A stretch of 64,000 bases of DNA, taken from a virus (lineage: Duplodnaviria; Heunggongvirae; Uroviricota; Caudoviricetes). Numbering within the stretch: position 1 is the stretch's first letter; the number at the start of each line of letters is the position of its first letter. The DNA is taken from the IMG/VR virus record IMGVR_UViG_3300021475_000005, one strand, 5' to 3'. The notes under the pieces were generated by a model. It did not search any database and was not told the origin of the DNA. It saw only the letters and a program-made list of their open reading frames with translations. This document shows, piece by piece, positions 1 through 64,000 of the stretch. A program made the translations under genes and the position numbers.

Positions 1-828
1 CTTTAGAAGCTGAATATTGGCCTGATAAAGACCACCGACGAATGCGCCTAATGTGAAAGACGTGAAAAGCGTCGAGAAGAGCGTACCAGCCTGATAGGTA
101 AGACGAAAACGGCCTGACAGATTTGTCAAACCGTTGCCCATCATAGCAAATGTGCCTGCTGCGCGCTTACCTTTGGGCTCAGATTCCTCCAGAACTCGAT
201 TTAATCCCGCCGCCTGACCGACGACACCGGTGCCTCCTGCACTATTACCACGCCCCATAACGCTTCCTGCATTACGTGGCATGCGGTTAAGAGCGGCTGA
301 AGCACGATTTGCAGCAGAAGCAATCTCGTTTAGATCATTGGCGACTCTGCGAGCGTTCGGAAACTCTTTCGCGTTGCCGATAACAACGAAAAGCTTTTCA
401 AGATTGACGACTTGCTGATTTGTTGGAAATTTTGCTTTGCCGATACCATTGATCATCTCCGCCATGGCAAAGATACCAGAATTTGGCTTGATCAGGCTGA
501 GAGCAACGGCCATTTGACGGATACCGGCAAGCTTCTCAGGAGAAACCGTGCGAGCCCGTCCCATAGCATCTAGTGCAGCCGCCATCTCTTGGATGTGACC
601 GACTGGATTACCGGCGTTCTTGATTTTAGAAAGAAGATTGGCGACAGAAGCGTACTTCTCCATCGCCCGAGCAGCTTTTGTGAGATTGACATCCGCACTG
701 GTTGCGGCTTTTGCAAAAGCCACTTCCATTTTTGAAGCGGAAGCGGTGGCGCGATCAAGAGCCTTCGACAGCGCAAGTATGTCTGCTTGCGCTGCCTTAG
801 AGTCAATTTTAAGTTTTAGGTCTTCCAT
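1..828 (-). CDS. tape measure protein, N-terminal part (runs off the left edge)
   Basis: ATG at 828 gives MEDLKLKIDSKAAQADILALSKALDRATASASKMEVAF..., Ala-rich and helical; lies directly downstream of the tail chaperone pair. Confidence 0.85.
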   Translation of the reverse strand, partial: MEDLKLKIDSKAAQADILALSKALDRATASASKMEVAFAKAATSADVNLTKAARAMEKYASVANLLSKIKNAGNPVGHIQEMAAALDAMGRARTVSPEKLAGIRQMAVALSLIKPNSGIFAMAEMINGIGKAKFPTNQQVVNLEKLFVVIGNAKEFPNARRVANDLNEIASAANRASAALNRMPRNAGSVMGRGNSAGGTGVVGQAAGLNRVLEESEPKGKRAAGTFAMMGNGLTNLSGRFRLTYQAGTLFSTLFTSFTLGAFVGGLYQANIQLLK

Positions 829-834
829 TGCCCA

Positions 835-1673
835 TTAACGACCCCGTCTCCGATTTCGGCTTTTGGGGTTCATCTCATTTGATTGAATTGCGCGCTTGCG
901 CTCTTCGTCTTCACGGACACGATCAATGTGTTCCATGTAGGCGTTATCGAGGCGCTCAACGTAGTAGAGAAAATCCTGAGTCTTTCGATAATCGAAAAGG
1001 TTCAGTCGGGCATACGCAGAGACTTCACTCAATGGGATTCGCAGAGCGCCATTGAATCCGATTGGTCGGGTATTCGATAAACGCCAAAAACCATTCCATG
1101 CCCAGAGAAGGTCATTAAACGGTTCTACTTTCGGTACAGCCTTAAGGGGACGTTCGGGTGCGATCCCCTTCTCAGCATTGACCTTTGCTTTCCATTCTGC
1201 GTTCTTGTCTTTCTTCGGCGCACTCAGAATGGATGTAAGCGCCTCTATTAGTTTTTTGAGCCGTCCTCGCGAACTTCCTCACGGAAGTTATCCGCATCGG
1301 TTGCAACACCAGCGACCCAGTTTGCCAGTTTCGGCAACTTCTTGATCAAAGCATAGGCAGCCTCTGACGAGTAAGGAACATCGACCTGATCGCCGATCTT
1401 CACACCACGCCAATCAGCGATGACGCCGCCAGCGATGACACGGAGGCTTAATTCCTCATTCTTCTCTTCCGGAATCTTGAGGCCTGCACGAACAAGTTGC
1501 GCATACGGCTTCGCAAGCTTTTCACGAAGGTCGATAACGGCTTTTGCATTCAGAGCCCGGATTTTAAATCCGGTCTTGTCGTTGAGTTGTACCCAACGGC
1601 CATCTTCTTCGGATTCGCGGTTGGTGCTGAAAATTTCAAAAAGGTCGAGAACGTCGTTTGCTTCAGTAGTCAT
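835..1673 (-). CDS. tail assembly chaperone pair (G 1248..1673; G-T fusion to 835 by -1 frameshift)
   Basis: Lies between tail tube and tape measure; slippery A-AAA-AAC just before the stop at 1248-1250; the -1 frame is open through the 835..1032 ORF. Confidence 0.85.
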
Positions 1674-1954
1674 GATACTCTTTCGGGTAAACACTCCTAT
1701 CGGGATTCATGGCGGGCGGAGTGAAACTCCCGGTCATGATAAATTTTGAATGGATTTGTGAGGAGTGAGAGGTCGCCGCTCCCGAAAACCGCGACCTCTC
1801 TGCTTCCGGAAGCATTTTGGGTTAGCCAAAATGTCGGGACAATAATTCCAATCTCGAAAGATTGGGTAGGTCGCCGATAAATCGACGACGGGGATTATAT
1901 CCAAACTGCGAAATGTGCCCTGTGTAGGCACACTTTGCAGATGGAATGTGACTC

Positions 1955-3838
1955 TTATCCGATAACCGGATAGACGGAGGAGAAACGGTCGATCTGAATG
2001 GTGCACTGCGTGACGGGGTCGCGCTTTGCGGTCCACTGCATATTTTCCATAACGTCTTGATCGCCACCAGCCGGATTGACAGTATCCGTCGAAAACACAA
2101 CGGCAGGGAGCGTGAACTCATAGTGGTTCTTGTAAACGTCCTGCACGAAGAAGTTCAAGCTGACAGTGTCGTGATTGATGAAGTTGTCCCACAGATCGCC
2201 ATCGGAGAAGTAGCCGTCAACGGAACCGGTGAATTCGATACGGCCTGCACCGATACCGACCGCGAACTTGCTTCCGACTGCCATCTGATCACGAAGGTTG
2301 TTCGTGCCTTGGAAGGCAATCGTCTTGAGTGCAGTGGAGAGTGCAGTTCCATTCTTGTAGATGGTTCCAACGTTCGTGGTCGCATTAGCGACTGGAGTCG
2401 TTGTCGTTCCAAGAGTGGTGTAACTGCCGGAATTTCCGAGTGTGGTAACGGTCTCACGAGACATGCCCTGTCCCTGAAGACCGAAGCCGCCCGTCAAGAT
2501 TGCACCAGCGGAGATATTGTACTGCATGGTGCCGATACGCTGACCGTTGGCAACGAAGTATTCGCCGACATCCTCAAAAGCAGTCTCGAATGAGAAAGAG
2601 TGAGGAACAATGTTGGCAGAATTTCCCGGGTTACGAAGCATCGAGCCTTTGATAGTAACCGGAAGGCTGCCGCTGTTTGCATTGGTTGGCGGAGCCGGGC
2701 TGACCGTGATTACGTCATCGACAACTGCGGTGATCGTATAGAAGCCATGTTCCGCTGCATTACCACCTGCATAGTTGACGACCGTCAACGCAGAGTTGGT
2801 ATCGCCAGCTTTTGAAATCGCACCGCCCGGTGCGTTAAGGCTGCGGATTGTAACAACGTTCGAAGCAACTTTTGCGACGACGTTTAACACTCCTTCACCC
2901 AAAGTGTTCGCAATTGCTGCCGGACGAAGTGCATTCAAAGCTGCTGCGATGTTTCCAGCAGTGATAGTATCATCGGTCGCAGATGCAACCACCATGATAT
3001 TTCCTGCAATCGGAGAACCACCGAACTGAAGTGTAGCAGTATTGATGCCGTCCGTAACAGTCAAAGTTGCGCCTGCCGCAACAAGTGCCGGAGTCGTGGG
3101 ATCAAGAACCGTTACAGTTCCAGATTCATAGCCGAGGCCGTCCACATAAATTTTCTGTCCCGGGACCAACTGTCCTGCTGACACTGCGGCAGTAAACGCG
3201 TTTCCGCCATTTGAGTCGAAGGTGCTGGCACCAGTCGTGCCCGAACGGATAGCAGTGCTTTTGAGGATGATTACGTCGTTTGCGTCTTCGACCGTCGTAT
3301 AGATCGTGCCGCCTTCAATAACTGAAACAGTCGTTGCGACGGTGATGTCGGTACGGGCTGCACCAGAGTTATAGACGCTGCTGACAATTTGAAAATAGTC
3401 ATTGTTGGTGGGATTCACAAATCCACTGACACGGATACGATGCCCTGCAACAAAATACAGGGACATATCAACGCCATTGATGGAAATGATATTGTTAGCG
3501 GTCCAGTTAACCGGAAGTCCGGCAGCGCCATCGAAAGTCATGGGGCGCGTCCACGCGCCATACATGAAACCTTCCATGAAGTCGTCGTGAGAACCAGCCG
3601 AGAATTCGACGTTGATTTCACCTTTTGCCGATGCGCCGGTCTCGATGATATCCGGGACCATGCGGTCAGACCGAATTTCAGTGGAGATCGCCGTGGTCTT
3701 CTCGGCGTTCAGGGTGGAACCGGTATAACGGAGTTCACGAGTGATTCCGGAGCCGGGCGTTACAGCCCATGCAGTATCCGATTCCTTGATGTAGCGCATG
3801 CGAGCGCGATTGGAGTCGGCGAAAATACGCACTGTCAT
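1955..3838 (-). CDS. major tail tube protein (627 aa, with internal inserted domain)
   Basis: STEIRSDRM/GEINVEFS N-terminus and EFTGSVDGYF/YEFTLPAV C-terminus typical of siphophage tail tube proteins; position in tail module. Confidence 0.85.
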   Translation of the reverse strand: MTVRIFADSNRARMRYIKESDTAWAVTPGSGITRELRYTGSTLNAEKTTAISTEIRSDRMVPDIIETGASAKGEINVEFSAGSHDDFMEGFMYGAWTRPMTFDGAAGLPVNWTANNIISINGVDMSLYFVAGHRIRVSGFVNPTNNDYFQIVSSVYNSGAARTDITVATTVSVIEGGTIYTTVEDANDVIILKSTAIRSGTTGASTFDSNGGNAFTAAVSAGQLVPGQKIYVDGLGYESGTVTVLDPTTPALVAAGATLTVTDGINTATLQFGGSPIAGNIMVVASATDDTITAGNIAAALNALRPAAIANTLGEGVLNVVAKVASNVVTIRSLNAPGGAISKAGDTNSALTVVNYAGGNAAEHGFYTITAVVDDVITVSPAPPTNANSGSLPVTIKGSMLRNPGNSANIVPHSFSFETAFEDVGEYFVANGQRIGTMQYNISAGAILTGGFGLQGQGMSRETVTTLGNSGSYTTLGTTTTPVANATTNVGTIYKNGTALSTALKTIAFQGTNNLRDQMAVGSKFAVGIGAGRIEFTGSVDGYFSDGDLWDNFINHDTVSLNFFVQDVYKNHYEFTLPAVVFSTDTVNPAGGDQDVMENMQWTAKRDPVTQCTIQIDRFSSVYPVIG

Positions 3839-4085
3839 TGGTTATCACCAATCCTTAAATCTGAGACGGGAATGCGATTGCGAAACGCCCCGGTTCGCAC
3901 GCGATGGACGGACCCTACCTCAGCGGATAGAACATGTCAAGAAAATCGACCAGTATGGTCCAGTTTCCCGACTCGTGTCAAGAGGAGGTCAGTTTACCCT
4001 CCATTAACCAATTGTGAGGGAGGGTATTGTCAACCGCCTCAAGCCAGCGTATATGTGAGGCGCAATCGACTATAGGAGGTGTCCC

Positions 4086-4520
4086 ATGAGGAACCTTGGA
4101 ATTTGTGCTCTTCTGATCGCCGTGCTAGCAATCCTGACGTTCGCTCCAGCACATGCCGATGACTTGGCACCCGGTACTTATCCGGGCCAACCGAATTATT
4201 ATGATGCGGTGCCGGGACAAATTTCGGTGCCCCTCACAGCGCGGCTCAAATTGATTCGTTCTCTACGGAACTATATTTCATCTCTCACAGGAACGGACGA
4301 TATCCTCATGGAATCGGCGATCATCTGGAAGCGCGCCAGCGGAGGAGAAGAAGGTCTCGTGGTTTGCGGTAATTCCAGCGTCAATGGGCAAGATAAATAC
4401 TGGGCAGCTTCTGCGGGCGATGACGGTGCTCGGCTGCATTTTATTCAATCGGAGGATGACTTCGAAGCCTCGGGTTGCAAAACGCCCAATGGAACCGTTC
4501 TTTTCGATCTCGACAGTTAG
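4086..4520 (+). CDS. exported protein with signal peptide, inserted against the tail operon
   Basis: AGGAGG RBS; hydrophobic N-terminus ending in A-H-A; two Cys in the mature part. Confidence 0.7.
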   Translation: MRNLGICALLIAVLAILTFAPAHADDLAPGTYPGQPNYYDAVPGQISVPLTARLKLIRSLRNYISSLTGTDDILMESAIIWKRASGGEEGLVVCGNSSVNGQDKYWAASAGDDGARLHFIQSEDDFEASGCKTPNGTVLFDLDS

Positions 4521-4957
4521 GTAGGGGCGGCGGCTGGATTGTTGTAGTAGAAGTCGAAATGGCAATCCACCACCACCACTTTCTTCCCGTTCTTGATCCC
4601 CAACTGCTTGACCGAAGCTGATTGAAGATTCACATAACCATCCGGTGGGACGATCCATTGCTGGCGGTTGAGATAGTGCTTCAAAGCACCTGCGAGCTTC
4701 AGGGACGGCCCGTCGCCATCCTTTTCAGGCGCGAAGATCGTGAACTGCGCAATTCCCGGCGAACATTCTTGCCCAGTCATTGAGCCAAGTTCGAGTTGCT
4801 CGGCATCGGCTGTCCGGAACCAGAATTCCCCGTACAATGTACCATCGGTCGGCGGAACAAAAGGTTCCTCGCCGATCTTGCACAAAAAATTGTTGGTATT
4901 CACGACGGTGATCGCCTTCGTGTATAAAACCTGCCGAAGCATGTCGTGTTCTAGCAT
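4517..4957 (-). CDS. tail terminator-like protein
   Basis: 146 aa immediately upstream of the tail tube; GIAQFTIFAPEKDG motif. Confidence 0.65.
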   Translation of the reverse strand: MLEHDMLRQVLYTKAITVVNTNNFLCKIGEEPFVPPTDGTLYGEFWFRTADAEQLELGSMTGQECSPGIAQFTIFAPEKDGDGPSLKLAGALKHYLNRQQWIVPPDGYVNLQSASVKQLGIKNGKKVVVVDCHFDFYYNNPAAAPT

Positions 4958-4968
4958 AACCGAATCCT

Positions 4969-5466
4969 TTAAGCCGTTAGACGGCCCATGACTTGACGAA
5001 TTGCGAGCCGCACAATGCCATTCGCGCTACGAGACCGATCCTTGGTGGGTACAAGCCCATACTCGGCGTCCACAGCGATATCAGAGGCATTGGTGAGGAA
5101 AATATCCACCGGTTCCTTAGCAGACAGTGCGCCGGAAAGAGATTGCTTGGGGCGCACGCTATTTGCCTTGCGACGAGGCTCTTGTCCAAGCGGCATTCCG
5201 CCCGGATTGGCGAGGCTCTTACCGGTATGTCCGGGATCGAGAGGCGATTCGACGGGATCGATATGCCCATAGATTGGTGCTTTTGTAGACCAACGCCAGT
5301 TGACGATGAGTTCACCCTCCCAGACCGGCGTCAAGGCAAGGATGGCGTCATTCAACGCAATCAGAATTTCGTCTTCTTGACGGATCGCGGCTGCGGTGAC
5401 GCCTTTGAAGTAATTCTTGAAGACCGCACCTAAATTTCCATCCGCATGGTATGAGAAACGTGCCAT
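4969..5466 (-). CDS. neck/tail completion protein (HK97 gp10-like)
   Basis: TPVWEGELIVNW and AEYG motifs; ATG overlaps upstream TAA. Confidence 0.6.
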   Translation of the reverse strand: MARFSYHADGNLGAVFKNYFKGVTAAAIRQEDEILIALNDAILALTPVWEGELIVNWRWSTKAPIYGHIDPVESPLDPGHTGKSLANPGGMPLGQEPRRKANSVRPKQSLSGALSAKEPVDIFLTNASDIAVDAEYGLVPTKDRSRSANGIVRLAIRQVMGRLTA

Positions 5467-5840
5467 TACCGCGAAGTTCTCACTTGGCAAACGATGACGG
5501 CTGCGGCTGGATCAGAAAGCCGACGTACGATTTCCCATGTACGCCCAGTTTCATCCAGAACAATATCGGCGGACTTTGGTGCTACAGGCAGATCGAGCGC
5601 CGGAATGAGCAGCTTCGAGTCAGTCAGGACTGAAACGTTCGCATCGATCTCGCTTTCCTTAAAACGGGCAAAGACAGCGCGTGGCAGCGTATAGTTGACG
5701 GAGACTGGCACAACAGTTCCAGCTTCGATGTCGCGTGTGACTGCTCCAGTCAGAGACATGTAAGTGACTGTCTGGACAAGATCACCGAGTGTGATGAACG
5801 CCTGAAGAGCGGCAAGTTGAACTGTATTGCGTAAGCCCAT
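5466..5840 (-). CDS. head closure (stopper) protein
   Basis: 124 aa, beta-rich, between adaptor and neck genes. Confidence 0.6.
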   Translation of the reverse strand: MGLRNTVQLAALQAFITLGDLVQTVTYMSLTGAVTRDIEAGTVVPVSVNYTLPRAVFARFKESEIDANVSVLTDSKLLIPALDLPVAPKSADIVLDETGRTWEIVRRLSDPAAAVIVCQVRTSR

Positions 5841-5851
5841 TATTTTTCCAA

Positions 5852-6373
5852 TTAGCTACGGATGATTTTCTTGAAGGCCGGACGAACGCCTTTATTCACG
5901 AGACCGATTGCCGACAGCATGGCAATGATAAAGTCAGGAAGAGCCGGACGAACATAGCTATCATCGTAAACGATCTTGATGACATCGACTTCGATACGAT
6001 TAAGGCCACGCTGGGGCTGCGGAGCCGTCCAGTCTGAGGTCATCAAATATGATGCCCACTCGCATACACCGTCCATCAGGACGGTGGGAATCACATCATC
6101 AGGGATTTGAAAGCCATCGGCATCATAGGCACAGGACCGGGGCCAGCGCAGTCCAGATTCATCATCGACGCGGGTGCCAGCCCATTGCATGATACCGTCT
6201 AATGACTTCGATGCGCGAACCAGCAGCTTTTGCTTCTGATCATCATCCAAGGCAGCCCATGTATCGGCTGCATATGAATTGACCGCGATATAATCGTTCG
6301 CGTAATCCTCGCTTACATACGAGTTTGCGTCGGGGTCTCCGACGCCATTCTCAACAACAAATGTAAAACTCAT
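5852..6373 (-). CDS. head-tail adaptor (DnaT-like phage family)
   Basis: VENGVGDPDANSYVS...LRWPR signature. Confidence 0.8.
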   Translation of the reverse strand: MSFTFVVENGVGDPDANSYVSEDYANDYIAVNSYAADTWAALDDDQKQKLLVRASKSLDGIMQWAGTRVDDESGLRWPRSCAYDADGFQIPDDVIPTVLMDGVCEWASYLMTSDWTAPQPQRGLNRIEVDVIKIVYDDSYVRPALPDFIIAMLSAIGLVNKGVRPAFKKIIRS

Positions 6374-6399
6374 AATTAAGAGTCACTTTCTTGGATCAC

Positions 6400-7200
6400 T
6401 TAGTGACTCTGACTGTGCAGGAAAGTAGGGAGGTGGTCAAGATTCTCGACATCTCCTCTCAGTTCCGCAGCAAAAGCCCGTACCCACGCTGCGGTCAACG
6501 GTGAACGCACGACATCTTTCTCAGTAAATTCGATAAATGTCATACCCACATCATGGCGCTTTCCAATTCCAATAACACGTTCTAGGCCGGAGTTAGGAAT
6601 ATCGATCTGTTCGAGATCGCCGGTAATGACACATTGCGCATCTTCGCCCATGCGCGTTAAGAAAAGACGTAAGTCGCCGAAGTCCGCATTTTGGGCCTCA
6701 TCGAGCAGAACGAAAGTTGGAACGTTTCCAAATGTGCGTCCTCTCATATGCTCAAACGCAGCAATTTCGACCCGACCGTCTTGAAGCCACTGATCGAGGA
6801 GGGCCGATCCTACTTCAGCCTTGATCCCGTCGAAAATCGGAATCAACCAAGGGCGCATTTTGGCGTCGAGTTTACCCGGCAGAAAGCCGAGTTTATGTTG
6901 AGGCTTGGAGGCTGTGACGCGAGACAGGACGATCTTGTCGATGACGCCGTCTGCTAATCTGCGGGCTGCGATCCGGGCTGGAAGAAGTGTCTTACCTGTT
7001 CCAGCCGGACCCACAGCAAAAATGCTCTGACCGGCTCTGAGCGCCGCAAGGTAGAGGCTCTGGTTCTGGCTCCGGGCGGTTAGTGGCCCGGCTGATCCTT
7101 GAGCTTTCTTTTGTTTTTCTTTTCGACGTGCTTTACGTGCTTCTGATTTCGAGATTGGGCGTGGGGTAATCGGATTTTCAAAAACGAGGTCGTCGTTCAC
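6400..7200 (-). CDS. phoH: PhoH-family ATPase
   Basis: GPAGTGKT, LGFLPG, MRGRTF, LDEAQN, GDLEQID motifs. Confidence 0.95.
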   Translation of the reverse strand: MNDDLVFENPITPRPISKSEARKARRKEKQKKAQGSAGPLTARSQNQSLYLAALRAGQSIFAVGPAGTGKTLLPARIAARRLADGVIDKIVLSRVTASKPQHKLGFLPGKLDAKMRPWLIPIFDGIKAEVGSALLDQWLQDGRVEIAAFEHMRGRTFGNVPTFVLLDEAQNADFGDLRLFLTRMGEDAQCVITGDLEQIDIPNSGLERVIGIGKRHDVGMTFIEFTEKDVVRSPLTAAWVRAFAAELRGDVENLDHLPTFLHSQSH

Positions 7201-7523
7201 TTAGTTCCCCGAAGGTCTCTGGTTATGAGGGCTCCTGAAGAATCTGATTTACCCTCTTGAGACCTGCGTTGAGATTAGAGAGGGATTTGGTCAGTGCCAC
7301 CACGCTGGTAGCATTCAGTGCACCCGAAAGTAATGTCATGAAATCATCTGCCTCGATTTGCAGAGATGTTTGGATTTCCTCAAGAACTGTTTCGTTTGAA
7401 AGCGTTTCTTTTAGTGCAGCGTTTTGAACCACAACTAGCCCTTTCTCTTCTCTGCCCCGAGAAAGAACTTTTCATGTCCGACGACTGCGAGCAAGAGGCT
7501 TTGCCTCCGCGCACAAAATAAAT

Positions 7524-7868
7524 TTAACGATGTGGCTTATCCTGTTTGGTATCGAGAAGATCGCGAATCTGACGAAGGAGATCAGTCTCATTCTTCATCC
7601 AGTCGCGGAGATCGGATGTCTGCGCTTCGAGCGTGCTGACGCGGGGTGCCAACTTCGCATCTGTTAGTTCATCCACACGGGCACTCAGGACAGCGTAACG
7701 TGATTCGTTCTGACCGTATAGACCGGCGGTGCCGAGCAAGAACGAAATCACAATCGCCACATGTCCGAGATTCAAAGACCAATCAAAAGTTGGTCCTCTA
7801 TGTTTGTGATGGTGCGAAGACGTATCCGCAGCATCAATTTCGTCGTCGAAGTTGACCAATGTCTTCAC
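7524..7868 (-). CDS. single-TM coiled-coil membrane protein
   Basis: One hydrophobic segment followed by a heptad-like region. Confidence 0.55.
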   Translation of the reverse strand: MKTLVNFDDEIDAADTSSHHHKHRGPTFDWSLNLGHVAIVISFLLGTAGLYGQNESRYAVLSARVDELTDAKLAPRVSTLEAQTSDLRDWMKNETDLLRQIRDLLDTKQDKPHR

Positions 7869-8044
7869 TCGCGCGGGGATGAATCAATCTGGTCGGGTCC
7901 AGAGTTCGACACATACTTATGCCCCCGGCGCAAGTATTGTTTCGTTCGCGCAAGTTACTTTAGAGAGGGAATGAAGTCAAGAATTCCCCATTGATACAGT
8001 AAGTTGCATGGTTAATAGGAGGATTGGAACTGTGTGTCAAGGGC

Positions 8045-8083
8045 AAAATAAAAGCCCCATGGGGAGGAAACCCACGGGGCTTT
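8045..8083 (-). terminator. intrinsic terminator downstream of tRNA operon 1
   Basis: AAAGCCCCGUGG...CCAUGGGGCUUUUAUUUU. Confidence 0.8.
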
Positions 8084-8226
8084 CGTTAACAGCGTACAGA
8101 TGAGCCCAAGCACGGGCTGCTTCGATCAGGAGAAAAAGGCCGCGCTGGGATTGCGGCTCAACACGGCCTTCTCCCGTACTAGTCGAAGGACGATCAGGAT
8201 AAGCAATCTTTCTGTGGGGTGTCAAG

Positions 8227-8304
8227 TGGACTCGCTACCGAGGCTCGAACTCGGATCGTGAAGACTTCGGAGGTCAACGTTCTATCCATTTGAACTATAG
8301 CGAG
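8227..8304 (-). tRNA. tRNA-Arg(CCG)
   Basis: Cloverleaf; loop CUCCGAA; encoded CCA. Confidence 0.85.
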
Positions 8305-8308
8305 AAGG

Positions 8309-8383
8309 TGGCAGTCCCAGACGGATTCGAACCGCCGACCATTCGTTTAGAAGACGAAGGCTCTTCCGCTGAGCTATGGGACT
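8309..8383 (-). tRNA. tRNA-Arg(UCU)
   Basis: Canonical cloverleaf; loop CUUCUAA; CCA. Confidence 0.95.
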
Positions 8384-8395
8384 ATGCACATTAAG

Positions 8396-8484
8396 TGGCA
8401 CTGACGGCGAGATTCGAACTCGCAATGTGGTTTCCCACTCCAGATTCGTAGTCTGGTGCCTTGATCCAGTTAGACTACGTCAGT
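8396..8484 (-). tRNA. tRNA-Arg(ACG) with long variable arm
   Basis: Loop CUACGAA; extra arm GUGG-GAAA-CCAC; CCA. Confidence 0.9.
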
Positions 8485-8521
8485 GTATTATGTATACGGA
8501 TAATCCGTACACTGATTAAAA

Positions 8522-8598
8522 TGGCTCCTGTTGCAAGGCTCGAACTTGCCGCGATCTGATTAACAGTCAGATGTCCACACCCGGTGCACTTAACAGGA
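8522..8598 (-). tRNA. tRNA-Asn(GUU)
   Basis: Loop CUGUUAA; CCA. Confidence 0.9.
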
Positions 8599-8629
8599 AT
8601 AGTGAGATGACATATCTCACAGATTGATT

Positions 8630-8704
8630 TGGATCAAGGAGTAGGATTCGAACCCACGTTGCCGACGTTCAATGCGTCGTGTCCTACCGCTAGACGATCC
8701 TTGA
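8630..8704 (-). tRNA. tRNA-Gln(UUG), A33 variant
   Basis: Loop CAUUGAA; U1-A72; CCA. Confidence 0.85.
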
Positions 8705-8709
8705 AAATT

Positions 8710-8785
8710 TGGCTCACCCTCTTCGATTCGAACGAAGAGCCTCCAGATTCAGAGTCTGTTGCGCTACCAGTTGCGCCAAGGGTGA
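8710..8785 (-). tRNA. tRNA-Gln(CUG)
   Basis: Loop CUCUGAA; CCA. Confidence 0.92.
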
Positions 8786-8786
8786 A

Positions 8787-8861
8787 TGGTAGTTCCTCGG
8801 AGAATCGAACTCCGCTAAATCTCCGTGTAAAGGAGGCGACCAGCCACTGGCCCAAGGAACT
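8787..8861 (-). tRNA. tRNA-Val(UAC)
   Basis: Loop UUUACAC; CCA. Confidence 0.88.
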
Positions 8862-8895
8862 AAACTTTTTTACTCCTTTCGAGTAAACGTTGATT

Positions 8896-8970
8896 TGGTT
8901 GTCCCTGATGGAGTTGAACCATCTACCTAACGGTTATCAGCCGTTTGCTCTACCGATGAGCTAAGAGACA
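8896..8970 (-). tRNA. tRNA-Ile(GAU)
   Basis: Loop CUGAUAA; CCA. Confidence 0.93.
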
Positions 8971-8975
8971 TCATT

Positions 8976-9050
8976 TGGTTGGCCTACCGAGAATCGAACT
9001 CGGGCATAAACGCTCATCAGGCGCTTGCTGTACCACTTAGCTATAGGCCG
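8976..9050 (-). tRNA. tRNA-Ile(GAU), G37 variant
   Basis: Loop CUGAUGA; CCA. Confidence 0.85.
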
Positions 9051-9055
9051 AAATT

Positions 9056-9130
9056 TGGTATCTCTTACTGGAATCGAACCAGTTCATCACGGCATGTCAT
9101 ACCGGTGCTCTCCCACTGAGCTAAAGAGAT
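9056..9130 (-). tRNA. tRNA-Val(GAC)
   Basis: Loop AUGACAU; CCA. Confidence 0.88.
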
Positions 9131-9131
9131 A

Positions 9132-9206
9132 TGGTCGATCTGGATGGTCTCGCACCACCGACACGAAGATTTTCAGTCTCCTGCTCTACTCCTGAGCTAC
9201 AGATCG
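9132..9206 (-). tRNA. tRNA-Phe(GAA)
   Basis: Loop CUGAAAA; CCA. Confidence 0.9.
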
Positions 9207-9299
9207 ATATTCGTTACTTCTCATCTCCATAATTCGCCGTTTCTGGCGAGTTAACGTCTGTTTCGTTTGTAACTCGTCGTCTTTGACGAGTTCTGCTTT

Positions 9300-9385
9300 T
9301 GGTGGGAGTGGAAGGAATTGCACCTACTCACCCGTGGGGACTGATTTTACAGACCAGCGCCGCTCTCTAACTCGACCGCACTCCC
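9300..9385 (-). tRNA. tRNA-Tyr(GUA)
   Basis: Loop CUGUAAA; variable arm; CCA. Confidence 0.9.
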
Positions 9386-9398
9386 ATGGTCCAAATGC

Positions 9399-9434
9399 AA
9401 AAAGGCCCGCTCGGTGTTTACCGGGCGGGCCTTT
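9399..9434 (-). terminator. attenuator terminator (3:4 hairpin) in front of tRNA operon 1
   Basis: AAAGGCCCGCCCGGU-AAAC-ACCGAGCGGGCCUUUUU, ending 13 nt before tRNA-Tyr. Confidence 0.9.
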
Positions 9435-9457
9435 CGGAACCTTGAGAGCGACTGGGT

Positions 9458-9547
9458 TTACCAGATATCCTGCTCACGCGCCGAAGACCCGCCCGGAATA
9501 TACCGGACGAAGTTGACTTGCTGCACGCGGTTGAATCTCTTGCTCAT
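9458..9547 (-). CDS. leader peptide 1, MSKRFNRVQQVNFVRYIPGGSSAREQDIW (29 aa)
   Basis: ATG 6 nt after the -10 element (leaderless); codons 4-17 all read by downstream tRNAs; codons 18-23 form the antiterminator strand. Confidence 0.85.
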   Translation of the reverse strand: MSKRFNRVQQVNFVRYIPGGSSAREQDIW

Positions 9548-9553
9548 GATGTT

Positions 9554-9582
9554 TGTGTACCTGATTCGATTTTGAATGTCAA
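9554..9582 (-). promoter_or_regulatory. sigma70-type promoter of tRNA operon 1
   Basis: TTGACA-17 nt-TACACA; the same -35/-10 pair precedes the TROVE gene. Confidence 0.7.
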
Positions 9583-9848
9583 GGATACCCAATATGGGGT
9601 GGTGAGTCAGTTTGACTGACTTGACATTCCCAAAACTTGTCGGGAGGGCTAGGAAAGGCCAGAGGCTTTTCATCTGGGCTGTAGCAATCCCAGAACAGCG
9701 CTACTCCTGCGCTCCGGCCTATCATAGCCCTCCCGACCTCGGCTTGCGCCGGACGCGGATGCCACGCGATCTGGGGAGGCTAGGGGATTCGACAGGTGCG
9801 GTCAAGGATCGCGACTTTCGCGTATCTCAGGTACGGGAAAGTCGTAAA

Positions 9849-9938
9849 TGGCGGAGAGTTGGCGAACCCGAGTCCCATACCCGTAAAGGTACACAAGGTT
9901 TAGCAAACCTGTCCCATCACCTGATGAGTTAACTCTCC
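9849..9938 (-). tRNA. tRNA-Ser(GCU), 8/4 fold
   Basis: 8-bp acceptor GGAGAGUU/AACUCUCC; 6-bp D stem; loop UUGCUAA; variable arm; GCCA. Confidence 0.8.
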
Positions 9939-9943
9939 TAATC

Positions 9944-10033
9944 TGGCGGAGCGCACTGAAGTTGCGTCAGAGGCCTTTGCAGGCTCGCGATGCTTTCCAA
10001 GCAGGCCGGGCGCGCTCGTCCCGTTTACGCTCC
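9944..10033 (-). tRNA. tRNA-Ser(GGA), 8/4 fold
   Basis: 8-bp acceptor; 4-bp T stem CUGA/UCAG; loop UUGGAAA. Confidence 0.8.
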
Positions 10034-10103
10034 AATTTTGCGCGAGATGCCACGACGCATCCCTTTCAACCATTCCGGCACGTTGGCCTGCGCTGGTCTT
10101 GAC

Positions 10104-10193
10104 TGGAGGAAGGCGGGTGCTGCTGCCGCCCAAGCCGGTTAGGGCTCCATCCGTTTTCAAAACGGAGTCTAACACTGGTTAGATTCACCTTCC
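10104..10193 (-). tRNA. tRNA-Ser(UGA), 8/4 fold
   Basis: 8-bp acceptor; D stem UCUAAC/GUUAGA; loop UUUGAAA. Confidence 0.8.
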
Positions 10194-10198
10194 GTAAT

Positions 10199-10289
10199 TG
10201 GCAGAGAGCGACGGGGATGCTCCGCAAACTTCTCTCGAAGTTCGATCCGCTTTCGAAACGGTCGCCGTACCTCGACGGCTTCACTCTCT
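10199..10289 (-). tRNA. tRNA-Ser(CGA), 8/4 fold
   Basis: 8-bp acceptor; T stem GCGG/CCGU; loop UUCGAAA. Confidence 0.8.
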
Positions 10290-10296
10290 GTAAAAA

Positions 10297-10372
10297 TGGT
10301 GGACCTTGCCGGACTTGAACCGACCACCCGCTGCTTGCAAAGCAGCCGCTCTCCCAGATGAGCTAAAGGCCC
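10297..10372 (-). tRNA. tRNA-Ala(UGC)
   Basis: G3:U70; loop UUUGCAA; CCA. Confidence 0.93.
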
Positions 10373-10378
10373 GTAGCT

Positions 10379-10450
10379 TGGTGGAGTAAATGGGAGTCGC
10401 GCCCATCGCAATCGGTTTGCAAGACCAATCTCCGCCCTCGCGGTTACCCC
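10379..10450 (-). tRNA. tRNA-Ala(UGC), compact D arm
   Basis: G3:U70; loop CUUGCAA; CCA. Confidence 0.8.
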
Positions 10451-10454
10451 GAAC

Positions 10455-10530
10455 TGGAACTGCGTGTCCGATTTGCACGGACCTCCTCCGCCTTCACAGG
10501 GCGGCGACTCGCTTGCTAGTCCTACGCAGC
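10455..10530 (-). tRNA. tRNA-His(GUG)
   Basis: Loop CUGUGAA; CCA. Confidence 0.85.
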
Positions 10531-10538
10531 ATTTAATT

Positions 10539-10622
10539 TGGTCGCTCTACCAGAACTTGCATCTGGAATCCCGAAGGACAACGTTCTCAACGTTGCGCGT
10601 CTACTAGTTTCGCCATAGAGCG
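10539..10622 (-). tRNA. tRNA-Leu(GAG)
   Basis: Loop UUGAGAA; variable arm; ACCA. Confidence 0.9.
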
Positions 10623-10631
10623 TTATTTTAG

Positions 10632-10714
10632 TGGTGCCTCAACCCAGACTCGAACTGGGACGCTTTCGCACTGGGATTTGAAGCCAGCGTGTCTACCATT
10701 TCCACCATGGAGGC
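10632..10714 (-). tRNA. tRNA-Leu(CAA)
   Basis: Loop UUCAAAU; variable arm; ACCA. Confidence 0.9.
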
Positions 10715-10726
10715 ATATTCGTTATT

Positions 10727-10809
10727 TGGTGCCCAACGTCGGGGTCGAACCGACACCTCAATGAGAACGGGATTTAAAGCCGTCGCGTCTGCCATTCCGC
10801 CAGATGGGC
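10727..10809 (-). tRNA. tRNA-Leu(UAA)
   Basis: Loop UUUAAAU; variable arm; ACCA. Confidence 0.9.
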
Positions 10810-10850
10810 ATTATAAACTTGTGATCGAGTAGTACGATTCACTTGTAAGT

Positions 10851-10934
10851 TGGTAGCCCTAGAGGGACTTGCACCCCCACGTCTTTCGACATTGGTTCCT
10901 AAGACCAACGCGGCTTCTATTACGCCATAGGGCC
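10851..10934 (-). tRNA. tRNA-Leu(UAG)
   Basis: Loop CUUAGGA; variable arm; ACCA. Confidence 0.9.
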
Positions 10935-10939
10935 AAACT

Positions 10940-11027
10940 TGGAGGACTCGGAGAGAATTGCACTCTCGGTGGCAGTTACGCTAGTGGATTAAGAATCCAC
11001 GCCCATCGCTTCTCGGGTCACGAGTCC
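10940..11027 (-). tRNA. tRNA-Lys(CUU) with long variable region
   Basis: Loop UUCUUAA; ~16-nt variable region; UCCA. Confidence 0.85.
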
Positions 11028-11045
11028 AAATTATTCAGTATACTG

Positions 11046-11130
11046 AGGATCGGGTGAGATTTGCACTCACGATGGCATTTCTGCGTGGGTTTAAAAGACC
11101 CGTGACTTCGACTACTCTGTCCACCGATCC
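11046..11130 (-). tRNA. tRNA-Lys(UUU) with long variable arm, CCA not encoded
   Basis: Loop CUUUUAA; arm GCA-GAAA-UGC. Confidence 0.8.
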
Positions 11131-11145
11131 ATCTCAGTATAAAAT

Positions 11146-11221
11146 TGGTTCCGCTTATCTGACTTGCACAGATCATCTCTCGTTTACGAGACGAGCGCAT
11201 CGCTACCAATGCTTAAGCGGA
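11146..11221 (-). tRNA. tRNA-Thr(CGU)
   Basis: Loop CUCGUAA; CCA. Confidence 0.88.
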
Positions 11222-11226
11222 TCAAC

Positions 11227-11301
11227 TGGTGCCTCTTGAACGACCTGCCCGTTCCTCTCACCCCTACCAAAGGTGCTCATCGCTTTCTATGATTAAAAGG
11301 C
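11227..11301 (-). tRNA. tRNA-Thr(GGU), divergent T loop
   Basis: Loop UUGGUAG; T arm GAACG-GGCAGGU-CGUUC; CCA. Confidence 0.75.
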
Positions 11302-11302
11302 G

Positions 11303-11378
11303 TGGTGCCGATAGACAGGATCGAACTGCCTCCCTGACTGATTACAAAACAGTTGCGCTCCACTAGCGCCATATCGGC
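11303..11378 (-). tRNA. tRNA-Thr(UGU)
   Basis: Loop UUUGUAA; CCA. Confidence 0.9.
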
Positions 11379-11467
11379 AAAAAACAATTGCATGATTCGG
11401 GTAGTCTCGCCTTCTTCGCGTCCCGATAGTTTCAGCCATCACCGGCTTACGGAGATCATGCACAAAA

Positions 11468-11555
11468 TGGTCAGAGTGGTGTGATTCGAACACACGATGC
11501 CTTTCGGCTCCTGCTCCCAAAGCAGGCGGAATGAGCCAGCCTATCCGACACTCTG
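11468..11555 (-). tRNA. tRNA-Pro(UGG) with long variable arm
   Basis: Loop UUUGGGA; arm GCC-GAAA-GGC; C1-G72; ACCA. Confidence 0.88.
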
Positions 11556-11602
11556 ATAATTCTAATATCATCATAGCGAATCTCCGCTTACGATGATTGA
11601 AT

Positions 11603-11678
11603 TGGTCTGCCTATCAGGATTTGAACCTGAATCACCAGCTTCCGAGGCCGGGGCTCTACCAAGTTAAGCTATAGACAG
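11603..11678 (-). tRNA. tRNA-Pro(CGG)
   Basis: Loop CUCGGAA; C1-G72; ACCA. Confidence 0.9.
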
Positions 11679-11767
11679 TCGTTCTTCGTCTCCTGTTGGA
11701 GCCGGACCTGTTTCTGGAGCGGGGATCAGAAGGTTTGGTCGCGACTCGTGTTAGCCGCGAGAGGGAC

Positions 11768-11881
11768 TTAGTCCCGTAAGCGGCTTGAGAGTGGTGCGGT
11801 CGCTGGCGTTGTCAGCACGAGCGAATGCAAACTGGCGGAGGCCAGTTTGGGGCTCGACTTGAGTGACAACGTTGCGAACAT
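11768..11881 (-). CDS. leader peptide 2, MFATLSLKSSPKLASASLHSLVLTTPATAPLSSRLRD (37 aa)
   Basis: AAAGG RBS; 30 of residues 3-33 are P/T/K/L/H/A/S, the amino acids of the downstream 18 tRNAs. Confidence 0.85.
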   Translation of the reverse strand: MFATLSLKSSPKLASASLHSLVLTTPATAPLSSRLRD

Positions 11882-11921
11882 TTTCAAACCTTTAAGTGGC
11901 GCGAGTCGCGCCGGAAGTCTT

Positions 11922-11950
11922 TGTGTCTCATATCCAGACTCGTATGTCAA
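11922..11950 (-). promoter_or_regulatory. promoter of tRNA operon 2
   Basis: TTGACA-17 nt-GACACA with GAGTC in the spacer. Confidence 0.65.
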
Positions 11951-12099
11951 CAAAGAAATTTCAAAATCCACTTTCCGGTTTCGCCGGGTTGCCGCGATTA
12001 ACAAAAGGACGCCCGCTTTTGCAGGCGTCGTGTCGCTTTCTTTATGGCAATGCATCCGAATTCCCGGATGAGCGGCTCATATGAGTAAAGGAGATCAAA

Positions 12100-12396
12100 A
12101 TGGACGATGATTGGGACAATGAAGAATGGGAACGCTGGATCGCGCTCACCGATGCGGAACAGGAGCAGGAACTCCGCGTGGCTGAGGCGGAATATATGGA
12201 ATGGTATAGATCGTTGACGCCAAAGCAGCGCTACCATTATGAAGTCCGAGGACTTCTTCGACTCATCGTCAAGGAACGAAAAGGCTTAAAGCTCTTTCCC
12301 GAAATGCGAGATTTGATGGTTCGAAGAGCCCAGAAATTACTTTGGGCGCATCGGCATCATCGTCAAACCGGCATCTATCCTTCGTTCGACGACTAG
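12100..12396 (+). CDS. hypothetical protein
   Basis: AAGGAG RBS; 98 aa. Confidence 0.7.
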   Translation: MDDDWDNEEWERWIALTDAEQEQELRVAEAEYMEWYRSLTPKQRYHYEVRGLLRLIVKERKGLKLFPEMRDLMVRRAQKLLWAHRHHRQTGIYPSFDD

Positions 12397-12713
12397 CGGC
12401 AAAATACAGCATCAGTCGTCACGCCGACCTCGCCATCAATTTCTTCCAGCGCCGTGTCCGGAATTTCCGGCATGGGAACTGTGCCTCGAAGTGCGTGATA
12501 ACTGTCAGCATGAAAAAACAACTGCCCATCCGTTATATTGTAATGGCAGTATCCACGTTTCAAGTGCTGACCGAATGACGGACTGTACGTTGGTTTATCA
12601 TCAGTGCCTGATCGTGCCCAGCGCCCTGTCGGGATAACATGCAGTTCTTCACAAGCTGGACACCAGTGATATAAATTGCCGCCAAACTCGGCGGTCCAAG
12701 GAGCAAGTTTCAT
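12393..12713 (-). CDS. small Cys/His metal-binding protein
   Basis: CPAC..H and PTYSPSF...CHY motifs common in phage/bacterial DUF proteins. Confidence 0.7.
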   Translation of the reverse strand: MKLAPWTAEFGGNLYHWCPACEELHVIPTGRWARSGTDDKPTYSPSFGQHLKRGYCHYNITDGQLFFHADSYHALRGTVPMPEIPDTALEEIDGEVGVTTDAVFCR

Positions 12714-12730
12714 TTTATTCCCACACAATG

Positions 12731-12756
12731 AAAAGGCCCGGATCGCTCCGGGCCTT
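12731..12756 (-). terminator. intrinsic terminator after the small basic protein cluster
   Basis: AAGGCCCGGA-GCGA-UCCGGGCCUUUU. Confidence 0.7.
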
Positions 12757-13045
12757 GTTCGGCTACTCGCCGCCAGCCTGCTTTCACAGACACAAAGATC
12801 GCCAGATTTTCATCTGTCGCAGGACGATCTTATTTACGCAGGTGCCAGTTTAGCCATCGCCTTACCAGCACGTTTCAATAATCCAGTCATTTGAGCGTTC
12901 GTATCTGGATTACGAGAAATTGTTCCATCCATGTGTCCCTGATGTAACTTCATCGCGGCTTGAAGGGCTGCTGTTCCAGCTTGATGTTCTTGCTGGAGAT
13001 CAGGCCCGATAGAAGCCTGAAGATCAGAGATACCTTGGTCCAATT

Positions 13046-13168
13046 TTATTTGCCCTTCTTCTTGGGCATCGGCATTGCCTTCTTTCCGCCAGCCGGTTTC
13101 TTGCCTGCACCTTTCTTCTTACCAAAGGGAGGTGCTGCACCGGGGAATGCAGGTTTCTTCGAGGCCAT
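13046..13168 (-). CDS. 40-aa Lys/Pro/Gly-rich basic peptide (not in ORF track)
   Basis: MASKKPAFPGAAPPFGKKKGAGKKPAGGKKAMPMPKKKGK; AAAGGA RBS; tiles between the 12834..13043 and 13199..13420 ORFs. Confidence 0.65.
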   Translation of the reverse strand: MASKKPAFPGAAPPFGKKKGAGKKPAGGKKAMPMPKKKGK

Positions 13169-13420
13169 TCGGGATTTCCTTTTGTTGGTTGAGGGTAGTT
13201 ACATGCCCGGCGTGTCTGCGTCCGGGTCCATGTCGGGATCGCACATCGCCTGATTGGGATGTGCATTATTATTCGGGTCCATCAATTCTCCGGTAGGCCA
13301 TGCGCCACGAGGCGCAGAAGTTGGCGGACCAGCCTGATTGTTGGTGATGACGCCAACAAGCGCCTTCGAATTCGGGTGCTTCGTCGAAGCAGCCTTATTC
13401 TTTCGCATATTGTACTTCAT

Positions 13421-13633
13421 TTATTTTGGAGCCTTTCCATCGCGCTTCTTGTGGAAGCCTTCCAGAGTTTCGGCGAGACGCGCTTCTTTGCCGATCTTAC
13501 CCGGTTCCGCAGCCGCCTTTTTGAGTTCGTCCTGCGGAATTTTCTGGCCTTGTGGAATTCCCAATGCACGATGCAGCGCGCCTTTGTCGCCGCCAATCGC
13601 TTTCTGGATAAAATGTTTTGCTTTCTTTGCCAT
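13421..13633 (-). CDS. small basic phage protein
   Basis: GAGG RBS; KGALHRALGIPQGQKIP...ARLAETL. Confidence 0.75.
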   Translation of the reverse strand: MAKKAKHFIQKAIGGDKGALHRALGIPQGQKIPQDELKKAAAEPGKIGKEARLAETLEGFHKKRDGKAPK

Positions 13634-13769
13634 GACGGCGCTACCTCAATAGGGACCTGAGAAGCGCGGATTGTCTCGCTTATGACACAACGAGTCAAGA
13701 ATTCCGACTCATTGCCGGAGTCAAGTTACAGAGATGAAATCTAATATATGAAATTTATAATATATGAGA

Positions 13770-13845
13770 TGGCGCACCTAACGAGATTCGAACTCGCAGC
13801 GACTTGATCGACAATCAAGCTTCATTCCCAGATGAACCTAGATGC
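13770..13845 (-). tRNA. tRNA-Asp(GUC), G37 variant
   Basis: Loop UUGUCGA; GCCA. Confidence 0.85.
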
Positions 13846-13866
13846 ATTATCTCACATATAATAAAT

Positions 13867-13943
13867 TGGTCATGCCAACGAGATTCGAACTCGTGCCACA
13901 AGGATTGAAAGTCCCGTATCCTAGACCGCTAGACCATGGCATG
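13867..13943 (-). tRNA. tRNA-Glu(UUC)
   Basis: Loop CUUUCAA; CCA. Confidence 0.92.
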
Positions 13944-13945
13944 AT

Positions 13946-14025
13946 TGGTCGGGTCAACGGGGAACGATCCCGCATAGCAAGCTTGAGAGGCAAGCTGTCC
14001 TAGTCCTGATTTAGACGATGACCCG
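13946..14025 (-). tRNA. tRNA-Glu(CUC), irregular anticodon stem
   Basis: Loop CUCUCAA; mismatches in the anticodon stem; CCA. Confidence 0.72.
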
Positions 14026-14067
14026 TAGAGAGGAGTTTCGGACGGGTCGAAGATTTACGTCGCGCGC

Positions 14068-14175
14068 TTAAGCGGCGACGCGCATATCTCGGCCCGTCGA
14101 ACGTTCAAGTTCGCGGGCAACGGTGCCGGAGAGGCACACGTGCATGAGTGCGCGGATGTGATTCGAGATAACCAT
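14068..14175 (-). CDS. candidate leader peptide 3 (35 aa) before the Glu/Glu/Asp tRNA operon
   Basis: ATG 5 nt after TTGACA-17-GATGAA; stop codon at the apex of a long hairpin. Confidence 0.45.
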   Translation of the reverse strand: MVISNHIRALMHVCLSGTVARELERSTGRDMRVAA

Positions 14176-14347
14176 GCGCTTTCATCTCATTTTCAGACGG
14201 CCTTGTCAAGAATGCCTCGATAATATAGACGCCATATAGGAAAGCGGCTGAAATCCGGCACTACCGGTCATAAAAAGCGACAGATGCCATATTGACAGCC
14301 CCATTCCACTCCATTACACCGCATCCCATAAAGAAGGGTCTCACTAC

Positions 14348-14524
14348 ATGGCGAAAAAACCGCCGAAGAAGAAAGAGTCCAGACTAGCTATGGCGTTGAT
14401 GCAGAAGGATCGGGCGCTGATCGATAAAGCCGCTGCCCTTCTCGGCCTTCCACCCTCTGTCTGGGGACGTGCAATCATTCTCAAAGAGGCGGCAAAAGTC
14501 GTCGAAGCGGCAGGCGCAAAATGA
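14348..14524 (+). CDS. small ribbon-helix-helix-like regulator (58 aa, not in ORF track)
   Basis: ESRLAMALMQKDRALIDKAAALLGLPPSVWGRAIILKEA pattern; stop overlaps the next ATG. Confidence 0.6.
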   Translation: MAKKPPKKKESRLAMALMQKDRALIDKAAALLGLPPSVWGRAIILKEAAKVVEAAGAK

Positions 14525-15207
14525 CCAAACACCCGAGCATGTTGGAAAAACTGGGACTCGTCGAAAGCGACGAGCCGGAACTGCCACATGATCTTCCTCA
14601 TGCGCCGCCACCCGCGCAGCCCTTGATGCAACCAAATACAATGGTGCCTCCTCCGGCTGCGGTCACTGGCGCACAACCTCCTCCGCAATTTACTTCAAGC
14701 GCTCCTTTATATACCGCGCCTGCGGTCCTGACCGAAGCCGACCAGAAGCAACTGCAAGCAATGACGACGCAAGTCTACGCGATGCCTTCTACATACGTTA
14801 TCTTCCAACGTGTGCGTGAGAGCTTGGGTAATATCTCGGATGTCAATATGATATTCAAGGTGTTGTCGGCGGCAAACCCGGGCGTCACAACCGATAAGGT
14901 TGTTGCAGATATCGAAACTCATCTTGGGATCGTCGGTACGCTGCGGGCTCGCTTCGATCAGCAGATGAAGGACGCACGTGCTGCAAAGATTGATGGTCCA
15001 ACGCAAGGGATTGCCGATCTCACTGCGGCGAATGCGGCTGCCGTTCAGCAGATCGCCGACCGCACAGCCAAGATCGCGCAGATGCAGACAGATATTGCGA
15101 ATGCCGACCGGGCTCTCCAAGATGCGGCGGTACATTTCAAACTGGTTGAAGATCAGTTGAACGCGCCTCTGCTCCAAACCAAACAGCTTCTCTCCACCGC
15201 TCACTAA
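14521..15207 (+). CDS. coiled-coil protein of the ABC/OmpA operon
   Basis: Pro-rich linker followed by a helical domain. Confidence 0.75.
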   Translation: MTKHPSMLEKLGLVESDEPELPHDLPHAPPPAQPLMQPNTMVPPPAAVTGAQPPPQFTSSAPLYTAPAVLTEADQKQLQAMTTQVYAMPSTYVIFQRVRESLGNISDVNMIFKVLSAANPGVTTDKVVADIETHLGIVGTLRARFDQQMKDARAAKIDGPTQGIADLTAANAAAVQQIADRTAKIAQMQTDIANADRALQDAAVHFKLVEDQLNAPLLQTKQLLSTAH

Positions 15208-15216
15208 GGAATTGAT

Positions 15217-16239
15217 ATGAGCAACGATCTGGTCTCGACGCCGTGGACTCCACCGGAGTCCAAAGTCATGCAGTCAATCGTCAAATGGGGAGGTTTGGCT
15301 GCGCTCGTAATTGGAGGTTTCATTGCCTTCAATACGTTTGCGCCAACGGTCGTGACTGCTGTCACGTTGCTCAATCTTATCTTGCAAGACGCCACGCACA
15401 TGATCATTTCCGGAGTCGGGTTGATCATCGTGGCTTGGCTGGCGAGAGAAACAATCAGCCCGGCTGGCAGTATCAATCGCCTTCTCCGGATGCCGTATTG
15501 GATCATGGTCAACGGTTTGACCAGATTCTTTTTGAACATCGATCCACTTTCGCCGATCACGGAACGGTTGCAAGCCGTCCGCGCCGATCAGGCGCAGTTT
15601 CAAAAGCAGTTCGAAACACTCGATGGCCTGATTTCAAGTCTGCACGATAAGGCGGCGAACTATCGCGATCAGAGTGCGAAAGCCCAACGGCTTGGAATCG
15701 CTGCAACCAAGCAGGGTCAAAAAGCTGCGGCTGAAGTCGCCATTTCAAATTTCGGTCGATTCAAAGATGCTGCTGATTCTTATGAGGCGACGGCACAACG
15801 GCTTGATCCAATCCGCAAGACTTTTCAGAACATTTCGCAGGCGTGCGATATCACGGCCCAGAAACTTGAAACTGAGCGCACTCTCCTTGCCGACAAATGG
15901 CAAGTACAGAAAGCAGTGGGTTCTGCTACGAAGGCCGCGAGTCGTATTCTCGGTCGTTCTAAGACGCAGGTCTGGGATATGGCACAACAGGCGGAGACGC
16001 TCATCGATACCAAATATTCCGAAGAGCTTGGGCATCTCGATCACCTGAAAAATTACGCGGAACCGTTCTTGCAATCGATTGACGTGGAAAATGCGTCATA
16101 CAGCGAAGAAATGTTCCAGCAAGTTCAGACAGGGGGAGCCAAACTACTCGAATCAACGGCTGCGACACCACTTCCTCTGGCCCCTCCCGTTGAGGCAAGT
16201 ACATCTTCGGATATGCTTGCCGGATTCATCCGTTCGTAG
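15217..16239 (+). CDS. 2-TM membrane protein with long PspA-like coiled coil
   Basis: Two N-terminal hydrophobic segments, then ~220 aa of heptads. Confidence 0.7.
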   Translation: MSNDLVSTPWTPPESKVMQSIVKWGGLAALVIGGFIAFNTFAPTVVTAVTLLNLILQDATHMIISGVGLIIVAWLARETISPAGSINRLLRMPYWIMVNGLTRFFLNIDPLSPITERLQAVRADQAQFQKQFETLDGLISSLHDKAANYRDQSAKAQRLGIAATKQGQKAAAEVAISNFGRFKDAADSYEATAQRLDPIRKTFQNISQACDITAQKLETERTLLADKWQVQKAVGSATKAASRILGRSKTQVWDMAQQAETLIDTKYSEELGHLDHLKNYAEPFLQSIDVENASYSEEMFQQVQTGGAKLLESTAATPLPLAPPVEASTSSDMLAGFIRS

Positions 16240-16258
16240 ATTTAATCAGGAGACGACA

Positions 16259-18025
16259 ATGGCATTGAAAATTACACGCGCAGGCTTTCTTGTCATCGCC
16301 GTCGTGGGCGTCGCGGCCCTCGGCGCGCTCGGCAAGTTCGCCATCAACAAAGGCATTCTCGGCAAACCGACAGACGTTGTGTCGTCGGTTCCGACAGTCA
16401 CGACAATTCAACACTTTACTGTGTCGGATTCTGCGGCGACTTATTCCCTTCCCGTATCTGCCAAACCAACTTCCATGCCGACATGTCCGGTCATGGAAGA
16501 ACTGGCATGGAATGCCATGGGCGCACTCAACGTCGCCAATGGCGGTGCAGAGACCGACCGCGATTCCATGGTCGCCAAATATACGAATGGCGGCTGCATC
16601 TCGCTCAAGCGTCAAGACGATTATGGGCAGATGGAAACCAATCTTGCAGCTTTCGTCAGTTCCGATGGAGCGAAAGGCGACGCGTTTATCGCTATTATGG
16701 GCGACGCCTATCCGTATGTCGCTGCCGCGCTTCAGAAATTGATTCCGGGACAGTTTGAAGCCATCGGCGCTATCGGCTTCTCGGATGGCGAAGACAAGTG
16801 CATGCTTCCGGGCGAGGTTGCCAAGGACCCGCAAAAGGCTCGCGGAACGCTCGTCGCTGCTGTGGCACGTGACGGCGACTGGAACATTTGCGTGAAGTGG
16901 GCATCGGACAATGGAATTCCGATCAATGTCGATCAGAAGACTTATGACCCGACCGCAATGAACTTCATGGATGTGGATGCTTTCACGACCGCCGACGACA
17001 AACTCATTGCAGGCGCTTGCGAAGATCGTACGGTTGTGTCGAACGGTCTGACGCATGGTACGAAGAAAGTCTGCGTCAACGGCGTAGCGACATGGACACC
17101 GGGCGACGTGGATGTCATCAAGAAATATCCGGGCAGCATCGTCGGCGTTGCATCGACACATGACTATGCAGGGCAGATGCCAGCCCTCATCATCGGTGCG
17201 AAAACATGGATGGCGGCGCACCACGATTACGTGGTCGGCTTGCTACGGGCTTCCGACCGGGGCGCGATGGCGATCCGGACCAGTGAAGGTGGCTTGATGC
17301 AAATGGGCGCAGCAAACGCTCAAATCTTCAAGGAGCAAACGCCAGACTATTGGGCGCACTATTTCAAAGGCGAAACTGTCTCACACGCTGGCGATATGGT
17401 GAACCTCGGCGGTTCGAAAGTGATCACGCTTCAAGAAGAACGCGATTACTTCGGCATGCGCGCTGGCACCGAAAACATTTACGCATCGGTCTATCGCGTG
17501 TTCGCAAACTATGATGGGACGTTCTACCCGACCCTGTATCCGAAATCTGGATCGGATTCTATTCCGTCATACGAAGAGGTCGTCGATACCAGCTATCTCG
17601 CCGATGCTCTTGCCGGAATTCCCGAAACTCAAGGCGCAGTCACTGCTGCACTGGCAGTGTCGGCTCCTATCACGCAGACGGTCTCCAAGAAGTCTTGGCA
17701 CATCGAGTTTGACTCCGGTCAGGCAACGATCAAGCCGGATTCGATGAATCAGCTTTATCAGATCGAAGATACGGCGGCGATGACCAATCTCCGTATTCGC
17801 TTGGATGGCTATACGGACAGCACGGGGTCGGCGACGCGTAACATTCCGCTCTCGGAAGCGCGGGCTCAGGCCGTGGCTAACTGGTTGACGACCAAAGCTC
17901 CGAATAACTTCCCGGCTACGCGTATGGAAGCCCGTGGGCACGGTTCTGACGATCCGCTGTGCTCTGATAACACGGCAGATTGCCGCGCTCAGAACCGTCG
18001 CGTTGAAATCAGCCTAGGATCATAA
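16259..18025 (+). CDS. ABC substrate-binding-like protein fused to a C-terminal OmpA-like peptidoglycan-binding domain
   Basis: AGGAG RBS; N-terminal anchor; WTPGD; IEFDSG...GYTDSTG...LSEARAQAV...NRRVEI. Confidence 0.9.
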   Translation: MALKITRAGFLVIAVVGVAALGALGKFAINKGILGKPTDVVSSVPTVTTIQHFTVSDSAATYSLPVSAKPTSMPTCPVMEELAWNAMGALNVANGGAETDRDSMVAKYTNGGCISLKRQDDYGQMETNLAAFVSSDGAKGDAFIAIMGDAYPYVAAALQKLIPGQFEAIGAIGFSDGEDKCMLPGEVAKDPQKARGTLVAAVARDGDWNICVKWASDNGIPINVDQKTYDPTAMNFMDVDAFTTADDKLIAGACEDRTVVSNGLTHGTKKVCVNGVATWTPGDVDVIKKYPGSIVGVASTHDYAGQMPALIIGAKTWMAAHHDYVVGLLRASDRGAMAIRTSEGGLMQMGAANAQIFKEQTPDYWAHYFKGETVSHAGDMVNLGGSKVITLQEERDYFGMRAGTENIYASVYRVFANYDGTFYPTLYPKSGSDSIPSYEEVVDTSYLADALAGIPETQGAVTAALAVSAPITQTVSKKSWHIEFDSGQATIKPDSMNQLYQIEDTAAMTNLRIRLDGYTDSTGSATRNIPLSEARAQAVANWLTTKAPNNFPATRMEARGHGSDDPLCSDNTADCRAQNRRVEISLGS

Positions 18026-18532
18026 TCTCTTTCTCACTGTGTCTTAAAAAGGAGTTGTCCATGACTGCATTCAAACAGAAACTCGTTACTGCCGTCGTAG
18101 GTGCGATGGCAGGGCGCAAATGCGATTGCGAAGGCTGCAATTGCCACTATGGGGAGGCGGACGCCGAAAAGCTCGTTTCCGCCATCGCGCCAATCGTTGC
18201 CGACGAATGCGCAAAGGAAGTTCACGACGATCTTCTGGCTCGCCTTCGCCTGCACGCCTGACAATACGGCGAGGAAAAGCATAAATGAGTACGTGCCGCG
18301 AAATGCCTATCGTAACCAAGTATGCTTTCCTCGTCGAACTAGGCGAAGATGAGTACATGCCTTATGGATGGTTCCATGAGCCCAGTAACAATCCTCTCGA
18401 CACGGGAGGTCATTGGGAATCTCTTTCGGTCGTCTCCTATCCCCTAAAGAAAGCCAGTGAGATTGCAGAGAGGCATCATCTTGATACGGTCGAGGATTAT
18501 GAGTTATGGGCTGCAATAAATGAGATAGAGGA

Positions 18533-18760
18533 GTGACATTGCTGACGGCATTTGGCTTGCTCGCCGTCACTTTAATGATTCTGTTTCATAGCCTTGAGTC
18601 TCGTAGTCATTGGTTCATGCTGGCGTTCGCTGGAAGTTGTCTTTTGGGATCGATCTACGGTTTTGCGCAAGGAGCATGGCCCTTTGGAATTGCAGAATTC
18701 GTCTGGACGGGAACCGCTCTCGTGAAGTGGAATACGATCAGGAAGATGATGCCGAAATGA
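18533..18760 (+). CDS. small 3-TM membrane protein
   Basis: GAGGA RBS; YGFAQGAWPFGIAEFVW. Confidence 0.7.
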   Translation: MTLLTAFGLLAVTLMILFHSLESRSHWFMLAFAGSCLLGSIYGFAQGAWPFGIAEFVWTGTALVKWNTIRKMMPK

Positions 18761-18983
18761 GACGGAACGAATGCACTGAAGACCTGAAAAAGCCTTGGGC
18801 AAATCGTATGCGCAGGGATACTCAAGTCGCGGGAGCAATCGAATTAGCCTTCCTGCGAGGTGAACAATCCGGGCGCGAGAAAACGATTGCGCGTGTTCTC
18901 AAAATCATCGCTAAGTGGTTTTCCAGTGATTCTGATATCAAAGGCTGCCTCCGGGAAGTCCGTGCATTGAAGGACGACCATTC

Positions 18984-19772
18984 ATGAACAATCTGCTTTC
19001 CCTCATCACGCCGAATGCCTGTATCAATAAGAGTACGCGGTCGGCGATCATCTTCGGCTGGATTGTTGTCACGCTGTTGATCTGGCAATTCGTTGATATC
19101 CGTTTCCTTCCCAAGCCAACTGAAATTCTCAATGCGTTCGAGACGCTCCGGCAGAATGGTACCTTCCTTGAATTCGGCACCAGCATCTGGACGATGATGG
19201 AAGCAATCTTCTGGACTGTCGCGATTTCACTTTCGCTCGCGTATTTGTCCGTCTTGCCCATCCTCGAACCATTCGTAAAGTTCATCACCGGGCTTCGCTA
19301 TCTCGGCCTCGTCGGCCTCATGCTGGCCTTCACGCTGATCGCGCCGGACGGGCATGCACTCAAGGTCATGGTGCTGACGTTCGGTATGACAGTCTTTTAT
19401 CTCCGCGATATGCTCAGTATTGTTCAAGCAATCCCGCAGGAAGAATATGACCATGCCGAGACCCTCGGGATGAGCCAGATTCGCATCATCTATGAGGTGA
19501 TCGTCTTGGGAACCCTCGACGAGGCGCTCGAATCTCTTCGCGTCAATGCTGCGATGGGTTGGATGATGCTGACAATGGTCGAGGGCATCGTTCGCTCAGA
19601 GGGCGGCATAGGCACCGTGCTGATCAATATGAACCGGCATATGGATTTGCCCGCAACCGGCGCGATCCTGATTAGCCTTTTCTGTGTTGGAATTATTCAG
19701 GACTTCCTCATTGGGATGTTCCGAAACTATATCGCTTGCCCGTATGCCAATCTCGGGAAAGGACGCGGCTGA
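18984..19772 (+). CDS. ABC transporter permease (NitT/TauT type)
   Basis: LPKP motif; 6 TM; EAA-like loop YDHAETLGMS. Confidence 0.9.
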   Translation: MNNLLSLITPNACINKSTRSAIIFGWIVVTLLIWQFVDIRFLPKPTEILNAFETLRQNGTFLEFGTSIWTMMEAIFWTVAISLSLAYLSVLPILEPFVKFITGLRYLGLVGLMLAFTLIAPDGHALKVMVLTFGMTVFYLRDMLSIVQAIPQEEYDHAETLGMSQIRIIYEVIVLGTLDEALESLRVNAAMGWMMLTMVEGIVRSEGGIGTVLINMNRHMDLPATGAILISLFCVGIIQDFLIGMFRNYIACPYANLGKGRG

Positions 19773-20599
19773 TGTCTTCTGATTACACTTACGAGCGCGC
19801 CGAAGTTCTGCTTAAGGTCACTGGCCTGTGCGTGAACTACAGCTTGCCGATCCTGCGCGATGTCAATATCGAAATTCGGGACATCAAACGTCCGGGGATC
19901 ACGCAAGGCCAGAAAGTGGCGCTCTTGGCACCGAGCGGGACAGGTAAGACGCAACTCTTCAAACGCCTCTCAGGACTTCTTCCGCCCAGTTCAGGTACCG
20001 TTCTGATTGGCATTGACCAGACGCCAGTCAAAGCTGGAATGGTTGGAATAGTGCCTCAGAATTACCTCCTGTTCGGACACCGAACGGTCGAGAGCAGTCT
20101 GCTTTTGGCTGCCGGGATGCGCGAAAAAAACAGTACGACGGCAAAGGCCAAGGTTCTGGAGCTTCTGGAGCAGTTCGGACTTGCCGATAAGCGTCACGTC
20201 TATCCGCAGGAGCTTTCAGGGGGCCAGAGACAGCGAATCTCGATTGCCGAGCAGTTGCTCTCTAGCAATCACTTTCTGCTCATGGACGAGCCGTTCTCGG
20301 GCTTGGACATCATCGCGAAGAAAACGGTCTGCGATGTGATCGATGCGGTATCGTCGCGAGACGAACTGAATACGACCATCTTCTCGACCCACGACATCGA
20401 GAGCGCCGTCATGATCGCAGATACGATCCTGATCCTCGGACGCGATAAGGATGTTCATGGAATGCCGGTACCGGGTGCGCGTATCCAGCAGACCATCGAT
20501 CTAATCGAGCGCAACTTGGCGTGGCATACGGACGTGGAGCATATGCCGAACTTCGTTTCTACCGTTCAGGAAATCAAGAGCATCTTTACGACACTATGA
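19772..20599 (+). CDS. ABC transporter ATPase
   Basis: APSGTGKT, LSGGQRQR, LLMDEPFSGLD, STHD. Confidence 0.95.
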   Translation: MSSDYTYERAEVLLKVTGLCVNYSLPILRDVNIEIRDIKRPGITQGQKVALLAPSGTGKTQLFKRLSGLLPPSSGTVLIGIDQTPVKAGMVGIVPQNYLLFGHRTVESSLLLAAGMREKNSTTAKAKVLELLEQFGLADKRHVYPQELSGGQRQRISIAEQLLSSNHFLLMDEPFSGLDIIAKKTVCDVIDAVSSRDELNTTIFSTHDIESAVMIADTILILGRDKDVHGMPVPGARIQQTIDLIERNLAWHTDVEHMPNFVSTVQEIKSIFTTL

Positions 20600-20814
20600 C
20601 CGCGTTTGATATCTTCATGGGGTGGGCCTACACGATGATGGGAAGTTCTCTCATCTGCGTAAGTGCACTTTGGTTCTCGTCGGTGATCAAACTGAATCTT
20701 AAAGTCGCGGACACCGGCATCTTTGGCGTCATCATGCCGATCTTGATGGCGACAGGTCTGTTCCTTGTCTGGAACGGAATTCCTATTGTTCTTGGAATCA
20801 ACTAGGAGAAAGCT

Positions 20815-21531
20815 ATGCACCTGAATATGATGCAAGTCGTAACACCAGAAGAACAGATGAAAACGCTCATTGCGAACTCCTACCGCGACTTCCATGCGCC
20901 GGGCGTCGATTACGTTTGCCTGCATAGGCATCCGCATCTGACCATAAAGGCGTATTTCTTCGATGAAGGAAGTGGACGCGCGCTTGGGAAGAACCGGCAG
21001 ATCGTCAGTCCACATGACCATCGCTACGATTTTGCTACTCTCGTCCTACGTGGGAAAATAGGAAATGCCATATGGGTCGAAACGGCTGAGACGGGGATGT
21101 ATGGCGACGGCGTTACAAAATTTTTGGAATACAGTTTCCGTACGCCTCTAAATGGCGGCGCAGGTTTCAAATATGAGCGCGAAAGCTGGCTCAGGTTAAG
21201 TGGTACTCGCGTTCACCAAGTCGGTTCGCGCCATACGATGTGCTATGACCAAATCCATACACTCATCGATGTTGCGCCCGAAACCGTGCTGCTCATCTGG
21301 CAATATCCCGATGTGAAAGGGCCATTCGCATCGAGCCGTACATTCGTCGATCCCTACGGTGCCAGTATGCTGAAACATCCAACGGGTGCTCCATCACTGG
21401 AAGGCCTATACAACAAGTTTACAGAGGCCCAGATAACCCAAAGGCTGAAGCAACTTGAGTCGCTTCAGCCCCGGATTCTTCAAAACTATGCGCTGCATAG
21501 CTTGGCAGGTTTGGACTACATCGCCGATTAG
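20815..21531 (+). CDS. His-rich cupin-like hypothetical protein
   Basis: PHDHRYDF...G and QIHTL motifs. Confidence 0.55.
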   Translation: MHLNMMQVVTPEEQMKTLIANSYRDFHAPGVDYVCLHRHPHLTIKAYFFDEGSGRALGKNRQIVSPHDHRYDFATLVLRGKIGNAIWVETAETGMYGDGVTKFLEYSFRTPLNGGAGFKYERESWLRLSGTRVHQVGSRHTMCYDQIHTLIDVAPETVLLIWQYPDVKGPFASSRTFVDPYGASMLKHPTGAPSLEGLYNKFTEAQITQRLKQLESLQPRILQNYALHSLAGLDYIAD

Positions 21532-21995
21532 GCGTCGATGTACTCGATCATGACGGTAGCTGCGCCGGTCGATCCGTCGCCGCCTGAAATTGAGATGCTG
21601 AGATCGCCGACAGGCTGCACGTAGACTGGCACATTAAAGTCGCCGGGCGCTGTGACGGCTGCATGCGTTCCATCCGTGATGGACGTTGCAGCCAGTGCGC
21701 CGCTGCCGCCAGAATGGTCGCCTACGGTGATCTTACCGCCGCTTGGGTAAGCCGCAGTGACGTGCTCGCGGATGCCAATAATCTTCGAGCCTGACGGAAG
21801 CGCTGGGATCGCGACAGGGCCTGCTACGCCAATGGCGACGTGCTGGCACTTGATGGCGAGAGCCACGGCTGCGGTAGCTGCCTTTCCTGCTGCATTAACT
21901 TCATTGAGTGCGCCCACCACATTGTTGCGATTGACGGTTGTCAATTGCGACATATCGCTGTGGTCGCGTTCCGGATCGTATACGCCGCTTGCCAT
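21528..21995 (-). CDS. probable virion structural protein
   Basis: LTTVNRNNVVGALNEV fibre-type motif; beta-rich C-terminus; late-type promoter upstream. Confidence 0.55.
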   Translation of the reverse strand: MASGVYDPERDHSDMSQLTTVNRNNVVGALNEVNAAGKAATAAVALAIKCQHVAIGVAGPVAIPALPSGSKIIGIREHVTAAYPSGGKITVGDHSGGSGALAATSITDGTHAAVTAPGDFNVPVYVQPVGDLSISISGGDGSTGAATVMIEYIDA

Positions 21996-22069
21996 GGAAA
22001 TTTCCTTAAGAGATTATGAACTGCAAGATGACATTTAAGACAGATAGAGTCAAGAATGATGACTCATGA

Positions 22070-22714
22070 TTAGGTCCAAATAACAGGAACGTTCTGACTC
22101 GTTTGGAGGGTATTAAAGGTCAGCACAAGATAGTCTTGCGTGTATCCGGATGCATTCGTATGCGAGACAGTTGTAGCCGTGTAATCGGTAAAGGCGTTCC
22201 AGTCTAACGTATTGGGCATTACATCAGGCGTTGCAATTTGCGGGCGACGAGGCAGTCCAATGCTTGCCGGATATGCGATGCATGGATAGCCTCCGGCTGC
22301 GCAGGCATACTGAACTGTCATCTCCAACTTGCGGTCGATAAACTCGCTTGATGTTAAAGCTAAAATATCCGCGCTCGACGCCGGAGGTGCTTGAACGACA
22401 CCCCAGTAAACCAATGGAAGGAATTCAAGCTGGGTCCGCTGACGTGCCTGCGTATCTTCATCGGCGCAAATCAGTTCCCATGTCGTATCGTCGGTGAAAG
22501 GACCGATTTGGGTGACCTGTGTAATGGCGGGGTTGAGAGCAACACCGTTGAGTGAAAGCGAGACGGCAGCTTTGGAAAGTCCCCAGTTTAGGATAACGGA
22601 TGGGACAGTAGAACCGATCTCGGCAATCGGGGGATTTGGCGCGAAGATCGCGACGACCATTTCGACCGGAACAGAGAACTGTCCGTAGAAAACACTATAC
22701 GTGAAGTTGGTCAT
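22070..22714 (-). CDS. probable virion structural protein
   Basis: Beta-rich; VYWG, YPASIG and TNASGYTQDY motifs. Confidence 0.55.
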   Translation of the reverse strand: MTNFTYSVFYGQFSVPVEMVVAIFAPNPPIAEIGSTVPSVILNWGLSKAAVSLSLNGVALNPAITQVTQIGPFTDDTTWELICADEDTQARQRTQLEFLPLVYWGVVQAPPASSADILALTSSEFIDRKLEMTVQYACAAGGYPCIAYPASIGLPRRPQIATPDVMPNTLDWNAFTDYTATTVSHTNASGYTQDYLVLTFNTLQTSQNVPVIWT

Positions 22715-22772
22715 ATTACCTCATAAAGAAATGGCACCCGAAGGTGCCACTTCTCCGACTGAAGGGTCTGTC

Positions 22773-22848
22773 TGGTGCGGTGTGAGGATACTGATTCCCC
22801 GTCCTGCTGATTGGAAGTCAGCCGCTACCACCATTGAGCTAACACCGC
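22773..22848 (-). tRNA. tRNA-Gly(UCC), aberrant T loop
   Basis: GCG acceptor start; loop CUUCCAA; T loop lacks UUC. Confidence 0.8.
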
Positions 22849-23081
22849 GAATTTCCGTGGTTGGCGATATCCTCACCTTTCCTGCTGCACCACAAACAGC
22901 GCTTCCTCATGCAGGTTACTCGACCATGTCTCCTTTAGGGCTTTAGACATGCAATCGAAACCGAGAAACGTCAGAATATCATTCTATTTATTCCGGTCAG
23001 CCAAGGCCGTACTTATTTGAATGACAGAGCTAACGGCTATTACCAAAAGTCCTACGCACCCGACATGGATGAATATCGAAT

Positions 23082-23154
23082 TGGCGCTAGGGGATGGGAT
23101 TTCACCACCGATAGCAAATAAGCGCTTACATGCTATCTCTTACACGACCCAAGC
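23082..23154 (-). ncRNA. tRNA-like element lacking a D arm and a normal anticodon loop
   Basis: Acceptor GCUUGGG/CCCUAGC-GCCA and T arm present; middle is one long hairpin. Confidence 0.55.
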
Positions 23155-23159
23155 AAACT

Positions 23160-23222
23160 TGGAGCCAAGGGCTGGAATTACACCAGCCGGGACTTGCCCC
23201 CGTCTTTATACAAGACCTCGGC
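23160..23222 (-). ncRNA. 63-nt mini tRNA-like element
   Basis: Acceptor GCCGAGG/CCUUGGC-UCCA, T arm, shortened D and anticodon arms. Confidence 0.55.
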
Positions 23223-23228
23223 ATAAAC

Positions 23229-23304
23229 TGGAGCGGGTAAGGAGCCCAGTGATCTCCTCTATCTACGTTGGCAACGTAGCGCCTCGCCTCTAGGCTTTAC
23301 CCGC
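23229..23304 (-). tRNA. tRNA-Gly(GCC), 9-nt T loop
   Basis: Loop UUGCCAA; U73; T loop AUCACUGGG. Confidence 0.8.
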
Positions 23305-23388
23305 ATTTAATTCTAGTTTCGCAATACGGCGCTCACGACGATGAGCAAACCTGATATCACGACTGTGTGCTTTCTTGCTGCGCCGATT

Positions 23389-23462
23389 TGGAAGAGTGTA
23401 TGGGAGTCGAACCCATATCGCTTGTTTTGCAGACAAGAGCCTCACCGCCCGGCTCACACCCT
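23389..23462 (-). tRNA. tRNA-Cys(GCA)
   Basis: Loop CUGCAAA; U73; CCA. Confidence 0.9.
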
Positions 23463-23470
23463 AAAAATCG

Positions 23471-23545
23471 TGGCACCAGTTGAGCGATTCGAACGCCCGA
23501 CACGCGGTTTTGGAGGCCGCTGTTCTACCCCTGAACTAAACTGGT
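23471..23545 (-). tRNA. tRNA-Trp(CCA)
   Basis: Loop CUCCAAA; GCCA. Confidence 0.92.
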
Positions 23546-23568
23546 GTAAACTTTTGTGACTCAACGAG

Positions 23569-24096
23569 TCACTGAATATTTGCGTACTCTAGCAAAGCTT
23601 TATACGCGATGTCAACTGATCCTTCTGCTCCATCAACTTCAAGATGGATTTTTTCTGGACCAAACAACTGTCGAATCCGGTCGTCGAGTTCTCGCGCCTC
23701 GGATTCCGTCTGACTTCTTCCGTATGTCGCGTATGGTTTAACGCGGCGGACGTAGCAATTAAAATTATTATATCCCTCGTATAATTCCCAAACCCGTCGA
23801 GCGAACCAATCCTGCGTATAGTCGCCTTTCGTATACATCAGGCCAAGCGGTAGAGCCGTATCATGTATAATAAAATCCACATGCCCTAATAGATCGCGTA
23901 AACGCCGATCCTGCTCTCTTGTAACAACGCCCTGATCGTTGATTGTGTTCCAGTCTCGACGAAACGTGAGTTCTTTCGCATATTCTGGAACGTACTCTGC
24001 CTTATGCCCTCGGCTTTTCAGTTTGGCGATCAAGCCATACGACAAGGTCGATTTTCCGACTCCGGGACCACCTAACGAATTAAAGACGATTGTCAT
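23569..24096 (-). CDS. P-loop kinase/ATPase (NadR/AAA_28-like)
   Basis: GGPGVGKST, VPEYAKEL and GRSQTESEA motifs. Confidence 0.8.
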   Translation of the reverse strand: MTIVFNSLGGPGVGKSTLSYGLIAKLKSRGHKAEYVPEYAKELTFRRDWNTINDQGVVTREQDRRLRDLLGHVDFIIHDTALPLGLMYTKGDYTQDWFARRVWELYEGYNNFNCYVRRVKPYATYGRSQTESEARELDDRIRQLFGPEKIHLEVDGAEGSVDIAYKALLEYANIQ

Positions 24097-24587
24097 TATG
24101 TAATTTCTTTCTGTTTCTCTCTATATCGAGCCCCAGCGTCTCTTCGGCAAATCCGGCACCCTTCCTTACCATCGTAAGTCACTCTATTTTCCGGAATTTT
24201 CTCATGTCCTTGAGGACAATGAGTTTCAGACAATCTTTTCCATTCTTCCTGTAGTGGTGATAACTTAGGATACCTTTCGAACGTACGAATCTTATGGCAA
24301 TTGGCACATACGACTTCACATTTAAGCGCTTCTTCCAATGATTTACGCCAGTTTCTACTTATGAATCTAGCTACATTGGCGGTCTTATCGTCACCTATGT
24401 GATCAAACTCAAGAACACGAAAATCATCATTCCCGCAATCTTTACATTTATGATCACCGACAATTTTCAAAAGTTCTGCCCGCCATTCCCTATGTCGAAC
24501 TTGCTCTTGATACCTTAGTCTTTCCTTATTGTCGGCCTTATACTTACGGTAATAAGCCCGATTTTCCTCGGGGGTCATTTTAGTCAT
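24096..24587 (-). CDS. HNH endonuclease
   Basis: CKDC..LEFDH..CANCH; C-terminal HCPQGH..CRIC; AT-rich relative to flanks. Confidence 0.85.
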   Translation of the reverse strand: MTKMTPEENRAYYRKYKADNKERLRYQEQVRHREWRAELLKIVGDHKCKDCGNDDFRVLEFDHIGDDKTANVARFISRNWRKSLEEALKCEVVCANCHKIRTFERYPKLSPLQEEWKRLSETHCPQGHEKIPENRVTYDGKEGCRICRRDAGARYREKQKEIT

Positions 24588-24607
24588 TTAATGGGATAAC
24601 AAAATCC

Positions 24608-24883
24608 TTAGCCTGCTTTCGGTTTGATCCAAGCGCTCGGGACATAAGTTTCAGCCACATCTTTCGAGAGATCGACGAATCGCTTGATCTGCGAAAGCTC
24701 TTCAGCTTCTCTCTCTTCAGCCTCTACCTTGACGGTCTCAACCGTCTTCACAGCGGGCTCGGCATCCGGATCGAGCGGTTGCGCCAGCCATCCTTTTTCG
24801 AGGCGCAATTCATTCGCCTTTCCGACCGGAAGATCGAAAGGTTCGCCTGTCTCAGGATGATAAACACGGATACGATCCGGCAT
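24608..24883 (-). CDS. hypothetical protein
   Basis: GAGG RBS; late-type promoter upstream. Confidence 0.65.
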   Translation of the reverse strand: MPDRIRVYHPETGEPFDLPVGKANELRLEKGWLAQPLDPDAEPAVKTVETVKVEAEEREAEELSQIKRFVDLSKDVAETYVPSAWIKPKAG

Positions 24884-25015
24884 GGCTGACCTCAACTATG
24901 AGGCGCACCTTAATTCAAGGAAATCGAGGAGTCAAGATCGCCGACTCTTCGTGTCATCGATTAATCCATATGCCGAATCTCCCCTACAAGGGGTAAAACT
25001 CCATATAAATCAATC

Positions 25016-25336
25016 TTAAATGTAGAAGACGACCGGAAGGAGGCGCTGCTCGCCGAAGATTTCTCCCGTCGAAAGGGTGACTCGGTAAGTAAGAAGGTAA
25101 GTATTGCCGGGCAATCCGCCTGTGATCTGCTGGATGACTCGTGTGCCGGATAATGATGCTCCTCCCATACGAATATCGCTCGGCGAACTCGCATCTCCGG
25201 CAAAGAAGTCCGAATCGACCTCGAAGCTCGCAATGGTTGCGCCGGGAGATTGGGCTGCAATCTGCGCAGCAAAATCCATCGACGTAATCGGCTCTTCGAA
25301 ACTGAACTTCGATGGAAATGATTGGGGTTTTATCAT
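25016..25336 (-). CDS. Ig-like virion fibre-associated adaptor protein
   Basis: DF..ITGGLPGNTYLLTYRVTLSTGE pattern typical of small phage fibre adaptor proteins. Confidence 0.6.
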   Translation of the reverse strand: MIKPQSFPSKFSFEEPITSMDFAAQIAAQSPGATIASFEVDSDFFAGDASSPSDIRMGGASLSGTRVIQQITGGLPGNTYLLTYRVTLSTGEIFGEQRLLPVVFYI

Positions 25337-25360
25337 AACTCTACCTTTTCGGGAAGTCTA

Positions 25361-28300
25361 TCATGCAGCCATTGCGGTTGCAAAGAATCTGGGTGCCATC
25401 TCGGCTGCAAAACTACGAACCGCCATTGCATCCTGCGACTCACGGACGATCTGATACTCGGCGAACGAACGGAGCGTGTTGATGCCGTCCCCGAACATAC
25501 GGAGCGCCGTCTGATGGTGCCATGTGCGCCCAACGGCAGTAGTAACGAAGAAGACACCCGAGAATTCAAGATAAGTGAAATAGGTGATCTCGACGCTGCT
25601 CTCAAAAGCGGTAAAGGCTTCAAAGTCAGTAGTGACGCCGGATGCTTCGCTCACTGGAACGTTCGATGTCGTTGCCGACAGCGAAGCTACCACATCGATC
25701 TCGGGTAATGGGACCATCTGTGCGCTTGTGTTGATTTCAAGAGGAAATTCACCATTGAAGATGACAGATGCATGAATAATAACTTCCGCATAAGACGTAA
25801 TGAGTGCGGTTGCGCTTACAGCAGCCGACATGGCTATCTGAATGTCTGAATTCAATGTCGTGAGCCAGTTCGTCGCAACATTTTCCGTATGAAGAGTAGT
25901 TGCAGTCCGTGAAATCTGCGATTCCATGCTGCCATCTATACGAGCACCAATTTCTTCCAATGGTTCAACAGCAGATTCCGCTTTCGTACCACTTTCTTCA
26001 CGAACAGGTAGAGTTGCTAAGGTATTAGCGCTGAAATTAACCGGATTCGGCCAGATAGCAGAACAGATACCGACCCAATCGATGCGCCCAATCAGGAATG
26101 CCTCTGCGGACATCGCAAATTCAATCTGATGCGTATGCGTTGCGCGTGTCTCTGTCGAATTTTCGTTGAAAATCGTCTCTGCGCGGAAAAGATTGGCTAA
26201 ATACGTAATCTCGACAAGATTGACGCCCTCGGAAGACACAGAAATTTCCGGATCACCCTCAAAATCCTGTGTTGAGACCATTCCGGCATCGAAAAACGCT
26301 TCAATCTCGGATTGCAGACTTGTATTGAACTCGACGAGGTCTGAAATACTGGTTTGAAGATCGCCAATCCAGTCACTATCGAGTTCTTCCGTCATGCTAA
26401 CGTCTGTCAACGTCGCGATGCCGCTCTCAATCTGCGCGAACGAGCTTGCCAAGCCTTCAATAATTGAGATAGCGTTAGAAGTTACATTGGTTCCATACTC
26501 AATCTGAAACTTTTCTTGAATCGTGTGCATGATAGCCAACCAATTAGCCATCACATGGATAGAAGAAGCAATTGCAGTCTGCATCTCAAAGAATGTGCTC
26601 TGATCTGCTTGCGAAGATGCCAAGTTATACAGTGCTGTATTCAAATCCGCGCGAACACTTGTAGAAAACTCCGTTTGCACACGCGATGTCGCTTGAGATA
26701 ACACACCGAATTCAATCGGAGCGTATGTTGTCGATAAGAAGCTAGAATTGTGAAATTCCAGAGGAGAAATATTATCTGCATTCAACGATGTGCGCCATTC
26801 GGAAGGTCCGGAAATATCCAGTTTCGATGACGCCGAGATTTCCATTTGAGAATATGCTCGACCGTAAATGCCATAGCCAAAATCTACGAAGCCCAAGTTA
26901 TCGGCACGCGCTGTCATGCCAAAATCGATATTCTGGTGTGCCGTGAAGCGAGCGCCTGTTGCGGCTTCGATCAGAACGTGAGTCAGCGCTAATGGCGCTG
27001 ACAAATGATCGGAAGGAATTCGCGAATTATTGAATGAAGTTCCACTTTCCTCGACGGTTCCAATATCGTCATGTTGCGCAGACATCCCACGCTCTGATAC
27101 CGAGGCAATATCAGCTTTCGTCGTCATGCCAAAATCGTCAAAGATATGAATTCCGGCTTGTTCGTTTGTTAGATAATCGAATGCGACGTGTGGATTACTG
27201 TAAATACGCGCAGCGCTCTCCAGCGACCCAACAAGATCAATCTTCGATGAAGCTGCTCTTTCGGACGGCGCGCTGCTATCGCTGCGCGCTCCCATTCCAA
27301 ACTCAGTTTGCTGTCTTGAAGTTGCACGCATTCCAGTTCCGAATTCAAGCGGGTTTCGTGGAGTGAATGTCGCAACGCTAGAGCCGAGGAACTCAGTCGG
27401 GACCAATTGATCTGTGTTCAACGTCGCTTGCCAGCATGGCAAGGAGACATTATCGCTTTTGGCTGAGCCTGCGAATTCTATCTGTTGTTTGGGTTGCACA
27501 TTCTGTAATATATATGCCCAGTCCTGCACGGATGCAGTATCCGCTCTAAATGTCGCGCCGAATTCAATCAAATTATGTTCTTGAACGGTGTTTAAGATAA
27601 TATGAAATTCTTGTGGAACGATTACATCCATAAATAGCGATGAAGCATATTCCAGTTTGGGGAGAACATCGGATTTTGCTGACATTCCCCATTCTTGGCT
27701 TGGGATCAGGTCTGTGTGTGTCGTCAGCGCAACTTCATTAACTCCATTGATATCGGAATTCAGGATGGAGAGCCAATCCATAGATGATAGGATATTTCCC
27801 ATGATGGAAATGATCGGATTTTCAACAATGAACACTGGGCCTGACGTAATAGCTTGACGCTGTTGTGTCTCCACTACAAAAGACGGGAATGGGAATGCAG
27901 CGTTGATACGTGCGGAGTATTTCGCGATGAGCCACTCTGCGAATGCTAATGTGTCGGCAGCGATTTTAACGTTGGACAGCCAATCAAAATTGGTAAGAAT
28001 GTTTCCGATCACAGTCAAAATCGGATTCTCATTCACAAAGACAGGTCCAGAAGTGATCGCTTGGCGCTGCTGCGTCTCCACTACAAAAGACGGGAATGGG
28101 AATGCAGCGTTGATACGTGCGGAATACTTGGCTGTCAGCCATTCCACAAACGCCATCGTATCGGCGGTTACGAGCAATCCTTGCAGGGCGATTAAGCCGA
28201 TTGTATCCGAATTTAACTGCGCTTGACTCTGGATAGGCGAGATAATGTCTAACCGATTAGATGCAGAGAACTCTTTCGGTGGGATCGCATCTGAGTTGAG

Positions 28301-29164
28301 ACTTGACCCAAATTCAATCAAATTATGTTCTTGAACGGTGTTTAAGATAATATTAAATTCTGATGGAACGATTACATCCATAAATAGCGATGAAGCGTAT
28401 TCCAGTTTGGGGAGGATATCGGATTTTTCGCTAGAAGCATTTTCTTGAGTCGAGAGAATATCAACCTTCGATGAAGTAGATAACTCAGATGCGGAGACAA
28501 CATCATTTTTGGACGATGTCCCTCCTTCATTCTGGGAAAAAATATCAACGCGATCCGAAGATGAAACTTCTAACCGAGTCAGTATATCGTTTCTTGCACT
28601 CGAAGCGATCTCTTGAATCGAAAGGATATCAGCTTTTGATAAGCTAGAGGACTCCAATGCTGGAATGATATCGCTTCTCGAAGATGCTCCTTCTTCAATT
28701 GGGGTAATAGAATCTACACGATCCGCAGATGCGATTTCTACATTTCCAAGATCATCACGTCTTGATGTCACATCCGGTTCCACGCGAGGAACGATGTCGA
28801 ACTGGATGTTATCACTAAACGTCAGACTACCGACGATATCGGACTTCGTTGTTAGAATAGGAATTTCATTGATAAAAGACGGACCACTGATAATTGCCTG
28901 TCGTCCGATGACGCCAGATTCAATCATCATTGCTGGAAAAGGGAGTCCTGCAACGATCCGGGCATTGTATTTAATTATATTGAATTCGTTACGGCCAACG
29001 GTATCTGACAAGATACTAGATGCCGTTTCTTCCAAGCTGATAACGTCAGCGTTGACTTTTTCAGAGCCAACGAGAAAAACAGACACAACAATGTTTTGTT
29101 GGCCTGCGCGTTCAGTGGCAAAAGCTGGGAAAGGAAATCCCGCGAGGATGCGCTGCGTGCTCAC
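25361..29164 (-). CDS. 1267-aa acidic repetitive virion protein (~15-aa periodicity)
   Basis: Periodic E-F/Y-G/S motifs; recent internal duplications. Confidence 0.7.
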   Translation of the reverse strand: MSTQRILAGFPFPAFATERAGQQNIVVSVFLVGSEKVNADVISLEETASSILSDTVGRNEFNIIKYNARIVAGLPFPAMMIESGVIGRQAIISGPSFINEIPILTTKSDIVGSLTFSDNIQFDIVPRVEPDVTSRRDDLGNVEIASADRVDSITPIEEGASSRSDIIPALESSSLSKADILSIQEIASSARNDILTRLEVSSSDRVDIFSQNEGGTSSKNDVVSASELSTSSKVDILSTQENASSEKSDILPKLEYASSLFMDVIVPSEFNIILNTVQEHNLIEFGSSLNSDAIPPKEFSASNRLDIISPIQSQAQLNSDTIGLIALQGLLVTADTMAFVEWLTAKYSARINAAFPFPSFVVETQQRQAITSGPVFVNENPILTVIGNILTNFDWLSNVKIAADTLAFAEWLIAKYSARINAAFPFPSFVVETQQRQAITSGPVFIVENPIISIMGNILSSMDWLSILNSDINGVNEVALTTHTDLIPSQEWGMSAKSDVLPKLEYASSLFMDVIVPQEFHIILNTVQEHNLIEFGATFRADTASVQDWAYILQNVQPKQQIEFAGSAKSDNVSLPCWQATLNTDQLVPTEFLGSSVATFTPRNPLEFGTGMRATSRQQTEFGMGARSDSSAPSERAASSKIDLVGSLESAARIYSNPHVAFDYLTNEQAGIHIFDDFGMTTKADIASVSERGMSAQHDDIGTVEESGTSFNNSRIPSDHLSAPLALTHVLIEAATGARFTAHQNIDFGMTARADNLGFVDFGYGIYGRAYSQMEISASSKLDISGPSEWRTSLNADNISPLEFHNSSFLSTTYAPIEFGVLSQATSRVQTEFSTSVRADLNTALYNLASSQADQSTFFEMQTAIASSIHVMANWLAIMHTIQEKFQIEYGTNVTSNAISIIEGLASSFAQIESGIATLTDVSMTEELDSDWIGDLQTSISDLVEFNTSLQSEIEAFFDAGMVSTQDFEGDPEISVSSEGVNLVEITYLANLFRAETIFNENSTETRATHTHQIEFAMSAEAFLIGRIDWVGICSAIWPNPVNFSANTLATLPVREESGTKAESAVEPLEEIGARIDGSMESQISRTATTLHTENVATNWLTTLNSDIQIAMSAAVSATALITSYAEVIIHASVIFNGEFPLEINTSAQMVPLPEIDVVASLSATTSNVPVSEASGVTTDFEAFTAFESSVEITYFTYLEFSGVFFVTTAVGRTWHHQTALRMFGDGINTLRSFAEYQIVRESQDAMAVRSFAAEMAPRFFATAMAA

Positions 29165-29176
29165 GTCGCAATCCTC

Positions 29177-30514
29177 TTAGGAGAAATAGATAGCCGGGTC
29201 TACCCAGATGGTTTTCGACACTTTCGGAATCCGTACATAGGCACGAATATATCCTTGTGTCTGAGGTGTAAAAGAGACAGTGATTTTCTGTGCAATTGGG
29301 CTTGTCAGACCGGTAGTGACCCAAGAAGCTGATGAAGATGAGATATTTGCACCGGCAGCTAATGGGTCCGCTGGACCACTGGAAATCAATGATGCAAGGG
29401 GATCAGTGGTATCGGTGAGCCCGTAAACATCAAGATAGATATCAGAATTTTGAAGTGTCACACCGTCATTGAGTATTTCAAGGTTAACATTGACAGTCTG
29501 CCCTACCTTAGAATTCCAAGTATCGATTGGGAATGTTTCGAAAGGAAACGTATTATTGGTATTAGCAGTGGTAATGATTTTCCACGACATCGATTGAACA
29601 CTATCATTCGCGCCACCGCTGCGTACTACAGTTGTCTCCGTAGATAATGTACCAGCGTAGGTGTAGCGCTCCTGACGGTTCGTGGTGGCAGCCGAATCAC
29701 AGTTTATCAAATCAATTATAGAAGCATCAATAGTAGGTGTAGCAGCGATAGTGACCGATGCGCCTAGCTTACAATTAACAAATATAACTTTTAATGCACT
29801 CGCGACTGCTCCGACAATAATATGACCAGAGGCCAACGCACTCAGATCGCAGCCTTCAAACAGAACTATAGATGAAACGGCGGATGAGACAGAAATTAAG
29901 GTCGTAGGAATTGTAGCGCCTTGAATCAAACTAGGCGTATTCCGCCAGTAAACTGTGCCATTGACTGTAAGACCTTGGCTGGCATTGGAAAAACTACATG
30001 TCGTGTTAAACAACTCTATGTAACCAGTTCCAGAACCACCAGAAGTATTCGTGCCGATTACTATGCGAGCACCAGTGCCGGTGCATTTTACATTTAATTG
30101 GCAATTGATAAGTTTCAACCCTACAGGGACAGCCGCTGCACCTCCAATGTTTAAATTGTTGCTACCAGACCCAGTTGCATTGTTGAAAATGATGCCGTAA
30201 ATCTTCGCGTAGCCGGTTGTGGTAATAACGGCAGCACCTGTCACCGTGATCTGACCAGTGGTGCGCAAGTCGGCTGAGACAGGAGGTACAGACCCTGCGT
30301 GGTTAACACAAATGACAAGGTCTGGGACAGCAGAAGTACCATTAAACGCAAGCGCGACGGAACCCGCAGTAGATTCGGCATGATCTTCCGAAACGTAGTA
30401 GGTATCTCCCGCTGCACCACCTGCTATCGCAGCCGTCATCGTCGTGTAGGCATTCGCCCACGACGTACCGTTATTCGAGCCTGCTGCGCCTGAACGAACG
30501 TAATGCGCTGTCAC
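29177..30514 (-). CDS. beta-helix-like virion/receptor-binding protein
   Basis: YVRSGAAGSNNGTSWANAY...GDTYYV start typical of beta-helix proteins; Thr/Ser/Asn rich. Confidence 0.65.
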   Translation of the reverse strand: MTAHYVRSGAAGSNNGTSWANAYTTMTAAIAGGAAGDTYYVSEDHAESTAGSVALAFNGTSAVPDLVICVNHAGSVPPVSADLRTTGQITVTGAAVITTTGYAKIYGIIFNNATGSGSNNLNIGGAAAVPVGLKLINCQLNVKCTGTGARIVIGTNTSGGSGTGYIELFNTTCSFSNASQGLTVNGTVYWRNTPSLIQGATIPTTLISVSSAVSSIVLFEGCDLSALASGHIIVGAVASALKVIFVNCKLGASVTIAATPTIDASIIDLINCDSAATTNRQERYTYAGTLSTETTVVRSGGANDSVQSMSWKIITTANTNNTFPFETFPIDTWNSKVGQTVNVNLEILNDGVTLQNSDIYLDVYGLTDTTDPLASLISSGPADPLAAGANISSSSASWVTTGLTSPIAQKITVSFTPQTQGYIRAYVRIPKVSKTIWVDPAIYFS

Positions 30515-30724
30515 GAATCATCCGTAGAGAATAGAGTGTTGTAATAATTAACTGTGGCTGTCAGATGCGCATCCAAATCGCATCCGGGCGCTGCAAGATA
30601 TTGGATCATCTGAGTTGAGCCATCACTGATGGTAATGGTTTCAACAATCCAATGTGAACCGTCTGCTTGGGTGGCTCCGCTAGAATAACTCGATGAGACT
30701 ACCGAAAGGGACACAGTTCCTCCG

Positions 30725-31759
30725 TTAGGTCGTCTGACCCGTCACACGAATATCGAAAGAAGTCTTCGCCGCTGCGAGTCCTGCCGTTAAGGCAAGAGAC
30801 AGCCACATACCTTGTGCGCCCGCAGCATTTGGCGTTGCACCAGATGGAAGATTCTGAGGCGACGGAACGTTGATGGTCTGCGGTGACGAGCCCGATGAGA
30901 ACGACGTGATTCCAGAGACAGGTGCAGTCTGGCGATTGGCAACGGTGCCGGTATCATTGAGCGCGTTCGTGAGTGCGAACTGCAATGTTCCAGAAGAAGG
31001 ATCGACCTGTTTCGAGATTACCACAACTGTCAATGCGGTTGTGGTATTGCTGTTGACTGCAAAGATTTTTTCGTAATAGGTACGGTTCGAGCCACCCGGA
31101 ACGTCGGCAGCCGCGTTATAGAACGGACGACGAATCTGTGTGACTTGGTTCGGTGCAAGGTCGAACAACATTCCTTCATAGATGGAATATGTCGATGCGG
31201 ACGACGGCACAGTTCCCCATGCGCGGTTGACGTAGACGATGTCGCCCGAAATCCGGATGATGCGGCGAAGCTGGTTCTGAACACCAGAAGGCAGGTTGTT
31301 CGTGATGCGGATAATCTGCCCGACAGAAACGGAAGCGCCGTCGCCGGACTGAAGTGTGATGGATGCTGCGGTCGCACCTGATGCAGCCGAGGCCGCCTGC
31401 GCGGTGTGTGCTGAGATGACAGCCGTGTTCGAGATTGCTGCCAGATCGCCGACAGCCGTTGTACCAGCAATAACACCTTTCAAGAGGCGCTCAAAAGACT
31501 GCGATCCTGTAACTGGCGTTGTGCCGTTGAAAGTCTTGGTTTCGGTCTGGATGACACCCGTGGAGTCGCGGCCTGAAAGTGTAATGGTCGCAGCCGTGTC
31601 CGAGGCAGATGACGAGACATAGTTCATCGTACCAGCAGGCGAGATGTCGTTGAAGAAGATCAACTTCGTGGTATCGAGCGCGCCGCCCGTGGTCGTGCCA
31701 TCGCCGTCCGGCATATTTGCCGAACCGTAAAAATAGAGATCGCTTTCCAAGACAGACAT
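30725..31759 (-). CDS. virion structural protein
   Basis: Thr/Ser/Ala/Gly rich; AGGA RBS; downstream of the capsid module. Confidence 0.6.
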   Translation of the reverse strand: MSVLESDLYFYGSANMPDGDGTTTGGALDTTKLIFFNDISPAGTMNYVSSSASDTAATITLSGRDSTGVIQTETKTFNGTTPVTGSQSFERLLKGVIAGTTAVGDLAAISNTAVISAHTAQAASAASGATAASITLQSGDGASVSVGQIIRITNNLPSGVQNQLRRIIRISGDIVYVNRAWGTVPSSASTYSIYEGMLFDLAPNQVTQIRRPFYNAAADVPGGSNRTYYEKIFAVNSNTTTALTVVVISKQVDPSSGTLQFALTNALNDTGTVANRQTAPVSGITSFSSGSSPQTINVPSPQNLPSGATPNAAGAQGMWLSLALTAGLAAAKTSFDIRVTGQTT

Positions 31760-31772
31760 TATTTAAATTCCT

Positions 31773-32078
31773 TTATTCAGCCAGCGTGATCCAGATGCTT
31801 CCATTGCCCGATGCGCTGGCAGCAATTACGGCGGAAATCTGCTCTTCGCCGAAGATCGAGACTTCGACAATTGTATTGGCGGGGATGCGGGGGGCCGATG
31901 AAGGATCGACAGTTGGGGAAACCGTTCCGACCGGATCGCGTTGAATATGGATATCCACATCACTCGAAATCAGCAGCCGGAATTTTCTGACATCCGGGAC
32001 ATCAGCCGTATAAACAGTTGCGGCGGAGTTCGTCACCGATTCGACGACGGTTACGCCAATGAAGCCGAAGTGAATCAT
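31773..32078 (-). CDS. small beta-sandwich virion protein
   Basis: 101 aa ending GSIWITLAE. Confidence 0.5.
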   Translation of the reverse strand: MIHFGFIGVTVVESVTNSAATVYTADVPDVRKFRLLISSDVDIHIQRDPVGTVSPTVDPSSAPRIPANTIVEVSIFGEEQISAVIAASASGNGSIWITLAE

Positions 32079-32864
32079 CTAGGATTATCTCTTATTATAG
32101 AAGTCTGGATTTTCCGACTTCAACGGAAAACGGCCACCGTTCTGAAGATCATACTCGCCGCCGCTAACAATCTTGGCACTTGTTACAGTGTGACCGGCTG
32201 ACTTGAGTGATTTCACAAATTCGAACGCCATCTGATCGATGTCTTGCGGGATACCATTGTGGTGGCATCCAGTGACGTGAATGCTGATGATGTTATTTCC
32301 CATCTTCAGCTTTCGCTTCACGAGCTTGGCGACGACGCTTCGCTGCCGGTGTTTCAGGGATTACAACTGATTCTTCTTCGCCTGTGTCATCCGGCTCGTC
32401 GAGTACAGGGTCTTTAAATGCCTCTACTTCGACGACTTCCTCAACAACAGGTTCTTTCTCGACGCCAAGCGTGCGCTCACCGATGGCATTGCCGCCAGTC
32501 CCCATGCGATCAAGAAGTTCTTGTGTCGCTGACTTCGGAGACGGCGGCGTGGAACGTGCGAATGGGACTGGGTCCATAGGAGACCCGGCTTTCTGCTCGG
32601 GCTTCCATTTCCAGTAGCCGCTGCAACCATTCACGAGGTCTCGGGCATTGAGAAGACTCTCATCACGAACTTCTCCCTGCTGCCCATACACTTTGACTGT
32701 CTTTGCCATTCTTGTTCCTAATTTTTCGGGATTAATGGCGCTCGGGTGCACCAGATTTGTGGTTCAGATATACTATGAACAGCTTGAGTGTCAAGGATTC
32801 CGACCTCATCTGTCAGTTAAGGGAAATGGTGTAATGAGTTTTATCTCATTACACCATCAACTTA

Positions 32865-33650
32865 TTACTTGCTGTTGCGAACCGTCCAGTAATCGCTCGC
32901 AAGATTCGGGTTTTCCAGATACGTCGCTGGCATCCAAAAGCATCCCGGGTCAGCTTTGACGCCCCAGTCTAGCCCCCATGAATTCTGAACGAGATAATAA
33001 AGCTGTCCGGTTCCATTGAAGTTCTGATCGTAGCCGATGCAGCAAACCGCATGACCGCCAAGAACCTGCTCGGTCGGCTTCGGCATCGGAACGATACCGG
33101 TGCTTGCCACAGCCTGAGATTCAAAGCTCTCATAAACCGTGAAGCCGAAGACAAACGGAAAGCCGCTTGCAAGGCAGTTTAGAAAATCAGCCCGAGTAGC
33201 AAGACGCGAGTAGCTGATGACCTTGTCATTCGCCGCATCCTGAATGGCATGGCGAGACGGCTTGTGCGGAAAGGTGGAGACGATATATGGAAAGTCTTTC
33301 TCAGGCGGAATGCCTTTGACGGACATGACCTTAATAACATCGCGGAGTTCGGCTCCGGCATCCTGTGGATAGGAGCCTTCAGCGATGAGAGATTCGATAT
33401 ATGTGAACATTCTGCTCCAGCAGGTATCACCGGGAGGAGCGCCGTGGACAAACTGCCACATCCACATCGTTGAGTTTGCTGTGCAGGACCCGAGATCGCC
33501 CTGATCGAAGACCAATGCAAGTTTCGGCTTTAGATTGACAGAAGGCGGTTCGACAACCGCAGTTGCGTGATGAACGGCACCGTATAGTAAATCACGGTGA
33601 TCTGGAAGATCACGCTTCCAGCCATAACGCTTAATGGTACGTTGAATCAT
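32865..33650 (-). CDS. papain-like cysteine protease (C1A)
   Basis: DQGDLGSCTAN, GGHAV and QNSWG catalytic motifs. Confidence 0.93.
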   Translation of the reverse strand: MIQRTIKRYGWKRDLPDHRDLLYGAVHHATAVVEPPSVNLKPKLALVFDQGDLGSCTANSTMWMWQFVHGAPPGDTCWSRMFTYIESLIAEGSYPQDAGAELRDVIKVMSVKGIPPEKDFPYIVSTFPHKPSRHAIQDAANDKVISYSRLATRADFLNCLASGFPFVFGFTVYESFESQAVASTGIVPMPKPTEQVLGGHAVCCIGYDQNFNGTGQLYYLVQNSWGLDWGVKADPGCFWMPATYLENPNLASDYWTVRNSK

Positions 33651-34025
33651 TTAGACAAGTCCCCTCTTATGTTCAGCTACGACAAAGTTCTTCGGCTTCA
33701 AATGAGCCTTGAGAACTTCAATGGCTTCCCGGGGATTCGCATCACCGCACATGAAGACATCGAAGGCTGCAAAATTACGTTCGGGCCATGTGTGAACGCT
33801 GATGTGGCTCTCAGCCAACACAGCGACGCCTGAGACCCCTCCACCGTCACCGAAGGTGTGGAGATGGATGTGAAGCAACGTGGCTCCAGCGGCCTCTACA
33901 GCGGCAAGGATGGCCTCTTCGAGGCGCTCACAATCGTCGAGCCCCTCAGCATCCCAAAAATCTGCAATCAGGTGCGACCCAGCAAACACCAGACCGTCCC
34001 GCGTGATGAAGTGGTCTTTCTCCAC
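33651..34025 (-). CDS. speD: S-adenosylmethionine decarboxylase proenzyme
   Basis: GVSGVAVLAESHISVHTWPE...DVFMCG. Confidence 0.95.
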   Translation of the reverse strand: MEKDHFITRDGLVFAGSHLIADFWDAEGLDDCERLEEAILAAVEAAGATLLHIHLHTFGDGGGVSGVAVLAESHISVHTWPERNFAAFDVFMCGDANPREAIEVLKAHLKPKNFVVAEHKRGLV

Positions 34026-34082
34026 AAGCGTCTCCGTGAACGGCTAGCCGTCTGTTTGATCAGGCACCTTTGAATTTTGAAG

Positions 34083-34115
34083 AAAAAAGGGCAGCAGCCG
34101 ATTAGACTGCTGCCC
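34083..34115 (-). terminator. intrinsic terminator after the capsid genes
   Basis: GGGCAGCAG...CUGCUGCCCUUUUUU. Confidence 0.8.
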
Positions 34116-34139
34116 CTGATTCATTAGCCGTTTAGGCTA

Positions 34140-34589
34140 TTAGCCCCACGCAAGGTTGGGAGCGATGAATGCCCAGTACTGGAAGATTGGGGTCGTTCCA
34201 GCGCAGACAATATCGAGGCCAAACTGGGCGGCAGCCGCGTGAGTGTTCTGCAACGTGCGCGTGTCGAACTTCCAGCGATAAGTCTCGCCGATGTTCGCGG
34301 TCGTCAGGACCTGAGTTTCCTGATCGGTGCCGTTCGCGCCGTTGATGTCGTAAGACTTGAAGTGAACCGTGTAGGTTTCATCTCCGGTCGTGTGGTCAAG
34401 GGCAACAACGTGGAAGACCACGTCGAAGGAACCTTCACCGAAACGTCCGTCAAGATCACCACGACCTTTTGTGATGAGATTAAGATCGACAATGGACGAA
34501 ACGTTTGAACCAACGTTCGTGACCGCTGCTGATCCCACCAGTTGAAGCGCCAAAAGCGCATCGTAGGTGGACTTTACTTTGCTTTCCAT
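34140..34589 (-). CDS. minor capsid/decoration protein
   Basis: 149 aa directly after the major capsid gene, before the terminator. Confidence 0.7.
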   Translation of the reverse strand: MESKVKSTYDALLALQLVGSAAVTNVGSNVSSIVDLNLITKGRGDLDGRFGEGSFDVVFHVVALDHTTGDETYTVHFKSYDINGANGTDQETQVLTTANIGETYRWKFDTRTLQNTHAAAAQFGLDIVCAGTTPIFQYWAFIAPNLAWG

Positions 34590-34639
34590 CTGAGGATTTC
34601 CTTATCCGTTTGGAGTTATGAAGTCTGTATGACCACTTA

Positions 34640-35575
34640 TTAGGCGGTCACAGCAGCCTTCTTGATGCCCCAGATGCGAGCCGCAGAACGACCGCTCATG
34701 ACGGCCAAGCTGACGAGCCACTCGATACGGGTACGCATGACAGGCTGGCTCTGGATTTGACCGAGGTCATCAACTTCCATGACACCGTTCTGGAGACCAA
34801 CGACACCCTCGTCGCCGATACGGACGACGTAGATGGACGTTCCTACTGAGGAACCACCACCCGGGTTTGCTTCGTTGAAGTCGATGACTTGGTTGTTGGC
34901 GTCATCGTAGTTGGTCGTAAGAATCGGGAGGTCGTTGTAGAACGCAATACGTTCTCCGAACTCGTTCTTTTCCCACTGAACATAACCACCAACAGACGGA
35001 TTACGTGCGGACTGCGAGAGCAGATTACGCATCGGACGCGACATGATTAGGTGAGTTGCGCCATCGACTGCGTCGATTGCGGTGTCAAGCACCGACAACG
35101 ACAGAGCGTCACCACCGGACGAAGAACCGGCAGGGAAAAGCTGCGAACCAGTAATACGCTTACGGATGCCGTCGAACTCACGAGGATCGTTTTCGGAGTC
35201 GCCGTTGATCATCTTGCCAGCAATGAACAAGCTGAGGGCCTTGACCTTCATCTTTTCCTGCGTGGTGCGGATGTCTGGACCATGCGTCTTTAGGAGCGCC
35301 TTATCCACGTCGAGGTCGCCACCGACGATGCGGAGACGTTCGGTCTGTGGGTTAATGATACCGGTATTCGTGGTATACGACTCGTTGATACCACGGAAGG
35401 CAACACCAGCAAGCTGGCCTTCCTGAATGTAAACGTATGCTCCACCTTGAATGTCGATGAACGGCAATACGCGCAGAAGATCAGGCGCTGCGAACAATTC
35501 GATGATTGCCGCGCGCTTCACTTCGTCATTGCCAAGTGCCTGTTCGGCAGCTTGGAGAAGCGTCAAAGCTGACAT
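34640..35575 (-). CDS. major capsid protein (311 aa)
   Basis: FRGINE, GGDLDVD, INGD..EFDG, TSIYVV and RTRIEW motifs of an HK97-fold capsid family; follows the scaffold. Confidence 0.9.
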   Translation of the reverse strand: MSALTLLQAAEQALGNDEVKRAAIIELFAAPDLLRVLPFIDIQGGAYVYIQEGQLAGVAFRGINESYTTNTGIINPQTERLRIVGGDLDVDKALLKTHGPDIRTTQEKMKVKALSLFIAGKMINGDSENDPREFDGIRKRITGSQLFPAGSSSGGDALSLSVLDTAIDAVDGATHLIMSRPMRNLLSQSARNPSVGGYVQWEKNEFGERIAFYNDLPILTTNYDDANNQVIDFNEANPGGGSSVGTSIYVVRIGDEGVVGLQNGVMEVDDLGQIQSQPVMRTRIEWLVSLAVMSGRSAARIWGIKKAAVTA

Positions 35576-35787
35576 TGCTTATTTCCTCAATACTTAGCTG
35601 GACAGCAACGAGACGGCCCCCGTCTCGGGATCGCCCCGGATCGTCCAGCGACCTCCGAGGTAATTTGGAAAATCACATAGGTATGTGATTTTGATGTTTG
35701 GATGGGCGAAGTGTTTCCACTTCGCCCAAGCTGCTCCCCGTTAATGAGGAAGTCCGTATGTCACTTTCCTAGTTGGAAATGTGACTC

Positions 35788-36576
35788 TTAGACGTTAGGT
35801 TTTCCGCCGTTCGCCAGTTCAAGGCGTTGCGCTGCGGTCATATTTCTAATCTGTTCCGGCGTGCGTTTCAGCACTTTCTTAGCTGTATCGCCGCCTGCTC
35901 CACCACCATTGGAAGGTTTGAAGAAGTAAGGCTTTTCTTCCTTCAACCGACCAATCCACTCACGTGGTGTCATCGGTGTCGTACCATCCGCTCCGTAGAT
36001 CGGCGCGTCACCCTCGTAAGGGATGATGCGGCCATGATCGTCGCAACGGAAAATTCCGAGTGCCGACATCGTAATGTCAGAAATGGCTTTCGGCTCGACA
36101 CCGGAGTCAGTCTGCATTGCGGCATCCTTAATGGCGGATGCAACCAAAGTCTGCTTGTAACGACCATCGAGAGTTTCAGCTTTGGTACGCCAAGCTGCCA
36201 CTTCCTTACCGACTGTCTGGAGCCGGTTATCGTAGTCCTTACGAAGTTCTTCTGTGCGTCGAGAAAGTTGTTCCTCGATGGCACGCGATTCCTTCAGTTC
36301 GCCGTCCTTGACCCGTTGCGCGGTTGCGCGCAACTCTTCAAGTTGTTGCTGAAAGCTTGAAGGGTCTTCCCCAACAATGGTTCTCAGCGGCGTAAGCTGT
36401 TCAAGAAGCGTATCGCGTTCTTTGCTCAGCTTGATGTTGTTGTCACGAAACTCGTCAACAGCGGTCTTCGGAACAACGTTGACTGCGACTTTACCTTCTC
36501 CGCCTTCAACAGTCTTTGCGAACTCACGCAACTCCTTGGGAACTGCATCCAAGGAATCATAATTCAAAATCGGCAT
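35788..36576 (-). CDS. capsid scaffolding protein
   Basis: Coiled coil; DEFRDNNI; PYFFKPSNGGGAGG C-terminus; upstream of MCP. Confidence 0.8.
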   Translation of the reverse strand: MPILNYDSLDAVPKELREFAKTVEGGEGKVAVNVVPKTAVDEFRDNNIKLSKERDTLLEQLTPLRTIVGEDPSSFQQQLEELRATAQRVKDGELKESRAIEEQLSRRTEELRKDYDNRLQTVGKEVAAWRTKAETLDGRYKQTLVASAIKDAAMQTDSGVEPKAISDITMSALGIFRCDDHGRIIPYEGDAPIYGADGTTPMTPREWIGRLKEEKPYFFKPSNGGGAGGDTAKKVLKRTPEQIRNMTAAQRLELANGGKPNV

Positions 36577-36780
36577 TTTCTACTTTCTCTGGGAACCATA
36601 CGACCCGTATGGAGGGGCACCGACCCTCGGTGCTCAGGAGAAAAATGGACAGGTTCGGAAGCCTTCCATTAATCGGGAATGCGCGGACCCTACTAAAGTT
36701 CGAGAATGAAGTCAAGAAAAAAGACTCAATCTGTCCAGATTCTCGACAGGATGTCAAGAGGGTAAGGTCAAAATAAACAG

Positions 36781-36813
36781 AAAAAAGGCCCGGTAGTCGA
36801 TCTACCGGGCCTT
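36781..36813 (-). terminator. intrinsic terminator after the TROVE gene
   Basis: AAGGCCCGGUAGA-UCGA-CUACCGGGCCUUUUUU. Confidence 0.85.
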
Positions 36814-36842
36814 CAAAAACGTTGAATTATAAAGCTTTTATG

Positions 36843-38168
36843 TTACTCGTTGCCAGCCTTCTCGACCTCGGCGATCCAGCGGAGAACGTTTTCCGAAAAA
36901 CCGTCGATATGGTTCCAGCGACCGTAGCCCACGCCATTCTTGTTCGAGGCCACGTTGATCAAATAGGCATGCTTTGTATCCGGAGCCACTGTCTTGTCAT
37001 GGGACTGCTCGTCCGTGATGACGATCAAACGGTCATGTTTGATCTTATAGACAGTCCGAAGAGCTTCGCCGAGATAGGTGCCACCATGCATCTGACTCTT
37101 CGAGATCGCCTCGATCCCAGCCATTCCAAGGCGGCGCGGGACTTCAACCACCTCGTGAGAAAATGTGAAAACTCTCACATCCTCTCCGGGGAAGATAGCG
37201 GCAAGCGTCGCCGCTGCGTCCAGCCGGGTAAGGTCCGACTTCTCGGACAACTTGACATCCATCGAGCCTGAGACATCGACAAGAAGGATCGTCTTGCCCG
37301 GAAGCTTCTCCATTTCCTTCAAGGAGGCGATGAGAGCTTCGTCGATTGCCGGTTCGAAGGACTTGGCATGCCGGGCAGCCGCCGTGAAGCGGAAGGGAAG
37401 AACCTTTTCAGCACCTTTGCGTGCCTTCAAGGCTGCAAGGACGAGATCGCGGTCAACATTCGCCTCAACCATGTTGCGGAGATTGCGCAACAAAGCGAGA
37501 TAGCCGAGTTTCCCGGTCGAGAGAAGCCGCTCAAAAGTTTCCTTCTTGCCTTCGCCTGCACTCAACGCCACTTCCCATGTATCGGGGGCATTGAGCGTGT
37601 TGTTGACGAGGCTATCCCACAAAGCCTGCTGCTCCGCATCCTTCGGTTTCGGATGCGTCAAGAATAGAACATCCCGAAGACGGATTTCATTCTTTCGGTC
37701 GTACTTACCAAGTTGGTAGGCATCGAACTTCGTAAAAGCCATCGCGAGGCCGCGCTTAAGTTGCGCGGACAGCGGCGCATCTTTGCCGTTGAGCTTCCAA
37801 TAGAGCGCCAACAGTTCAGAGAGTTCGTCGGCACGCTGAATGACACGTGCGATTGTCATACTCGTGAGATTATTGCCAGCGCCGGTCTTGCAGAGGGCGA
37901 CGAGGAGCAGGAGGCTGACATGACGAAGCTTCATATCCTCGCGAGCTTCGATGGCGATCAAGCCAAGTGTGCCGGGGCTGACCTTCTGGGCAAGATCGTA
38001 GATGCGCTTGCTGATCTCGACGCCGTCCTCATAAAATTCATTCTCAAACAGCATGCACGACATCACCGAACGGCGAAGCTGTTGCTCCACGGTCGTGCGC
38101 GCAGCCGGTGCGCCTTCATGCGTCGTTTCGGTGAAGGAATTCTTGGTCTTGATGTTTGTACGGGCCAT
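36843..38168 (-). CDS. rsr: Ro60/Rsr TROVE-vWA RNA-binding protein
   Basis: THEGAPA, FYEDG, TWEVALS, ALLRNLRNM, LPFRF, DVSGSM (MIDAS), GGT, VITDEQ. Confidence 0.93.
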   Translation of the reverse strand: MARTNIKTKNSFTETTHEGAPAARTTVEQQLRRSVMSCMLFENEFYEDGVEISKRIYDLAQKVSPGTLGLIAIEAREDMKLRHVSLLLLVALCKTGAGNNLTSMTIARVIQRADELSELLALYWKLNGKDAPLSAQLKRGLAMAFTKFDAYQLGKYDRKNEIRLRDVLFLTHPKPKDAEQQALWDSLVNNTLNAPDTWEVALSAGEGKKETFERLLSTGKLGYLALLRNLRNMVEANVDRDLVLAALKARKGAEKVLPFRFTAAARHAKSFEPAIDEALIASLKEMEKLPGKTILLVDVSGSMDVKLSEKSDLTRLDAAATLAAIFPGEDVRVFTFSHEVVEVPRRLGMAGIEAISKSQMHGGTYLGEALRTVYKIKHDRLIVITDEQSHDKTVAPDTKHAYLINVASNKNGVGYGRWNHIDGFSENVLRWIAEVEKAGNE

Positions 38169-39168
38169 GTTTCTCTCGGGTTGGAATACCAAACGCGATG
38201 TCGCGAATCCTGACATGTGTAGACAGGATTCGCAGGAGTGTCAATCGTGAGTAGGCAGCAAAAGCAGTTGATTGAATTCCGGTGCAATAATTACGGGCAC
38301 ACGCAGCAGTCGTGAACAGCGAAATAGCATATACAGACGCCAGATACGAAATGCCATCACGAAACCTTCTTCTCGCGCTAGACGAAAATATTTCAGCATA
38401 AACTTACTTCTTCTCCGTTATGTGTGCATGTCTACGCCCAGGATTAGGAATGAAGTGGTTTTGCATGATACTCCCAGACTGCAAGCAATTCTTCGAGCGT
38501 GATGGTTCGTCCATAGTATGGAATTTCGTGGGGTAATCCCACAGGACGCTTGATTGTGAAGCTGCCCCCATCAGGAAGTGTGTAAGCGATATCTTGGAAT
38601 ACATATCCCGCTAAAGCGTATTCTTCATGTTCTGACATCTGGACAGCTACGTTTGTCGTTCGGTTGGAGGACGAGATTAATGGTGTGACTGTCATGCACA
38701 TTGTAGAGGTAACGGTCAGGGTCGGCCATAAAGGCGACGCGCCAATCTCAGTTCTTCTTGCGTCAGCACATAACCGGGTCCGTAGCACCCTAGAAGGCGC
38801 TTCCGCCTTTCTTGAAGCCAACCCGCTTTCAGAACTGCTTGTGATTTGGCGGGAACACTCGAAGGTATTGGATTAGGTGGTTCAGGCGTCCCTTCCATCG
38901 TATTTTCGATAAACGGTAAGTTAGTCATTTCTCGCAAAGCAGCTTCTTGATTCTCCAATGCTTCTTCAGCGGACAGTAGCCGTCCGTCGATGCGGACATT
39001 TGCTGTTTTTCCCCATTTGATGCCGTGCTGATCCAAAATTGCCTGTGCTTCTTCGCGTGTCATTTGATTTTCTTGGCTGCGTGTTTTGAGGGGAGGCTGC
39101 AAAAGGATATTGAGATGGAACAAGCGATAACGAAATTGCCTCACCGTGAGGCGCTTTTCCCATAAGGA

Positions 39169-40054
39169 AGATGGCGGGAAAAGTTCGAGTTGAACGAACG
39201 ATGAATTCGTCGTCTACGCCAATCTCAATTCTTAGTGCTCAACGAAGATAGACGCGCTCGGGATCGAACCGGGACACCTCTGCTGTTAGCCTTTTAGCAA
39301 CTCACCGCCCTTGTCGGACTGCTACCCTTTTGGTTGGCTTAGTGGACTATCTTCGTTGATTGGTAAGATGCATTGCAGGATTGAAAAGTACAGGCGCTAC
39401 CACGTCTTTACAATTAAACCGGCTTGATACCGATTCAAGTGCTGTGGAATTTGAATCCACTAGCGCCCGAAGGCACATCATCCGAAGCATGTGATAACTA
39501 CGCTATTTCAATCCGGCAATGCATCCAATTCAGATTGATGACTATTCCGAGAACAGACGTGAAGACATTTTTAGCGCTCTTCCACTGAGCTACGGTTGCA
39601 CAGTACAACCGGTTGGATTCGAACCAACGACCTCTCGATTACAAGTCGAAGAATTTCTTCACTTCACTACGGACTAGTCATCGATCTGAACCGATGATTT
39701 TGTTGAGCAGGGTGGAACAGGCGACCCGGCGAGCGCCCCAGTATAGACTTATGAAGTCCGACTAAAGGCATTTGCTTGATATCAGGTTTTTGGCCTGACT
39801 TTTGGTAAGCGAAGAACTCCGGTTCTACACCAACCCCATTCTCAACAACTTTAAAAACTATGCAGGCATCGAGTACAATTGCCGCCGTACCCATTGTCGA
39901 TCCACTTATGGATACCCAATACGCATAACAACAATTTAAGATTTCTCATCTCTACAAACCTTATATAATATCAGGGAACAGGCGCTTACGGGGTAGGCTG
40001 CCTACAGCCATGACGGTCATTATCAAGAAGTAACCGTTTGCTTTCACCACTGAT
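39169..40054 (-). ncRNA. array of Y-RNA-like ncRNAs (units ~39970-40054, 39701-39847, 39537-39682, 39367-39525, 39239-39359, 39169-39225)
   Basis: Each unit closed by a terminal stem; five share a 5' GUG(A/U)A-like and 3' CU(G/U)UUC internal motif; TTGACA promoter at 40084-40089; Ro60 gene downstream. Confidence 0.75.
39537..39682 (-). ncRNA. yrlA: YrlA-type tRNA-mimic Y RNA
   Basis: T arm GUUGG-UUCGAAU-CCAAC, then closed acceptor-like hairpin, then D arm UAGCUCAGUGGAAGAGC, all inside a long closing stem. Confidence 0.85.
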
Positions 40055-40101
40055 TGTGACCTTCTCTCATAACCGACTCGTGATGTCAAGGACGAATTTG
40101 C

Positions 40102-40494
40102 CTACCAAAACAAAATTTTTGCAGGTTTCTGCTTTTTGTATTTCCGGCGATCCTCAGCCGTCTTCTTCTTATGACATTTAACGCATAATAGCCGGACATT
40201 CGTCGGTTCCCAAAACTCTGGATCGCCATAGGCTATAAAGAGCGGAAGGATGTGGTCAGCTTCCCAATCGTCAGTCAGATAAAAATGAGTTTTTCCACAT
40301 TCATGACAGATACCGAAGTCACGGAAGAAAACATACTGCCGCATCCGTTGCGGATCGGCACGAAGCAGGTAATGTGTCCTGCAAACGTTGCTACAAAACT
40401 TCGCTTTATCCTTTGTTTTGAGTCCACACCAGCGACACATGCCGAGAGGCGCTTTGTGGAAGCGGCCCGGATAAGCGCGATGCGCGGCCATCAA
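40102..40494 (-). CDS. HNH endonuclease
   Basis: CHEC..WEADHI..NVRLLCVKCH. Confidence 0.85.
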   Translation of the reverse strand: MMAAHRAYPGRFHKAPLGMCRWCGLKTKDKAKFCSNVCRTHYLLRADPQRMRQYVFFRDFGICHECGKTHFYLTDDWEADHILPLFIAYGDPEFWEPTNVRLLCVKCHKKKTAEDRRKYKKQKPAKILFW

Positions 40495-40603
40495 TCATCT
40501 TCGCCGTCATAACCGTGATATGGAGGTTCTTCCATACTATTTCCGAGGACAAAGAGAAACCAAGCTGCTGCAATGAAGAGCATCGTTCCGAGCGCTACGA
40601 AAA

Positions 40604-41185
40604 TCATGGCGTCACCGGAAGCGCTTCTGCCTGCGTCTTCTCCCGGATCAACGACCAACGAATTAGAGAAACCGTTTCAGCCCACGTCTCGGCATATTGG
40701 ACATGCACGAGAAGATCGCGTTGAAACTTCTCTAATTCATAGGGGCGAACTTGAAAGCCGTAAAGATACTTAACGGTCTGGAGATGCCTCAGCACGTCGA
40801 GCTTGTCGTCGATGAAATGCGTCAGTCCCAGAATTTCTGCAATCGGTGCCTTATCGGCACGCTCCAGACAAAAGTAGACATTCTCAGGAAGCACACCGGT
40901 CTTTGCATAAAAATTTTGATGTGTCAGCCATTCACGAGATCGTACTTGCGTTTTCAGGCGTGCTTTTGAGACGATGAAGACGTTCTCGGGCCAAAACATA
41001 TCGACAAGTTCTGCAATGCTGTCGGTTGCGCGATGTACTTCGGTTGTTTGCAGATAATTGTCCGAGAAAAACGACGTATCGGTATTATCATTGGCGCGGT
41101 CTATGATAACGCCTCCGATATCGATGCCGAGTTTCAGGTTAGTATCCATAGTCGTCATAGTCGTCCCAATCATCAGAAAGGTCAC
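40604..41185 (-). CDS. HAD-superfamily (5'-nucleotidase-like) protein
   Basis: GIDIGGVI, IVSK, K..THFIDDK motifs. Confidence 0.7.
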   Translation of the reverse strand: MTFLMIGTTMTTMDTNLKLGIDIGGVIIDRANDNTDTSFFSDNYLQTTEVHRATDSIAELVDMFWPENVFIVSKARLKTQVRSREWLTHQNFYAKTGVLPENVYFCLERADKAPIAEILGLTHFIDDKLDVLRHLQTVKYLYGFQVRPYELEKFQRDLLVHVQYAETWAETVSLIRWSLIREKTQAEALPVTP

Positions 41186-41256
41186 CTCGCCATAAAAGCA
41201 CCAAGCTTATTACGATCACTATCGCCGCTATAGTCAAGTTAAGTGCCATCTGAGCC

Positions 41257-41520
41257 TCAGTTCAATTTAAATTCCTTACCGATGTGCTTAAGATCGGTTG
41301 GAGAGATGATACCGCGTACTGCGACAATAACGGAGTGCAGCTTACCGTCGAGATTTTGTTCCCAGTGGTCCAAGAACCGCGTCAGGACCGGAAACTGTGG
41401 GGCTCGATCCAATTCCTGCCATATGAACTCCTGAATTAGTGCAGGGTGATCCGGCAGGTGATAAAATATTTGTGCCGTCGTCAATCGCCAGCCCAGCAAC
41501 ATCGATCTGTCACTCATCAT
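41257..41520 (-). CDS. usg: Usg-family protein
   Basis: LTTAQIFYHLPDHP..FIWQELDRAPQFP.L.RFLDHW...LDGKLHSV. Confidence 0.85.
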   Translation of the reverse strand: MMSDRSMLLGWRLTTAQIFYHLPDHPALIQEFIWQELDRAPQFPVLTRFLDHWEQNLDGKLHSVIVAVRGIISPTDLKHIGKEFKLN

Positions 41521-41689
41521 GGACTCTGATAAAACTGTTCTTCTTTCCAAGGGCCACCAGACAGGCAGCGGCGAGTACGCATATCAAGGTAGCACTTCAC
41601 GCATTGCGAACATTTGACGAGCCGGTAGATGTCTGGATGCTTCTCAGGAGAAGCTGGGTCTGGATCACTAGGTGTTAAGGTCCGCGATG

Positions 41690-42139
41690 TCATAGAGTGA
41701 GCACATCAATTCCGTTGCCGCTCCGCGTATCAATCTGCATCGCAGCGTAAACAGCTTCTTCCGGCGTTGCGCCTGCCGTCATCGCTCCGAGTGCAAGCTC
41801 CATCCCCGATCCATAAGCGTGGAAAGGTGCGCGAGACAACTGCAACCCGGCCCACGAAAATTCGATGGCAAGTTCAGGATCATTTTTGGTAAAGAGCACA
41901 CCAATACCTTCGATGCGTTCTTCACCACTTCCTTCACCCATGAGGGGAGGATCGCCAACACAACCAAGACGAACCCATGCGCAAAATCTATGACAAAGCG
42001 AGCCTGTCCCAGCCGCTCCAGCCAAGACGCCTTTATTACGTGCAATCTTGGTGATCTGCCCGATGTTAAAACCGTTCAGGGTGATGCGACGGTCGGCAGC
42101 CAACATTTTATGTTTTGCGGAGTACGCAATTGTCGTCAT
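41690..42139 (-). CDS. Ntn-hydrolase/proteasome-beta-like peptidase
   Basis: MTTIA start; LAADR; AYGSG..ALGAM; A.QID..SG. Confidence 0.8.
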   Translation of the reverse strand: MTTIAYSAKHKMLAADRRITLNGFNIGQITKIARNKGVLAGAAGTGSLCHRFCAWVRLGCVGDPPLMGEGSGEERIEGIGVLFTKNDPELAIEFSWAGLQLSRAPFHAYGSGMELALGAMTAGATPEEAVYAAMQIDTRSGNGIDVLTL

Positions 42140-44744
42140 TTGCGCCAAAAGAGAAGAGTACGAAGAATACCATTCTTGAAGATTTTAAATTCCTGTGGAT
42201 TGATCGGTACCGTCTGATCTTTCGCATCGACATAGTCGAGTGTCAATGGATCGATGTTCTCGCGTCCCCAATGTTCCTTGTATTCGCGTACTTGTGCTTC
42301 AACATCATGCTTCTTCTGCCGCATCTTGCAATCGACGCCGCGCAGGATAATCCCGCTCATGTCATCTGCATGCCCAAGACCAAAGCGTTTCTTCATGTGA
42401 ATGTGAAGCGGATGCGCTTCATTCCAAAGCCATGCATTACGCATGGCGGTTCCGTAACCGTGATGCATACTCTCCGCGCCGGTTTGATAGATATACGTAG
42501 CATCCGTCAAAGTCATGCTGTTGAAGATCAGTTCGACTGCTTCTTCCAGTGTATCGGGGTTATGCTCGCTTGGATTGATCATATTAGCACCGTGCTACCA
42601 AATCGTCGCCGTGAATGGAATTCAATTTTGCCTGTGGTCTTGGGCCTCCCATTGACGGATCGATCTCGTGGGCGAAAACGAGATTCAAATGGGCTCGCAC
42701 TAACGCTATCTGCGGCGCTGTCAATTGAACAGTAGGTGTCGTCAATTCAAAAAAGCCTTGCAGCCAGAAACAAAAATCTCGCGATGTCATTCGATCCTCG
42801 GATCAGTAAAGGTCAGCGTGCCGCCGTCGATGCGCTCGGCATAGTCCGGTGTGTTCCAAGCATAGTCAGTTTCGGCATCAGTCCATGTCTCTTCGTTCGA
42901 CGAAGAGAATTCTACCCAATCGCCCCATGCTTTATAGGCCTTCCATGGAACGATGTAGGAATGCCCACTGTTATCGTGTCCAACAAAATATCGTTCTGGC
43001 CTTTCCACGCTTCCGCGTGACTCACGAAAAGCTTCAGCACCCGGAGTTGCGATGATTATTTTAGAGCCTAACATAAGTTCCTCAGTATATCTGAACGCTG
43101 ACAAGGGCGCTCGTGCCTTTCAAGAACATCTTAAGGACATCGATCCGCCGCATTGACATGCGATTAAGCTGGGACGCAAGTATGGTGAAGCGAAAATATT
43201 TCTCTTCGCGTTCCTTGGCAGCCTGCGCTTCAGCCTCATCCGCTTTCTTCTTTAGATCGGCAAGGAAATCATGAGGATCAATATCCCAGTTTTTGTATCC
43301 GTTATCCGCCATCAAATTGAATCCGTATAAGTTTCAGTGTCTGGAATTTCGCGCTCAACGCCATCATCAAACATTTCCTTATCGATGATGTACGGACAAT
43401 CACTAAGCGGAAGTCGCTCAATCCCGTCCGACCATTTTGGGTCTGGGATATTCGGGACTGGTGGAAGCGTCACAAAAGCGATGCGATCTTCGCGGACGCC
43501 ACAGGTATCGAAGGCTGCAAAGATTTTTCCGATCTTCACGTACCATGCAGTACCTTCAACCATCGTCTCGTGCTCGTACTGAATGCCACCGTAGGTCAGG
43601 AGCATTAATCCAAGCAGGAAACCAACGATGACGAACTCACGCTGCATACTTAGGTCTTAGCTCGAACAGAAGCGCTGACGTTGACACTAACTCCGGTAAA
43701 GGCATTCTCTTCACGCCAAGATATGGAGCCGGAGCAACTGACATAAACGTTCTCATTGTCACTTGGATTGATCAAAACTTGTAGGATGTGTTCCAATGCA
43801 TCCTGTGCGATATCTCGGTCTGCACGATGCGTCGGTTGACTGTCTACGACCTTATCGAATTCCGCATCGACCTTTCCGATAGCGTCGTCTTTACTGCTGG
43901 CTGTGATCGAGAATGAGTAGCTCATATTATTCCCTTCTGGTTTTGGTTTGAGAAAGTTATTGTGCAGTCTCGCTGGGCATCAGTCCGTACTCGATAGACC
44001 GGCGCATGGCTTCGTCCGATGCTGCATTCACCCAGTCATCGACATGATCTTGACCCTTGTGGATCAGGACCTCACAGAGAGGGCAATGATGCGATCCGTC
44101 ATCCTTCATGTGCAGAAGATATTCGCCACCCTGCTGAAGAGCATTTGAATAGATGCCGATTGTGACGCCACGCAGCGGATCGAAGTTTGTCGCATTCTCA
44201 CCGTTGAGATTTGCGTCTTTCATTTTTTGTTTCAGTTCTTCATCGGTCTGAGGACGAAGCTTCCACAAGCCACGGAGCGTCATGGCATCTTTGATGTCGG
44301 CATAATGTTTGTCGCAGAGTTGCATATCAAGGTCCGCTATGTGCGAGTAGTTGAAGATACCGTGCGATGGCAGTAATCATTTCCAGCAATTGCTCCATAG
44401 GAACGCGTATTGTTCCTGACGGTGCTAGTTGGCTGTCTATCTTCTCTACACCCCTAATCGAGAAACTGATGACGCCGTCATCCTCGACATTTACTGCCAA
44501 GGAAGGAGGCGCAGTCCCGGTAGGGATGTATGAGAAGATATTCATCACTTCACTTTGAATTTGGCTGCGACGTTCATGATCTTCGTGACAGTCTCGTCAT
44601 AGTTGCCTTCAACCAAATGCCCATTGGGCCATTCAACAGAAACAACACAAGTAACGTTTGGTTGGCCTTCTAAGACACGTAAGATATGTGCTATGTTGAA
44701 CAGAACTTTCCGTCCGGTAGTCGAAACCTTGAATTCAACAAACA

Positions 44745-45101
44745 TCAAACCTGACTCAAGGCGGCGACCGTAACCGAGCACAAACGATTCTTCATGCGTT
44801 CATTGATGGGGAGGAAGTGATACGGAGCCATCCGAGGGTCGAGCTTTTCGATCTCACTGAATGTATGACCATATTGCCATCCATCCTTCTTGCGCTCTTC
44901 GATCCACACATTATGTTGGGCAGCATCACCAAGTGTTGGAAACTTCAAACGGAAATCAACGGCAGCGAGAGCAGCTTCACGCTGATCAGACGGTGCATCG
45001 TCCCATGCCAGTTGGCTGTCGTCGCCTTGCTCGAACATGTAGGCACGCTGTGCCTCATGGTAAACGCGAGCGATCATATGTTTACGGTCTGGAGATAACA
45101 T
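44745..45101 (-). CDS. RyR-domain-like phage protein
   Basis: QHNVWIEERKKDGWQYG....KLDPRMAPYHFLP. Confidence 0.7.
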   Translation of the reverse strand: MLSPDRKHMIARVYHEAQRAYMFEQGDDSQLAWDDAPSDQREAALAAVDFRLKFPTLGDAAQHNVWIEERKKDGWQYGHTFSEIEKLDPRMAPYHFLPINERMKNRLCSVTVAALSQV

Positions 45102-46998
45102 TGTAGTCCTTTCAAGAGAGTAAGAAAAAATTTTCCGTACAGCCTGCTGCGAGTTTGCATCTAAGCTGTGAGAGGTACTCGTGCAACGAATTCACCAATA
45201 GACTTTCGCTATCTTTTGATGGAGCAAAACGAATTTCATTTTCATACTCACCTATCGCAAGATAAATTGCACGAAAGCGGAGGCCCATTAACGGGGACCT
45301 TATAGATTTGAAGACTGTCTCCTTTGGGTTATGAGAACGCTGAAGCCTTTCTGCGGTATCATGCCTTGAGACGACGATCAAAATCGGCAGATCGGGGCGC
45401 TCTGTAACAATGTTCTCGCCGAGATGCATTAACGAGGAACTCTTCTGGAACGACCTTCAAAGATAAGAGCGTGAAGCTCATCATACGAGCCCGATACTTT
45501 TGCAATCACTGTACCTCGAAGAAAAACTAAACAATATTCGTCAGTAGTGGCAGTGGCAGCAAGCTGATCAACAGCATCACATCTGATTGTCGTTTCTCTT
45601 CCGTCAGAAAGAGTACCTTGGATGTAATCGCTCATGGGATGATCGCTCCATTCTTCGGGTACCACGAATTGTTTTTATCCATTCCCACTATTTGAACCCA
45701 TTCAATCCGGTGGGTTGGATAAAAAACAAGATCGTCGCCTGCGCAGTGGCAAAAGCCGTTTGTTACAATGGCGTCAGCTTGCTCACGTGCGACAGGCGAC
45801 GAATTTACGGTGAAGGTAAAAGGGTAATGACGATCAACTACCTTCACAATGATCTTTATCTCGCGCTCCCCGTCCAATGAGACCTTATTCTTTTCAGAAA
45901 GCGGTGCAACAGGCTCGTCGTAGCGAGGGACGATGCGCTCTCTCGGATGAACGATGCCTGCACGATCCTTCGGGAAATTCCTGAACCACTCATTGTCGAT
46001 GAAACCTTTCGGTGGTGTTCCACATGTGCTGGGTTTCGTACCGGCATCTGGACTGTGTGACTCGCAACCGGGCAACGCACAAGGATCGAACTTGTTGAAC
46101 GATCTCACCATGTCATCCCAGAATTCACGGTCTTCATCATCATCATGTTCAAGCTGTTGCTTGATCTCCTCGTCATGAAAAGGAGAGTTGGCTGCCGGAA
46201 AAGCATCCGCAAAATTTTTCCATCTAAATTTAGGTGGCTGCACTGCTCTTACTTTAACAGTATCAAAGAATTCTTTCAGTTGACGAAATTCTTCGTTCTT
46301 GCGTTCGGCGCGTTCTCTTTCATGCTTAGAGAACTCGGCCTTTGCCTGTCTGAGTTTATCAGTCCACGCATCGAGGCGCTCTTTCAAATCATCTTTTGGG
46401 GGTGACATTGGAACTGCATCTCTTTGGTAAGTAGATTTATCAGGATAAGGCGCAACATTTCGAATCTGCTGTCGGATCATCTCTTCGCGTTCTTCCGGCG
46501 TCATCGCTACAACACGGCGAGCCGATTCTTCGAGAAGAGCTTCCAAGTCAGGCCGAGGTGGAGCATTAAACTGAAACCGCTTATTTGTTTTCATCGATCT
46601 CAGCCAAATTTCCACGCGACTCGCTTACCTTCGTCGTTCGTTCATAAATAACGAAGCTGCAATCAGATTTTTTGACTGCGTCCAGAATGTAGTCGAACAT
46701 CGTATCGTCTTCATTGACTTCGCGAATAGGCACGATGTAGTAATCCGCATGGAAGGGAGCGTTAAGTCGGATACGCTTCCAGTACTTCAGCGTCTTCACG
46801 ACTTCGCGAGCATCTTCTGGATCGCCGCCAAGTCCGCTACCCAAACGGCATCGTCTTCCTCGGCGACGCAATTGTCATCGACGTATTTGAGCCACATCCA
46901 ATCGTCTTCGTCGATCTGGTGGTATTCCCAGCCGCGTGCGGTGAGAGCATTCGTTTCGGCTTCTGAAAACTCTTCGAAGACCTCATCCATTTTCTGTA

Positions 46999-47820
46999 CT
47001 AGACCCATTCTGATTGCCTTTCTTTGGCGTTGGCGTTGGTGTTATTGATACCGGTGTTGGCATTGAGTGCCTGTTTAACCTTCCAATTCTTTTCGTGGAT
47101 CGGCCAAAGTTCATTGAATGTATCCAGCCACCGCATTCTTGCGATGCATGGATTCCAAATTTCGATTTTGTCCGGATATGGTTTGATCTGCCGGAGAAAC
47201 TCCCACTCGTCACCCGGTTGGTCTGCAACCATCAAGTCGCGTTTCTCAGTCGCAGCCATGCGAATATCGATTTGCTTGACTATAGGAGACATCTTTGTCG
47301 GGAGATGAAATTGATAAGCAATTGCGCCCGCTGCGGCATCTTCATATTTCTGGAAGTCTGGGCACAACTGTTTAAGTGGTGTCGTCGTGTCACCAACTAG
47401 GGACTCTTGGGAATCATGCATCAAGGCTTCAAATTTGTATTCCTCGGGAGCGTTCTCACATGCATGCACTGAATGCTGTGCGACCGTATATGCCAAGAAG
47501 CCGCTTTTGTTATGCCCGTTGAAACGGGCAATCTTACTCAGCGCGCCTGCAATATCTTCCGGCTTTATCGGATACCGATAAGGTTCAAGAAAATTAAAAT
47601 AGCCACCCGATGTAAGCTGGATTGAGGGTTCGCAAATCAGGAATGGAGGCAGCCCGCGCTTCTCCAGAAGATCGAGATAGGCTCGCGCCAATACCTCAAG
47701 GTCAAATTCTGGAGGAGCCTTATACGGTGTCGAGACGCATAAGCGATGCCGTTCGGCGGCGCGCTTGGCTGCTTCGTGCAGCCCTACATCGTATTGGTAC
47801 CCTAATTTCTCGGGAGACAT
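46999..47820 (-). CDS. HD-domain phosphohydrolase (YfbR/YfdR-like)
   Basis: RFNGH, YTVAQHS, LMHDSQE..GD and VKQID motifs. Confidence 0.88.
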   Translation of the reverse strand: MSPEKLGYQYDVGLHEAAKRAAERHRLCVSTPYKAPPEFDLEVLARAYLDLLEKRGLPPFLICEPSIQLTSGGYFNFLEPYRYPIKPEDIAGALSKIARFNGHNKSGFLAYTVAQHSVHACENAPEEYKFEALMHDSQESLVGDTTTPLKQLCPDFQKYEDAAAGAIAYQFHLPTKMSPIVKQIDIRMAATEKRDLMVADQPGDEWEFLRQIKPYPDKIEIWNPCIARMRWLDTFNELWPIHEKNWKVKQALNANTGINNTNANAKERQSEWV

Positions 47821-49062
47821 CGAATCCGTTTGTTCAACTCAGGAGGTCAGAAAGCATATTGGACTCTACCTGTCAAGATGCTGGACTCATAATCCTCTAC
47901 GGGATCAAGAGCTTAGCTTTGAGCAGGCGAGACAATCGAGTTGGGATTCGATCCAGCTTTAGAATCACAATAGCGCTGGTGGATGTAATTGAAGACGAAA
48001 GGCATCGCGGTGCCGAGTGCGGTGAGCACGGCTGCAATATTATTGGGGGAGGAGATGGCGATGAAAGGAACGACAAAGATAATCACCCACATGCCGATGC
48101 GCGTGGGTGACAGGACGATCTCAGGGCCGGGCTCGACCACATTGAGGAAGCGCAAGCACGTGCGCCAAATACGACGCGTACCGTCTTCTTTATAGCAATG
48201 TGGCGGAAGGGACTTGAGCATTTAATAGATACGTGGACCGATAAAGGTTGGAGAAATTTCGACGATATCACCAGTGCGTACTTCAGGAAAAGGTACAGCC
48301 GGATAAAAGCCTACTGGTTGATCCAGCTTCTTTTCGATGGCTTCGAGCCTTTCCAGAATTTTCTTCATGAATTCGTCTTTTGCGGGATCGACACAATCAG
48401 GTTGATTAGTCTTGCGGTCGAACTCTTCCGCTTGTCGTATTAGCCGCTTGTATTCAAGCGCCTTCTGATAGTCCCACCACTCATTCGGCATACGCATGCC
48501 ATAATCTGTAATTGCACTAACCGCGCACATCTTGATTGTCTCCGCCACACTCTTGATAAAGAACGAGTGCTTGATTCTGGATTTGCTTAAAAAGTTTGCT
48601 GCTCTCAGGATTAGGCCAGTTCTTGGCAGGGATCATGAGGTTGGTGAGGGCCTGCTCATAGCTCGCCGCCAAGCGCAGCAACTCGTCAGCACGAGTATGA
48701 CCCCGTGCTGCGAGTTCCCGCATATGAAAGGCAATTGTTTTGGCAGGTCTTGAGGCCACTGGTTAGGCAGCCGGAGGGGTAATCCCAAGCTTGGAGAAAA
48801 CCCAAGCGCGGAAGGTGGGAATGAAATAGAGAGCGGCCCCGAGGCCTCCCACTACAACTAGAACGGCTACAAACATCGCGAGAATCCTTTTAGGTTGGGC
48901 GATCAGGAAGCGCTATCCTTACGCTTCTGGACCGGACGTGTCAAGTTTCAGGACATGAAACTTTTACCACGGCGGTAAAATCAAGGCATCCTTGATAATC
49001 CAGATCGAGGCTGCGGCTCCAGCGAGGAAGCTTAGAAGGATTACAGAAATCAGCCAGATCAT

Positions 49063-49308
49063 TTAGAGATTCCTATATTCTAAGCAGACTTCTGGGTATA
49101 TGGACACTTCGTATCCACGCTTACTGTACCAACGAACAGTCAAATGCCGCATGCTTATGTGAGGTAATTCAATCCATTGACCCGTTTCTGGGTCTTGCTT
49201 GACAGCAGGACAGGTCATTTTCTCATGGCTGTCGATTACTGTCATCAATGGACCACCACAACCAAGGGCCACCGCATCACCGACTTTCAATGATGTGAGA
49301 GATTTCAT
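49063..49308 (-). CDS. YodC/DUF2158-like small protein
   Basis: LKVGDAV.L..GGPLMTV...VRWY. Confidence 0.6.
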   Translation of the reverse strand: MKSLTSLKVGDAVALGCGGPLMTVIDSHEKMTCPAVKQDPETGQWIELPHISMRHLTVRWYSKRGYEVSIYPEVCLEYRNL

Positions 49309-50641
49309 TCCTTCATTTTCTCGACAAAGTTATCCCTACAGAAGTCGAATAATTTGGATTGGAAATCTTTTGGATAACTCTCAGGAAGTTCAATGCGCGT
49401 AGCATTATACCAGAACACGCTTAATCCGTGCCATGCACTTGATACTGCTATTTCGTGTACACGAACGTCGCTGCGCATTTCGCCAAGGCACTTCATTCTT
49501 TCATCTCGGAAGTCAATTCAAGTGTATACCGAGAATTACGCGTTTCGATCTCGCCAGTCTCCTCGTCGAAGCTCATAACCCACGATGTGTGTCCGAACTG
49601 TCCGGCGTAATATGGGTGATCGAGAAATTTACCTCGAATCATATATCCGAGACCTACATCTTCCTTGTAGTAATTTTCTGTCTCAGCCTTATCGAAATGG
49701 GCACGATACCAGTTACGGATCGTGCCATTGTGAGGTTTCACAACTTCTGACATGTAGTCCTTAACACAGGCGGCGCGGAGCAGAACCGGGATTGGGTGGA
49801 AGATTGCGCCAGATGTGATGAAGTTGATCTTCCGTCACCTGAACGTGCGAATCCTTTTTCAGAAGAGCGAGTTCAGATTCGATCTTGTTAAGACGATCTG
49901 AAAGTTGAGTCAAGATGGCGCTGAGTGCCGGATCGATTTTTATGTGAAGATCAAGCTTTTCTTTCTTAGGTTTAGCAGCCTGTTTCTTTTCCTTAATAAA
50001 TTTCACATTGTTCTTGGGCTTCGTCTTGGTAGCCATTATTTTGCTTTCCGCTTCTTCGGTTTTGATGTGGGTTTTTTCGTTCTGGGCTTGCGTTTTTGTT
50101 TTGGTTTCGGCTGTGTAGGGATAGGGACAGTCGTTGGATGAAGAAGCGCTAAGTCCTCATCATCCAAGATATCCATCTCGTCATCTTCCGAAAGGGACTC
50201 GTGATCGAGGTCGTCGATCAATTCATTCAACGAATTATAATTCTTCCGGCCCATGATGATGATTTTAAATTGAACCCTTACCGCAGTCACAACGATCTGG
50301 ACCACAATAGACAAGACACATTTTTCCAAGATTGCGTGGGCGACCCCAACAGTCCTTTAATGAACGGTATGGTTCTGATAATGGGACGAGGGCTGGTTTA
50401 GGCGGAACATACTCGTGACGGATTTGTGGTCCGTCAGGCAGCTTGGGAAAGCCTTCAAAATTTTCCGTATTCGGAAAACGAGGGGCACTACCTTCAAATG
50501 TTTTGTCGCAGGTCAAGGTGTTATCGTAGAAGAGATCGAGTTGATAAGGAGGAAGGTGGCATCGTGTGTCTGTTAAAGGCCAACGATCCAGTCGGCTGTA
50601 CTTGCACCGGCAATCGTCGCCCGGATTGCACTCGCATGCCA

Positions 50642-52537
50642 TTAGTTACCTCCGGAACCGCCTGTGCCACCCGGATTAGGCTTCTTCGCTTTGGAAACCT
50701 TTCCACTACGTCCCGGTGATGGCGGAGCCGGGCCAGCGGCCTTGGAAGGATTCGGTCCTTGTGGGTATGGAGCCTGCGGAGCCATGATCTTTGGCGGTGG
50801 CGCTTTTTCTTCGAGAACAACCTGACGTTCTTGCAGATCGATTTCCTGCTGCTGCATATCCGCTTCGCGTGCCACAGAAACCTGATCCAGTTCCTGCTGA
50901 CGAGTTGCGTAGCCGCGTTGACGCGCTTGGGCATCGGGGCTGTTGATGAAGCTCATAGGGTCCTTCAATGCAGAAATGAAATCATCCAGCGTCATGTCCG
51001 GGTCGATGACTTCTGCCTTGTGAAGATAGTCATAGAAAACCTCAACAGGAATGACACCATCGTCATACATCATATGAATCGCACGGAGTTCACGGGCACC
51101 GACTGGGGCCGACAAGAACGCCTGATTGATTTCGTAACGGATGTTTTCGGATTCGGTGAGTGGGATATCGCGCCACATCATCCACCAGCGGAAGACTTCG
51201 CGCATGCCGTCTTCGGTGCTGAGAATGACATTCAGGAGGAGGGATTGTTCGTTTGCTTCCCGCAGGACGGTCTGATCTTTGGATTCGGAAGACTTCACAC
51301 CGGGCATGAGGCGTCCGCCAATGGCAGCGATCTGTTCTTCTTTGCCTGTAAGAGCGCTCTCAAGCGCTTTCAGGCCTGTTCCATGGAATTCTAGGATACC
51401 GGGCGCATGAGCGTCGGCTGGGGTTTCCCAGACCATGTCAGGGCCGATGTGATACTCAGAAGCGCCTTCGTCGTCTTTGCCGGGCGCGTAATAGACTGGA
51501 AGGGCGGTAAAGACACGACCATGTTCGAGGTCGGCGTAGGTACGATAATGGCTGAGGTTGAGATCGACGATATCGAGGAGCGGTGGTTTCTCGCAGTCAG
51601 CGGCATTTGATGTTGCGCCGAAGAACATGAACGGGATGAAACTAAGTGGGACGCCGCGAACTGTGGGTACAAAGTTCAGTTCGGGGACGGTACGAGGATC
51701 GTCCGAGTATACCTTCTGCCGATAGAGCCACGTAAAATCTTCCTGCTGTTCGAGTAGGAGTTCCCGGTAAACTGTTTTGTAAGTATAGGCTTCGAGATAA
51801 CGGTTGACCGGTCGAACCATTTGGCCCATCCGGTTACGGCCCCATTGACTATCGATGGCTGCTTGAGCGGCGTTCTGAACCGCGTTGGTGGCGCGCATGC
51901 CTTCCGGTGAGCCCGGATCGCGTTGACCGATCCATGGATTTTGCTGATCAGGGGCATTGGAGATGGAGCGTACAAACTCGCGCAGGAGGACGCGAGTGAC
52001 CATGTAGCGCCCGTTGATGGATTGGACTGTCCAATCGAGAATGTTCTCGGCTGCATAGCCCACGGCATAGGGTAGAGGAGTTTTTGAAGGTGTTTCTGGA
52101 ACATCGACGAGGACGCCGAAACGGCCCATGGCGATCACTTCAGCCATCACGGTCTTCGTGAATGCTACATGACCAGCGCCATCTTTTGCGAAATTGTTGA
52201 CGATGGCGTCTTTGAATTTGGATGGTAAGTTTTTGATGACAGGGTCGCGGCGGAAGACTTGACCAAGCATGCCTGTCTGCGTCTGAGCAGACATATTGTA
52301 GAAGACGGCACGCTCTAAGTAGCGAAGATAAGCATCGTCATCCTGACCGGGCATGCGCCGCAGATAAATTTCGGCTTTGCGCTTGACTTCACGGGAGCCG
52401 GAAATTACATCTCGAATCTTGGCCCAATCTACCCTCCAGTACATAAACTCTGGATGAACGACGACTGATGTGGCGTTTGCAACGCCCGCAGCTACGCGAG
52501 AAATGTTTGTGCTATTGGGACTCTGACCGGCTGCCAT
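50642..52537 (-). CDS. portal protein (DUF4055-like)
   Basis: YLERAVFYN, GRFGVLVD, IPFMFFG, KPPLLDIVDLNLSHY and GGRL motifs. Confidence 0.9.
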   Translation of the reverse strand: MAAGQSPNSTNISRVAAGVANATSVVVHPEFMYWRVDWAKIRDVISGSREVKRKAEIYLRRMPGQDDDAYLRYLERAVFYNMSAQTQTGMLGQVFRRDPVIKNLPSKFKDAIVNNFAKDGAGHVAFTKTVMAEVIAMGRFGVLVDVPETPSKTPLPYAVGYAAENILDWTVQSINGRYMVTRVLLREFVRSISNAPDQQNPWIGQRDPGSPEGMRATNAVQNAAQAAIDSQWGRNRMGQMVRPVNRYLEAYTYKTVYRELLLEQQEDFTWLYRQKVYSDDPRTVPELNFVPTVRGVPLSFIPFMFFGATSNAADCEKPPLLDIVDLNLSHYRTYADLEHGRVFTALPVYYAPGKDDEGASEYHIGPDMVWETPADAHAPGILEFHGTGLKALESALTGKEEQIAAIGGRLMPGVKSSESKDQTVLREANEQSLLLNVILSTEDGMREVFRWWMMWRDIPLTESENIRYEINQAFLSAPVGARELRAIHMMYDDGVIPVEVFYDYLHKAEVIDPDMTLDDFISALKDPMSFINSPDAQARQRGYATRQQELDQVSVAREADMQQQEIDLQERQVVLEEKAPPPKIMAPQAPYPQGPNPSKAAGPAPPSPGRSGKVSKAKKPNPGGTGGSGGN

Positions 52538-55500
52538 GTGATTCCTATTATGCCTTCGGCAAAGAAAAGGGGCAGCGACCTTAGCCGCTGCCAGTTGCCA
52601 TAAGGAGATCGGCTTCAGACATAAAATAAGCCGACGAAGCTGTGTCTCATGGTTCTAGGATGGTGTCAAGAATTCCAGAATCACCTGTCGGAGGCTTCGA
52701 CAGACCCTTGACAAGGCTGAGGAATTAGGCGTAGAGTTCGTCATCTGTGTGGTTCCAAAGTCGGTTTAACGAACAAAGGAGGCGCTCTCGGCAGGATAAC
52801 AAACCCCATACCCACCTTATAGAAACCTTTTGTCGTATATTGGATAGCGCCGTCCGAGTGACTCTCGGGCGGCGCTTTGTTTTGGAATCGTTGACGAGAT
52901 GGGACAGTGTGTCAGGATCGAGCTTTCAACTTAAAGGATTCGGATGAGGCATTCTGCCGATACGACACGCAGCCCTATAGAGATCATTGAAGGAGCCGCT
53001 ACGCTGGTGTTGCTGGCTCACCGTTTAGATATCGTCAATGCCATGTCGAAGACATCCGTGACCATTTCAAAGGCTGATGCGGCTGCGCTGGCGCGTTGTA
53101 TGCGTTATGCTGGTACTATTATAGATGAATTAGTTTTAACCGTTGAAGCGCTTGTGATGCCGAAGCTCGACGAACATAGTAATGAGATCAAATCCAAATA
53201 GTCAGTATACGGATCATTTTCCCTAAAAATTGTGAATCAATTTTTCAGGTATAGGCCTATTTTTAGATCGATCATGTTTTCTACCGGTTCCCCGTCCTCT
53301 TTTTTTTTTTTAATCTGTGCACTGATTAATTTTCAATTCAATCCGCACACGTCGGATGGTGCCGCGCGAAAAATGGTTAACGAGGAGGGCCTTGGGTCCC
53401 ATCCCCGTTAACAATTCTTAAACAATGCCAAAGAGCATCGCCGCAAGGCTCAAAAGCAATCCAATGCCCGCACCCCCGGCCAGTAGGGACGCATGAGCCT
53501 TAATAAAGTGCGGGCGCGTCGCGGCGTGCGCTTGGCGTATCGCTTGCGCGCGCAGCACGTTTGCGTTGCGCTCGATCATTGCGGCGGCTCTTTTGTCATT
53601 GACTACGATGTAGGACATAATCGACTCCGTTGTTTGTTTGTGATGTGAATATGAGCATATCAACGTAACGAAGTCAAGTCACATTCTCGAATTAAAATGT
53701 GACTCTTAGCAGATAGTAAACAAACAGTTCACAACTACAAAACAAAAAGGCCGCGCGATTGCGCGGCCTTTGTTTCATGCGAGACGTAACGACTATGCGC
53801 GCCCGAGCGTGCGCCCTATCGCATACAGGCGACGATTAGCCTTCGTGTAATAGCACTCGGAGTAGTCATACAACGCTTGCGCAAACGCTTTCAGCATCAT
53901 GTCGCCGCGCATCTCGGATGCGTCAACGGTTTCCACGATGCTGGCAAGCAACGCGCGCAGGTCGCGCCTTACAGCCTCGGTGGGTACGGCTATCCAACGT
54001 TCAGCTTTTTTGTACGCCAAGTCCGCGAGGTAAAGCGCGTGTTTGTCCACAATGCAGCCTTGCTCAACGGCTTGACCGATGAAGGTGAGAATGAGCGCGC
54101 TATGATTTGCAACGCTTTGGCGAGTGTGGCGAGCAATAGACATATTCGACTCCTTTGGTTGCGCCGCTTGCTTGCGGCTATGCGTAAACCTTAAAGCCAA
54201 ACGACAAAGCGAGTCAAGCGCAAAGAGTCACAATATCATATGATATTGTGACTCTTTGCTTCGTAGTTAATGAATAGTTACCACGCGCTAACGTGTGGCA
54301 ATGCCAACGTCTTGGCATGATGACCGTGATTGCCGGTCGCGTGACCGCGTGCATAAGCGGGGGAGATTGCGAGCATTCCGGAGAGGATGTAAGCGATTGC
54401 ATATTTCATGGTGATGACTCCTTCAGTTGTGGGCTCGCGCCCGTTGGGGTTAGGCTGCTTCGGATTGCTCAATGCGTTGCGCCCATGTGAGGCGTACGCT
54501 TTGCGGCGGTGCGGCGTCGGCGGGATGTGCATATATGACTTGCCCGTTGCCGTGCCGCACGAAAACCGCCTCTTGATCGAAAGCGCGGCAAGCATCGGCG
54601 GCAATCGATTCCAGCCTATCGGCTAAAGTCTTTTCCCGCTTGGGCGACAGGCGCATATCCCAGTCCGCTAGGATCGTGAAGCGGATGGCAATATCGTTAT
54701 ACACGACTTCGTGATTCTTCCATTTGCCACGCTCGGTTTCTTCCGAGAAACATTCCGCGCCGAATTGATTCATGAGGACGCGGCGAAAGTTGGTAAGTTC
54801 ACATGCCAGAGATTCGCCCGCGTTATTCTTTGTCGGGAGAATCACGATTGCTTGACTTTGCATTTTCGACTCCTGCTATCGCTGCATCATTGCAACGTGA
54901 TAAGAGCCTAAGCGCGTTATTCGGAAAAGTCGAGTCACATTTTGAACGAAAAATGTGACTCTTAAATTCGTGCTTAATATTAGGTAAATCGCGTTTTTTC
55001 GTTTGACAACTAACGCAAGCCATGCTCTAAGGTAGTCACAAACAAAAACGGAGTCGATCATGTCTAAGATGAAATTTCGCGAATTAGGTAGGTGCATATG
55101 GCTTGCAGGTCGTTTTAAAAACGATGTGAAAGCTGAAGGCAACGCATCCGACTGGTTTTTCTGGAATAGCAACCTATAGGAGTCAATCATGTGCACTCTC
55201 AAAACGGCGACATGTGAATGCGGACGTTGCAAAGAATTCCGTTTCGTTCAGTTAGTAAAACACGGGAATCGTATATCACCTCCGCTTTATGGCGTTCATA
55301 TCCTGCGCGACGGCGCTTGGACACTATGGGCCGCATATGGTTCACGCCTCACCGCTGAAACCGAAAAGACTTACCTTGTGGACATGCTCGGACTGACTGC
55401 CGAAATTTTCGTGAAGCACGTCTAACGCTGAATCTAGCTATAGGAGTCGATCATGTCTAACCCTATCCCGTATCGTTTTTATTTGACGCCGCAAGGGAAG

Positions 55501-58500
55501 CGCGTCTCTATGTTTTCCAGCTTCATCCCGCCCGGCTCGATTCTCAAGCAAGAGGGATGGACAGTTCAGCACCCGGACGGAACGACAGGACTCGCCCGCC
55601 CGCCATTTGAAACCGAGGCGCAAGCGCAAGCTTGGTGCGATGAACACCCGCGATTCTCCGGCATGTCGCAACACTGAATCGAGCGCGGCGCGGGTCGGTC
55701 ACGATCCGCGCCTTCGCTTGTCACATTTTCCGACATGGTTAACGGCACGGGCGAAACCGTTAAGGTTAACGCCATCAAGGTTAACGCGCGTTAACCGATT
55801 CGCGCCGGATGGTTAACGGCGATTAATCGATGCGCGCCGGATCGTGCGAGCGCTCCAAAAAATGCGAGCGCGCAAGGTACAGAATACGCGCTCGCACGGT
55901 ATGCTTAGGCCTCGACAATCTCCGGCCCGTTGCCGCCCGATTGCCACGGGATATTACGGAACGTGAAGGATTTGCGCCCAGCGCAAGCCTTGTAGACCGG
56001 CACCGCATTTTCCTCGCGGTTGCCAATACGATCAAAGCGCACGAGGCGGAACGAGTCCAGCTTGGCGATGATGGCTTGCACGTCCGCGAGGCGCTTGCGG
56101 TAGCGCGGCGATTGCAAGAGCTTGAGGCCGGACGCGTGAAGCTCGCCCGTCACACGCGGCTTGTGGCGCTCTAGCGCGTTTTCCAGCGCGTCAACTTCCG
56201 CAGGCGTGTAATTCGGGGCGGTTGAGCTAACCGAGTATCCCAGATAGCGCCGCTTGCTGGCATTCAGGATTTTACGCAATCCGATTACGTTGGTTTTCGT
56301 AATCGTGCCGCTTTTGATTGCAGCCATGTGGTCGGTTGTGTGTTTCATGTTTGACTCCTGTTTTTGTTCGGATTGTGGATAGCAAAACGGGGGTTTATTG
56401 TCAACCCCCGCAAGCCAAGTTCATTTAAGCAGCATCAAAAATATGAGGCCCATTATCCACGGATGACGCCGCAGGAATAGCACCTCTAAGAGCAAGATGA
56501 TTCCGCCGTGCATGTGTCCGCCGTGCGCGCCGTGGCTGTGTCCGCCGTTGTGCATTATGTGCCTTTCCTTTCATGGGTGAAAATGTGACTCGCGTCGATT
56601 TAAGGCCGTCCCTATTGAGTTGACGAGTCACAGTTTAGGGAATTTGTGACTCTTTTTCCGTGACATTATCCGGCCCTTGCATCCGATGAAGTGCGTGCCC
56701 TCAAGTGCTCTTGCAGTAACCGGATTGCGAGTCGCAATTCCCGGTTACTGGTTTCGAGGGCGACGGCTTGCACGGCTTGGCGAGCGCTAGGGCGCATGTT
56801 TGAAGTGCGCATTCGCCCATAGCTTTCTAGGAGCGGGTCAAGGGTCATGCGTCACTTCCTTCAGCAACGTCGCGCAATTCGCCGATGAGCGCCACGATCA
56901 TATCGGCGTCCATCGATTCGTCTTCCTCTACGATCCGCGCCACGCGAATCACTTGTGCCGCAAGTGATAATGCGTTGACAACCTCATGCGCCAGCGCGTC
57001 GGCTTCAGCGGGCGTCAAGGCGTGACCGTCCGATGAATTGCCCGTGCGCTGAATGTAAGCGACCGGGACGCCGTTTTTCAGGATCGTGCGGCCCGAGCCT
57101 AGCGTATACACGGACGCGCTCATACGTCACCCATGCGCACTGCATCAAGCGCGAGTTGTATCGTTTCATAATGCGGGCGACCGTCGAAGCCGACAGAATT
57201 GTTGCCAGCATCTTCGTGCTCGCATTCTTCGGGTTCAAGTAGATAAAAGCCCATGGCATCGTGTCGGACATGGCGTCCATCATCCGCAATGATAGGTTCA
57301 TCAGGATCATGCGACGGAAGCGGATTGCCTTCATCGTCCAAATTAGCGAACGCTTCGCCCATTTTCTTGATATTGGAAATGAGTTCGGATTTTTCCTCCG
57401 CCTCAACTTCCGCGAAATAATCTTCGCCCATCTCCGATTCGATTCCCCACAAGCCAGCGCTCGCAATGTCAAACATGCGAAACGATTTGCCGCCAATGGG
57501 AACGAGAATGTGCGCGACCACGCGCACGCCGACCATATGCCAATCGCGGCGATTGTACGCGGCAAGGCGTTCTTTGTCCTGCTCAATGTACTTGTCGCGT
57601 TCGGATGCGGGCGTGACGCCCACATAATCCTGTTCGAGGTACGACAAGTCCGGAGATTCGTCCACGAGTATCTCGCGTTCAAATTCGATATAGACGCGTT
57701 GCTCGCGTTTGGACGAATCGAAGTTCCTAAACTGTTTGCTCATATGTGCGACTCCTGTTTTGTTTGTGGGGTCGTTTGTAAATCAAAGAATTTTCATTGT
57801 CAACCCACGAAAGCCAAATTTTTCTATTGACAACGGACGCAAGCCATTTTACAAACACGCAACAGTTTGGAGGTGCAACCATGATCTAAGTCACGCCGTT
57901 AGCCGGGAACGCTACTCACGCGGCAAGTCCCGTAGGCAAGAGCAAGAAGAGTCGCGCTCGCAAAGTCCGGGCGAGCGCGTAGGAAAGCGGTAACCAACCC
58001 GTACCGGCGCTTGCGGCGGATGGTTAACGCCGCGTGTGTCCAGCGCGGCGGCGCGTTAACCTTAACGGCTTAAAGGTTAATGACATATACAGTCGGAAAA
58101 TCTGACAAGTGAAAAAGTCGCCGGATGGATTGTTAGCCCATCCGGCGAAGTTAGGTACAGGGCAACCGCTTGCGCGGGAGTCGAGCCGTGCACCTCGAAA
58201 ATTATCTGCCCTCTCTGAACAGGTCTAACGTATCGCTGCAACGCTTGGCAGGTGCAATATATGACGGATCGAGTTCATGCAACTCCGCCTCTTTGTCCGC
58301 GTGTAGCTCGCCAATGTCCGCCGCAAGTTTGTTCCAGTCAATTGCCGGATCAACTTCCCCCATGAGACCGTCATCCGTCACGCCATAATAGACTCCCATT
58401 TTCCACTCGGAGTCATAGTCTGGCGAAAGTTTGTGAACTGCAATTAAAAGAGTCGCGAGTTCGTTCGCATCCCATTTAATCACCGGCTTCGCAAGCCATG

Positions 58501-59022
58501 ATTCCAGTTCGTTGGTATAGAACGAAATGAAGCCATCATAAGACGTGTGGCGCTTGCGGATTATTGTCGCGAGCATGACGTGGTTATCTTTACGCGACTT
58601 CGCAAACAACTTCCGGACTGCGCGGGCCGATATGAGGCAGAAAATTCTGTCGGTTGCGAAGTTGTACTCTTTCGGTGAAGTCATTTCCTCGAATTCGAGT
58701 CCAAGCTCGACTCCGATTGTTTCGCCCCATTGACGGCTAAAAACGTCAACGTAAGTTTTCGCGACGTTCTGGCAGGCAACTTCGTAATTGAGATTGACGC
58801 TAATCACTTCGCCGAATTCGCCCGCCGTAAGCCGGAGTTCCTTCGCGAGGGAATTCTTATCTTCCTCCGCGTAATTTTCGGCGAGGCTTTCCAGTTCACT
58901 ATCGATTGCTTCCGAGTAGAATGATTCATAGAATCCGCTAAACGGGATATTGATGCTCAATTTTTCCATGTGCTCGACTCCTTGTTTTGTTGTGGGCATG
59001 TTCTAGCCGGACGTGAATTTAT

Positions 59023-59114
59023 TGTCAACCCCTAAAAGCCAAAATATTTTCTATTGACAACCGCCGCAAGCCATGATCTAAAAGGGGCAACAATCAAAAC
59101 AGGAGTCGAGCATG
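59023..59114. promoter_or_regulatory. repeated back-to-back promoter/RBS cassette (other copies at 57798, 60250, 60823; half copy at 56399)
   Basis: TGTCAACC..AAGCCAAA..TTGACAAC..AGCCATGATCTAARAGGGGCAACAA.CAAAACAGGAGTCG..ATG. Confidence 0.85.
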
Positions 59115-61574
59115 ACAACCCTCACTAGCATGAAACAATTCCACAAATACGTTCACACATTTTACGGGATTGAGGGCGTATACGATATGGGTGCGACAGG
59201 CGCACAAATAGCGGAAGCGACTCACACTTATCTCGTAGGGCTTGCGAGTGGTCAAATGCCCGGCGCGACATGGGGTGATGGCGACTCCATTGATCGTGAA
59301 CGGGTGCGCGATATCCTGATTGAACGATTCGGATTGAGGTTTCCGTCATGATGCACTTCGTTGGATTCATTCATCCCAATATCGGGGCGGACGTGGCGTA
59401 TAACAAAGCCGTGCGCGTGTTCGGAAAGCCGGACTTTGTACATCGCCGTTGGGATGTGCGCGCCAAGCAAGAGATTGCACCGGGCGACGTGGCGATTTTC
59501 GCGAAAGGATCGATTAACGATGAACCGGACGTGAACGCATACGACGATTCAGCGTTTCAGTGAGGAGGGCCGGGCGGTGCCGGTGATGCGCAGGCGCGGT
59601 TCGATTCCCTGCCCCTCCGCTTTTCAGAAGGCTTTAACCTTTACGCCTATTAGGAATTGGTGAGGTGGACGTTATGTCCACCTCACAAACACCGCTTAGA
59701 GCCAACGATGCCTAATCGCATACCCTCCGGCTGTGTCAGGCTCGCCATTCCGTCGCCCGTGAGGTTTTTTCGTGCCATTAGGGAACATGCGCGAGGACAT
59801 AGAATAAACAACGTGAAAACCCATGTCCATTCCGCAGCCGCCAACCGTGAGCGACCCATCATCATTCCACTTGTAGCCGAGTAGGTCCGCCACAAGGCCA
59901 GTCACGTTGACCGGGACATATTGAACGCGTTTCTTGCCATCATAGTCTTTTGATTCCTCGCGGGCCGTTGCGATAACTGAGATATGCCGCGACATGCCAT
60001 TGCGAGAAACCGATTTAAGAACCGTGAAGGCCACATCACCGGGCTTAAAGTATTGGCGAAGTTTCGCCGCCGCATTTTCGGCATTAACTTTTTTGCCTTT
60101 GGCTTCACTGATTCGCTTTGCGCCAGAATGATATTCCGGATGAAGCGTTTTAAAGACGCTTCCATCCGTATCTTGCATATAGACCATCTTTCCCATGTGC
60201 TCGACTCCTTTGTTTGTTATGCAGCCTTTGTAAGCCTAAGAAAAAGCATTGTCAACCCACGAAAGCCAAATAATTGGCATTGACAACCCACGCGAGCCAT
60301 GATCTAAGAGGGGCAACAATCAAAACAGGAGTCGCTATGGCGAATAATCTCGCGGACGTTGTTAGGAACTCGATCATAAACGGATTCGAGGCCCAAGCAA
60401 CCGCGCACGGCGCGGCGCTGCATAAAGCAGCCGTCGCCGCCCGTGCGCGTGACCCGCTCATAGCGTTCCTAATTGACACTTTCACCCGGCAAGTGCGGGA
60501 ACGTGGGATAAGGGCCCAAGCCTGTCAGGGACGCGGTGAGAGGCTACAGGCGCTACGGATGGCAGAGTCGGCGATGGCAGCGGCGGAGAATTTGCGCCGG
60601 GTGCGTGAGGCGGTGAATAGTTAAAAAGGCTGCTAGTCGCATAAAGGTTAAGCTACTATTATATGCTCATGGTGATTCCAGAATCGATTTTTTGTTATAG
60701 CTAAATTTCCGTCAAAACAAAACACGCTCAGGAAAATTTCCATCGCAGTAAAAACGTGCTTAGAAAAATTTCCAAAATTGAAAATCACCCTCGGAAAATT
60801 TCTACCACGAAAAAATCCTCTTTGTCAACCGACGCAAGCCAAATAATTTCCGATTGACAACCATCACAAGCCATGATCTAAGAGGGGCAACAAACAAAAC
60901 AGGAGTCGAACATGGAAATCGTGAAAACCTACATTCCCGGCCTGCCTGTCATCGACTCAACCGGAGCAATTACGGAACGCCCGGCATTGGAATTGATGGC
61001 AGTTCTTACGAAGGATAGCTCCGGCCTCTATGCGGCCTATGTAGCCCTCGTGCCCTGCCACGCACGCAAAGACGATCAACTAGAGGCGTCGATCCACGAC
61101 AAGAACGCCGACGCCGTGGCGCACAAGGGTTCAAAGCTTCGCTACAATGAACTCGCCCCCTACTTCCGGGGCATCAAGGAATCGGAATACCGCGCGTGAC
61201 ATGCGGGCGCTGCAAATGGTTTGATCCGGACCTAGCGTCGAACGATGATCCAGCGGAGGCGTTAGGGCTTTGTCAGTACCCGCCAGAACGCCTGCCATTC
61301 TCCATGCAATTCGCGAATTGCGAGCGCTCATGTGTATGCCCGTTAGAAGGCGAGAGATGCGCGACGTTTGAGGCTGGAGTCTATGTCCCGCCGCCCGGCA
61401 GAAGACCTCTCACAATTGGTTAACGACACGCCCGAGTCCGTTAACCTTAATGCCGTTAAGGTTAACGCCGTCCGGAAATCCATTAAGGTTAACGGCGTTA
61501 AGGTTAATTTTGGAAAAGTTAATAATGGTCGCATTTGCGCGCCGGATCGCGAGCGCGCCCCAGAAAATGATCGA

Positions 61575-61942
61575 GCGCACGATATAGAACGAAACCGCGC
61601 ACGGTATGGGCGCGCGTCACAAAATGCGCCTGCGCACGATATAGCGCGCCAGAAAATGATTCAGCGCACGGTAGGGAATGGAATCGCGCACGGTATAGGG
61701 CCGAATATGACAACACCCGCGACCGGAGGGGCTGAGGTCGCGGGTGTTGTTAGGCGGGAGGAGATCGTCGCCTGAAATCGACGAGGGCTTTGGCAGATCG
61801 GGGGGAGCGGGATGCCGGGGCTCGTGGTCGTCGATGTGTCGGGTTCTATGACTGATTCGGTCAGAGGTCAAGCCCCAAAATGCGCCTGCGCACGGTATGG
61901 GACGGATTGCGCGCCGAAAAAGATGCATGCGCACGGTATGGG
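61575..61942 (+). repeat. seven dispersed GCGCACG(G/A)TA repeats
   Basis: Copies near 61575, 61597, 61633, 61664, 61687, 61888 and 61929 in a gene-poor stretch. Confidence 0.75.
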
Positions 61943-62372
61943 ACGAAAATGCCTGCTCGATCAATGACTTACAAACAGCTTGACATATCGAGAGTCACAT
62001 TTTCCCGGGAGTGTGACTCTTTGGCTGCTACACGGTTTGTCGGCTGTCAAATTTGAGACAAGTTGACGCAGCTAGATGTAGTGGTCGATTTGGGCGATGT
62101 GTCGGGAATGCCGACAAGTTCGGAATTTGGTAATGAAATCAATGGGTTAGGAGGAAGAGTCACAAATTCCCCAAAGTGTGACTTTTCACATGAGAATGAG
62201 ACGCAAGAGCAAGGGATCAATGTCGGCGTTAGGATTAATGCCGTTAAGGTTAATGGCTTTAAGGTTAACGCCCCCTGCGCGAGCGCGGAAAACCTCGAAA
62301 AACATGGTTAACGGCCAATGTTTGACCCGATATAGCCTGTCTTAGAGTGGTTAAGGCAGGCTATATCGGTCA

Positions 62373-64000
62373 TTAGCCCATACTCGTCACTTTGCGGCTG
62401 CCATAGCGGCCTCGACGTTTGCCTTTGAACCACTTGAGAGCTTGAGACATGGCGTCCACTTGGTCGTCATGCGCGCCGTCAGGGAACTGTCCCAGTTCCT
62501 GCATGAACAGTTCAGTCCATGATGCGTCTTCCGGCACCCACACTTCCCCTGCTTCGATGAGAGGGCTGATTTCGTCGAACCGGAACTCTTTGCCTTGAGC
62601 CGGATTGACCTTGATGGCGACGAGTGGTGCCGGTGCCGCTCGCTTCTGACCGTCCGTCGCTCCTCTGTGTTGGAGGTAAGAGTTGCCAGCGCCCTTATCT
62701 TCGATGAGGATCGCATCGACCTCCCAGAGGCGCGCAAGACGCTCAATTGTGCTGATCATGTCATTGAATTCGACCTTTTTTCGGTCCTGATCGAGCAAAT
62801 AATGCTTACCATCGTGACCTAATCCCCAGATTTGCACGACCGTGTAGTCTGATCGTTCTGTCTTGGTGGAAGCCGTATCAACGCTCGCGACAATACGCCG
62901 ATAGTAATCTCGCTTATTAATCAGTACACGTCCTGTTTCAGGATCAATGGAGTTTTTGTCTTTCGCATCTCGGATCGCTGCATCGGTGAGATGTGGCGCA
63001 GTGCGATAGAATTTAATTTTACTTGCAATGCTTGTGTCATCAGCAGCAGACGGCGATTGCTGAAAGACCAAAAAGAATCTGGCAAAACTCCAGGTTGCAC
63101 GGAACGTTTGGAAATGCGCTAGGTTGTAGTATTCCCATAAAACTTCACCTAATGATCTTTTTAACATATCGTTATCTGGATCATAACATATTGCAGGAAT
63201 CGCGAAGATTTTATAGCGTGCGTTCTCGGCGAGTCGTTTGTTTGCTTCGATGATTTCGCCTGTGAGATCGTGCTCGTTGAAGCGAGTCATAATCACGAAC
63301 ACAGTCGCACCGGGTAACAAACGCGAACAGAGATCGCCGAAGAACCATGTCTTGACTTTCTCACGCATCGCTGGTGATTCAGCGTCTTCGATTTTACCGT
63401 AAGGATCGTCAACGCAAACAAAGTTCGCACGAAATCCGTGTACGGATTGTCCAGCACCTTTAGCAGTATACTGACCTTCAGTACCTGCCAACGCCCATTG
63501 CGCAGCAGCGCGGGTGTCGCTCGAAATTACAATCTCGGGGAATACATCGTGATATGCTTTGCCGGTAACAAGTCCGCGAATCTTTTTTGAGAATTCGTTT
63601 TCAACGAATGTCTGTGAGTGACCACCACCGATAATTTTGTCACGCGGTCGTCGTCCTAGACGCCACGCAACATATAGACGAGACGCGTAAGTCGAATTGT
63701 GGACGATCACGTCGTTTGCAACGAACGTTGAATCTTCCTCGACCGTCAAGCAAAAGCATTCTTCTTCACCGGCTGGAAGCACACTATGAATTGCATCAAA
63801 GGGAGGTAATGGTTCTACATGTTTGCGTTTCTCGGTGAAGCGTGTCGCTAAGCGTTCGCTGAACGTGAAGTGCTGTATATATGCCTCGATCTGGCGAGGC
63901 AGAAAACGAAGCTGAGCAGCAGGAATCTTATCACCACCAGTTTCGCGATACACAGGCGCAACACCATAGCGAGCCAGTAAAGATTGTAACTGTTTCGCGT
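62373..64000 (-). CDS. terL: terminase large subunit (5' end outside the window) with intein
   Basis: VCVDDPY Walker B; IMTRF coupling motif; SVDTA; IEDKGAG; HDDQVDA nuclease motif. Confidence 0.93.
   Translation of the reverse strand, partial: AKQLQSLLARYGVAPVYRETGGDKIPAAQLRFLPRQIEAYIQHFTFSERLATRFTEKRKHVEPLPPFDAIHSVLPAGEEECFCLTVEEDSTFVANDVIVHNSTYASRLYVAWRLGRRPRDKIIGGGHSQTFVENEFSKKIRGLVTGKAYHDVFPEIVISSDTRAAAQWALAGTEGQYTAKGAGQSVHGFRANFVCVDDPYGKIEDAESPAMREKVKTWFFGDLCSRLLPGATVFVIMTRFNEHDLTGEIIEANKRLAENARYKIFAIPAICYDPDNDMLKRSLGEVLWEYYNLAHFQTFRATWSFARFFLVFQQSPSAADDTSIASKIKFYRTAPHLTDAAIRDAKDKNSIDPETGRVLINKRDYYRRIVASVDTASTKTERSDYTVVQIWGLGHDGKHYLLDQDRKKVEFNDMISTIERLARLWEVDAILIEDKGAGNSYLQHRGATDGQKRAAPAPLVAIKVNPAQGKEFRFDEISPLIEAGEVWVPEDASWTELFMQELGQFPDGAHDDQVDAMSQALKWFKGKRRGRYGSRKVTSMG
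63696..64000 (-). mobile_element. intein, C-terminal part
   Basis: CFCLTVEEDSTFVANDVIVHN followed by Ser (+1), at the position expected for the Walker A K-S/T junction. Confidence 0.9.

Follow-up and report, generated by a model that had tools for sequence, protein, structure and literature searches.

What controls the transcription of the tRNA array carried by this phage? The window (the whole stretch of 64,000 nt that was analysed) contains on its minus strand, at 8227..9385, an operon of 12 tRNA genes detected by ARAGORN, each scoring 41–66 bits against Rfam tRNA: Tyr-GUA, Phe-GAA, Val-GAC, Ile-GAU (two copies), Val-UAC, Gln-CUG, Gln-UUG, Asn-GUU, Arg-ACG, Arg-UCU and Arg-CCG. A scan of the minus strand found no internal promoter-like site within the operon. 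A GC hairpin followed by UUUUU in the predicted fold (8127..8176, minus strand) is a putative operon-end terminator and probably marks the end of the tRNA operon. The features found ahead of the first tRNA gene lead us to consider it likely that the operon of this uncultured, phiCbK-like giant soil phage is gated by a ribosome-mediated leader-peptide transcription attenuator, with the tRNAs probably made only while the leader codons are decoded slowly.

The promoter (9554..9582, minus strand) consists of a −35 element TTGACA (9582-9577), a 17-nt spacer and a −10-like hexamer TACACA (9559-9554); the pattern TTGACA-N17-[T/G]ACACA has four matches on the minus strand versus 0.09 expected. Six nucleotides past the −10 hexamer, ATG 9547 opens a leader ORF of 29 codons plus TAA (9458..9547, minus strand) with the peptide MSKRFNRVQQVNFVRYIPGGSSAREQDIW. 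The A of this ATG is the predicted +1. The ATG is invariant and located 6–7 nt past the −10 hexamer in all ten phages compared (this phage and nine relatives described below); the leader mRNA is therefore probably leaderless, with initiation predicted at the AUG itself. No Shine–Dalgarno sequence was found ahead of ATG 9547. A generic consensus scan for promoters and terminators flagged neither the leader promoter, because TACACA fails the −10 rule of the scan, nor the attenuator terminator, because its stem has an internal mismatch. A 71-codon in-frame upstream extension of the ORF (ATG 9673) was rejected as a real gene since it overlaps the promoter and is not kept in the relatives.

Codons 4–17 of the leader (9497..9538, minus strand; R F N R V Q Q V N F V R Y I) are AGA TTC AAC CGC GTG CAG CAA GTC AAC TTC GTC CGG TAT ATT. 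All 14 are read by tRNAs of the downstream operon and all 11 distinct operon anticodons are sampled, with each of the Arg (three), Gln (two) and Val (two) isoacceptors represented; CGG, UAU and AUU (codons 15–17) are the sole codons for Arg-CCG, Tyr and Ile. Among ∼312,000 stretches of 14 codons (six frames of the 156-kb phage record) codons 4–17 are the only ones with 11/11 anticodon cover. Run length was discarded as a statistic in favor of anticodon cover, as a bare run of 14 codons of the operon's set (set A) has one other occurrence, by chance, in the phage record. Full isoacceptor cover has a probability of 0.022 when the peptide is taken as given and of 0.0008 when 14 set-A codons are drawn according to phage codon usage.

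The leader RNA can form mutually exclusive helices. Segment 1 (UUCGUCCGG; 9503..9511, minus strand), which coincides with leader codons 13–15, pairs with the 5′ part of segment 2 in the minimum free energy fold; segment 2 (CCGGGCGGGUCUUCGG; 9481..9496, minus strand) has either segment 1 or segment 3 as its partner; and segment 3 (CCGAAAGGCCCGCCCGG; 9421..9437, minus strand) is common to the antiterminator (2:3) and the terminator (3:4). The intrinsic terminator (9399..9434, minus strand) comprises a hairpin at 9434-9401 and a U-tract at 9403-9399, 14 nt before tRNA-Tyr; the homologous site is annotated as ‘rho-independent terminator’ in the GenBank records of Karma and Colossus. The calculated energies are −15.4 kcal/mol for 1:2, −29.9 kcal/mol for the 2×3 duplex and −26.4 kcal/mol for 3:4. 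The anatomy described in the initial annotation, which had been made from the sequence alone, was thus recovered in full: the promoter, ATG 9547 and the 29-codon ORF are present, the codons and the 12 tRNA anticodons proved exact (ARAGORN, Rfam), and the exclusive 1:2, 2:3 and 3:4 helices appear both in the folds and in the covariation described below.

At equilibrium the free leader RNA is predicted to fold into 1:2 plus the terminator with P = 0.89–0.98. When a ribosome footprint is masked at codons 10–12, the same equilibrium model moves to the antiterminator with P of about 1.0; a footprint at codons 4–9 gives the antiterminator in ∼50%, and one at codons 15–17 masks segment 2, so that termination is favored.

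From these features we infer the following course of events, from the start site and translation of the leader to termination, its kinetic logic and its physiological trigger. Transcription would begin no more than one base from the A of ATG 9547, which would make the nascent RNA leaderless and loadable by a ribosome on emergence. The ribosome would then meet 14 codons for which the phage encodes no cognate tRNA outside the downstream operon. With quick decoding of this stretch, the ribosome would reach or pass segment 2, or 1:2 would re-form behind it; segment 3 would then pair with segment 4 and the polymerase would halt at the U-tract 9403-9399, giving an RNA of ∼149 nt. If decoding of any one of the 14 codons is slow, the ribosome would lag on or before segment 1 and 2:3 would form (∼15 bp, −30 kcal/mol), blocking the terminator, and the polymerase would proceed through tRNA-Tyr to tRNA-Arg-CCG. 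As the products of the operon would relieve the stall, tRNA supply would be controlled by negative feedback. Candidate triggers are host tRNA decay, anticodon nucleases and high phage demand. The initial annotation had described the leader as an isoacceptor-level OR gate, and the model bears this out in part: a stall at codons 10–12 flips the fold and stalls at codons 4–9 do so partially, but stalls at codons 15–17 would mask segment 2 and favor termination, so that a strict OR gate acting at every codon is doubtful. More than such a gate, the leader would resemble an integrator, with decoding delays adding up from codon 4 to ∼14.

The cassette of promoter, ATG, ORF, hairpin and terminator is kept before the same Tyr...Arg tRNA block in nine Dolichocephalovirinae: Bajun, Karma, CcrSC, Kikimora, Colossus, CcrBL9, Bambus, CcrPW and C2. 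All nine are cultured phiCbK-like phages of Caulobacter and Brevundimonas, and were found by tblastn of PhoH against a phage collection; they share ancestry, so the counts of conservation over them given here are not independent. The promoter geometry (−35, a 17–18-nt spacer and −10) is kept in 9/9 relatives, as is the arrangement of a short ORF directly 3′ of the promoter and ending ahead of the terminator. In the ten-phage alignment 13 of the 14 regulatory positions are variable, but 139 of 140 residues are drawn from Y/F/V/I/Q/N/R; in the leader tail past segment 2 the residues are unrestricted. Variation confined to one set of amino acids indicates that selection acts on which tRNA is needed and not on the peptide sequence. 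The relatives share the peptide TYRQ(N/F)V(Q/R)(N/Q)I(R/Q)VVR, and the window leader has 4 of 14 regulatory residues identical to those of Bajun, its composition being kept and its order not. The match is not complete at the isoacceptor level in the relatives: their leaders miss some anticodons (Arg-UCU is unsampled in Bajun and Karma), and some of their Arg codons have no detected cognate phage tRNA.

All three helices show two-sided changes. Over the ten phages helix 1:2 has 92.5% of its cells paired, with GC↔AU changes at two pairs; helix 2:3 is 84.7% paired overall, with a nearly invariantly paired core and compensatory changes; and the terminator helix 3:4 is 98% paired, with CG/UA/AU covariation at one pair. 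Slid controls reach only 24–59%. Equilibrium masking reproduces the switch in three of the eight relatives modeled (Bajun, CcrSC and C2). With segment 1 masked the terminator still wins in five of nine relatives (Karma, Kikimora, Colossus, CcrPW and, largely, Bambus), and for these five the equilibrium masking was not counted as support; since their very stable terminator prevails at equilibrium, the switch there would have to be kinetic.

A blastn search with the leader regions against 50,697 phage records gave no match, as their DNA is too short and has diverged too far for such a search. A search for related loci in IMG/VR with the PhoH-like protein confirmed no relative. Scanning IMG/VR for the pattern of segment 1, loop and segment 2 yielded 46 loci, three of which have a leader ORF and tRNAs; these are phiCbK-type records, and one of them (221,828 bp) carries the leader peptide of Karma. 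The other 43 loci were dismissed as chance GC-rich hairpins.

The window has two further leaders, B (∼11881) and C (14175), each with codons that fit its own tRNA block. In leader B, 30 of the 31 residues belong to A/T/L/S/K/P/H, and 16 of the 17 anticodons of its own operon are touched, the genome-wide maximum. Its Ser codons predicted Ser tRNAs, after which four CCA-ended Ser cloverleafs that the detectors had missed were found. Leader C retains Glu and Asp codons. In Bertelyviruses the tRNA-Trp gene has been relocated into operon B, whose leader has acquired a Trp codon. No leader was found before the Trp-Cys block (23545-23389), which is located directly after a protein-coding gene. The comparative test proposed in the initial annotation, whether leader codons track the tRNA content of the operon in related phages, therefore came out positive: the cassette is conserved, the residues stay in the operon set and the Trp codon follows tRNA-Trp. 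Its core reading, an attenuator of the trp/his/pheM type, is supported by the conservation, by the compensatory changes in the helices and by the restriction of residues to the set.

Transcript data come from a soil metatranscriptome, in which a contig covering 9219-9517 spans the terminator and extends into tRNA-Tyr. Read-through RNA is weakly compatible with this contig, as the data are assembled contigs that carry no ends, strand or levels, in which uncovered stretches are uninformative and DNA carry-over is possible. Some cover was also seen upstream of the leader promoter.

The same attenuator could respond to amino-acid starvation or to a general slowing of elongation (through uncharged tRNA, a shortage of ribosomes or host shut-off) instead of the abundance of individual tRNA species, the codon match then reflecting only the grouping of tRNA genes by amino acid. 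A stalled ribosome cannot distinguish a missing tRNA from an uncharged one, as is known from trp and his attenuation, and the match is tighter at the amino-acid level (139/140) than at the isoacceptor level, where Arg-UCU goes unsampled in Bajun and Karma. Still, extra tRNA is no remedy for amino-acid starvation, so that the output of the operon would not answer such a signal; the leader in the window has a codon for each of the three Arg, two Gln and two Val isoacceptors (P = 0.022 with the peptide taken as given); and in Bertelyviruses a Trp codon accompanies the relocated tRNA-Trp gene. We regard such a signal as unlikely for these reasons.

Two other explanations dispense with attenuation by a translating ribosome. 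The ORF could be untranslated and its codon match coincidental, the RNA being either an RNA-only or protein-bound terminator–antiterminator or simply a terminator that serves the upstream Pro-to-Ser tRNA operon, with transcription re-initiating after it. The lack of a Shine–Dalgarno sequence fits this proposal, as does the metatranscriptome cover upstream of the promoter; moreover, no intrinsic terminator was found from the last Ser tRNA-like gene to the promoter of leader A, and the leader terminator may thus also end upstream transcripts. What makes an untranslated ORF very improbable is that the codon cover is unique genome-wide, that the set-restricted evolution of codons is visible in the leader frame only, that ten of ten phages keep an ATG at the predicted +1, that the second and third leaders match different tRNA sets, and that no Rfam cis-regulatory family, T-box included, matches at the leader. 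It is harder still to credit that the ORF encodes a conserved micropeptide with a function of its own, followed by an ordinary gene-end terminator. The relatives do have a recognizable peptide in common, but the window peptide shares its composition and not its order (4/14 residues identical to Bajun), the C-terminal halves are set by the RNA sequence of segment 2 and are otherwise variable, and a gene-end terminator needs no conserved, covarying antiterminator.

The proposed attenuator has close counterparts among enterobacterial leaders. Leader-peptide attenuation has been described for genes of amino-acid biosynthesis and for a small number of synthetase genes, with charged tRNA serving as a proxy for the amino acid; besides trpL, hisL, leuL and pheL, the examples include the multivalent leaders thrL (Thr and Ile), ilvL of ilvGMEDA (Leu, Val and Ile) and ivbL of ilvBN (Val and Leu). 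Common to these and the phage leader are a promoter-proximal short ORF with regulatory codons in or before segment 1, exclusive 1:2, 2:3 and 3:4 helices with an intrinsic terminator before the regulated genes, the sensing of several amino acids by one leader and a free RNA that defaults to termination, the last two as predicted for the phage leader. Unlike the enterobacterial leaders, the phage leader would regulate tRNAs and not biosynthetic enzymes, so that the product itself decodes the sensor. It samples seven amino acids and 11 isoacceptors one to three times each without runs, its mRNA is probably leaderless, its ORF extends ∼7 codons past segment 2, and it is phage-borne and one of three leaders among which the tRNA repertoire is divided. 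The pheM leader of pheST in E. coli is likewise a leader-peptide attenuator that links a gene of the translation apparatus to charged-tRNA supply; it differs in serving a single amino acid, in having a protein product (phenylalanyl-tRNA synthetase) and in being chromosomal. T-box riboswitches resemble the proposed mechanism in sensing tRNA status and in operating a terminator/antiterminator switch before translation-related genes, but they recognize uncharged tRNA by direct binding, which uses a specifier codon and the T-box motif and involves no translation, whereas the phage match is through an ORF. An Rfam scan of 7500-14500 (E ≤ 1) found no T-box or other cis-regulatory family at 9399-9582; it returned tRNAs and four sub-threshold unrelated matches (ar14, Plastid-ycf2, YrlA and ctRNA_pGA1).

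In its cargo of many tRNA genes the operon resembles the known tRNA arrays of big phages, which have been proposed to offset codon-usage mismatch, host tRNA decay and anticodon-nuclease defence. Accounts of these arrays, to our knowledge, concern the roles of the tRNAs and not demand-sensing transcriptional control. The phiCbK genome paper lists tRNAs and terminators, and the words ‘attenuat’ and ‘leader’ are absent from it. Literature searches found no published description of such attenuator control for tRNA genes, in agreement with the initial annotation, which knew of no described attenuator of a phage tRNA array.

Taking the three leaders together, we lean slightly towards a broader reading, a self-referential tRNA homeostat in which leaders A (9547), B and C would split the tRNA repertoire by amino acid, each gauging on the ribosome how fast the codons read by its own operon's tRNAs are decoded and switching on that operon only on demand, and in which this design would be common to culturable phiCbK-like phages. 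Such a homeostat would give the phage a feedback-controlled tRNA supply, and with it automatic compensation for the decay of host tRNAs or their cleavage by anticodon nucleases. The presence of the cassette in Karma, Colossus, CcrSC and other cultured Caulobacter phages makes the idea directly testable in a model host. The match of leader codons to operon anticodons also offers a sequence-only rule for finding sensors and non-canonical tRNA genes. With the tRNA itself as the regulated product, the circuit would be a virus-encoded direct feedback control of decoding capacity. If true, this would explain when giant phages express their tRNA arrays, why each operon groups the tRNA genes of particular amino acids and how these phages may resist host tRNA depletion without constant over-expression.

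The window corresponds to bases 69672-133671, reverse strand, of the 156,272-bp IMG/VR virus record (GC content 50.5%; completeness 59% by CheckV estimate) and contains 27 tRNA genes identified by ARAGORN, every one on the minus strand. Twelve of them make a tight cluster at 9385-8227, operon A, in the order Tyr-GUA, Phe-GAA, Val-GAC, Ile-GAU (two copies), Val-UAC, Gln-CUG, Gln-UUG, Asn-GUU, Arg-ACG, Arg-UCU and Arg-CCG; with the Rfam tRNA model the scores of all 12 lie at 41-66 bits. Upstream on the same strand lies promoter A (TTGACA at 9582-9577, a 17-nt spacer and TACACA at 9559-9554), followed after 6 nt by ATG 9547 of the leader A ORF (MSKRFNRVQQVNFVRYIPGGSSAREQDIW), which has 29 codons and a stop at 9458. 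What the initial annotation observed in the sequence of leader A and operon A was confirmed: codons 4-17 are identical to those quoted, all 14 are read by the tRNAs of the block, and 11/11 distinct anticodons are sampled.

Within operon A, the 93-nt gap between the tRNA-Tyr and tRNA-Phe genes is occupied by two similar perfect hairpins of 22-24 nt (9299-9207, minus strand), the first being AACTCGTC...GACGAGTT and the second having the 5′ arm TAACTCGCC.... These hairpins are terminator-like in score when the plus strand is read; possible roles are as processing signals or as antisense terminators.

A run of 14 codons from the set read by operon A tRNAs (Y, F, V, I, Q, N and R) is not unique, as the record contains one other, in a frame that belongs to no leader; anticodon cover was therefore scored instead. 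Of the ~312,000 14-codon windows in the six reading frames, a single one reaches 11/11 anticodons, namely codons 4-17 of leader A, and the next best windows (10/11) are mostly overlaps of this window itself. Full cover by 14 set codons drawn at phage codon usage has P = 0.0008; given the peptide, the synonymous choice covering three Arg, two Gln and two Val isoacceptor classes has P = 0.022. The promoter motif TTGACA-N17-[T/G]ACACA occurs four times on the minus strand versus 0.09 expected, the other three copies being located ahead of leader B (the ORF preceding the Pro...Ser tRNA block, block B), a Ro60/TROVE-like gene and a portal-like gene. At 38244-37800 (minus strand) TTGACA-17-TACACA precedes an ORF with ATG 38166, whose N-terminus is Ro60/TROVE-like in a by-eye judgement only.

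The free leader A RNA folds into a 1:2 hairpin and a strong 3:4 hairpin that runs into UUUUU (z-score −3.9), with segment 1 at 9511-9503, segment 2 at 9496-9481, segment 3 at 9437-9421, the terminator hairpin at 9434-9401 and the U-tract at 9403-9399 (all on the minus strand). Folding at leader A thus recovered the mutually exclusive helices 1:2, 2:3 and 3:4 proposed initially. Helix 1:2 has a computed energy of −15.4 kcal/mol, the 2x3 duplex one of −29.9 and helix 3:4 one of −26.4; together with the free-RNA fold these values imply that termination is the default and that 2:3 competes only with segment 1 occupied.

The adjacent PhoH-like protein has ~50% identity to those of the phiCbK-like giant siphophages (Dolichocephalovirinae), whose hosts are Caulobacter and Brevundimonas. 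We compared nine relatives: Bajun, Karma, CcrSC, Kikimora, Colossus, CcrBL9, Bambus, CcrPW and C2. All nine keep the tRNA block order and the partition of amino acids between blocks, and in each the Tyr...Arg block is preceded by a promoter with TTGAC, an ATG 7 nt past the −10 hexamer, a 31-32-codon ORF, a hairpin of the 1:2 type and a GC-rich terminator that has a U-tract. At the homologous site the GenBank records of Karma and Colossus show the annotation ‘predicted rho-independent terminator’; the phiCbK genome paper does not discuss the annotated terminator, and the words ‘attenuat’ and ‘leader’ are absent from it.

In an alignment of ten sequences (the window and the nine relatives) 92.5% of cells are paired in helix 1:2, 84.7% in 2:3 and 98% in 3:4, while slid controls for all helices give 24-59%; the ten core positions of 2:3 pair with very few exceptions. 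Changes on both sides are seen at two pairs of helix 1:2 (GC<->AU), in 2:3 (GC<->AU and GC/GU/UA) and in 3:4 (CG/UA/AU). The variable positions change jointly across all four segments, as an attenuator requires.

The comparison also gives evidence that leader A is read. Thirteen of the 14 regulatory columns (codons 4-17) vary across the ten phages, yet 139 of 140 residues belong to the set Y, F, V, I, Q, N and R, with a Ser in CcrBL9 as the exception; once segment 2 begins, residues are unrestricted. The window peptide shares 4/14 regulatory residues with that of Bajun and is nevertheless alike in composition, which argues that in this frame selection acts on the tRNA demanded by each codon rather than on the peptide. 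In 10/10 phages the ATG is invariant and coincides with the predicted +1, suggesting a leaderless mRNA, a type of message common in Caulobacter. Such a start would account for the lack of a Shine-Dalgarno sequence and would keep the first ribosome close behind the polymerase.

The initial annotation viewed leader A as an OR gate in which loss of any of the 11 sampled tRNAs turns on operon A. In a switch model, where RNA up to the terminator stem was folded at equilibrium with the ribosome footprint masked, the terminator forms without a ribosome on leader A (P = 0.89), the antiterminator forms with the A-site at codons 10-12 (P ~1.0) and at codons 4-9 (P ~0.5), and the terminator prevails from codon 15 onward because segment 2 is covered. 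Since the only CGG, UAU and AUU of leader A lie at codons 15-17, a strict OR gate for Arg-CCG, Tyr and Ile is doubtful in this model unless it is aided by kinetic trapping or by a shorter footprint; an integrator reading, in which delays accumulate along the leader, fits better. Anticodons are partly unsampled in the relatives (Arg-UCU in Bajun and Karma). In five relatives the terminator is favoured at equilibrium regardless of masking, so the switch there must be kinetic.

Leader B (region 11950-11679, minus strand) has a promoter TTGACA-17-GACACA, an SD-like AAAGG, an ATG at ~11881 and a 37-codon ORF with the peptide MFATLSLKSSPKLASASLHSLVLTTPATAPLSSRLRD. Residues 3-33 are A, T, L, S, K, P or H at 30 of 31 positions, and the leader is the genome-wide maximum for block B anticodon cover (16/17, only CCG absent). 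Its RNA is highly structured (z = −4.98); no U-tract terminator was found ahead of tRNA-Pro in the window phage, and in Karma a terminator is annotated at the corresponding position. From its Ser codons, leader B predicted Ser tRNAs not called by ARAGORN (default) or Rfam (E <= 1). Four Ser tRNA-like cloverleafs of 90-91 nt are present at 10289-9849 (minus strand), with the anticodons CGA, UGA, GGA and GCU. Each ends in CCA, forms 7/7 acceptor pairs and has a long variable arm, while its D and T arms are atypical. Relaxed ARAGORN alone detects further low-scoring minus-strand tRNA-like genes in array gaps (10379-10450, 10940-11027, 11227-11301 and 13946-14025), comprising Ala-UGC, Lys-CUU, Thr-GGU and Glu-CUC, the last with 27.6 bits in Rfam, slightly below the gathering threshold.

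No intrinsic terminator was found between block B and promoter A; thus the attenuator terminator may also end upstream transcripts, in which the internal AUG would be untranslated. The ~265-nt spacer from the last Ser tRNA-like gene to promoter A (9848-9583, minus strand) is structured: it contains three C/G-rich segments that are complementary to one another (TAGCCTCCCC / GGGAGGGCTA / TAGCCCTCCC), and it lacks a U-tract terminator.

B leaders homologous to that of the window were found in the relatives. In the Bertelyviruses CcrSC and CcrBL9 tRNA-Trp is located at the end of block B, and their leader B, MTRIHTTLPTAKPASTGALTLASWPASSKPLLRHSAVLA (223-342 of CcrSC region L005 and 153-272 of CcrBL9 region L008), has a Trp codon; only where tRNA-Trp ends the block does the B-leader regulatory run contain one. 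Leader B codons here track block tRNA content, in line with the comparative test named initially.

Leader C, ahead of the Glu/Asp block (region 14209-14068, minus strand), has TTGACA-17-GATGAA, 5 nt and ATG 14175, which opens a 35-codon ORF (14175-14068); its mRNA is probably leaderless. The core ARELERSTGRD aligns with RE.E..GRD in the C leaders of Karma, Bajun and Kikimora, each with its own promoter and terminator. The Trp-Cys tRNA block has no leader in front.

RNA data, assembled contigs of one soil metatranscriptome run that show neither ends nor strand, are weak evidence compatible with the attenuator model. One contig (9219-9517) spans the attenuator terminator into tRNA-Tyr; another (10712-11902) covers leader B through several tRNAs and ends ~13 nt from the predicted start of promoter B. 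Region 11992-12300 has no RNA cover, yet the DNA run extends there.

On the comparative evidence we consider it likely that leader A is a leader-peptide attenuator. A search of open-licence PMC and bioRxiv full text found no paper in which an attenuator or a leader peptide controls tRNA genes of a phage. By mechanism the element belongs with the classical leader-peptide attenuators; new here are tRNA genes as the target, the proposed self-referential feedback, isoacceptor sampling, a probably leaderless start and the phage setting.

Follow-up and report, generated by a model that had tools for sequence, protein, structure and literature searches.

The window analysed here, a stretch of 64,000 nucleotides, belongs to the partial, 156-kb genome of a phiCbK-like phage. 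The genome carries about 37 tRNA genes in four blocks, every one on the minus strand, as are all features for which coordinates are given below. ARAGORN called 27 of these genes and some ten more were added using relaxed ARAGORN, Rfam and manual folding. A preliminary description had stated that the four blocks have no amino acid in common, that together they represent 19 amino acids and that Met is absent from the window, and tRNA calling bore this out. No tRNA-Met was found in the window or in the 156-kb contig. Relatives house their Met tRNAs at a separate locus, so the absence probably reflects the incomplete contig. A candidate Thr tRNA at 39.6 kb scored better as a YrlA-like RNA and was rejected, which leaves the exclusivity of the blocks intact. 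The same description had asked for short ORFs between promoter and first tRNA; we found them at blocks 1 to 3, each of which has a sigma70-type promoter, a leader ORF of 29-37 codons and alternative RNA hairpins. Up to 18 relatives, phiCbK included, have the same layout.

Block 1 (8227..9385) encodes tRNAs for Tyr, Phe, Val(GAC), Ile (two), Val(TAC), Gln (two), Asn and Arg (three). Its promoter (9554..9582) has a TTGACA -35 element, a 17-nt spacer and a degenerate -10 element, and is followed by leader ORF A of 29 codons (9458..9547). In 19 phages the -35 element and the start codon of the leader are 35-37 nt apart, and the predicted +1 falls on that codon, so the mRNA would be leaderless. Codons 4-17 of leader A all (14/14) specify amino acids of the block 1 set (Y, F, V, I, Q, N, R), against a background of 0.33 (P=2e-7), and a readable codon is present for each tRNA species of the block. 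Across the 19 phages, set codons make up 259 of 275 positions upstream of the segment described below as segment 2, but only 80 of 265 downstream of it.

The RNA of this region can form three mutually exclusive helices: protector, antiterminator and terminator. Segment 1, the core of the 1:2 protector hairpin (9503..9509), has a 5′ arm that reaches over the sensing codons; segment 2, the 5′ strand of the antiterminator (9481..9496), lies within the leader ORF; and segments 3 and 4 form an intrinsic terminator hairpin with a U-tract (9399..9437, -26.7 kcal/mol) that ends 14 nt upstream of tRNA-Tyr. Terminators have been annotated at equivalent places in phiCbK. Folding z-scores for the sequence of this genome were -5.2 for the antiterminator and -5.9 for the terminator. 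The three helices are conserved in relatives: in 17 aligned A leaders both sides of the pair had changed at 6 of 13 terminator, 3 of 7 protector and 4 of 12 antiterminator pairs, and the stop codon column was kept. When the footprint of a ribosome was masked during folding, segment 2 was freed mainly when the ribosome stalled 13 to 3 codons before it, a range that coincides with the matched codons. The mean free fraction of segment 2 was 0.44-0.79 for these stalls versus 0.22 with the ribosome at the stop codon or without a ribosome. In the folding model, the helices are thus arranged so that a stall favours read-through. The equilibrium model also allows 2:3 pairing with the ribosome at the stop codon, and the off state therefore hinges on the order of folding.

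Block 2 (~9849..11678) comprises tRNAs for Pro (two), Thr (two and a degenerate third), Lys (two), Leu (four), His, Ala (two) and Ser (four). Downstream of the -35 element of its promoter (11945..11950) come a short 5′ UTR, which contains a Shine-Dalgarno-like sequence, and leader ORF B of 37 codons (11768..11881). Many synonymous codons are used in this ORF, and 31 of 36 codons come from the set P, T, K, L, H, A, S (background 0.43, P=9e-8). Alternative hairpins occupy 11698..11785, 3′ of the leader; they include a stop hairpin, a:b, b:c and c:d pairings and a C-rich loop. A composition-blind rule for choosing leaders picked another frame or nothing for several block 2 leaders. The missed leaders, most of them matching annotated small CDSs, were added by hand, and the block 2 statistics of the relatives are not fully blind.

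The -35 element of block 3 (14204..14209) lies 34 nt upstream of the start of leader C, and the putative start site would make this leader leaderless too. The ORF has 35 codons (14068..14175) and contains an E-x-E and D codons at positions conserved among relatives; the count of E/D codons as such is not enriched (3/34). A long hairpin spans the leader stop codon (14040..14100) and ends just upstream of tRNA-Glu with a pyrimidine tail and no U-run. The block itself (13770..14025) encodes Glu(CTC), Glu(TTC) and Asp. In most block 3 leaders the last Glu codon coincides with, or lies next to, the position from which a ribosome first blocks the base of the hairpin completely, and in most relatives the block fits a model of simple occlusion of the hairpin, the fit being less clear in this genome. 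For the first of the two Glu codons, no sensing is predicted in most relatives.

For block 4, the situation is different. Its promoter (23586..23615, 10/12 match to sigma70) lies about 40 nt before tRNA-Trp, and no leader ORF was found between the two; Colossus and PW likewise have a block 4 promoter without a leader ORF. The block (~22773..23545) consists of Trp, Cys, Gly(GCC), two degenerate tRNA-like folds and Gly(TCC). The second Gly tRNA is about 380 nt downstream, beyond the extent given in the preliminary description, and a terminator-like hairpin (22725..22756) closes the block. A soil RNA library contains exact contigs over 10712-11902 and 22721-23691, with the plus-strand ABC cassette scarcely covered. 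These contigs are blind to strand, ends and level and are possibly DNA, and we gave them no weight as support.

The content of the leaders follows that of the blocks among relatives. On separate branches, a Trp, Cys or Met tRNA joined a block and the leader acquired a matching codon. In Bertelyvirus, block 2 includes tRNA-Trp and leader B a Trp codon; in L133, tRNA-Cys is part of block 2 and leader B contains Cys; and in G002, tRNA-Cys belongs to block 1 and Cys appears in leader A. In G002, moreover, block 2 is divided into P/M/T/K, L and H/A/S operons with one leader apiece: 16 of 30 codons match in the first, four different Leu codons run in succession in the second, and 25 of 33 match in the third. 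Where a block has no tRNA-Cys, the sensing region never contains a Cys codon (0 of 35). For Trp and for Met, there is one leader each that carries the codon although its block has no corresponding tRNA. G001 carries a tRNA with a CAT anticodon in block 1, yet its leader has no internal Met or ATA codon. The CAT tRNAs in block 1 of L133 and G001 are ambiguous and could be Met or Ile2; counting them, codon gains match tRNA gains in 5 of 6 cases (P=0.015 by genome-wide frequencies), and leaving them out in 4 of 4 (product of per-event chances ~0.008), the relatives being non-independent samples. Single-protein searches of IMG/VR recovered few relatives. The tRNA clusters of DSS3P8, Phosso and Cp1R7A-A1 are mixed and non-exclusive, and no codon-matched leaders were found at the cluster heads examined.

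Taken together, three of the four tRNA blocks are very probably controlled by ribosome-mediated transcription attenuation, which would explain the defined amino-acid set of each, and the phage probably makes each leader-bearing block only when ribosomes are short of those tRNAs. Host RNA polymerase would initiate at the sigma70-type promoter and a ribosome would translate the leader, which holds the codons of the downstream tRNAs. At block 1, a ribosome that reaches the stop codon, or that never loads, would let the 1:2 hairpin lock segment 2, so that the 3:4 terminator folds and the tRNAs are not produced. A ribosome waiting at codons ~6-16 for a scarce charged tRNA would cover the 5′ arm, and 2:3 pairing would then permit transcription. 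At block 3, a ribosome held on an E or D codon would cover the base of the stop-spanning, terminator-like hairpin. Block 2 would use a longer cascade of hairpins, with output possibly Rho-dependent in this lineage, and block 4 (W, C, G) would be expressed without leader gating. The layout, the fit of the codons, the competing structures, and their conservation and co-variation are shown by the sequence and its computational analysis; translation of the leaders, the start sites and the direction of the switch are inferred, and the trigger may be starvation, tRNA decay or anticodon nucleases. The earlier proposal of leader-controlled, demand-driven modules is supported in part: leader codons, RNA structure and co-variation in relatives speak for it at blocks 1-3, and it fails at the leaderless block 4. 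On sequence grounds the support is strong at block 1, good at block 2 and moderate at block 3.

The leaders could also be translated sensors that tune output to the overall translation rate or act in the opposite direction. We consider this unlikely; it would be most plausible at blocks 2 and 3. No U-tract terminator was found at these two blocks in this genome or in its close relative G001. The block 2 U-tract terminator is present in phiCbK, Bajun, Kikimora, Bambus and L133, and the C-over-G skew of block 2 spacers is 0.21-0.30 in lineages without the U-tract versus 0.05-0.14 in those with it, which would be compatible with Rho. A static folding model reproduced the block 2 switch only in the phiCbK group and weakly in this genome (0.42 vs 0.27), and reproduced neither the switch nor its direction in Bajun, Bambus, Kikimora, the Bertelyviruses, Colossus, PW or G001. 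The first metric used for this switch was confounded by long-range pairing, and a refined one failed in most lineages. Against such general or inverted sensing, the block-specific codons and the single-codon gains (Trp, Cys, Met) imply specificity, and the block 1 model yields read-through only for stalls on matched codons.

Still less probable is a purely historical partition, in which tandem duplication and anticodon change grouped the isoacceptors, the order was inherited, and expression is constitutive or phage-timed for codon supply. Shuffling of single tRNA genes never reproduced the exclusivity (0/2,000,000), but with adjacent isoacceptors shuffled as one unit it arose with P=0.28; adjacency of isoacceptors therefore explains most of it. 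We dropped exclusivity as proof of regulation: by itself it is weak evidence, and the sorting, which had been read as a sign of inducible modules, carries little weight compared with the leaders, from which the support stems. Exclusivity is also broken in some relatives, with Thr tRNAs in two blocks of CcrSC and CcrBL9, and additional Arg/Cys tRNAs are located elsewhere. As far as is known, no logic of biosynthetic families or known nucleases fits the sets: Leu is separate from Ile/Val, Lys, Glu and Gln are spread over three blocks, and block membership shifts in relatives. The missing leader of block 4 also suits the historical account, as do the soil contigs that span leader B into the tRNAs (although they could be DNA) and the view of the phiCbK tRNAs as additional supply for common phage codons (Gill et al. 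2012, PMC3556154). It leaves unexplained, however, why a terminator separates the promoter from the first tRNA, why the leaders match their blocks in codon content and why they change as tRNAs move. That the small ORFs encode functional peptides, or owe their composition to RNA structure (for instance P, T, A, S codons from C-rich arms) with a protein antiterminator in control, is hardly credible: block 2 amino acids do have mostly C-rich codons and leader sequences are conserved, but set codons are near background in the alternative frames of the leader A and B DNA, what is conserved is codon identity and pairing, and gains of single codons follow tRNA moves.

The purpose of phage tRNAs has been disputed for decades, between codon compensation and replacement of depleted or cleaved host tRNAs (PMC10264068). 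Sensor-gated blocks, on only when codons are read slowly, would favour demand-driven replacement. We tentatively propose, with somewhat more doubt than confidence, that the leaders and blocks of phiCbK-like phages form a closed-loop, isoacceptor-resolved tRNA homeostat, in which losing any host tRNA, also via anticodon nucleases, induces the replacement block. If so, attenuation would be an inducible counter-defence that audits almost the whole genetic code. phiCbK, a cultured model phage, has the same leader cassettes, whose terminators were already marked in its 2012 annotation but not interpreted as attenuators, and direct testing is therefore possible.

A literature search, in which subscription journals were thinly covered, found no publications on attenuation of tRNA operons or phage tRNAs. 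Excerpts of two reports state that T5 tRNA-Tyr counters retron Eco7 (PMC11555353) and that a phage tRNA counters PARIS (PMC11464382). There, as proposed here, phage tRNAs substitute for depleted host tRNAs; in these excerpts, rescue relies on a strong promoter and a demand sensor is not mentioned. The cyanobacterial trn operon, a single 26-gene operon repressed by TrcR, is similarly a silent backup tRNA array turned on in translational stress (PMC10272220), but its repressor is an RHH protein and it has no codon-specific modules, whereas the phage has four separately promoted blocks.

T-box riboswitches likewise answer the state of tRNA by antitermination. A Clostridium T-box operon is said to include tRNA-Asn genes. 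In T-boxes the uncharged tRNA itself is the ligand and no ribosome takes part, unlike in the proposed phage leaders. Over 7800-24500 there was no match in Rfam at E<=1 to the T-box, with its stem I specifier loop and antiterminator bulge, and no other Rfam cis-element matched. An Asn/Glu T-box of Clostridium acetobutylicum is attributed to Saad 2012 in a later paper (PMC11404447).

The closest parallel is with the attenuators of amino-acid operons, which have in common with block 1 of the phage a promoter, a short leader ORF with control codons, exclusive 1:2, 2:3 and 3:4 helices and an intrinsic terminator. Leader-peptide attenuators include trpL, hisL, thrL, the multivalent ilvGMEDA leader and pheM before pheST. 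In leuL and ilv leader attenuation, stalling gives read-through (PMC3783181). The phage switch differs in that it would regulate tRNAs, themselves the molecules sensed; tRNA genes would thus join amino-acid and synthetase genes among the targets of leader-peptide attenuation. Leaders A and C also differ in being probably leaderless. Phage leader codons usually occur once or twice each, with no run of a single amino acid, so that as many as 7-8 amino acids, and most of the isoacceptors, would be read by a single leader at once.

The virus record holding the window is a single contig of 156,272 bp, whose major capsid protein is 74-81 % identical to its counterparts in phiCbK-like Caulobacter and Brevundimonas phages. 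The contig also encodes portal, terminase, tail tube and PhoH proteins, as well as a Ro60-type RNA-binding protein. The relatives are 205-356 kb, all longer than the contig, which is probably an incomplete genome; it is also present in its entirety in a soil metagenome. A YrlA-like (Y RNA-like) element (39544-39661, minus strand; Rfam E=2.4e-5, under the gathering score) lies ~1.3 kb from the gene for the Ro60-type protein (36843-38216), and the Thr tRNA reported there by tRNA finders was a mis-call.

As the preliminary description had claimed, the tRNA genes (about 37, all on the minus strand) form four blocks with no amino acid in two of them: Y, F, V, I, Q, N and R in block 1 (9385-8227), P, T, K, L, H, A and S in block 2 (11678-~9849), E and D in block 3 (14025-13770) and W, C and G in block 4 (23545-~22773). 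Together they cover 19 amino acids; Met is missing, and the Met tRNAs of the relatives lie in a separate, distant locus. Such exclusivity did not arise once in 2 million trials when single tRNA genes were shuffled, and had P=0.28 when adjacent isoacceptors were treated as one unit. The partition is real, yet by itself weak evidence for regulation. Partition and order are kept across the subfamily, with some departures; in CcrSC and CcrBL9, Thr tRNAs are split over two blocks. Three other alphaproteobacterial phages have mixed tRNA clusters, and no codon-matched leaders were found at the cluster heads checked. Between blocks 3 and 4 the window carries a plus-strand cassette (14350-21530) encoding an OmpA-domain protein, an ABC permease, an ABC ATPase and unknown proteins, with none seen at the corresponding position in annotated relatives.

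Short ORFs between promoter and first tRNA are present before blocks 1, 2 and 3, each on the minus strand after a TTGACA-type promoter: leader A (9547-9458), leader B (11881-11768) and leader C (14175-14068), respectively. In leaders A and C the start codon coincides with the predicted +1, 34-35 nt from the -35 element, and Caulobacter commonly has leaderless mRNAs (PMC4117421). Codons 4-17 of leader A all specify amino acids of the block 1 tRNAs (P=2e-7), and the leader has a codon for all 11 tRNA species of this block, with Arg represented by three classes and Gln by both of its codons. In leader B, 31 of 36 codons match block 2 (P=9e-8), and the remaining reading frames at the leaders have such codons near background. 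Leader C shows no enrichment (E/D codons 3/34), and its E-x-E and D codons are at conserved positions. No leader ORF was found for block 4, whose promoter lies ~40 nt from tRNA-Trp. The proposal of separately leader-controlled modules is partly supported: sequence-level support is strong for block 1, good for block 2 and moderate for block 3, and the proposal fails for block 4. Related short palindromes at 23556-23572, 22047-22065 and 9603-9620, one of them within the block 4 5' leader, are possible operators or hairpins. The segment separating the two Gly tRNAs of block 4 (22850-23228, minus strand) holds a structured spacer together with two degenerate folds that resemble tRNAs.

The full-length leader RNA of block 1 folds into a long protector hairpin across the ORF (segments 1:2), a stop-codon hairpin and a terminator with U-tract (3:4), and a shorter transcript folds as the antiterminator (2:3). 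This design was found in 19/19 phages examined. Compensatory changes were seen in the 1:2, 2:3 and 3:4 helices alike. When a stalled ribosome was modelled as a mask on leader RNA folding, it freed segment 2 mainly if placed 13 to 3 codons upstream; with the ribosome at the stop, or with none, the segment was locked. The stall window that frees segment 2 is the region of matched codons, as block 1 amino acids account for 259/275 codons upstream of segment 2 vs 80/265 downstream. In the equilibrium model 2:3 pairing is still possible with the ribosome at the stop, so the off state would need 1:2 to form first. Block 1 shows all testable defining features of a leader-peptide attenuator.

Several other elements were observed around block 1. 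A Shine-Dalgarno-like sequence and an ATG lie between its terminator and tRNA-Tyr in four relatives (L007, L015, L106 and L133), and peptide deformylase genes are located directly upstream of the block in L007 (12348-12869), L008 (12325-13002), L010 (6346-6888) and L015 (9318-9860). The stretch from the last Ser tRNA to the block 1 promoter (9630-9850, minus strand) is strongly structured and non-coding, with a tRNA-like 3' end, and matches nothing in Rfam; at the equivalent position phiCbK also has a structured region, with its own promoter. Past the last Arg tRNA (8030-8225, minus strand) there is a sigma70-like promoter, a long hairpin RNA that matches ar14 weakly (E=0.57) and a terminator, a layout similar to that in phiCbK.

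The block 2 leader region forms a cascade of alternative helices, and in phiCbK, Bajun, Kikimora, Bambus and L133 the last of these is a clear intrinsic terminator; the static model reproduced the putative switch in the phiCbK group only. A hairpin of 16-25 bp, which carries the stop codon of leader C in its loop and ends just before tRNA-Glu, overlaps this leader in most relatives; the last Glu codon coincides with or adjoins the first position from which a ribosome completely blocks the hairpin base. U-tracts are absent at the leaders of blocks 2 and 3 in the window genome and its close relative G001, and these two blocks of the window genome were therefore not classed as canonical intrinsic attenuators. 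Lineages without the block 2 U-tract have more C-over-G-skewed spacers, which would suit Rho, although this is only suggestive.

Departures from the conserved tRNA partition are mirrored in leader codons. In Bertelyviruses block 2 ends with tRNA-Trp, and leader B has a Trp codon. A tRNA-Cys belongs to block 2 in L133 and to block 1 in the relative G002, with Cys encoded in leader B of the former and leader A of the latter. The three lineages are separate branches in the PhoH+Ad1 tree. Cys codons occur in 0/35 sensing regions of blocks without tRNA-Cys. In G002, block 2 is divided into three operons that have a promoter and a leader apiece: the P/M/T/K leader has two internal Met codons, the Leu leader has four different Leu codons in a row, and the third is an H/A/S leader. 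The exceptions are a CAT-anticodon tRNA of G001 without a matching leader codon, and one stray Trp and one stray Met codon. CAT-anticodon tRNAs (Met or Ile2) were seen within block 1 of the relatives L133 (6554-8010) and L166 (10380-11409).

The anatomy, codon match, structures and co-variation of the leaders were established computationally; leader translation, start sites, and the direction and trigger of the switch are inferred. The best reading of these sequences is ribosome-mediated attenuation in which tRNAs would be both the product and what is sensed, each block being switched on when any of its codons is decoded slowly. Because the leaders sample many synonymous codons, they may respond not only to amino-acid starvation but also to the loss of single tRNAs, and the latter would fit tRNA-cleaving defences as a possible trigger. 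The phiCbK genome record annotates terminators ahead of tRNA clusters, the phiCbK paper (Gill et al. 2012, PMC3556154) nowhere mentions leaders or attenuation, and no published description of such attenuation of tRNA operons was found in the literature searched. The phage leaders are not T-boxes, with no Rfam T-box hit at E<=1 over 7800-24500, and the blocks differ from the TrcR-repressed trn operon; the leaders would work in the manner of the attenuators of trp, leu and (multivalent) ilv.

What the first reader, a model, noticed from the sequence alone, without database searches (positions are those of the whole stretch)
9849..11950. Second codon-matched leader in front of the 18-tRNA operon, without an intrinsic terminator
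SEEN: promoter TTGACA-17-GACACA (11950-11922), AAAGG RBS and the 37-codon ORF MFATLSLKSSPKLASASLHSLVLTTPATAPLSSRLRD (11881-11768). The operon carries only Pro, Thr, Lys, Leu, His, Ala and Ser tRNAs. 30 of residues 3-33 belong to that set and all seven amino acids occur. Codons are spread over isoacceptors (TCA/TCG/TCC/AGC/AGT, TTG/CTC/CTG/TTA, ACG/ACA/ACC, AAG/AAA, CCA/CCC, CAT, GCA/GCC/GCG): 16 of 17 distinct anticodons have a cognate codon and only Pro-CGG lacks CCG. The stop codon is the loop of GCCGC..GGGAC-UAA-GUCCC..GCGGC. The 5'UTR CGCGACUCG is complementary to CGAGUCGCG after the stop. The 89-nt spacer to tRNA-Pro is C-rich with no hairpin-plus-U-tract. INFERENCE: an independent instance of the same sensing logic with a different output, possibly Rho-dependent termination (as in mgtL/tnaC-type leaders) or processing control. 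Two unrelated leader sequences each matching their own operon make chance very unlikely.
Basis: partly seen in the sequence, partly recalled or inferred. Interest (0 to 1): 0.92.

Follow-up and report, generated by a model that had tools for sequence, protein, structure and literature searches.

The report
Leader-peptide sensor gating phage tRNA operon
A 37-codon mini-gene in front of a giant soil phage's Pro-to-Ser tRNA operon is spelled almost only in the seven amino acids whose tRNAs follow. It is conserved in that form in nine related phages, including Caulobacter phage Karma, so it looks like a ribosome-read sensor of tRNA supply, but in this phage the usual terminator behind it is missing.

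Summary
The window is a 156-kb IMG/VR phage record.

**Composition of the ORF**
- The ORF at 11881-11768 is the only stop-free 31-codon window among 312,540 six-frame positions of the record with at least 28 residues in {P,T,K,L,H,A,S}.
- Base composition does not explain this: 0 of 20,000 dinucleotide shuffles reach the observed share.
- Homologous leaders stand before tRNA-Pro in nine relatives, including cultured Caulobacter and Brevundimonas phages, where they are annotated as hypothetical proteins.
- Their sequences have diverged, yet 341 of 380 residues stay in the set.

**Terminator**
- Four relatives have a canonical intrinsic terminator after the ORF.
- This phage and its two nearest relatives keep the hairpin chain but have no U tract.

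**Reading**
- I read it as a leader-peptide attenuator of a tRNA operon.
- Here the stop signal is most likely factor-dependent (Rho). This part is inferred only.

**Limits**
- Isoacceptor-level codon matching is no better than chance.
- One claimed tRNA (Ser-GGA) was not confirmed.

This scan has noted the same kind of element before on other phage DNA. I found no publication describing it.

The parts
12008..12029 (-). Hairpin plus T tract upstream of the leader promoter. It is a likely terminator that insulates the leader from upstream minus-strand transcription.
   Evidence: Terminator-like site (9 pairs, 7 GC, tail CTTTTGTT).
11922..11950 (-). Promoter: -35 TTGACA, a 17-nt spacer ending TG-A (extended -10), and -10 GACACA.
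   Evidence: Sequence. The motif TTGAC-N15-18-TGAGA occurs 4 times in the window, all on the minus strand, against 0.67 expected. The same layout is found upstream of the homologous leaders.
11898..11912 (-). 5' UTR hairpin GGCGCG-ACT-CGCGCC.
   Evidence: A hairpin stands at the same place with a different sequence in G001, and one is also present in L043, L047, L048 and Karma.
11885..11893 (-). Shine-Dalgarno region AAAGG, 7 nt before the ATG. The stretch 11892-11885 is complementary to 11737-11730.
   Evidence: duplex -10.0 kcal/mol, P = 0.038 against shuffles.
11768..11881 (-). Leader ORF C: 37 codons plus TAA, with 31 of 36 residues after Met in {P,T,K,L,H,A,S}.
   Evidence: Homologs are in L016, L043, L047, L048, L052-L056.
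11832..11845 (-). Hairpin inside the ORF, CTGGC-CTCC-GCCAG.
   Evidence: Seen in the sequence and in all folds. G001 keeps it, and L043 has GTTGC/GCAAC at the same place.
11753..11785 (-). Two-tier hairpin H1 around the stop codon: outer AGCCGC/GCGGCT, inner GGGAC-TAA-GTCCC.
   Evidence: The outer stem is conserved in G001 and L043. An inner stem with the stop in its loop recurs with a different sequence in L047.
11741..11758 (-). Alternative hairpin H2, GCGGCT-AACACG-AGTCGC, which shares its 5' arm with H1.
   Evidence: Consensus helix of RNAalifold on the three close relatives.
11705..11740 (-). C-rich, G-poor spacer core (15 C, 5 G). It holds the anti-SD-like CAAACCTT (11737-11730) and is a candidate Rho loading site.
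   Evidence: The counts were made by eye on the sequence.
11687..11704 (-). Short hairpin CGGCTCC-AACA-GGAGACG followed by GAAGAACG (no U tract). It is homologous to the terminator stem of CcrKarma. Its 5' arm can also pair with GAGTCG at 11747-11742.
9850..11678 (-). tRNA operon: Pro x2, Thr x3, Lys x2, Leu x4, His, Ala x2, Ser x3, plus one unconfirmed element.
   Evidence: A contig from an RNA library bridges 10712-11902.

Best explanation
The element is the sensor half of a ribosome-mediated (leader-peptide) attenuator that gates transcription of the phage's Pro-Thr-Lys-Leu-His-Ala-Ser tRNA operon.

**Proposed working**
1. A phage promoter starts an RNA with a 5' hairpin, a Shine-Dalgarno site and a 37-codon ORF built almost entirely from the seven amino acids served by the downstream tRNAs.
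2. The speed of the first ribosome through these codons reports the supply of those aminoacyl-tRNAs.
3. The ribosome's position then decides which of a chain of mutually exclusive hairpins forms. These are H1 around the stop codon, H2, a GAGTCG:CGGCTC pairing, and the last short hairpin.
4. In relatives the last hairpin is a canonical intrinsic terminator. In this phage and its two closest relatives it has no U tract.
5. The stop signal here is therefore most likely factor-dependent: Rho loading on the C-rich spacer or on the naked C-rich ORF RNA.
6. Slow decoding would give read-through and more tRNA. Fast decoding would give termination.

**Shown:** the ORF, its frame-specific composition, its conservation, the hairpins and the missing U tract.

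**Inferred:** translation, the direction of control and the role of Rho.
For: **Composition**
- It is the only 31-codon window with at least 28 in-set residues among 312,540 six-frame positions.
- 0 of 20,000 dinucleotide shuffles reach the observed share in any of six homologs tested in the correct frame. The other two frames are 35-57% in set and mostly carry stops.

**Conservation**
- Ten homologs have 341 of 380 residues in the set.
- 76% of differing aligned positions stay in the set, against 44% expected from random nonsynonymous single-base changes.
- In an unbiased six-frame scan, the leader site is the top-ranked window in 8 of 9 related loci.

**The second leader**
- Leader A, in front of the other operon, matches that operon's set {R,N,Q,V,I,F,Y}.
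- It is the top-ranked window in 10 of 10 loci and carries a canonical terminator.

**Terminator in relatives**
- A canonical terminator follows leader C in L048, CcrKarma, Bajun and Kikimora.
- The Karma stem is homologous to the hairpin at 11704-11687.

**This phage's clade**
- H2 and the last hairpin are the consensus fold of the three close relatives.
- No T run longer than 2 occurs in the spacers of G000, G001 and L043.
- The spacer has C 32 against G 21.

**Other support**
- The promoter motif is over-represented in the window.
- A contig from an RNA library bridges the leader ORF, the spacer and the following tRNAs at 10712-11902.
- Leader residues anticipated tRNAs that are missing from the CcrKarma record (Thr and Ala).
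Against: - No experiment or ribosome data show that the ORF is translated.
- No terminator of any kind is demonstrated between 11767 and 11679.
- The C-rich spacer is also present in relatives that do have intrinsic terminators, so it is not a specific replacement for one.
- Equilibrium folds with a masked ribosome footprint did not show a clean switch.
- The RNA-library contig runs straight through the spacer. That fits read-through but would also fit an unregulated leader.
- Codon choice among synonyms is no better matched to the anticodons than chance.
- The covariation evidence rests on three alignable sequences.
Confidence: 0.5

Rival explanations
1. The family and the sensor ORF are the same, but in this clade the attenuator has lost its stop signal. 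Transcription reads through constitutively. The ORF persists because the loss is recent or because it serves some other role, for example keeping a ribosome on the nascent RNA.
For: There is no U tract in G000, G001 and L043, and the last stem is shortened compared with Karma. An RNA-library contig is continuous from the leader into the tRNAs.
Against: The three terminator-less phages have diverged from one another (tail tube 62% and PhoH 65% identical to G000). Their leaders still show 32 in-set changes against 9 in/out changes, and L043 keeps 34 in-set residues in a row. The last hairpin and H2 are conserved nearly base for base while the ORF has drifted.
Confidence: 0.2
2. The output is a hairpin-dependent pause or a weak intrinsic termination without a U tract at 11704-11687, with no factor involved.
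For: The hairpin is conserved and is homologous to a true terminator stem.
Against: The stem has only 4+2 pairs around a mismatch and is followed by an A-rich tail. Leader A in the same phage uses a canonical U tract, so the host polymerase is served by ordinary terminators.
Confidence: 0.1
3. The leader controls RNA processing or stability rather than transcription, for example access of RNase E or RNase P to the 5' side of the first tRNA.
For: The hairpin ends 8 nt before tRNA-Pro. SD:anti-SD pairing is nominally significant in G000 and L043.
Against: This would affect at most the first tRNA of about 17. Relatives clearly use transcription termination at the same place.
Confidence: 0.1
4. 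The ORF encodes a small Ser/Ala/Leu/Thr/Pro-rich protein with its own function, or is a chance open frame in C-rich RNA. The match to the tRNA set would then be coincidental.
For: Such low-complexity composition is common. The RNA is C-rich (38% C). GenBank records annotate the homologs only as hypothetical proteins.
Against: Shuffles that keep the dinucleotide content never reach the observed share. The sequence is not conserved but the set membership is. A second, unrelated leader matches a different and chemically arbitrary set. The ORF always lies between a promoter and the tRNAs.
Confidence: 0.05

Closest known systems
Multivalent leader-peptide attenuators of enterobacterial amino-acid operons (thr leader, ilvGMEDA leader; also trpL, hisL, leuL). 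Named from my own knowledge.
   Same: A promoter-proximal short ORF enriched in codons for several amino acids, a chain of mutually exclusive hairpins, and a ribosome position that sets the transcriptional outcome. Relatives of this phage also have the GC hairpin plus U tract.
   Different: The controlled genes are tRNAs, not biosynthetic enzymes. Seven amino acids are sampled over about 30 codons. The element is viral. This particular copy has no intrinsic terminator.
pheST leader (pheM) attenuator, which controls phenylalanyl-tRNA synthetase. Named from my own knowledge.
   Same: Leader-peptide attenuation is used to adjust the supply side of translation in response to decoding of cognate codons.
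   Different: It regulates a synthetase and senses one amino acid. It has an intrinsic terminator.
Leader-ORF-controlled Rho-dependent attenuation: tnaC-tnaA, mgtL-mgtA and corL-corA, named from my own knowledge. For mgtCBR, only the abstract of PMC3641672 was seen. It describes two leader ORFs and an attenuation-like control through stem-loops.
   Same: A short translated leader, alternative stem-loops, no canonical terminator, and C-rich RNA downstream of the ORF.
   Different: Rho dependence is not tested here. Those leaders sense Trp, Pro, Mg or ATP, not a panel of seven amino acids, and they control protein genes.
Homologous leaders in cultured Dolichocephalovirinae: CcrKarma gp083, Bajun BAJUN_02440 and CcrBL9 gp149.
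   Same: Same position before tRNA-Pro, same residue set, a promoter of the same TTGAC(A/G) type in Karma and Bajun, and for Karma a homologous last hairpin.
   Different: Karma, Bajun and Kikimora have a strong hairpin followed by a T run, annotated in Karma as a rho-independent terminator. The ORFs carry no functional annotation. The phiCbK genome paper does not mention leaders or attenuation (PMC3556154).
T-box riboswitches.
   Same: They sense the state of a specific tRNA and control read-through of a leader.
   Different: There is no T-box or other Rfam match in the region. Sensing here would go through a translating ribosome, not through direct tRNA binding.

Membership tests
Ribosome-mediated leader-peptide attenuator (classical, with intrinsic terminator) | Short ORF with a start codon and Shine-Dalgarno site directly behind a promoter and ahead of the regulated genes | tested here: met
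   The feature is conserved in nine relatives.
Ribosome-mediated leader-peptide attenuator (classical, with intrinsic terminator) | Regulatory codons enriched beyond chance for the amino acids linked to the regulated genes | tested here: met
   The match is at the amino-acid level only. Isoacceptor-level matching is not significant.
Ribosome-mediated leader-peptide attenuator (classical, with intrinsic terminator) | Mutually exclusive hairpins, with the ORF end overlapping the first one | tested here: inconclusive
   H1 against H2, and GAGTCG:CGGCTC against the last hairpin, share arms. Masked-ribosome folds gave no clean switch, and only three sequences can be aligned.
Ribosome-mediated leader-peptide attenuator (classical, with intrinsic terminator) | GC-rich hairpin followed by a U tract before the first regulated gene | tested here: not met
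   No such site lies in 11767-11679. The feature is met in L048, Karma, Bajun and Kikimora.
Rho-dependent leader-ORF attenuator (tnaC / mgtL / corL type) | No intrinsic terminator, with a C-rich, G-poor stretch of little structure downstream of the leader ORF | tested here: inconclusive
   The spacer has C 32 and G 21 over 89 nt, and its core has 15 C and 5 G. The same bias is present in relatives that do have terminators.
Rho-dependent leader-ORF attenuator (tnaC / mgtL / corL type) | Termination abolished by bicyclomycin or by rho/nusG mutations | not testable with these tools
   Needs an experiment.
T-box riboswitch | Match to the T-box covariance model (specifier loop and T-box sequence) | tested here: not met
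   Rfam scans with permissive E-values found only tRNA and chance-level hits.

The most novel reading that the evidence does not exclude
Giant siphophages of the phiCbK lineage and their soil relatives run a demand-sensing tRNA supply. Each tRNA operon is gated by its own leader peptide, spelled in the amino acids of that operon's tRNAs, so a tRNA block is transcribed when ribosomes decode those codons slowly. This could happen, for example, after host tRNA loss or cleavage. In this phage's clade, the Pro-to-Ser gate has exchanged its intrinsic terminator for a Rho-dependent stop. That would make it the first leader-peptide, Rho-coupled attenuator of tRNA genes.
Probability: 0.3. Interest if true: 0.9.

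Novelty: new variant of a known kind. Interest (0 to 1): 0.8.

Why it matters
Why phages carry tRNAs is still debated. Recent work ties phage tRNAs to escape from host defences that deplete tRNA (PMC10264068 and PMC11555353; abstracts seen).

A leader peptide that reads the supply of exactly the tRNAs encoded behind it would have several consequences:
- Phage tRNA genes would be regulated on demand, not simply expressed.
- It would extend leader-peptide attenuation, a textbook mechanism for amino-acid operons, to tRNA genes.
- It would give a seven-amino-acid sensor.

Homologs exist in Caulobacter phages that grow on a model host, so the idea can be tested directly. The terminator-less copy studied here offers a natural comparison of output mechanisms within one family. 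The leaders also point to tRNA genes that annotation pipelines miss.

Tried and rejected
**Searches for relatives that gave little**
- Searching viral contigs with PhoH found no relative.
- Loci found with the neighbouring DUF6527 gene held no tRNAs.
- The leader start motif found only G001 again in viral contigs.
- A metagenome scan with the same motif found G001's contig again, plus 23 chance matches.
- blastn against cultured phages matched only single tRNAs.

**Tests that did not help**
- Minimum-free-energy folds with a masked ribosome footprint did not separate the states.
- ARAGORN at very low thresholds did not call the four hand-folded tRNA-like elements.
- SD:anti-SD pairing is nominally significant only in G000 and L043, out of ten phages.
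It is not kept as such in L043 (6 bp only), it is not used in the folds, and I give it no weight.
- Isoacceptor coverage is no better than chance.

**RNA libraries**
- In run X2 no contig covers 11932-12100 or a few other bins.
- Run X3 holds only two read-length pieces.
- Missing cover in contigs is not evidence, so I draw no transcription start or end from it.

**Other points**
- The in-frame extension up to the ATG at 12055 (95 codons) runs through the promoter. It is not conserved in G001, so I rejected it as the real start.
- Literature searches for leader peptides or attenuation in front of tRNA genes found nothing relevant. The library does not hold all journals.
Full report
**What the window is.** The window is part of a 156-kb IMG/VR virus record with a CheckV completeness of 59%. 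All 27 tRNAs that ARAGORN calls in the record lie in this window, on the minus strand, in four groups. The proteins around them are those of a large siphophage: PhoH, a tail tube protein and a tape measure protein. The PhoH protein is 47-55% identical to that of phiCbK-like Caulobacter and Brevundimonas phages of the Dolichocephalovirinae.

**The observation.**
- -35 TTGACA at 11950-11945, a 17-nt spacer ending TG-A, and -10 GACACA at 11927-11922.
- A 5' UTR hairpin at 11912-11898.
- AAAGG seven bases before the ATG at 11881.
- A 37-codon frame ending at TAA 11770-11768.
- The stop codon sitting in the loop of an inner stem inside an outer stem (11785-11753).
- An exact 9-nt complementarity between 11910-11902 and 11748-11740.
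- An 89-nt spacer (C 32, G 21, T 12) before tRNA-Pro(CGG) at 11678.

Two independent scans find no hairpin followed by a T-rich tail in that spacer, and its longest T run is 2. A hairpin with a T tract does stand upstream of the promoter at 12029-12008.

The promoter belongs to a motif class, TTGAC-N15-18-TGAGA, that occurs four times in the window. All four are on the minus strand, against 0.67 expected, and none of 100 shuffles reached four.

**The tRNA inventory is only partly reproducible.**
- ARAGORN gives 11 tRNAs between 11678 and 10297 at default settings, and Lys-CUU, a second Ala-UGC and Ser-CGA at relaxed settings.
- Thr-GGU, Ser-UGA and Ser-GCU are cloverleaf-like folds with encoded CCA ends. 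They sit where relatives have ARAGORN-called tRNAs. ARAGORN does not call them even at very low thresholds.
- I could not confirm the claimed Ser-GGA.
- Everything that is called belongs to the seven amino acids.

**Is the match more than chance?**
- Over all six frames of the record (312,540 codon positions), the leader is the only stop-free 31-codon window with at least 28 residues in {P,T,K,L,H,A,S}. It is also the only run of 19.
- The RNA is C-rich, and that alone raises the expected share to 0.56-0.62. Even so, none of 20,000 dinucleotide-preserving shuffles of the ORF reaches the observed 0.86. The other two frames are 46-47% in set.
- The claim that codons are spread to sample each isoacceptor does not add evidence. 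Resampling synonymous codons with the phage's own usage covers 16 or more of the 17 anticodons in 52% of trials.
- The signal therefore lies in which amino acids are used, not in which synonymous codons.

**Relatives.**
- A complete 225.6-kb phage (G001; tail tube 62% identical) has the same four tRNA groups.
- It also has a homologous leader with the same start region, a 31-codon frame, and a stop where this phage has a Ser codon. The last six codons here are therefore a recent extension.
- PhoH homologs led to three further uncultured phages with the array and leader C: L043, L047 and L048.
- The cultured phages CcrKarma, CcrColossus, CcrBL9, Bajun and Kikimora share the array and the leader.
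- In Karma, BL9 and Bajun the frame is annotated as a hypothetical protein (gp083, gp149, BAJUN_02440).
- Across the ten leaders the sequences are hard to align, yet 341 of 380 residues after the start are in the set. Of the aligned positions that differ, 76% stay in the set, against 44% expected from random nonsynonymous single-base changes.
- In a blind six-frame scan of each 16-29 kb locus, the richest 25-codon window for this set is the leader site in 8 of the 9 loci that contain it, and third in the ninth.
- The same scan for {R,N,Q,V,I,F,Y} picks the leader in front of the other operon in 10 of 10 loci.
- That second leader (9547-9458 here) is followed by a textbook terminator in every phage.
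- Two unrelated leaders, each tracking its own operon across a phage family, rule out chance. They also make an unrelated small protein unlikely.
- Residues in Karma's leaders that seemed to lack a tRNA are explained by tRNAs missing from the record. ARAGORN at -ps90 adds Thr, Ala, Ser, Asn and Arg, and a Tyr-like cloverleaf is visible at about L053:9440-9525.
- BL9's leader contains Trp, and its operon ends with tRNA-Trp.

**The missing terminator.**
- After leader C, L048, Karma, Bajun and Kikimora have a strong GC hairpin (-18 to -21 kcal/mol) followed by a run of four or five T.
- L047 has a hairpin with a U/C-rich tail. Colossus and BL9 are doubtful.
- This phage, G001 and L043 have nothing of the kind.
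- The short hairpin at 11704-11687 shares its core with the Karma terminator stem. Here the lower stem is reduced and the tail is GAAGAACG.
- The three terminator-less phages conserve this hairpin and its loop almost base for base. They also conserve a second hairpin, H2, that shares an arm with the stop-codon hairpin H1. RNAalifold returns exactly H2 plus the last hairpin as their consensus.
- By eye, GAGTCG (11747-11742) can instead pair with CGGCTC (11704-11699), as the corresponding segments can in G001 and L043.
- The skeleton of a multi-hairpin attenuator is therefore kept, and only the U tract is gone.
- Within this clade the ORF has kept changing while staying in the set: 32 in-set changes against 9 in/out changes, and 34 in-set residues in a row in L043. 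This argues that the leader still does something.

**Mechanism.**
- Shown: the promoter motif, the conserved frame-specific composition, the hairpins, the absence of a U tract, and homology to terminator-bearing leaders.
- Inferred: the ORF is translated; slow decoding favours read-through, as the layout of leader A implies; and the stop signal here is Rho.
- Points in favour of Rho are the lack of an intrinsic terminator, C-rich G-poor RNA in both the ORF and the spacer, and precedent in other leader-ORF systems (my own knowledge).
- The same C bias exists in relatives with terminators, so it is weak evidence.
- An anti-SD-like CAAACCTT in the spacer can pair with the leader's SD region. This is nominally significant here and in L043, with one compensating change between them, but not in the other eight phages.
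- Equilibrium folding with masked footprints was uninformative.

**Expression.** A soil metatranscriptome library holds a 1,191-nt contig, identical to the window from 10712 to 11902. It bridges the 5' UTR, the ORF, the spacer and the following tRNAs. This shows that the leader and the tRNAs occur joined in an RNA library. By the tool's own caveats it does not prove a single transcript and does not give ends or levels.

**Known or new.** Full-text searches found no description of leader-peptide control of tRNA genes. The phiCbK genome paper lists the tRNAs and predicted terminators but never mentions leaders or attenuation (PMC3556154). Earlier notes of this same scan describe the same kind of element in other giant phages, including a Caulobacter phage. 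I treat those notes as leads, not as evidence, although my own loci reproduce the pattern.

**Verdict.** This is a real, conserved leader-peptide sensor in front of a phage tRNA operon. It is a new variant of a known mechanism, with an unresolved and probably factor-dependent output in this phage.

Noticed in passing
L053 (CcrKarma JX100811): 7249-7324, 7985-8055, 8244-8330, 10130-10204, 10231-10313, and about 9440-9525: ARAGORN at a slightly relaxed threshold calls Thr, Ala, Ser, Asn and Arg tRNAs that are not annotated in the record. A Tyr-like cloverleaf with a GTA anticodon loop and a CCA end is visible before tRNA-Phe. The 2012 genome paper states that Thr and Tyr tRNAs are absent from these phages.
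   Followed up: partly
window 9547-9400 (minus strand): Leader A is a 29-codon ORF whose codons 4-17 are all in {R,N,Q,V,I,F,Y}. It is followed by a canonical terminator before tRNA-Tyr. Its segment CCGGGCGGG is complementary to the 5' arm of the terminator. Homologs were found in ten related loci.
   Followed up: partly
window 40065-40089 and 52645-52669 (minus strand): Two more copies of the promoter motif TTGACA-N14-ATGAGA that heads leaders C and B. I did not look at what they drive.
   Followed up: no
window 11467-11379 (minus strand): An 89-nt branched, tRNA-like fold without a recognisable anticodon loop or CCA end lies between tRNA-Pro(UGG) and tRNA-Thr(UGU). It ends in a run of six T.
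   Followed up: no
window 8227-11678 (minus strand): Many tRNAs of the array encode their CCA end, have unusual T loops (for example TGCAAGT) and long variable arms on Pro, Lys and Arg. Several score below the Rfam tRNA threshold or are missed by ARAGORN.
   Followed up: partly
L055 (CcrBL9 MH588546): 4153-4272 and 5750-5826: BL9's leader C contains a Trp codon, and its Pro-to-Ser operon ends with a tRNA-Trp. This is a possible case of leader content tracking operon content.
   Followed up: no
window 14209-14020 (minus strand): The ORF behind the promoter in front of the Glu/Asp tRNAs carries only three Glu/Asp codons, so no clear composition match is visible there.
   Followed up: no
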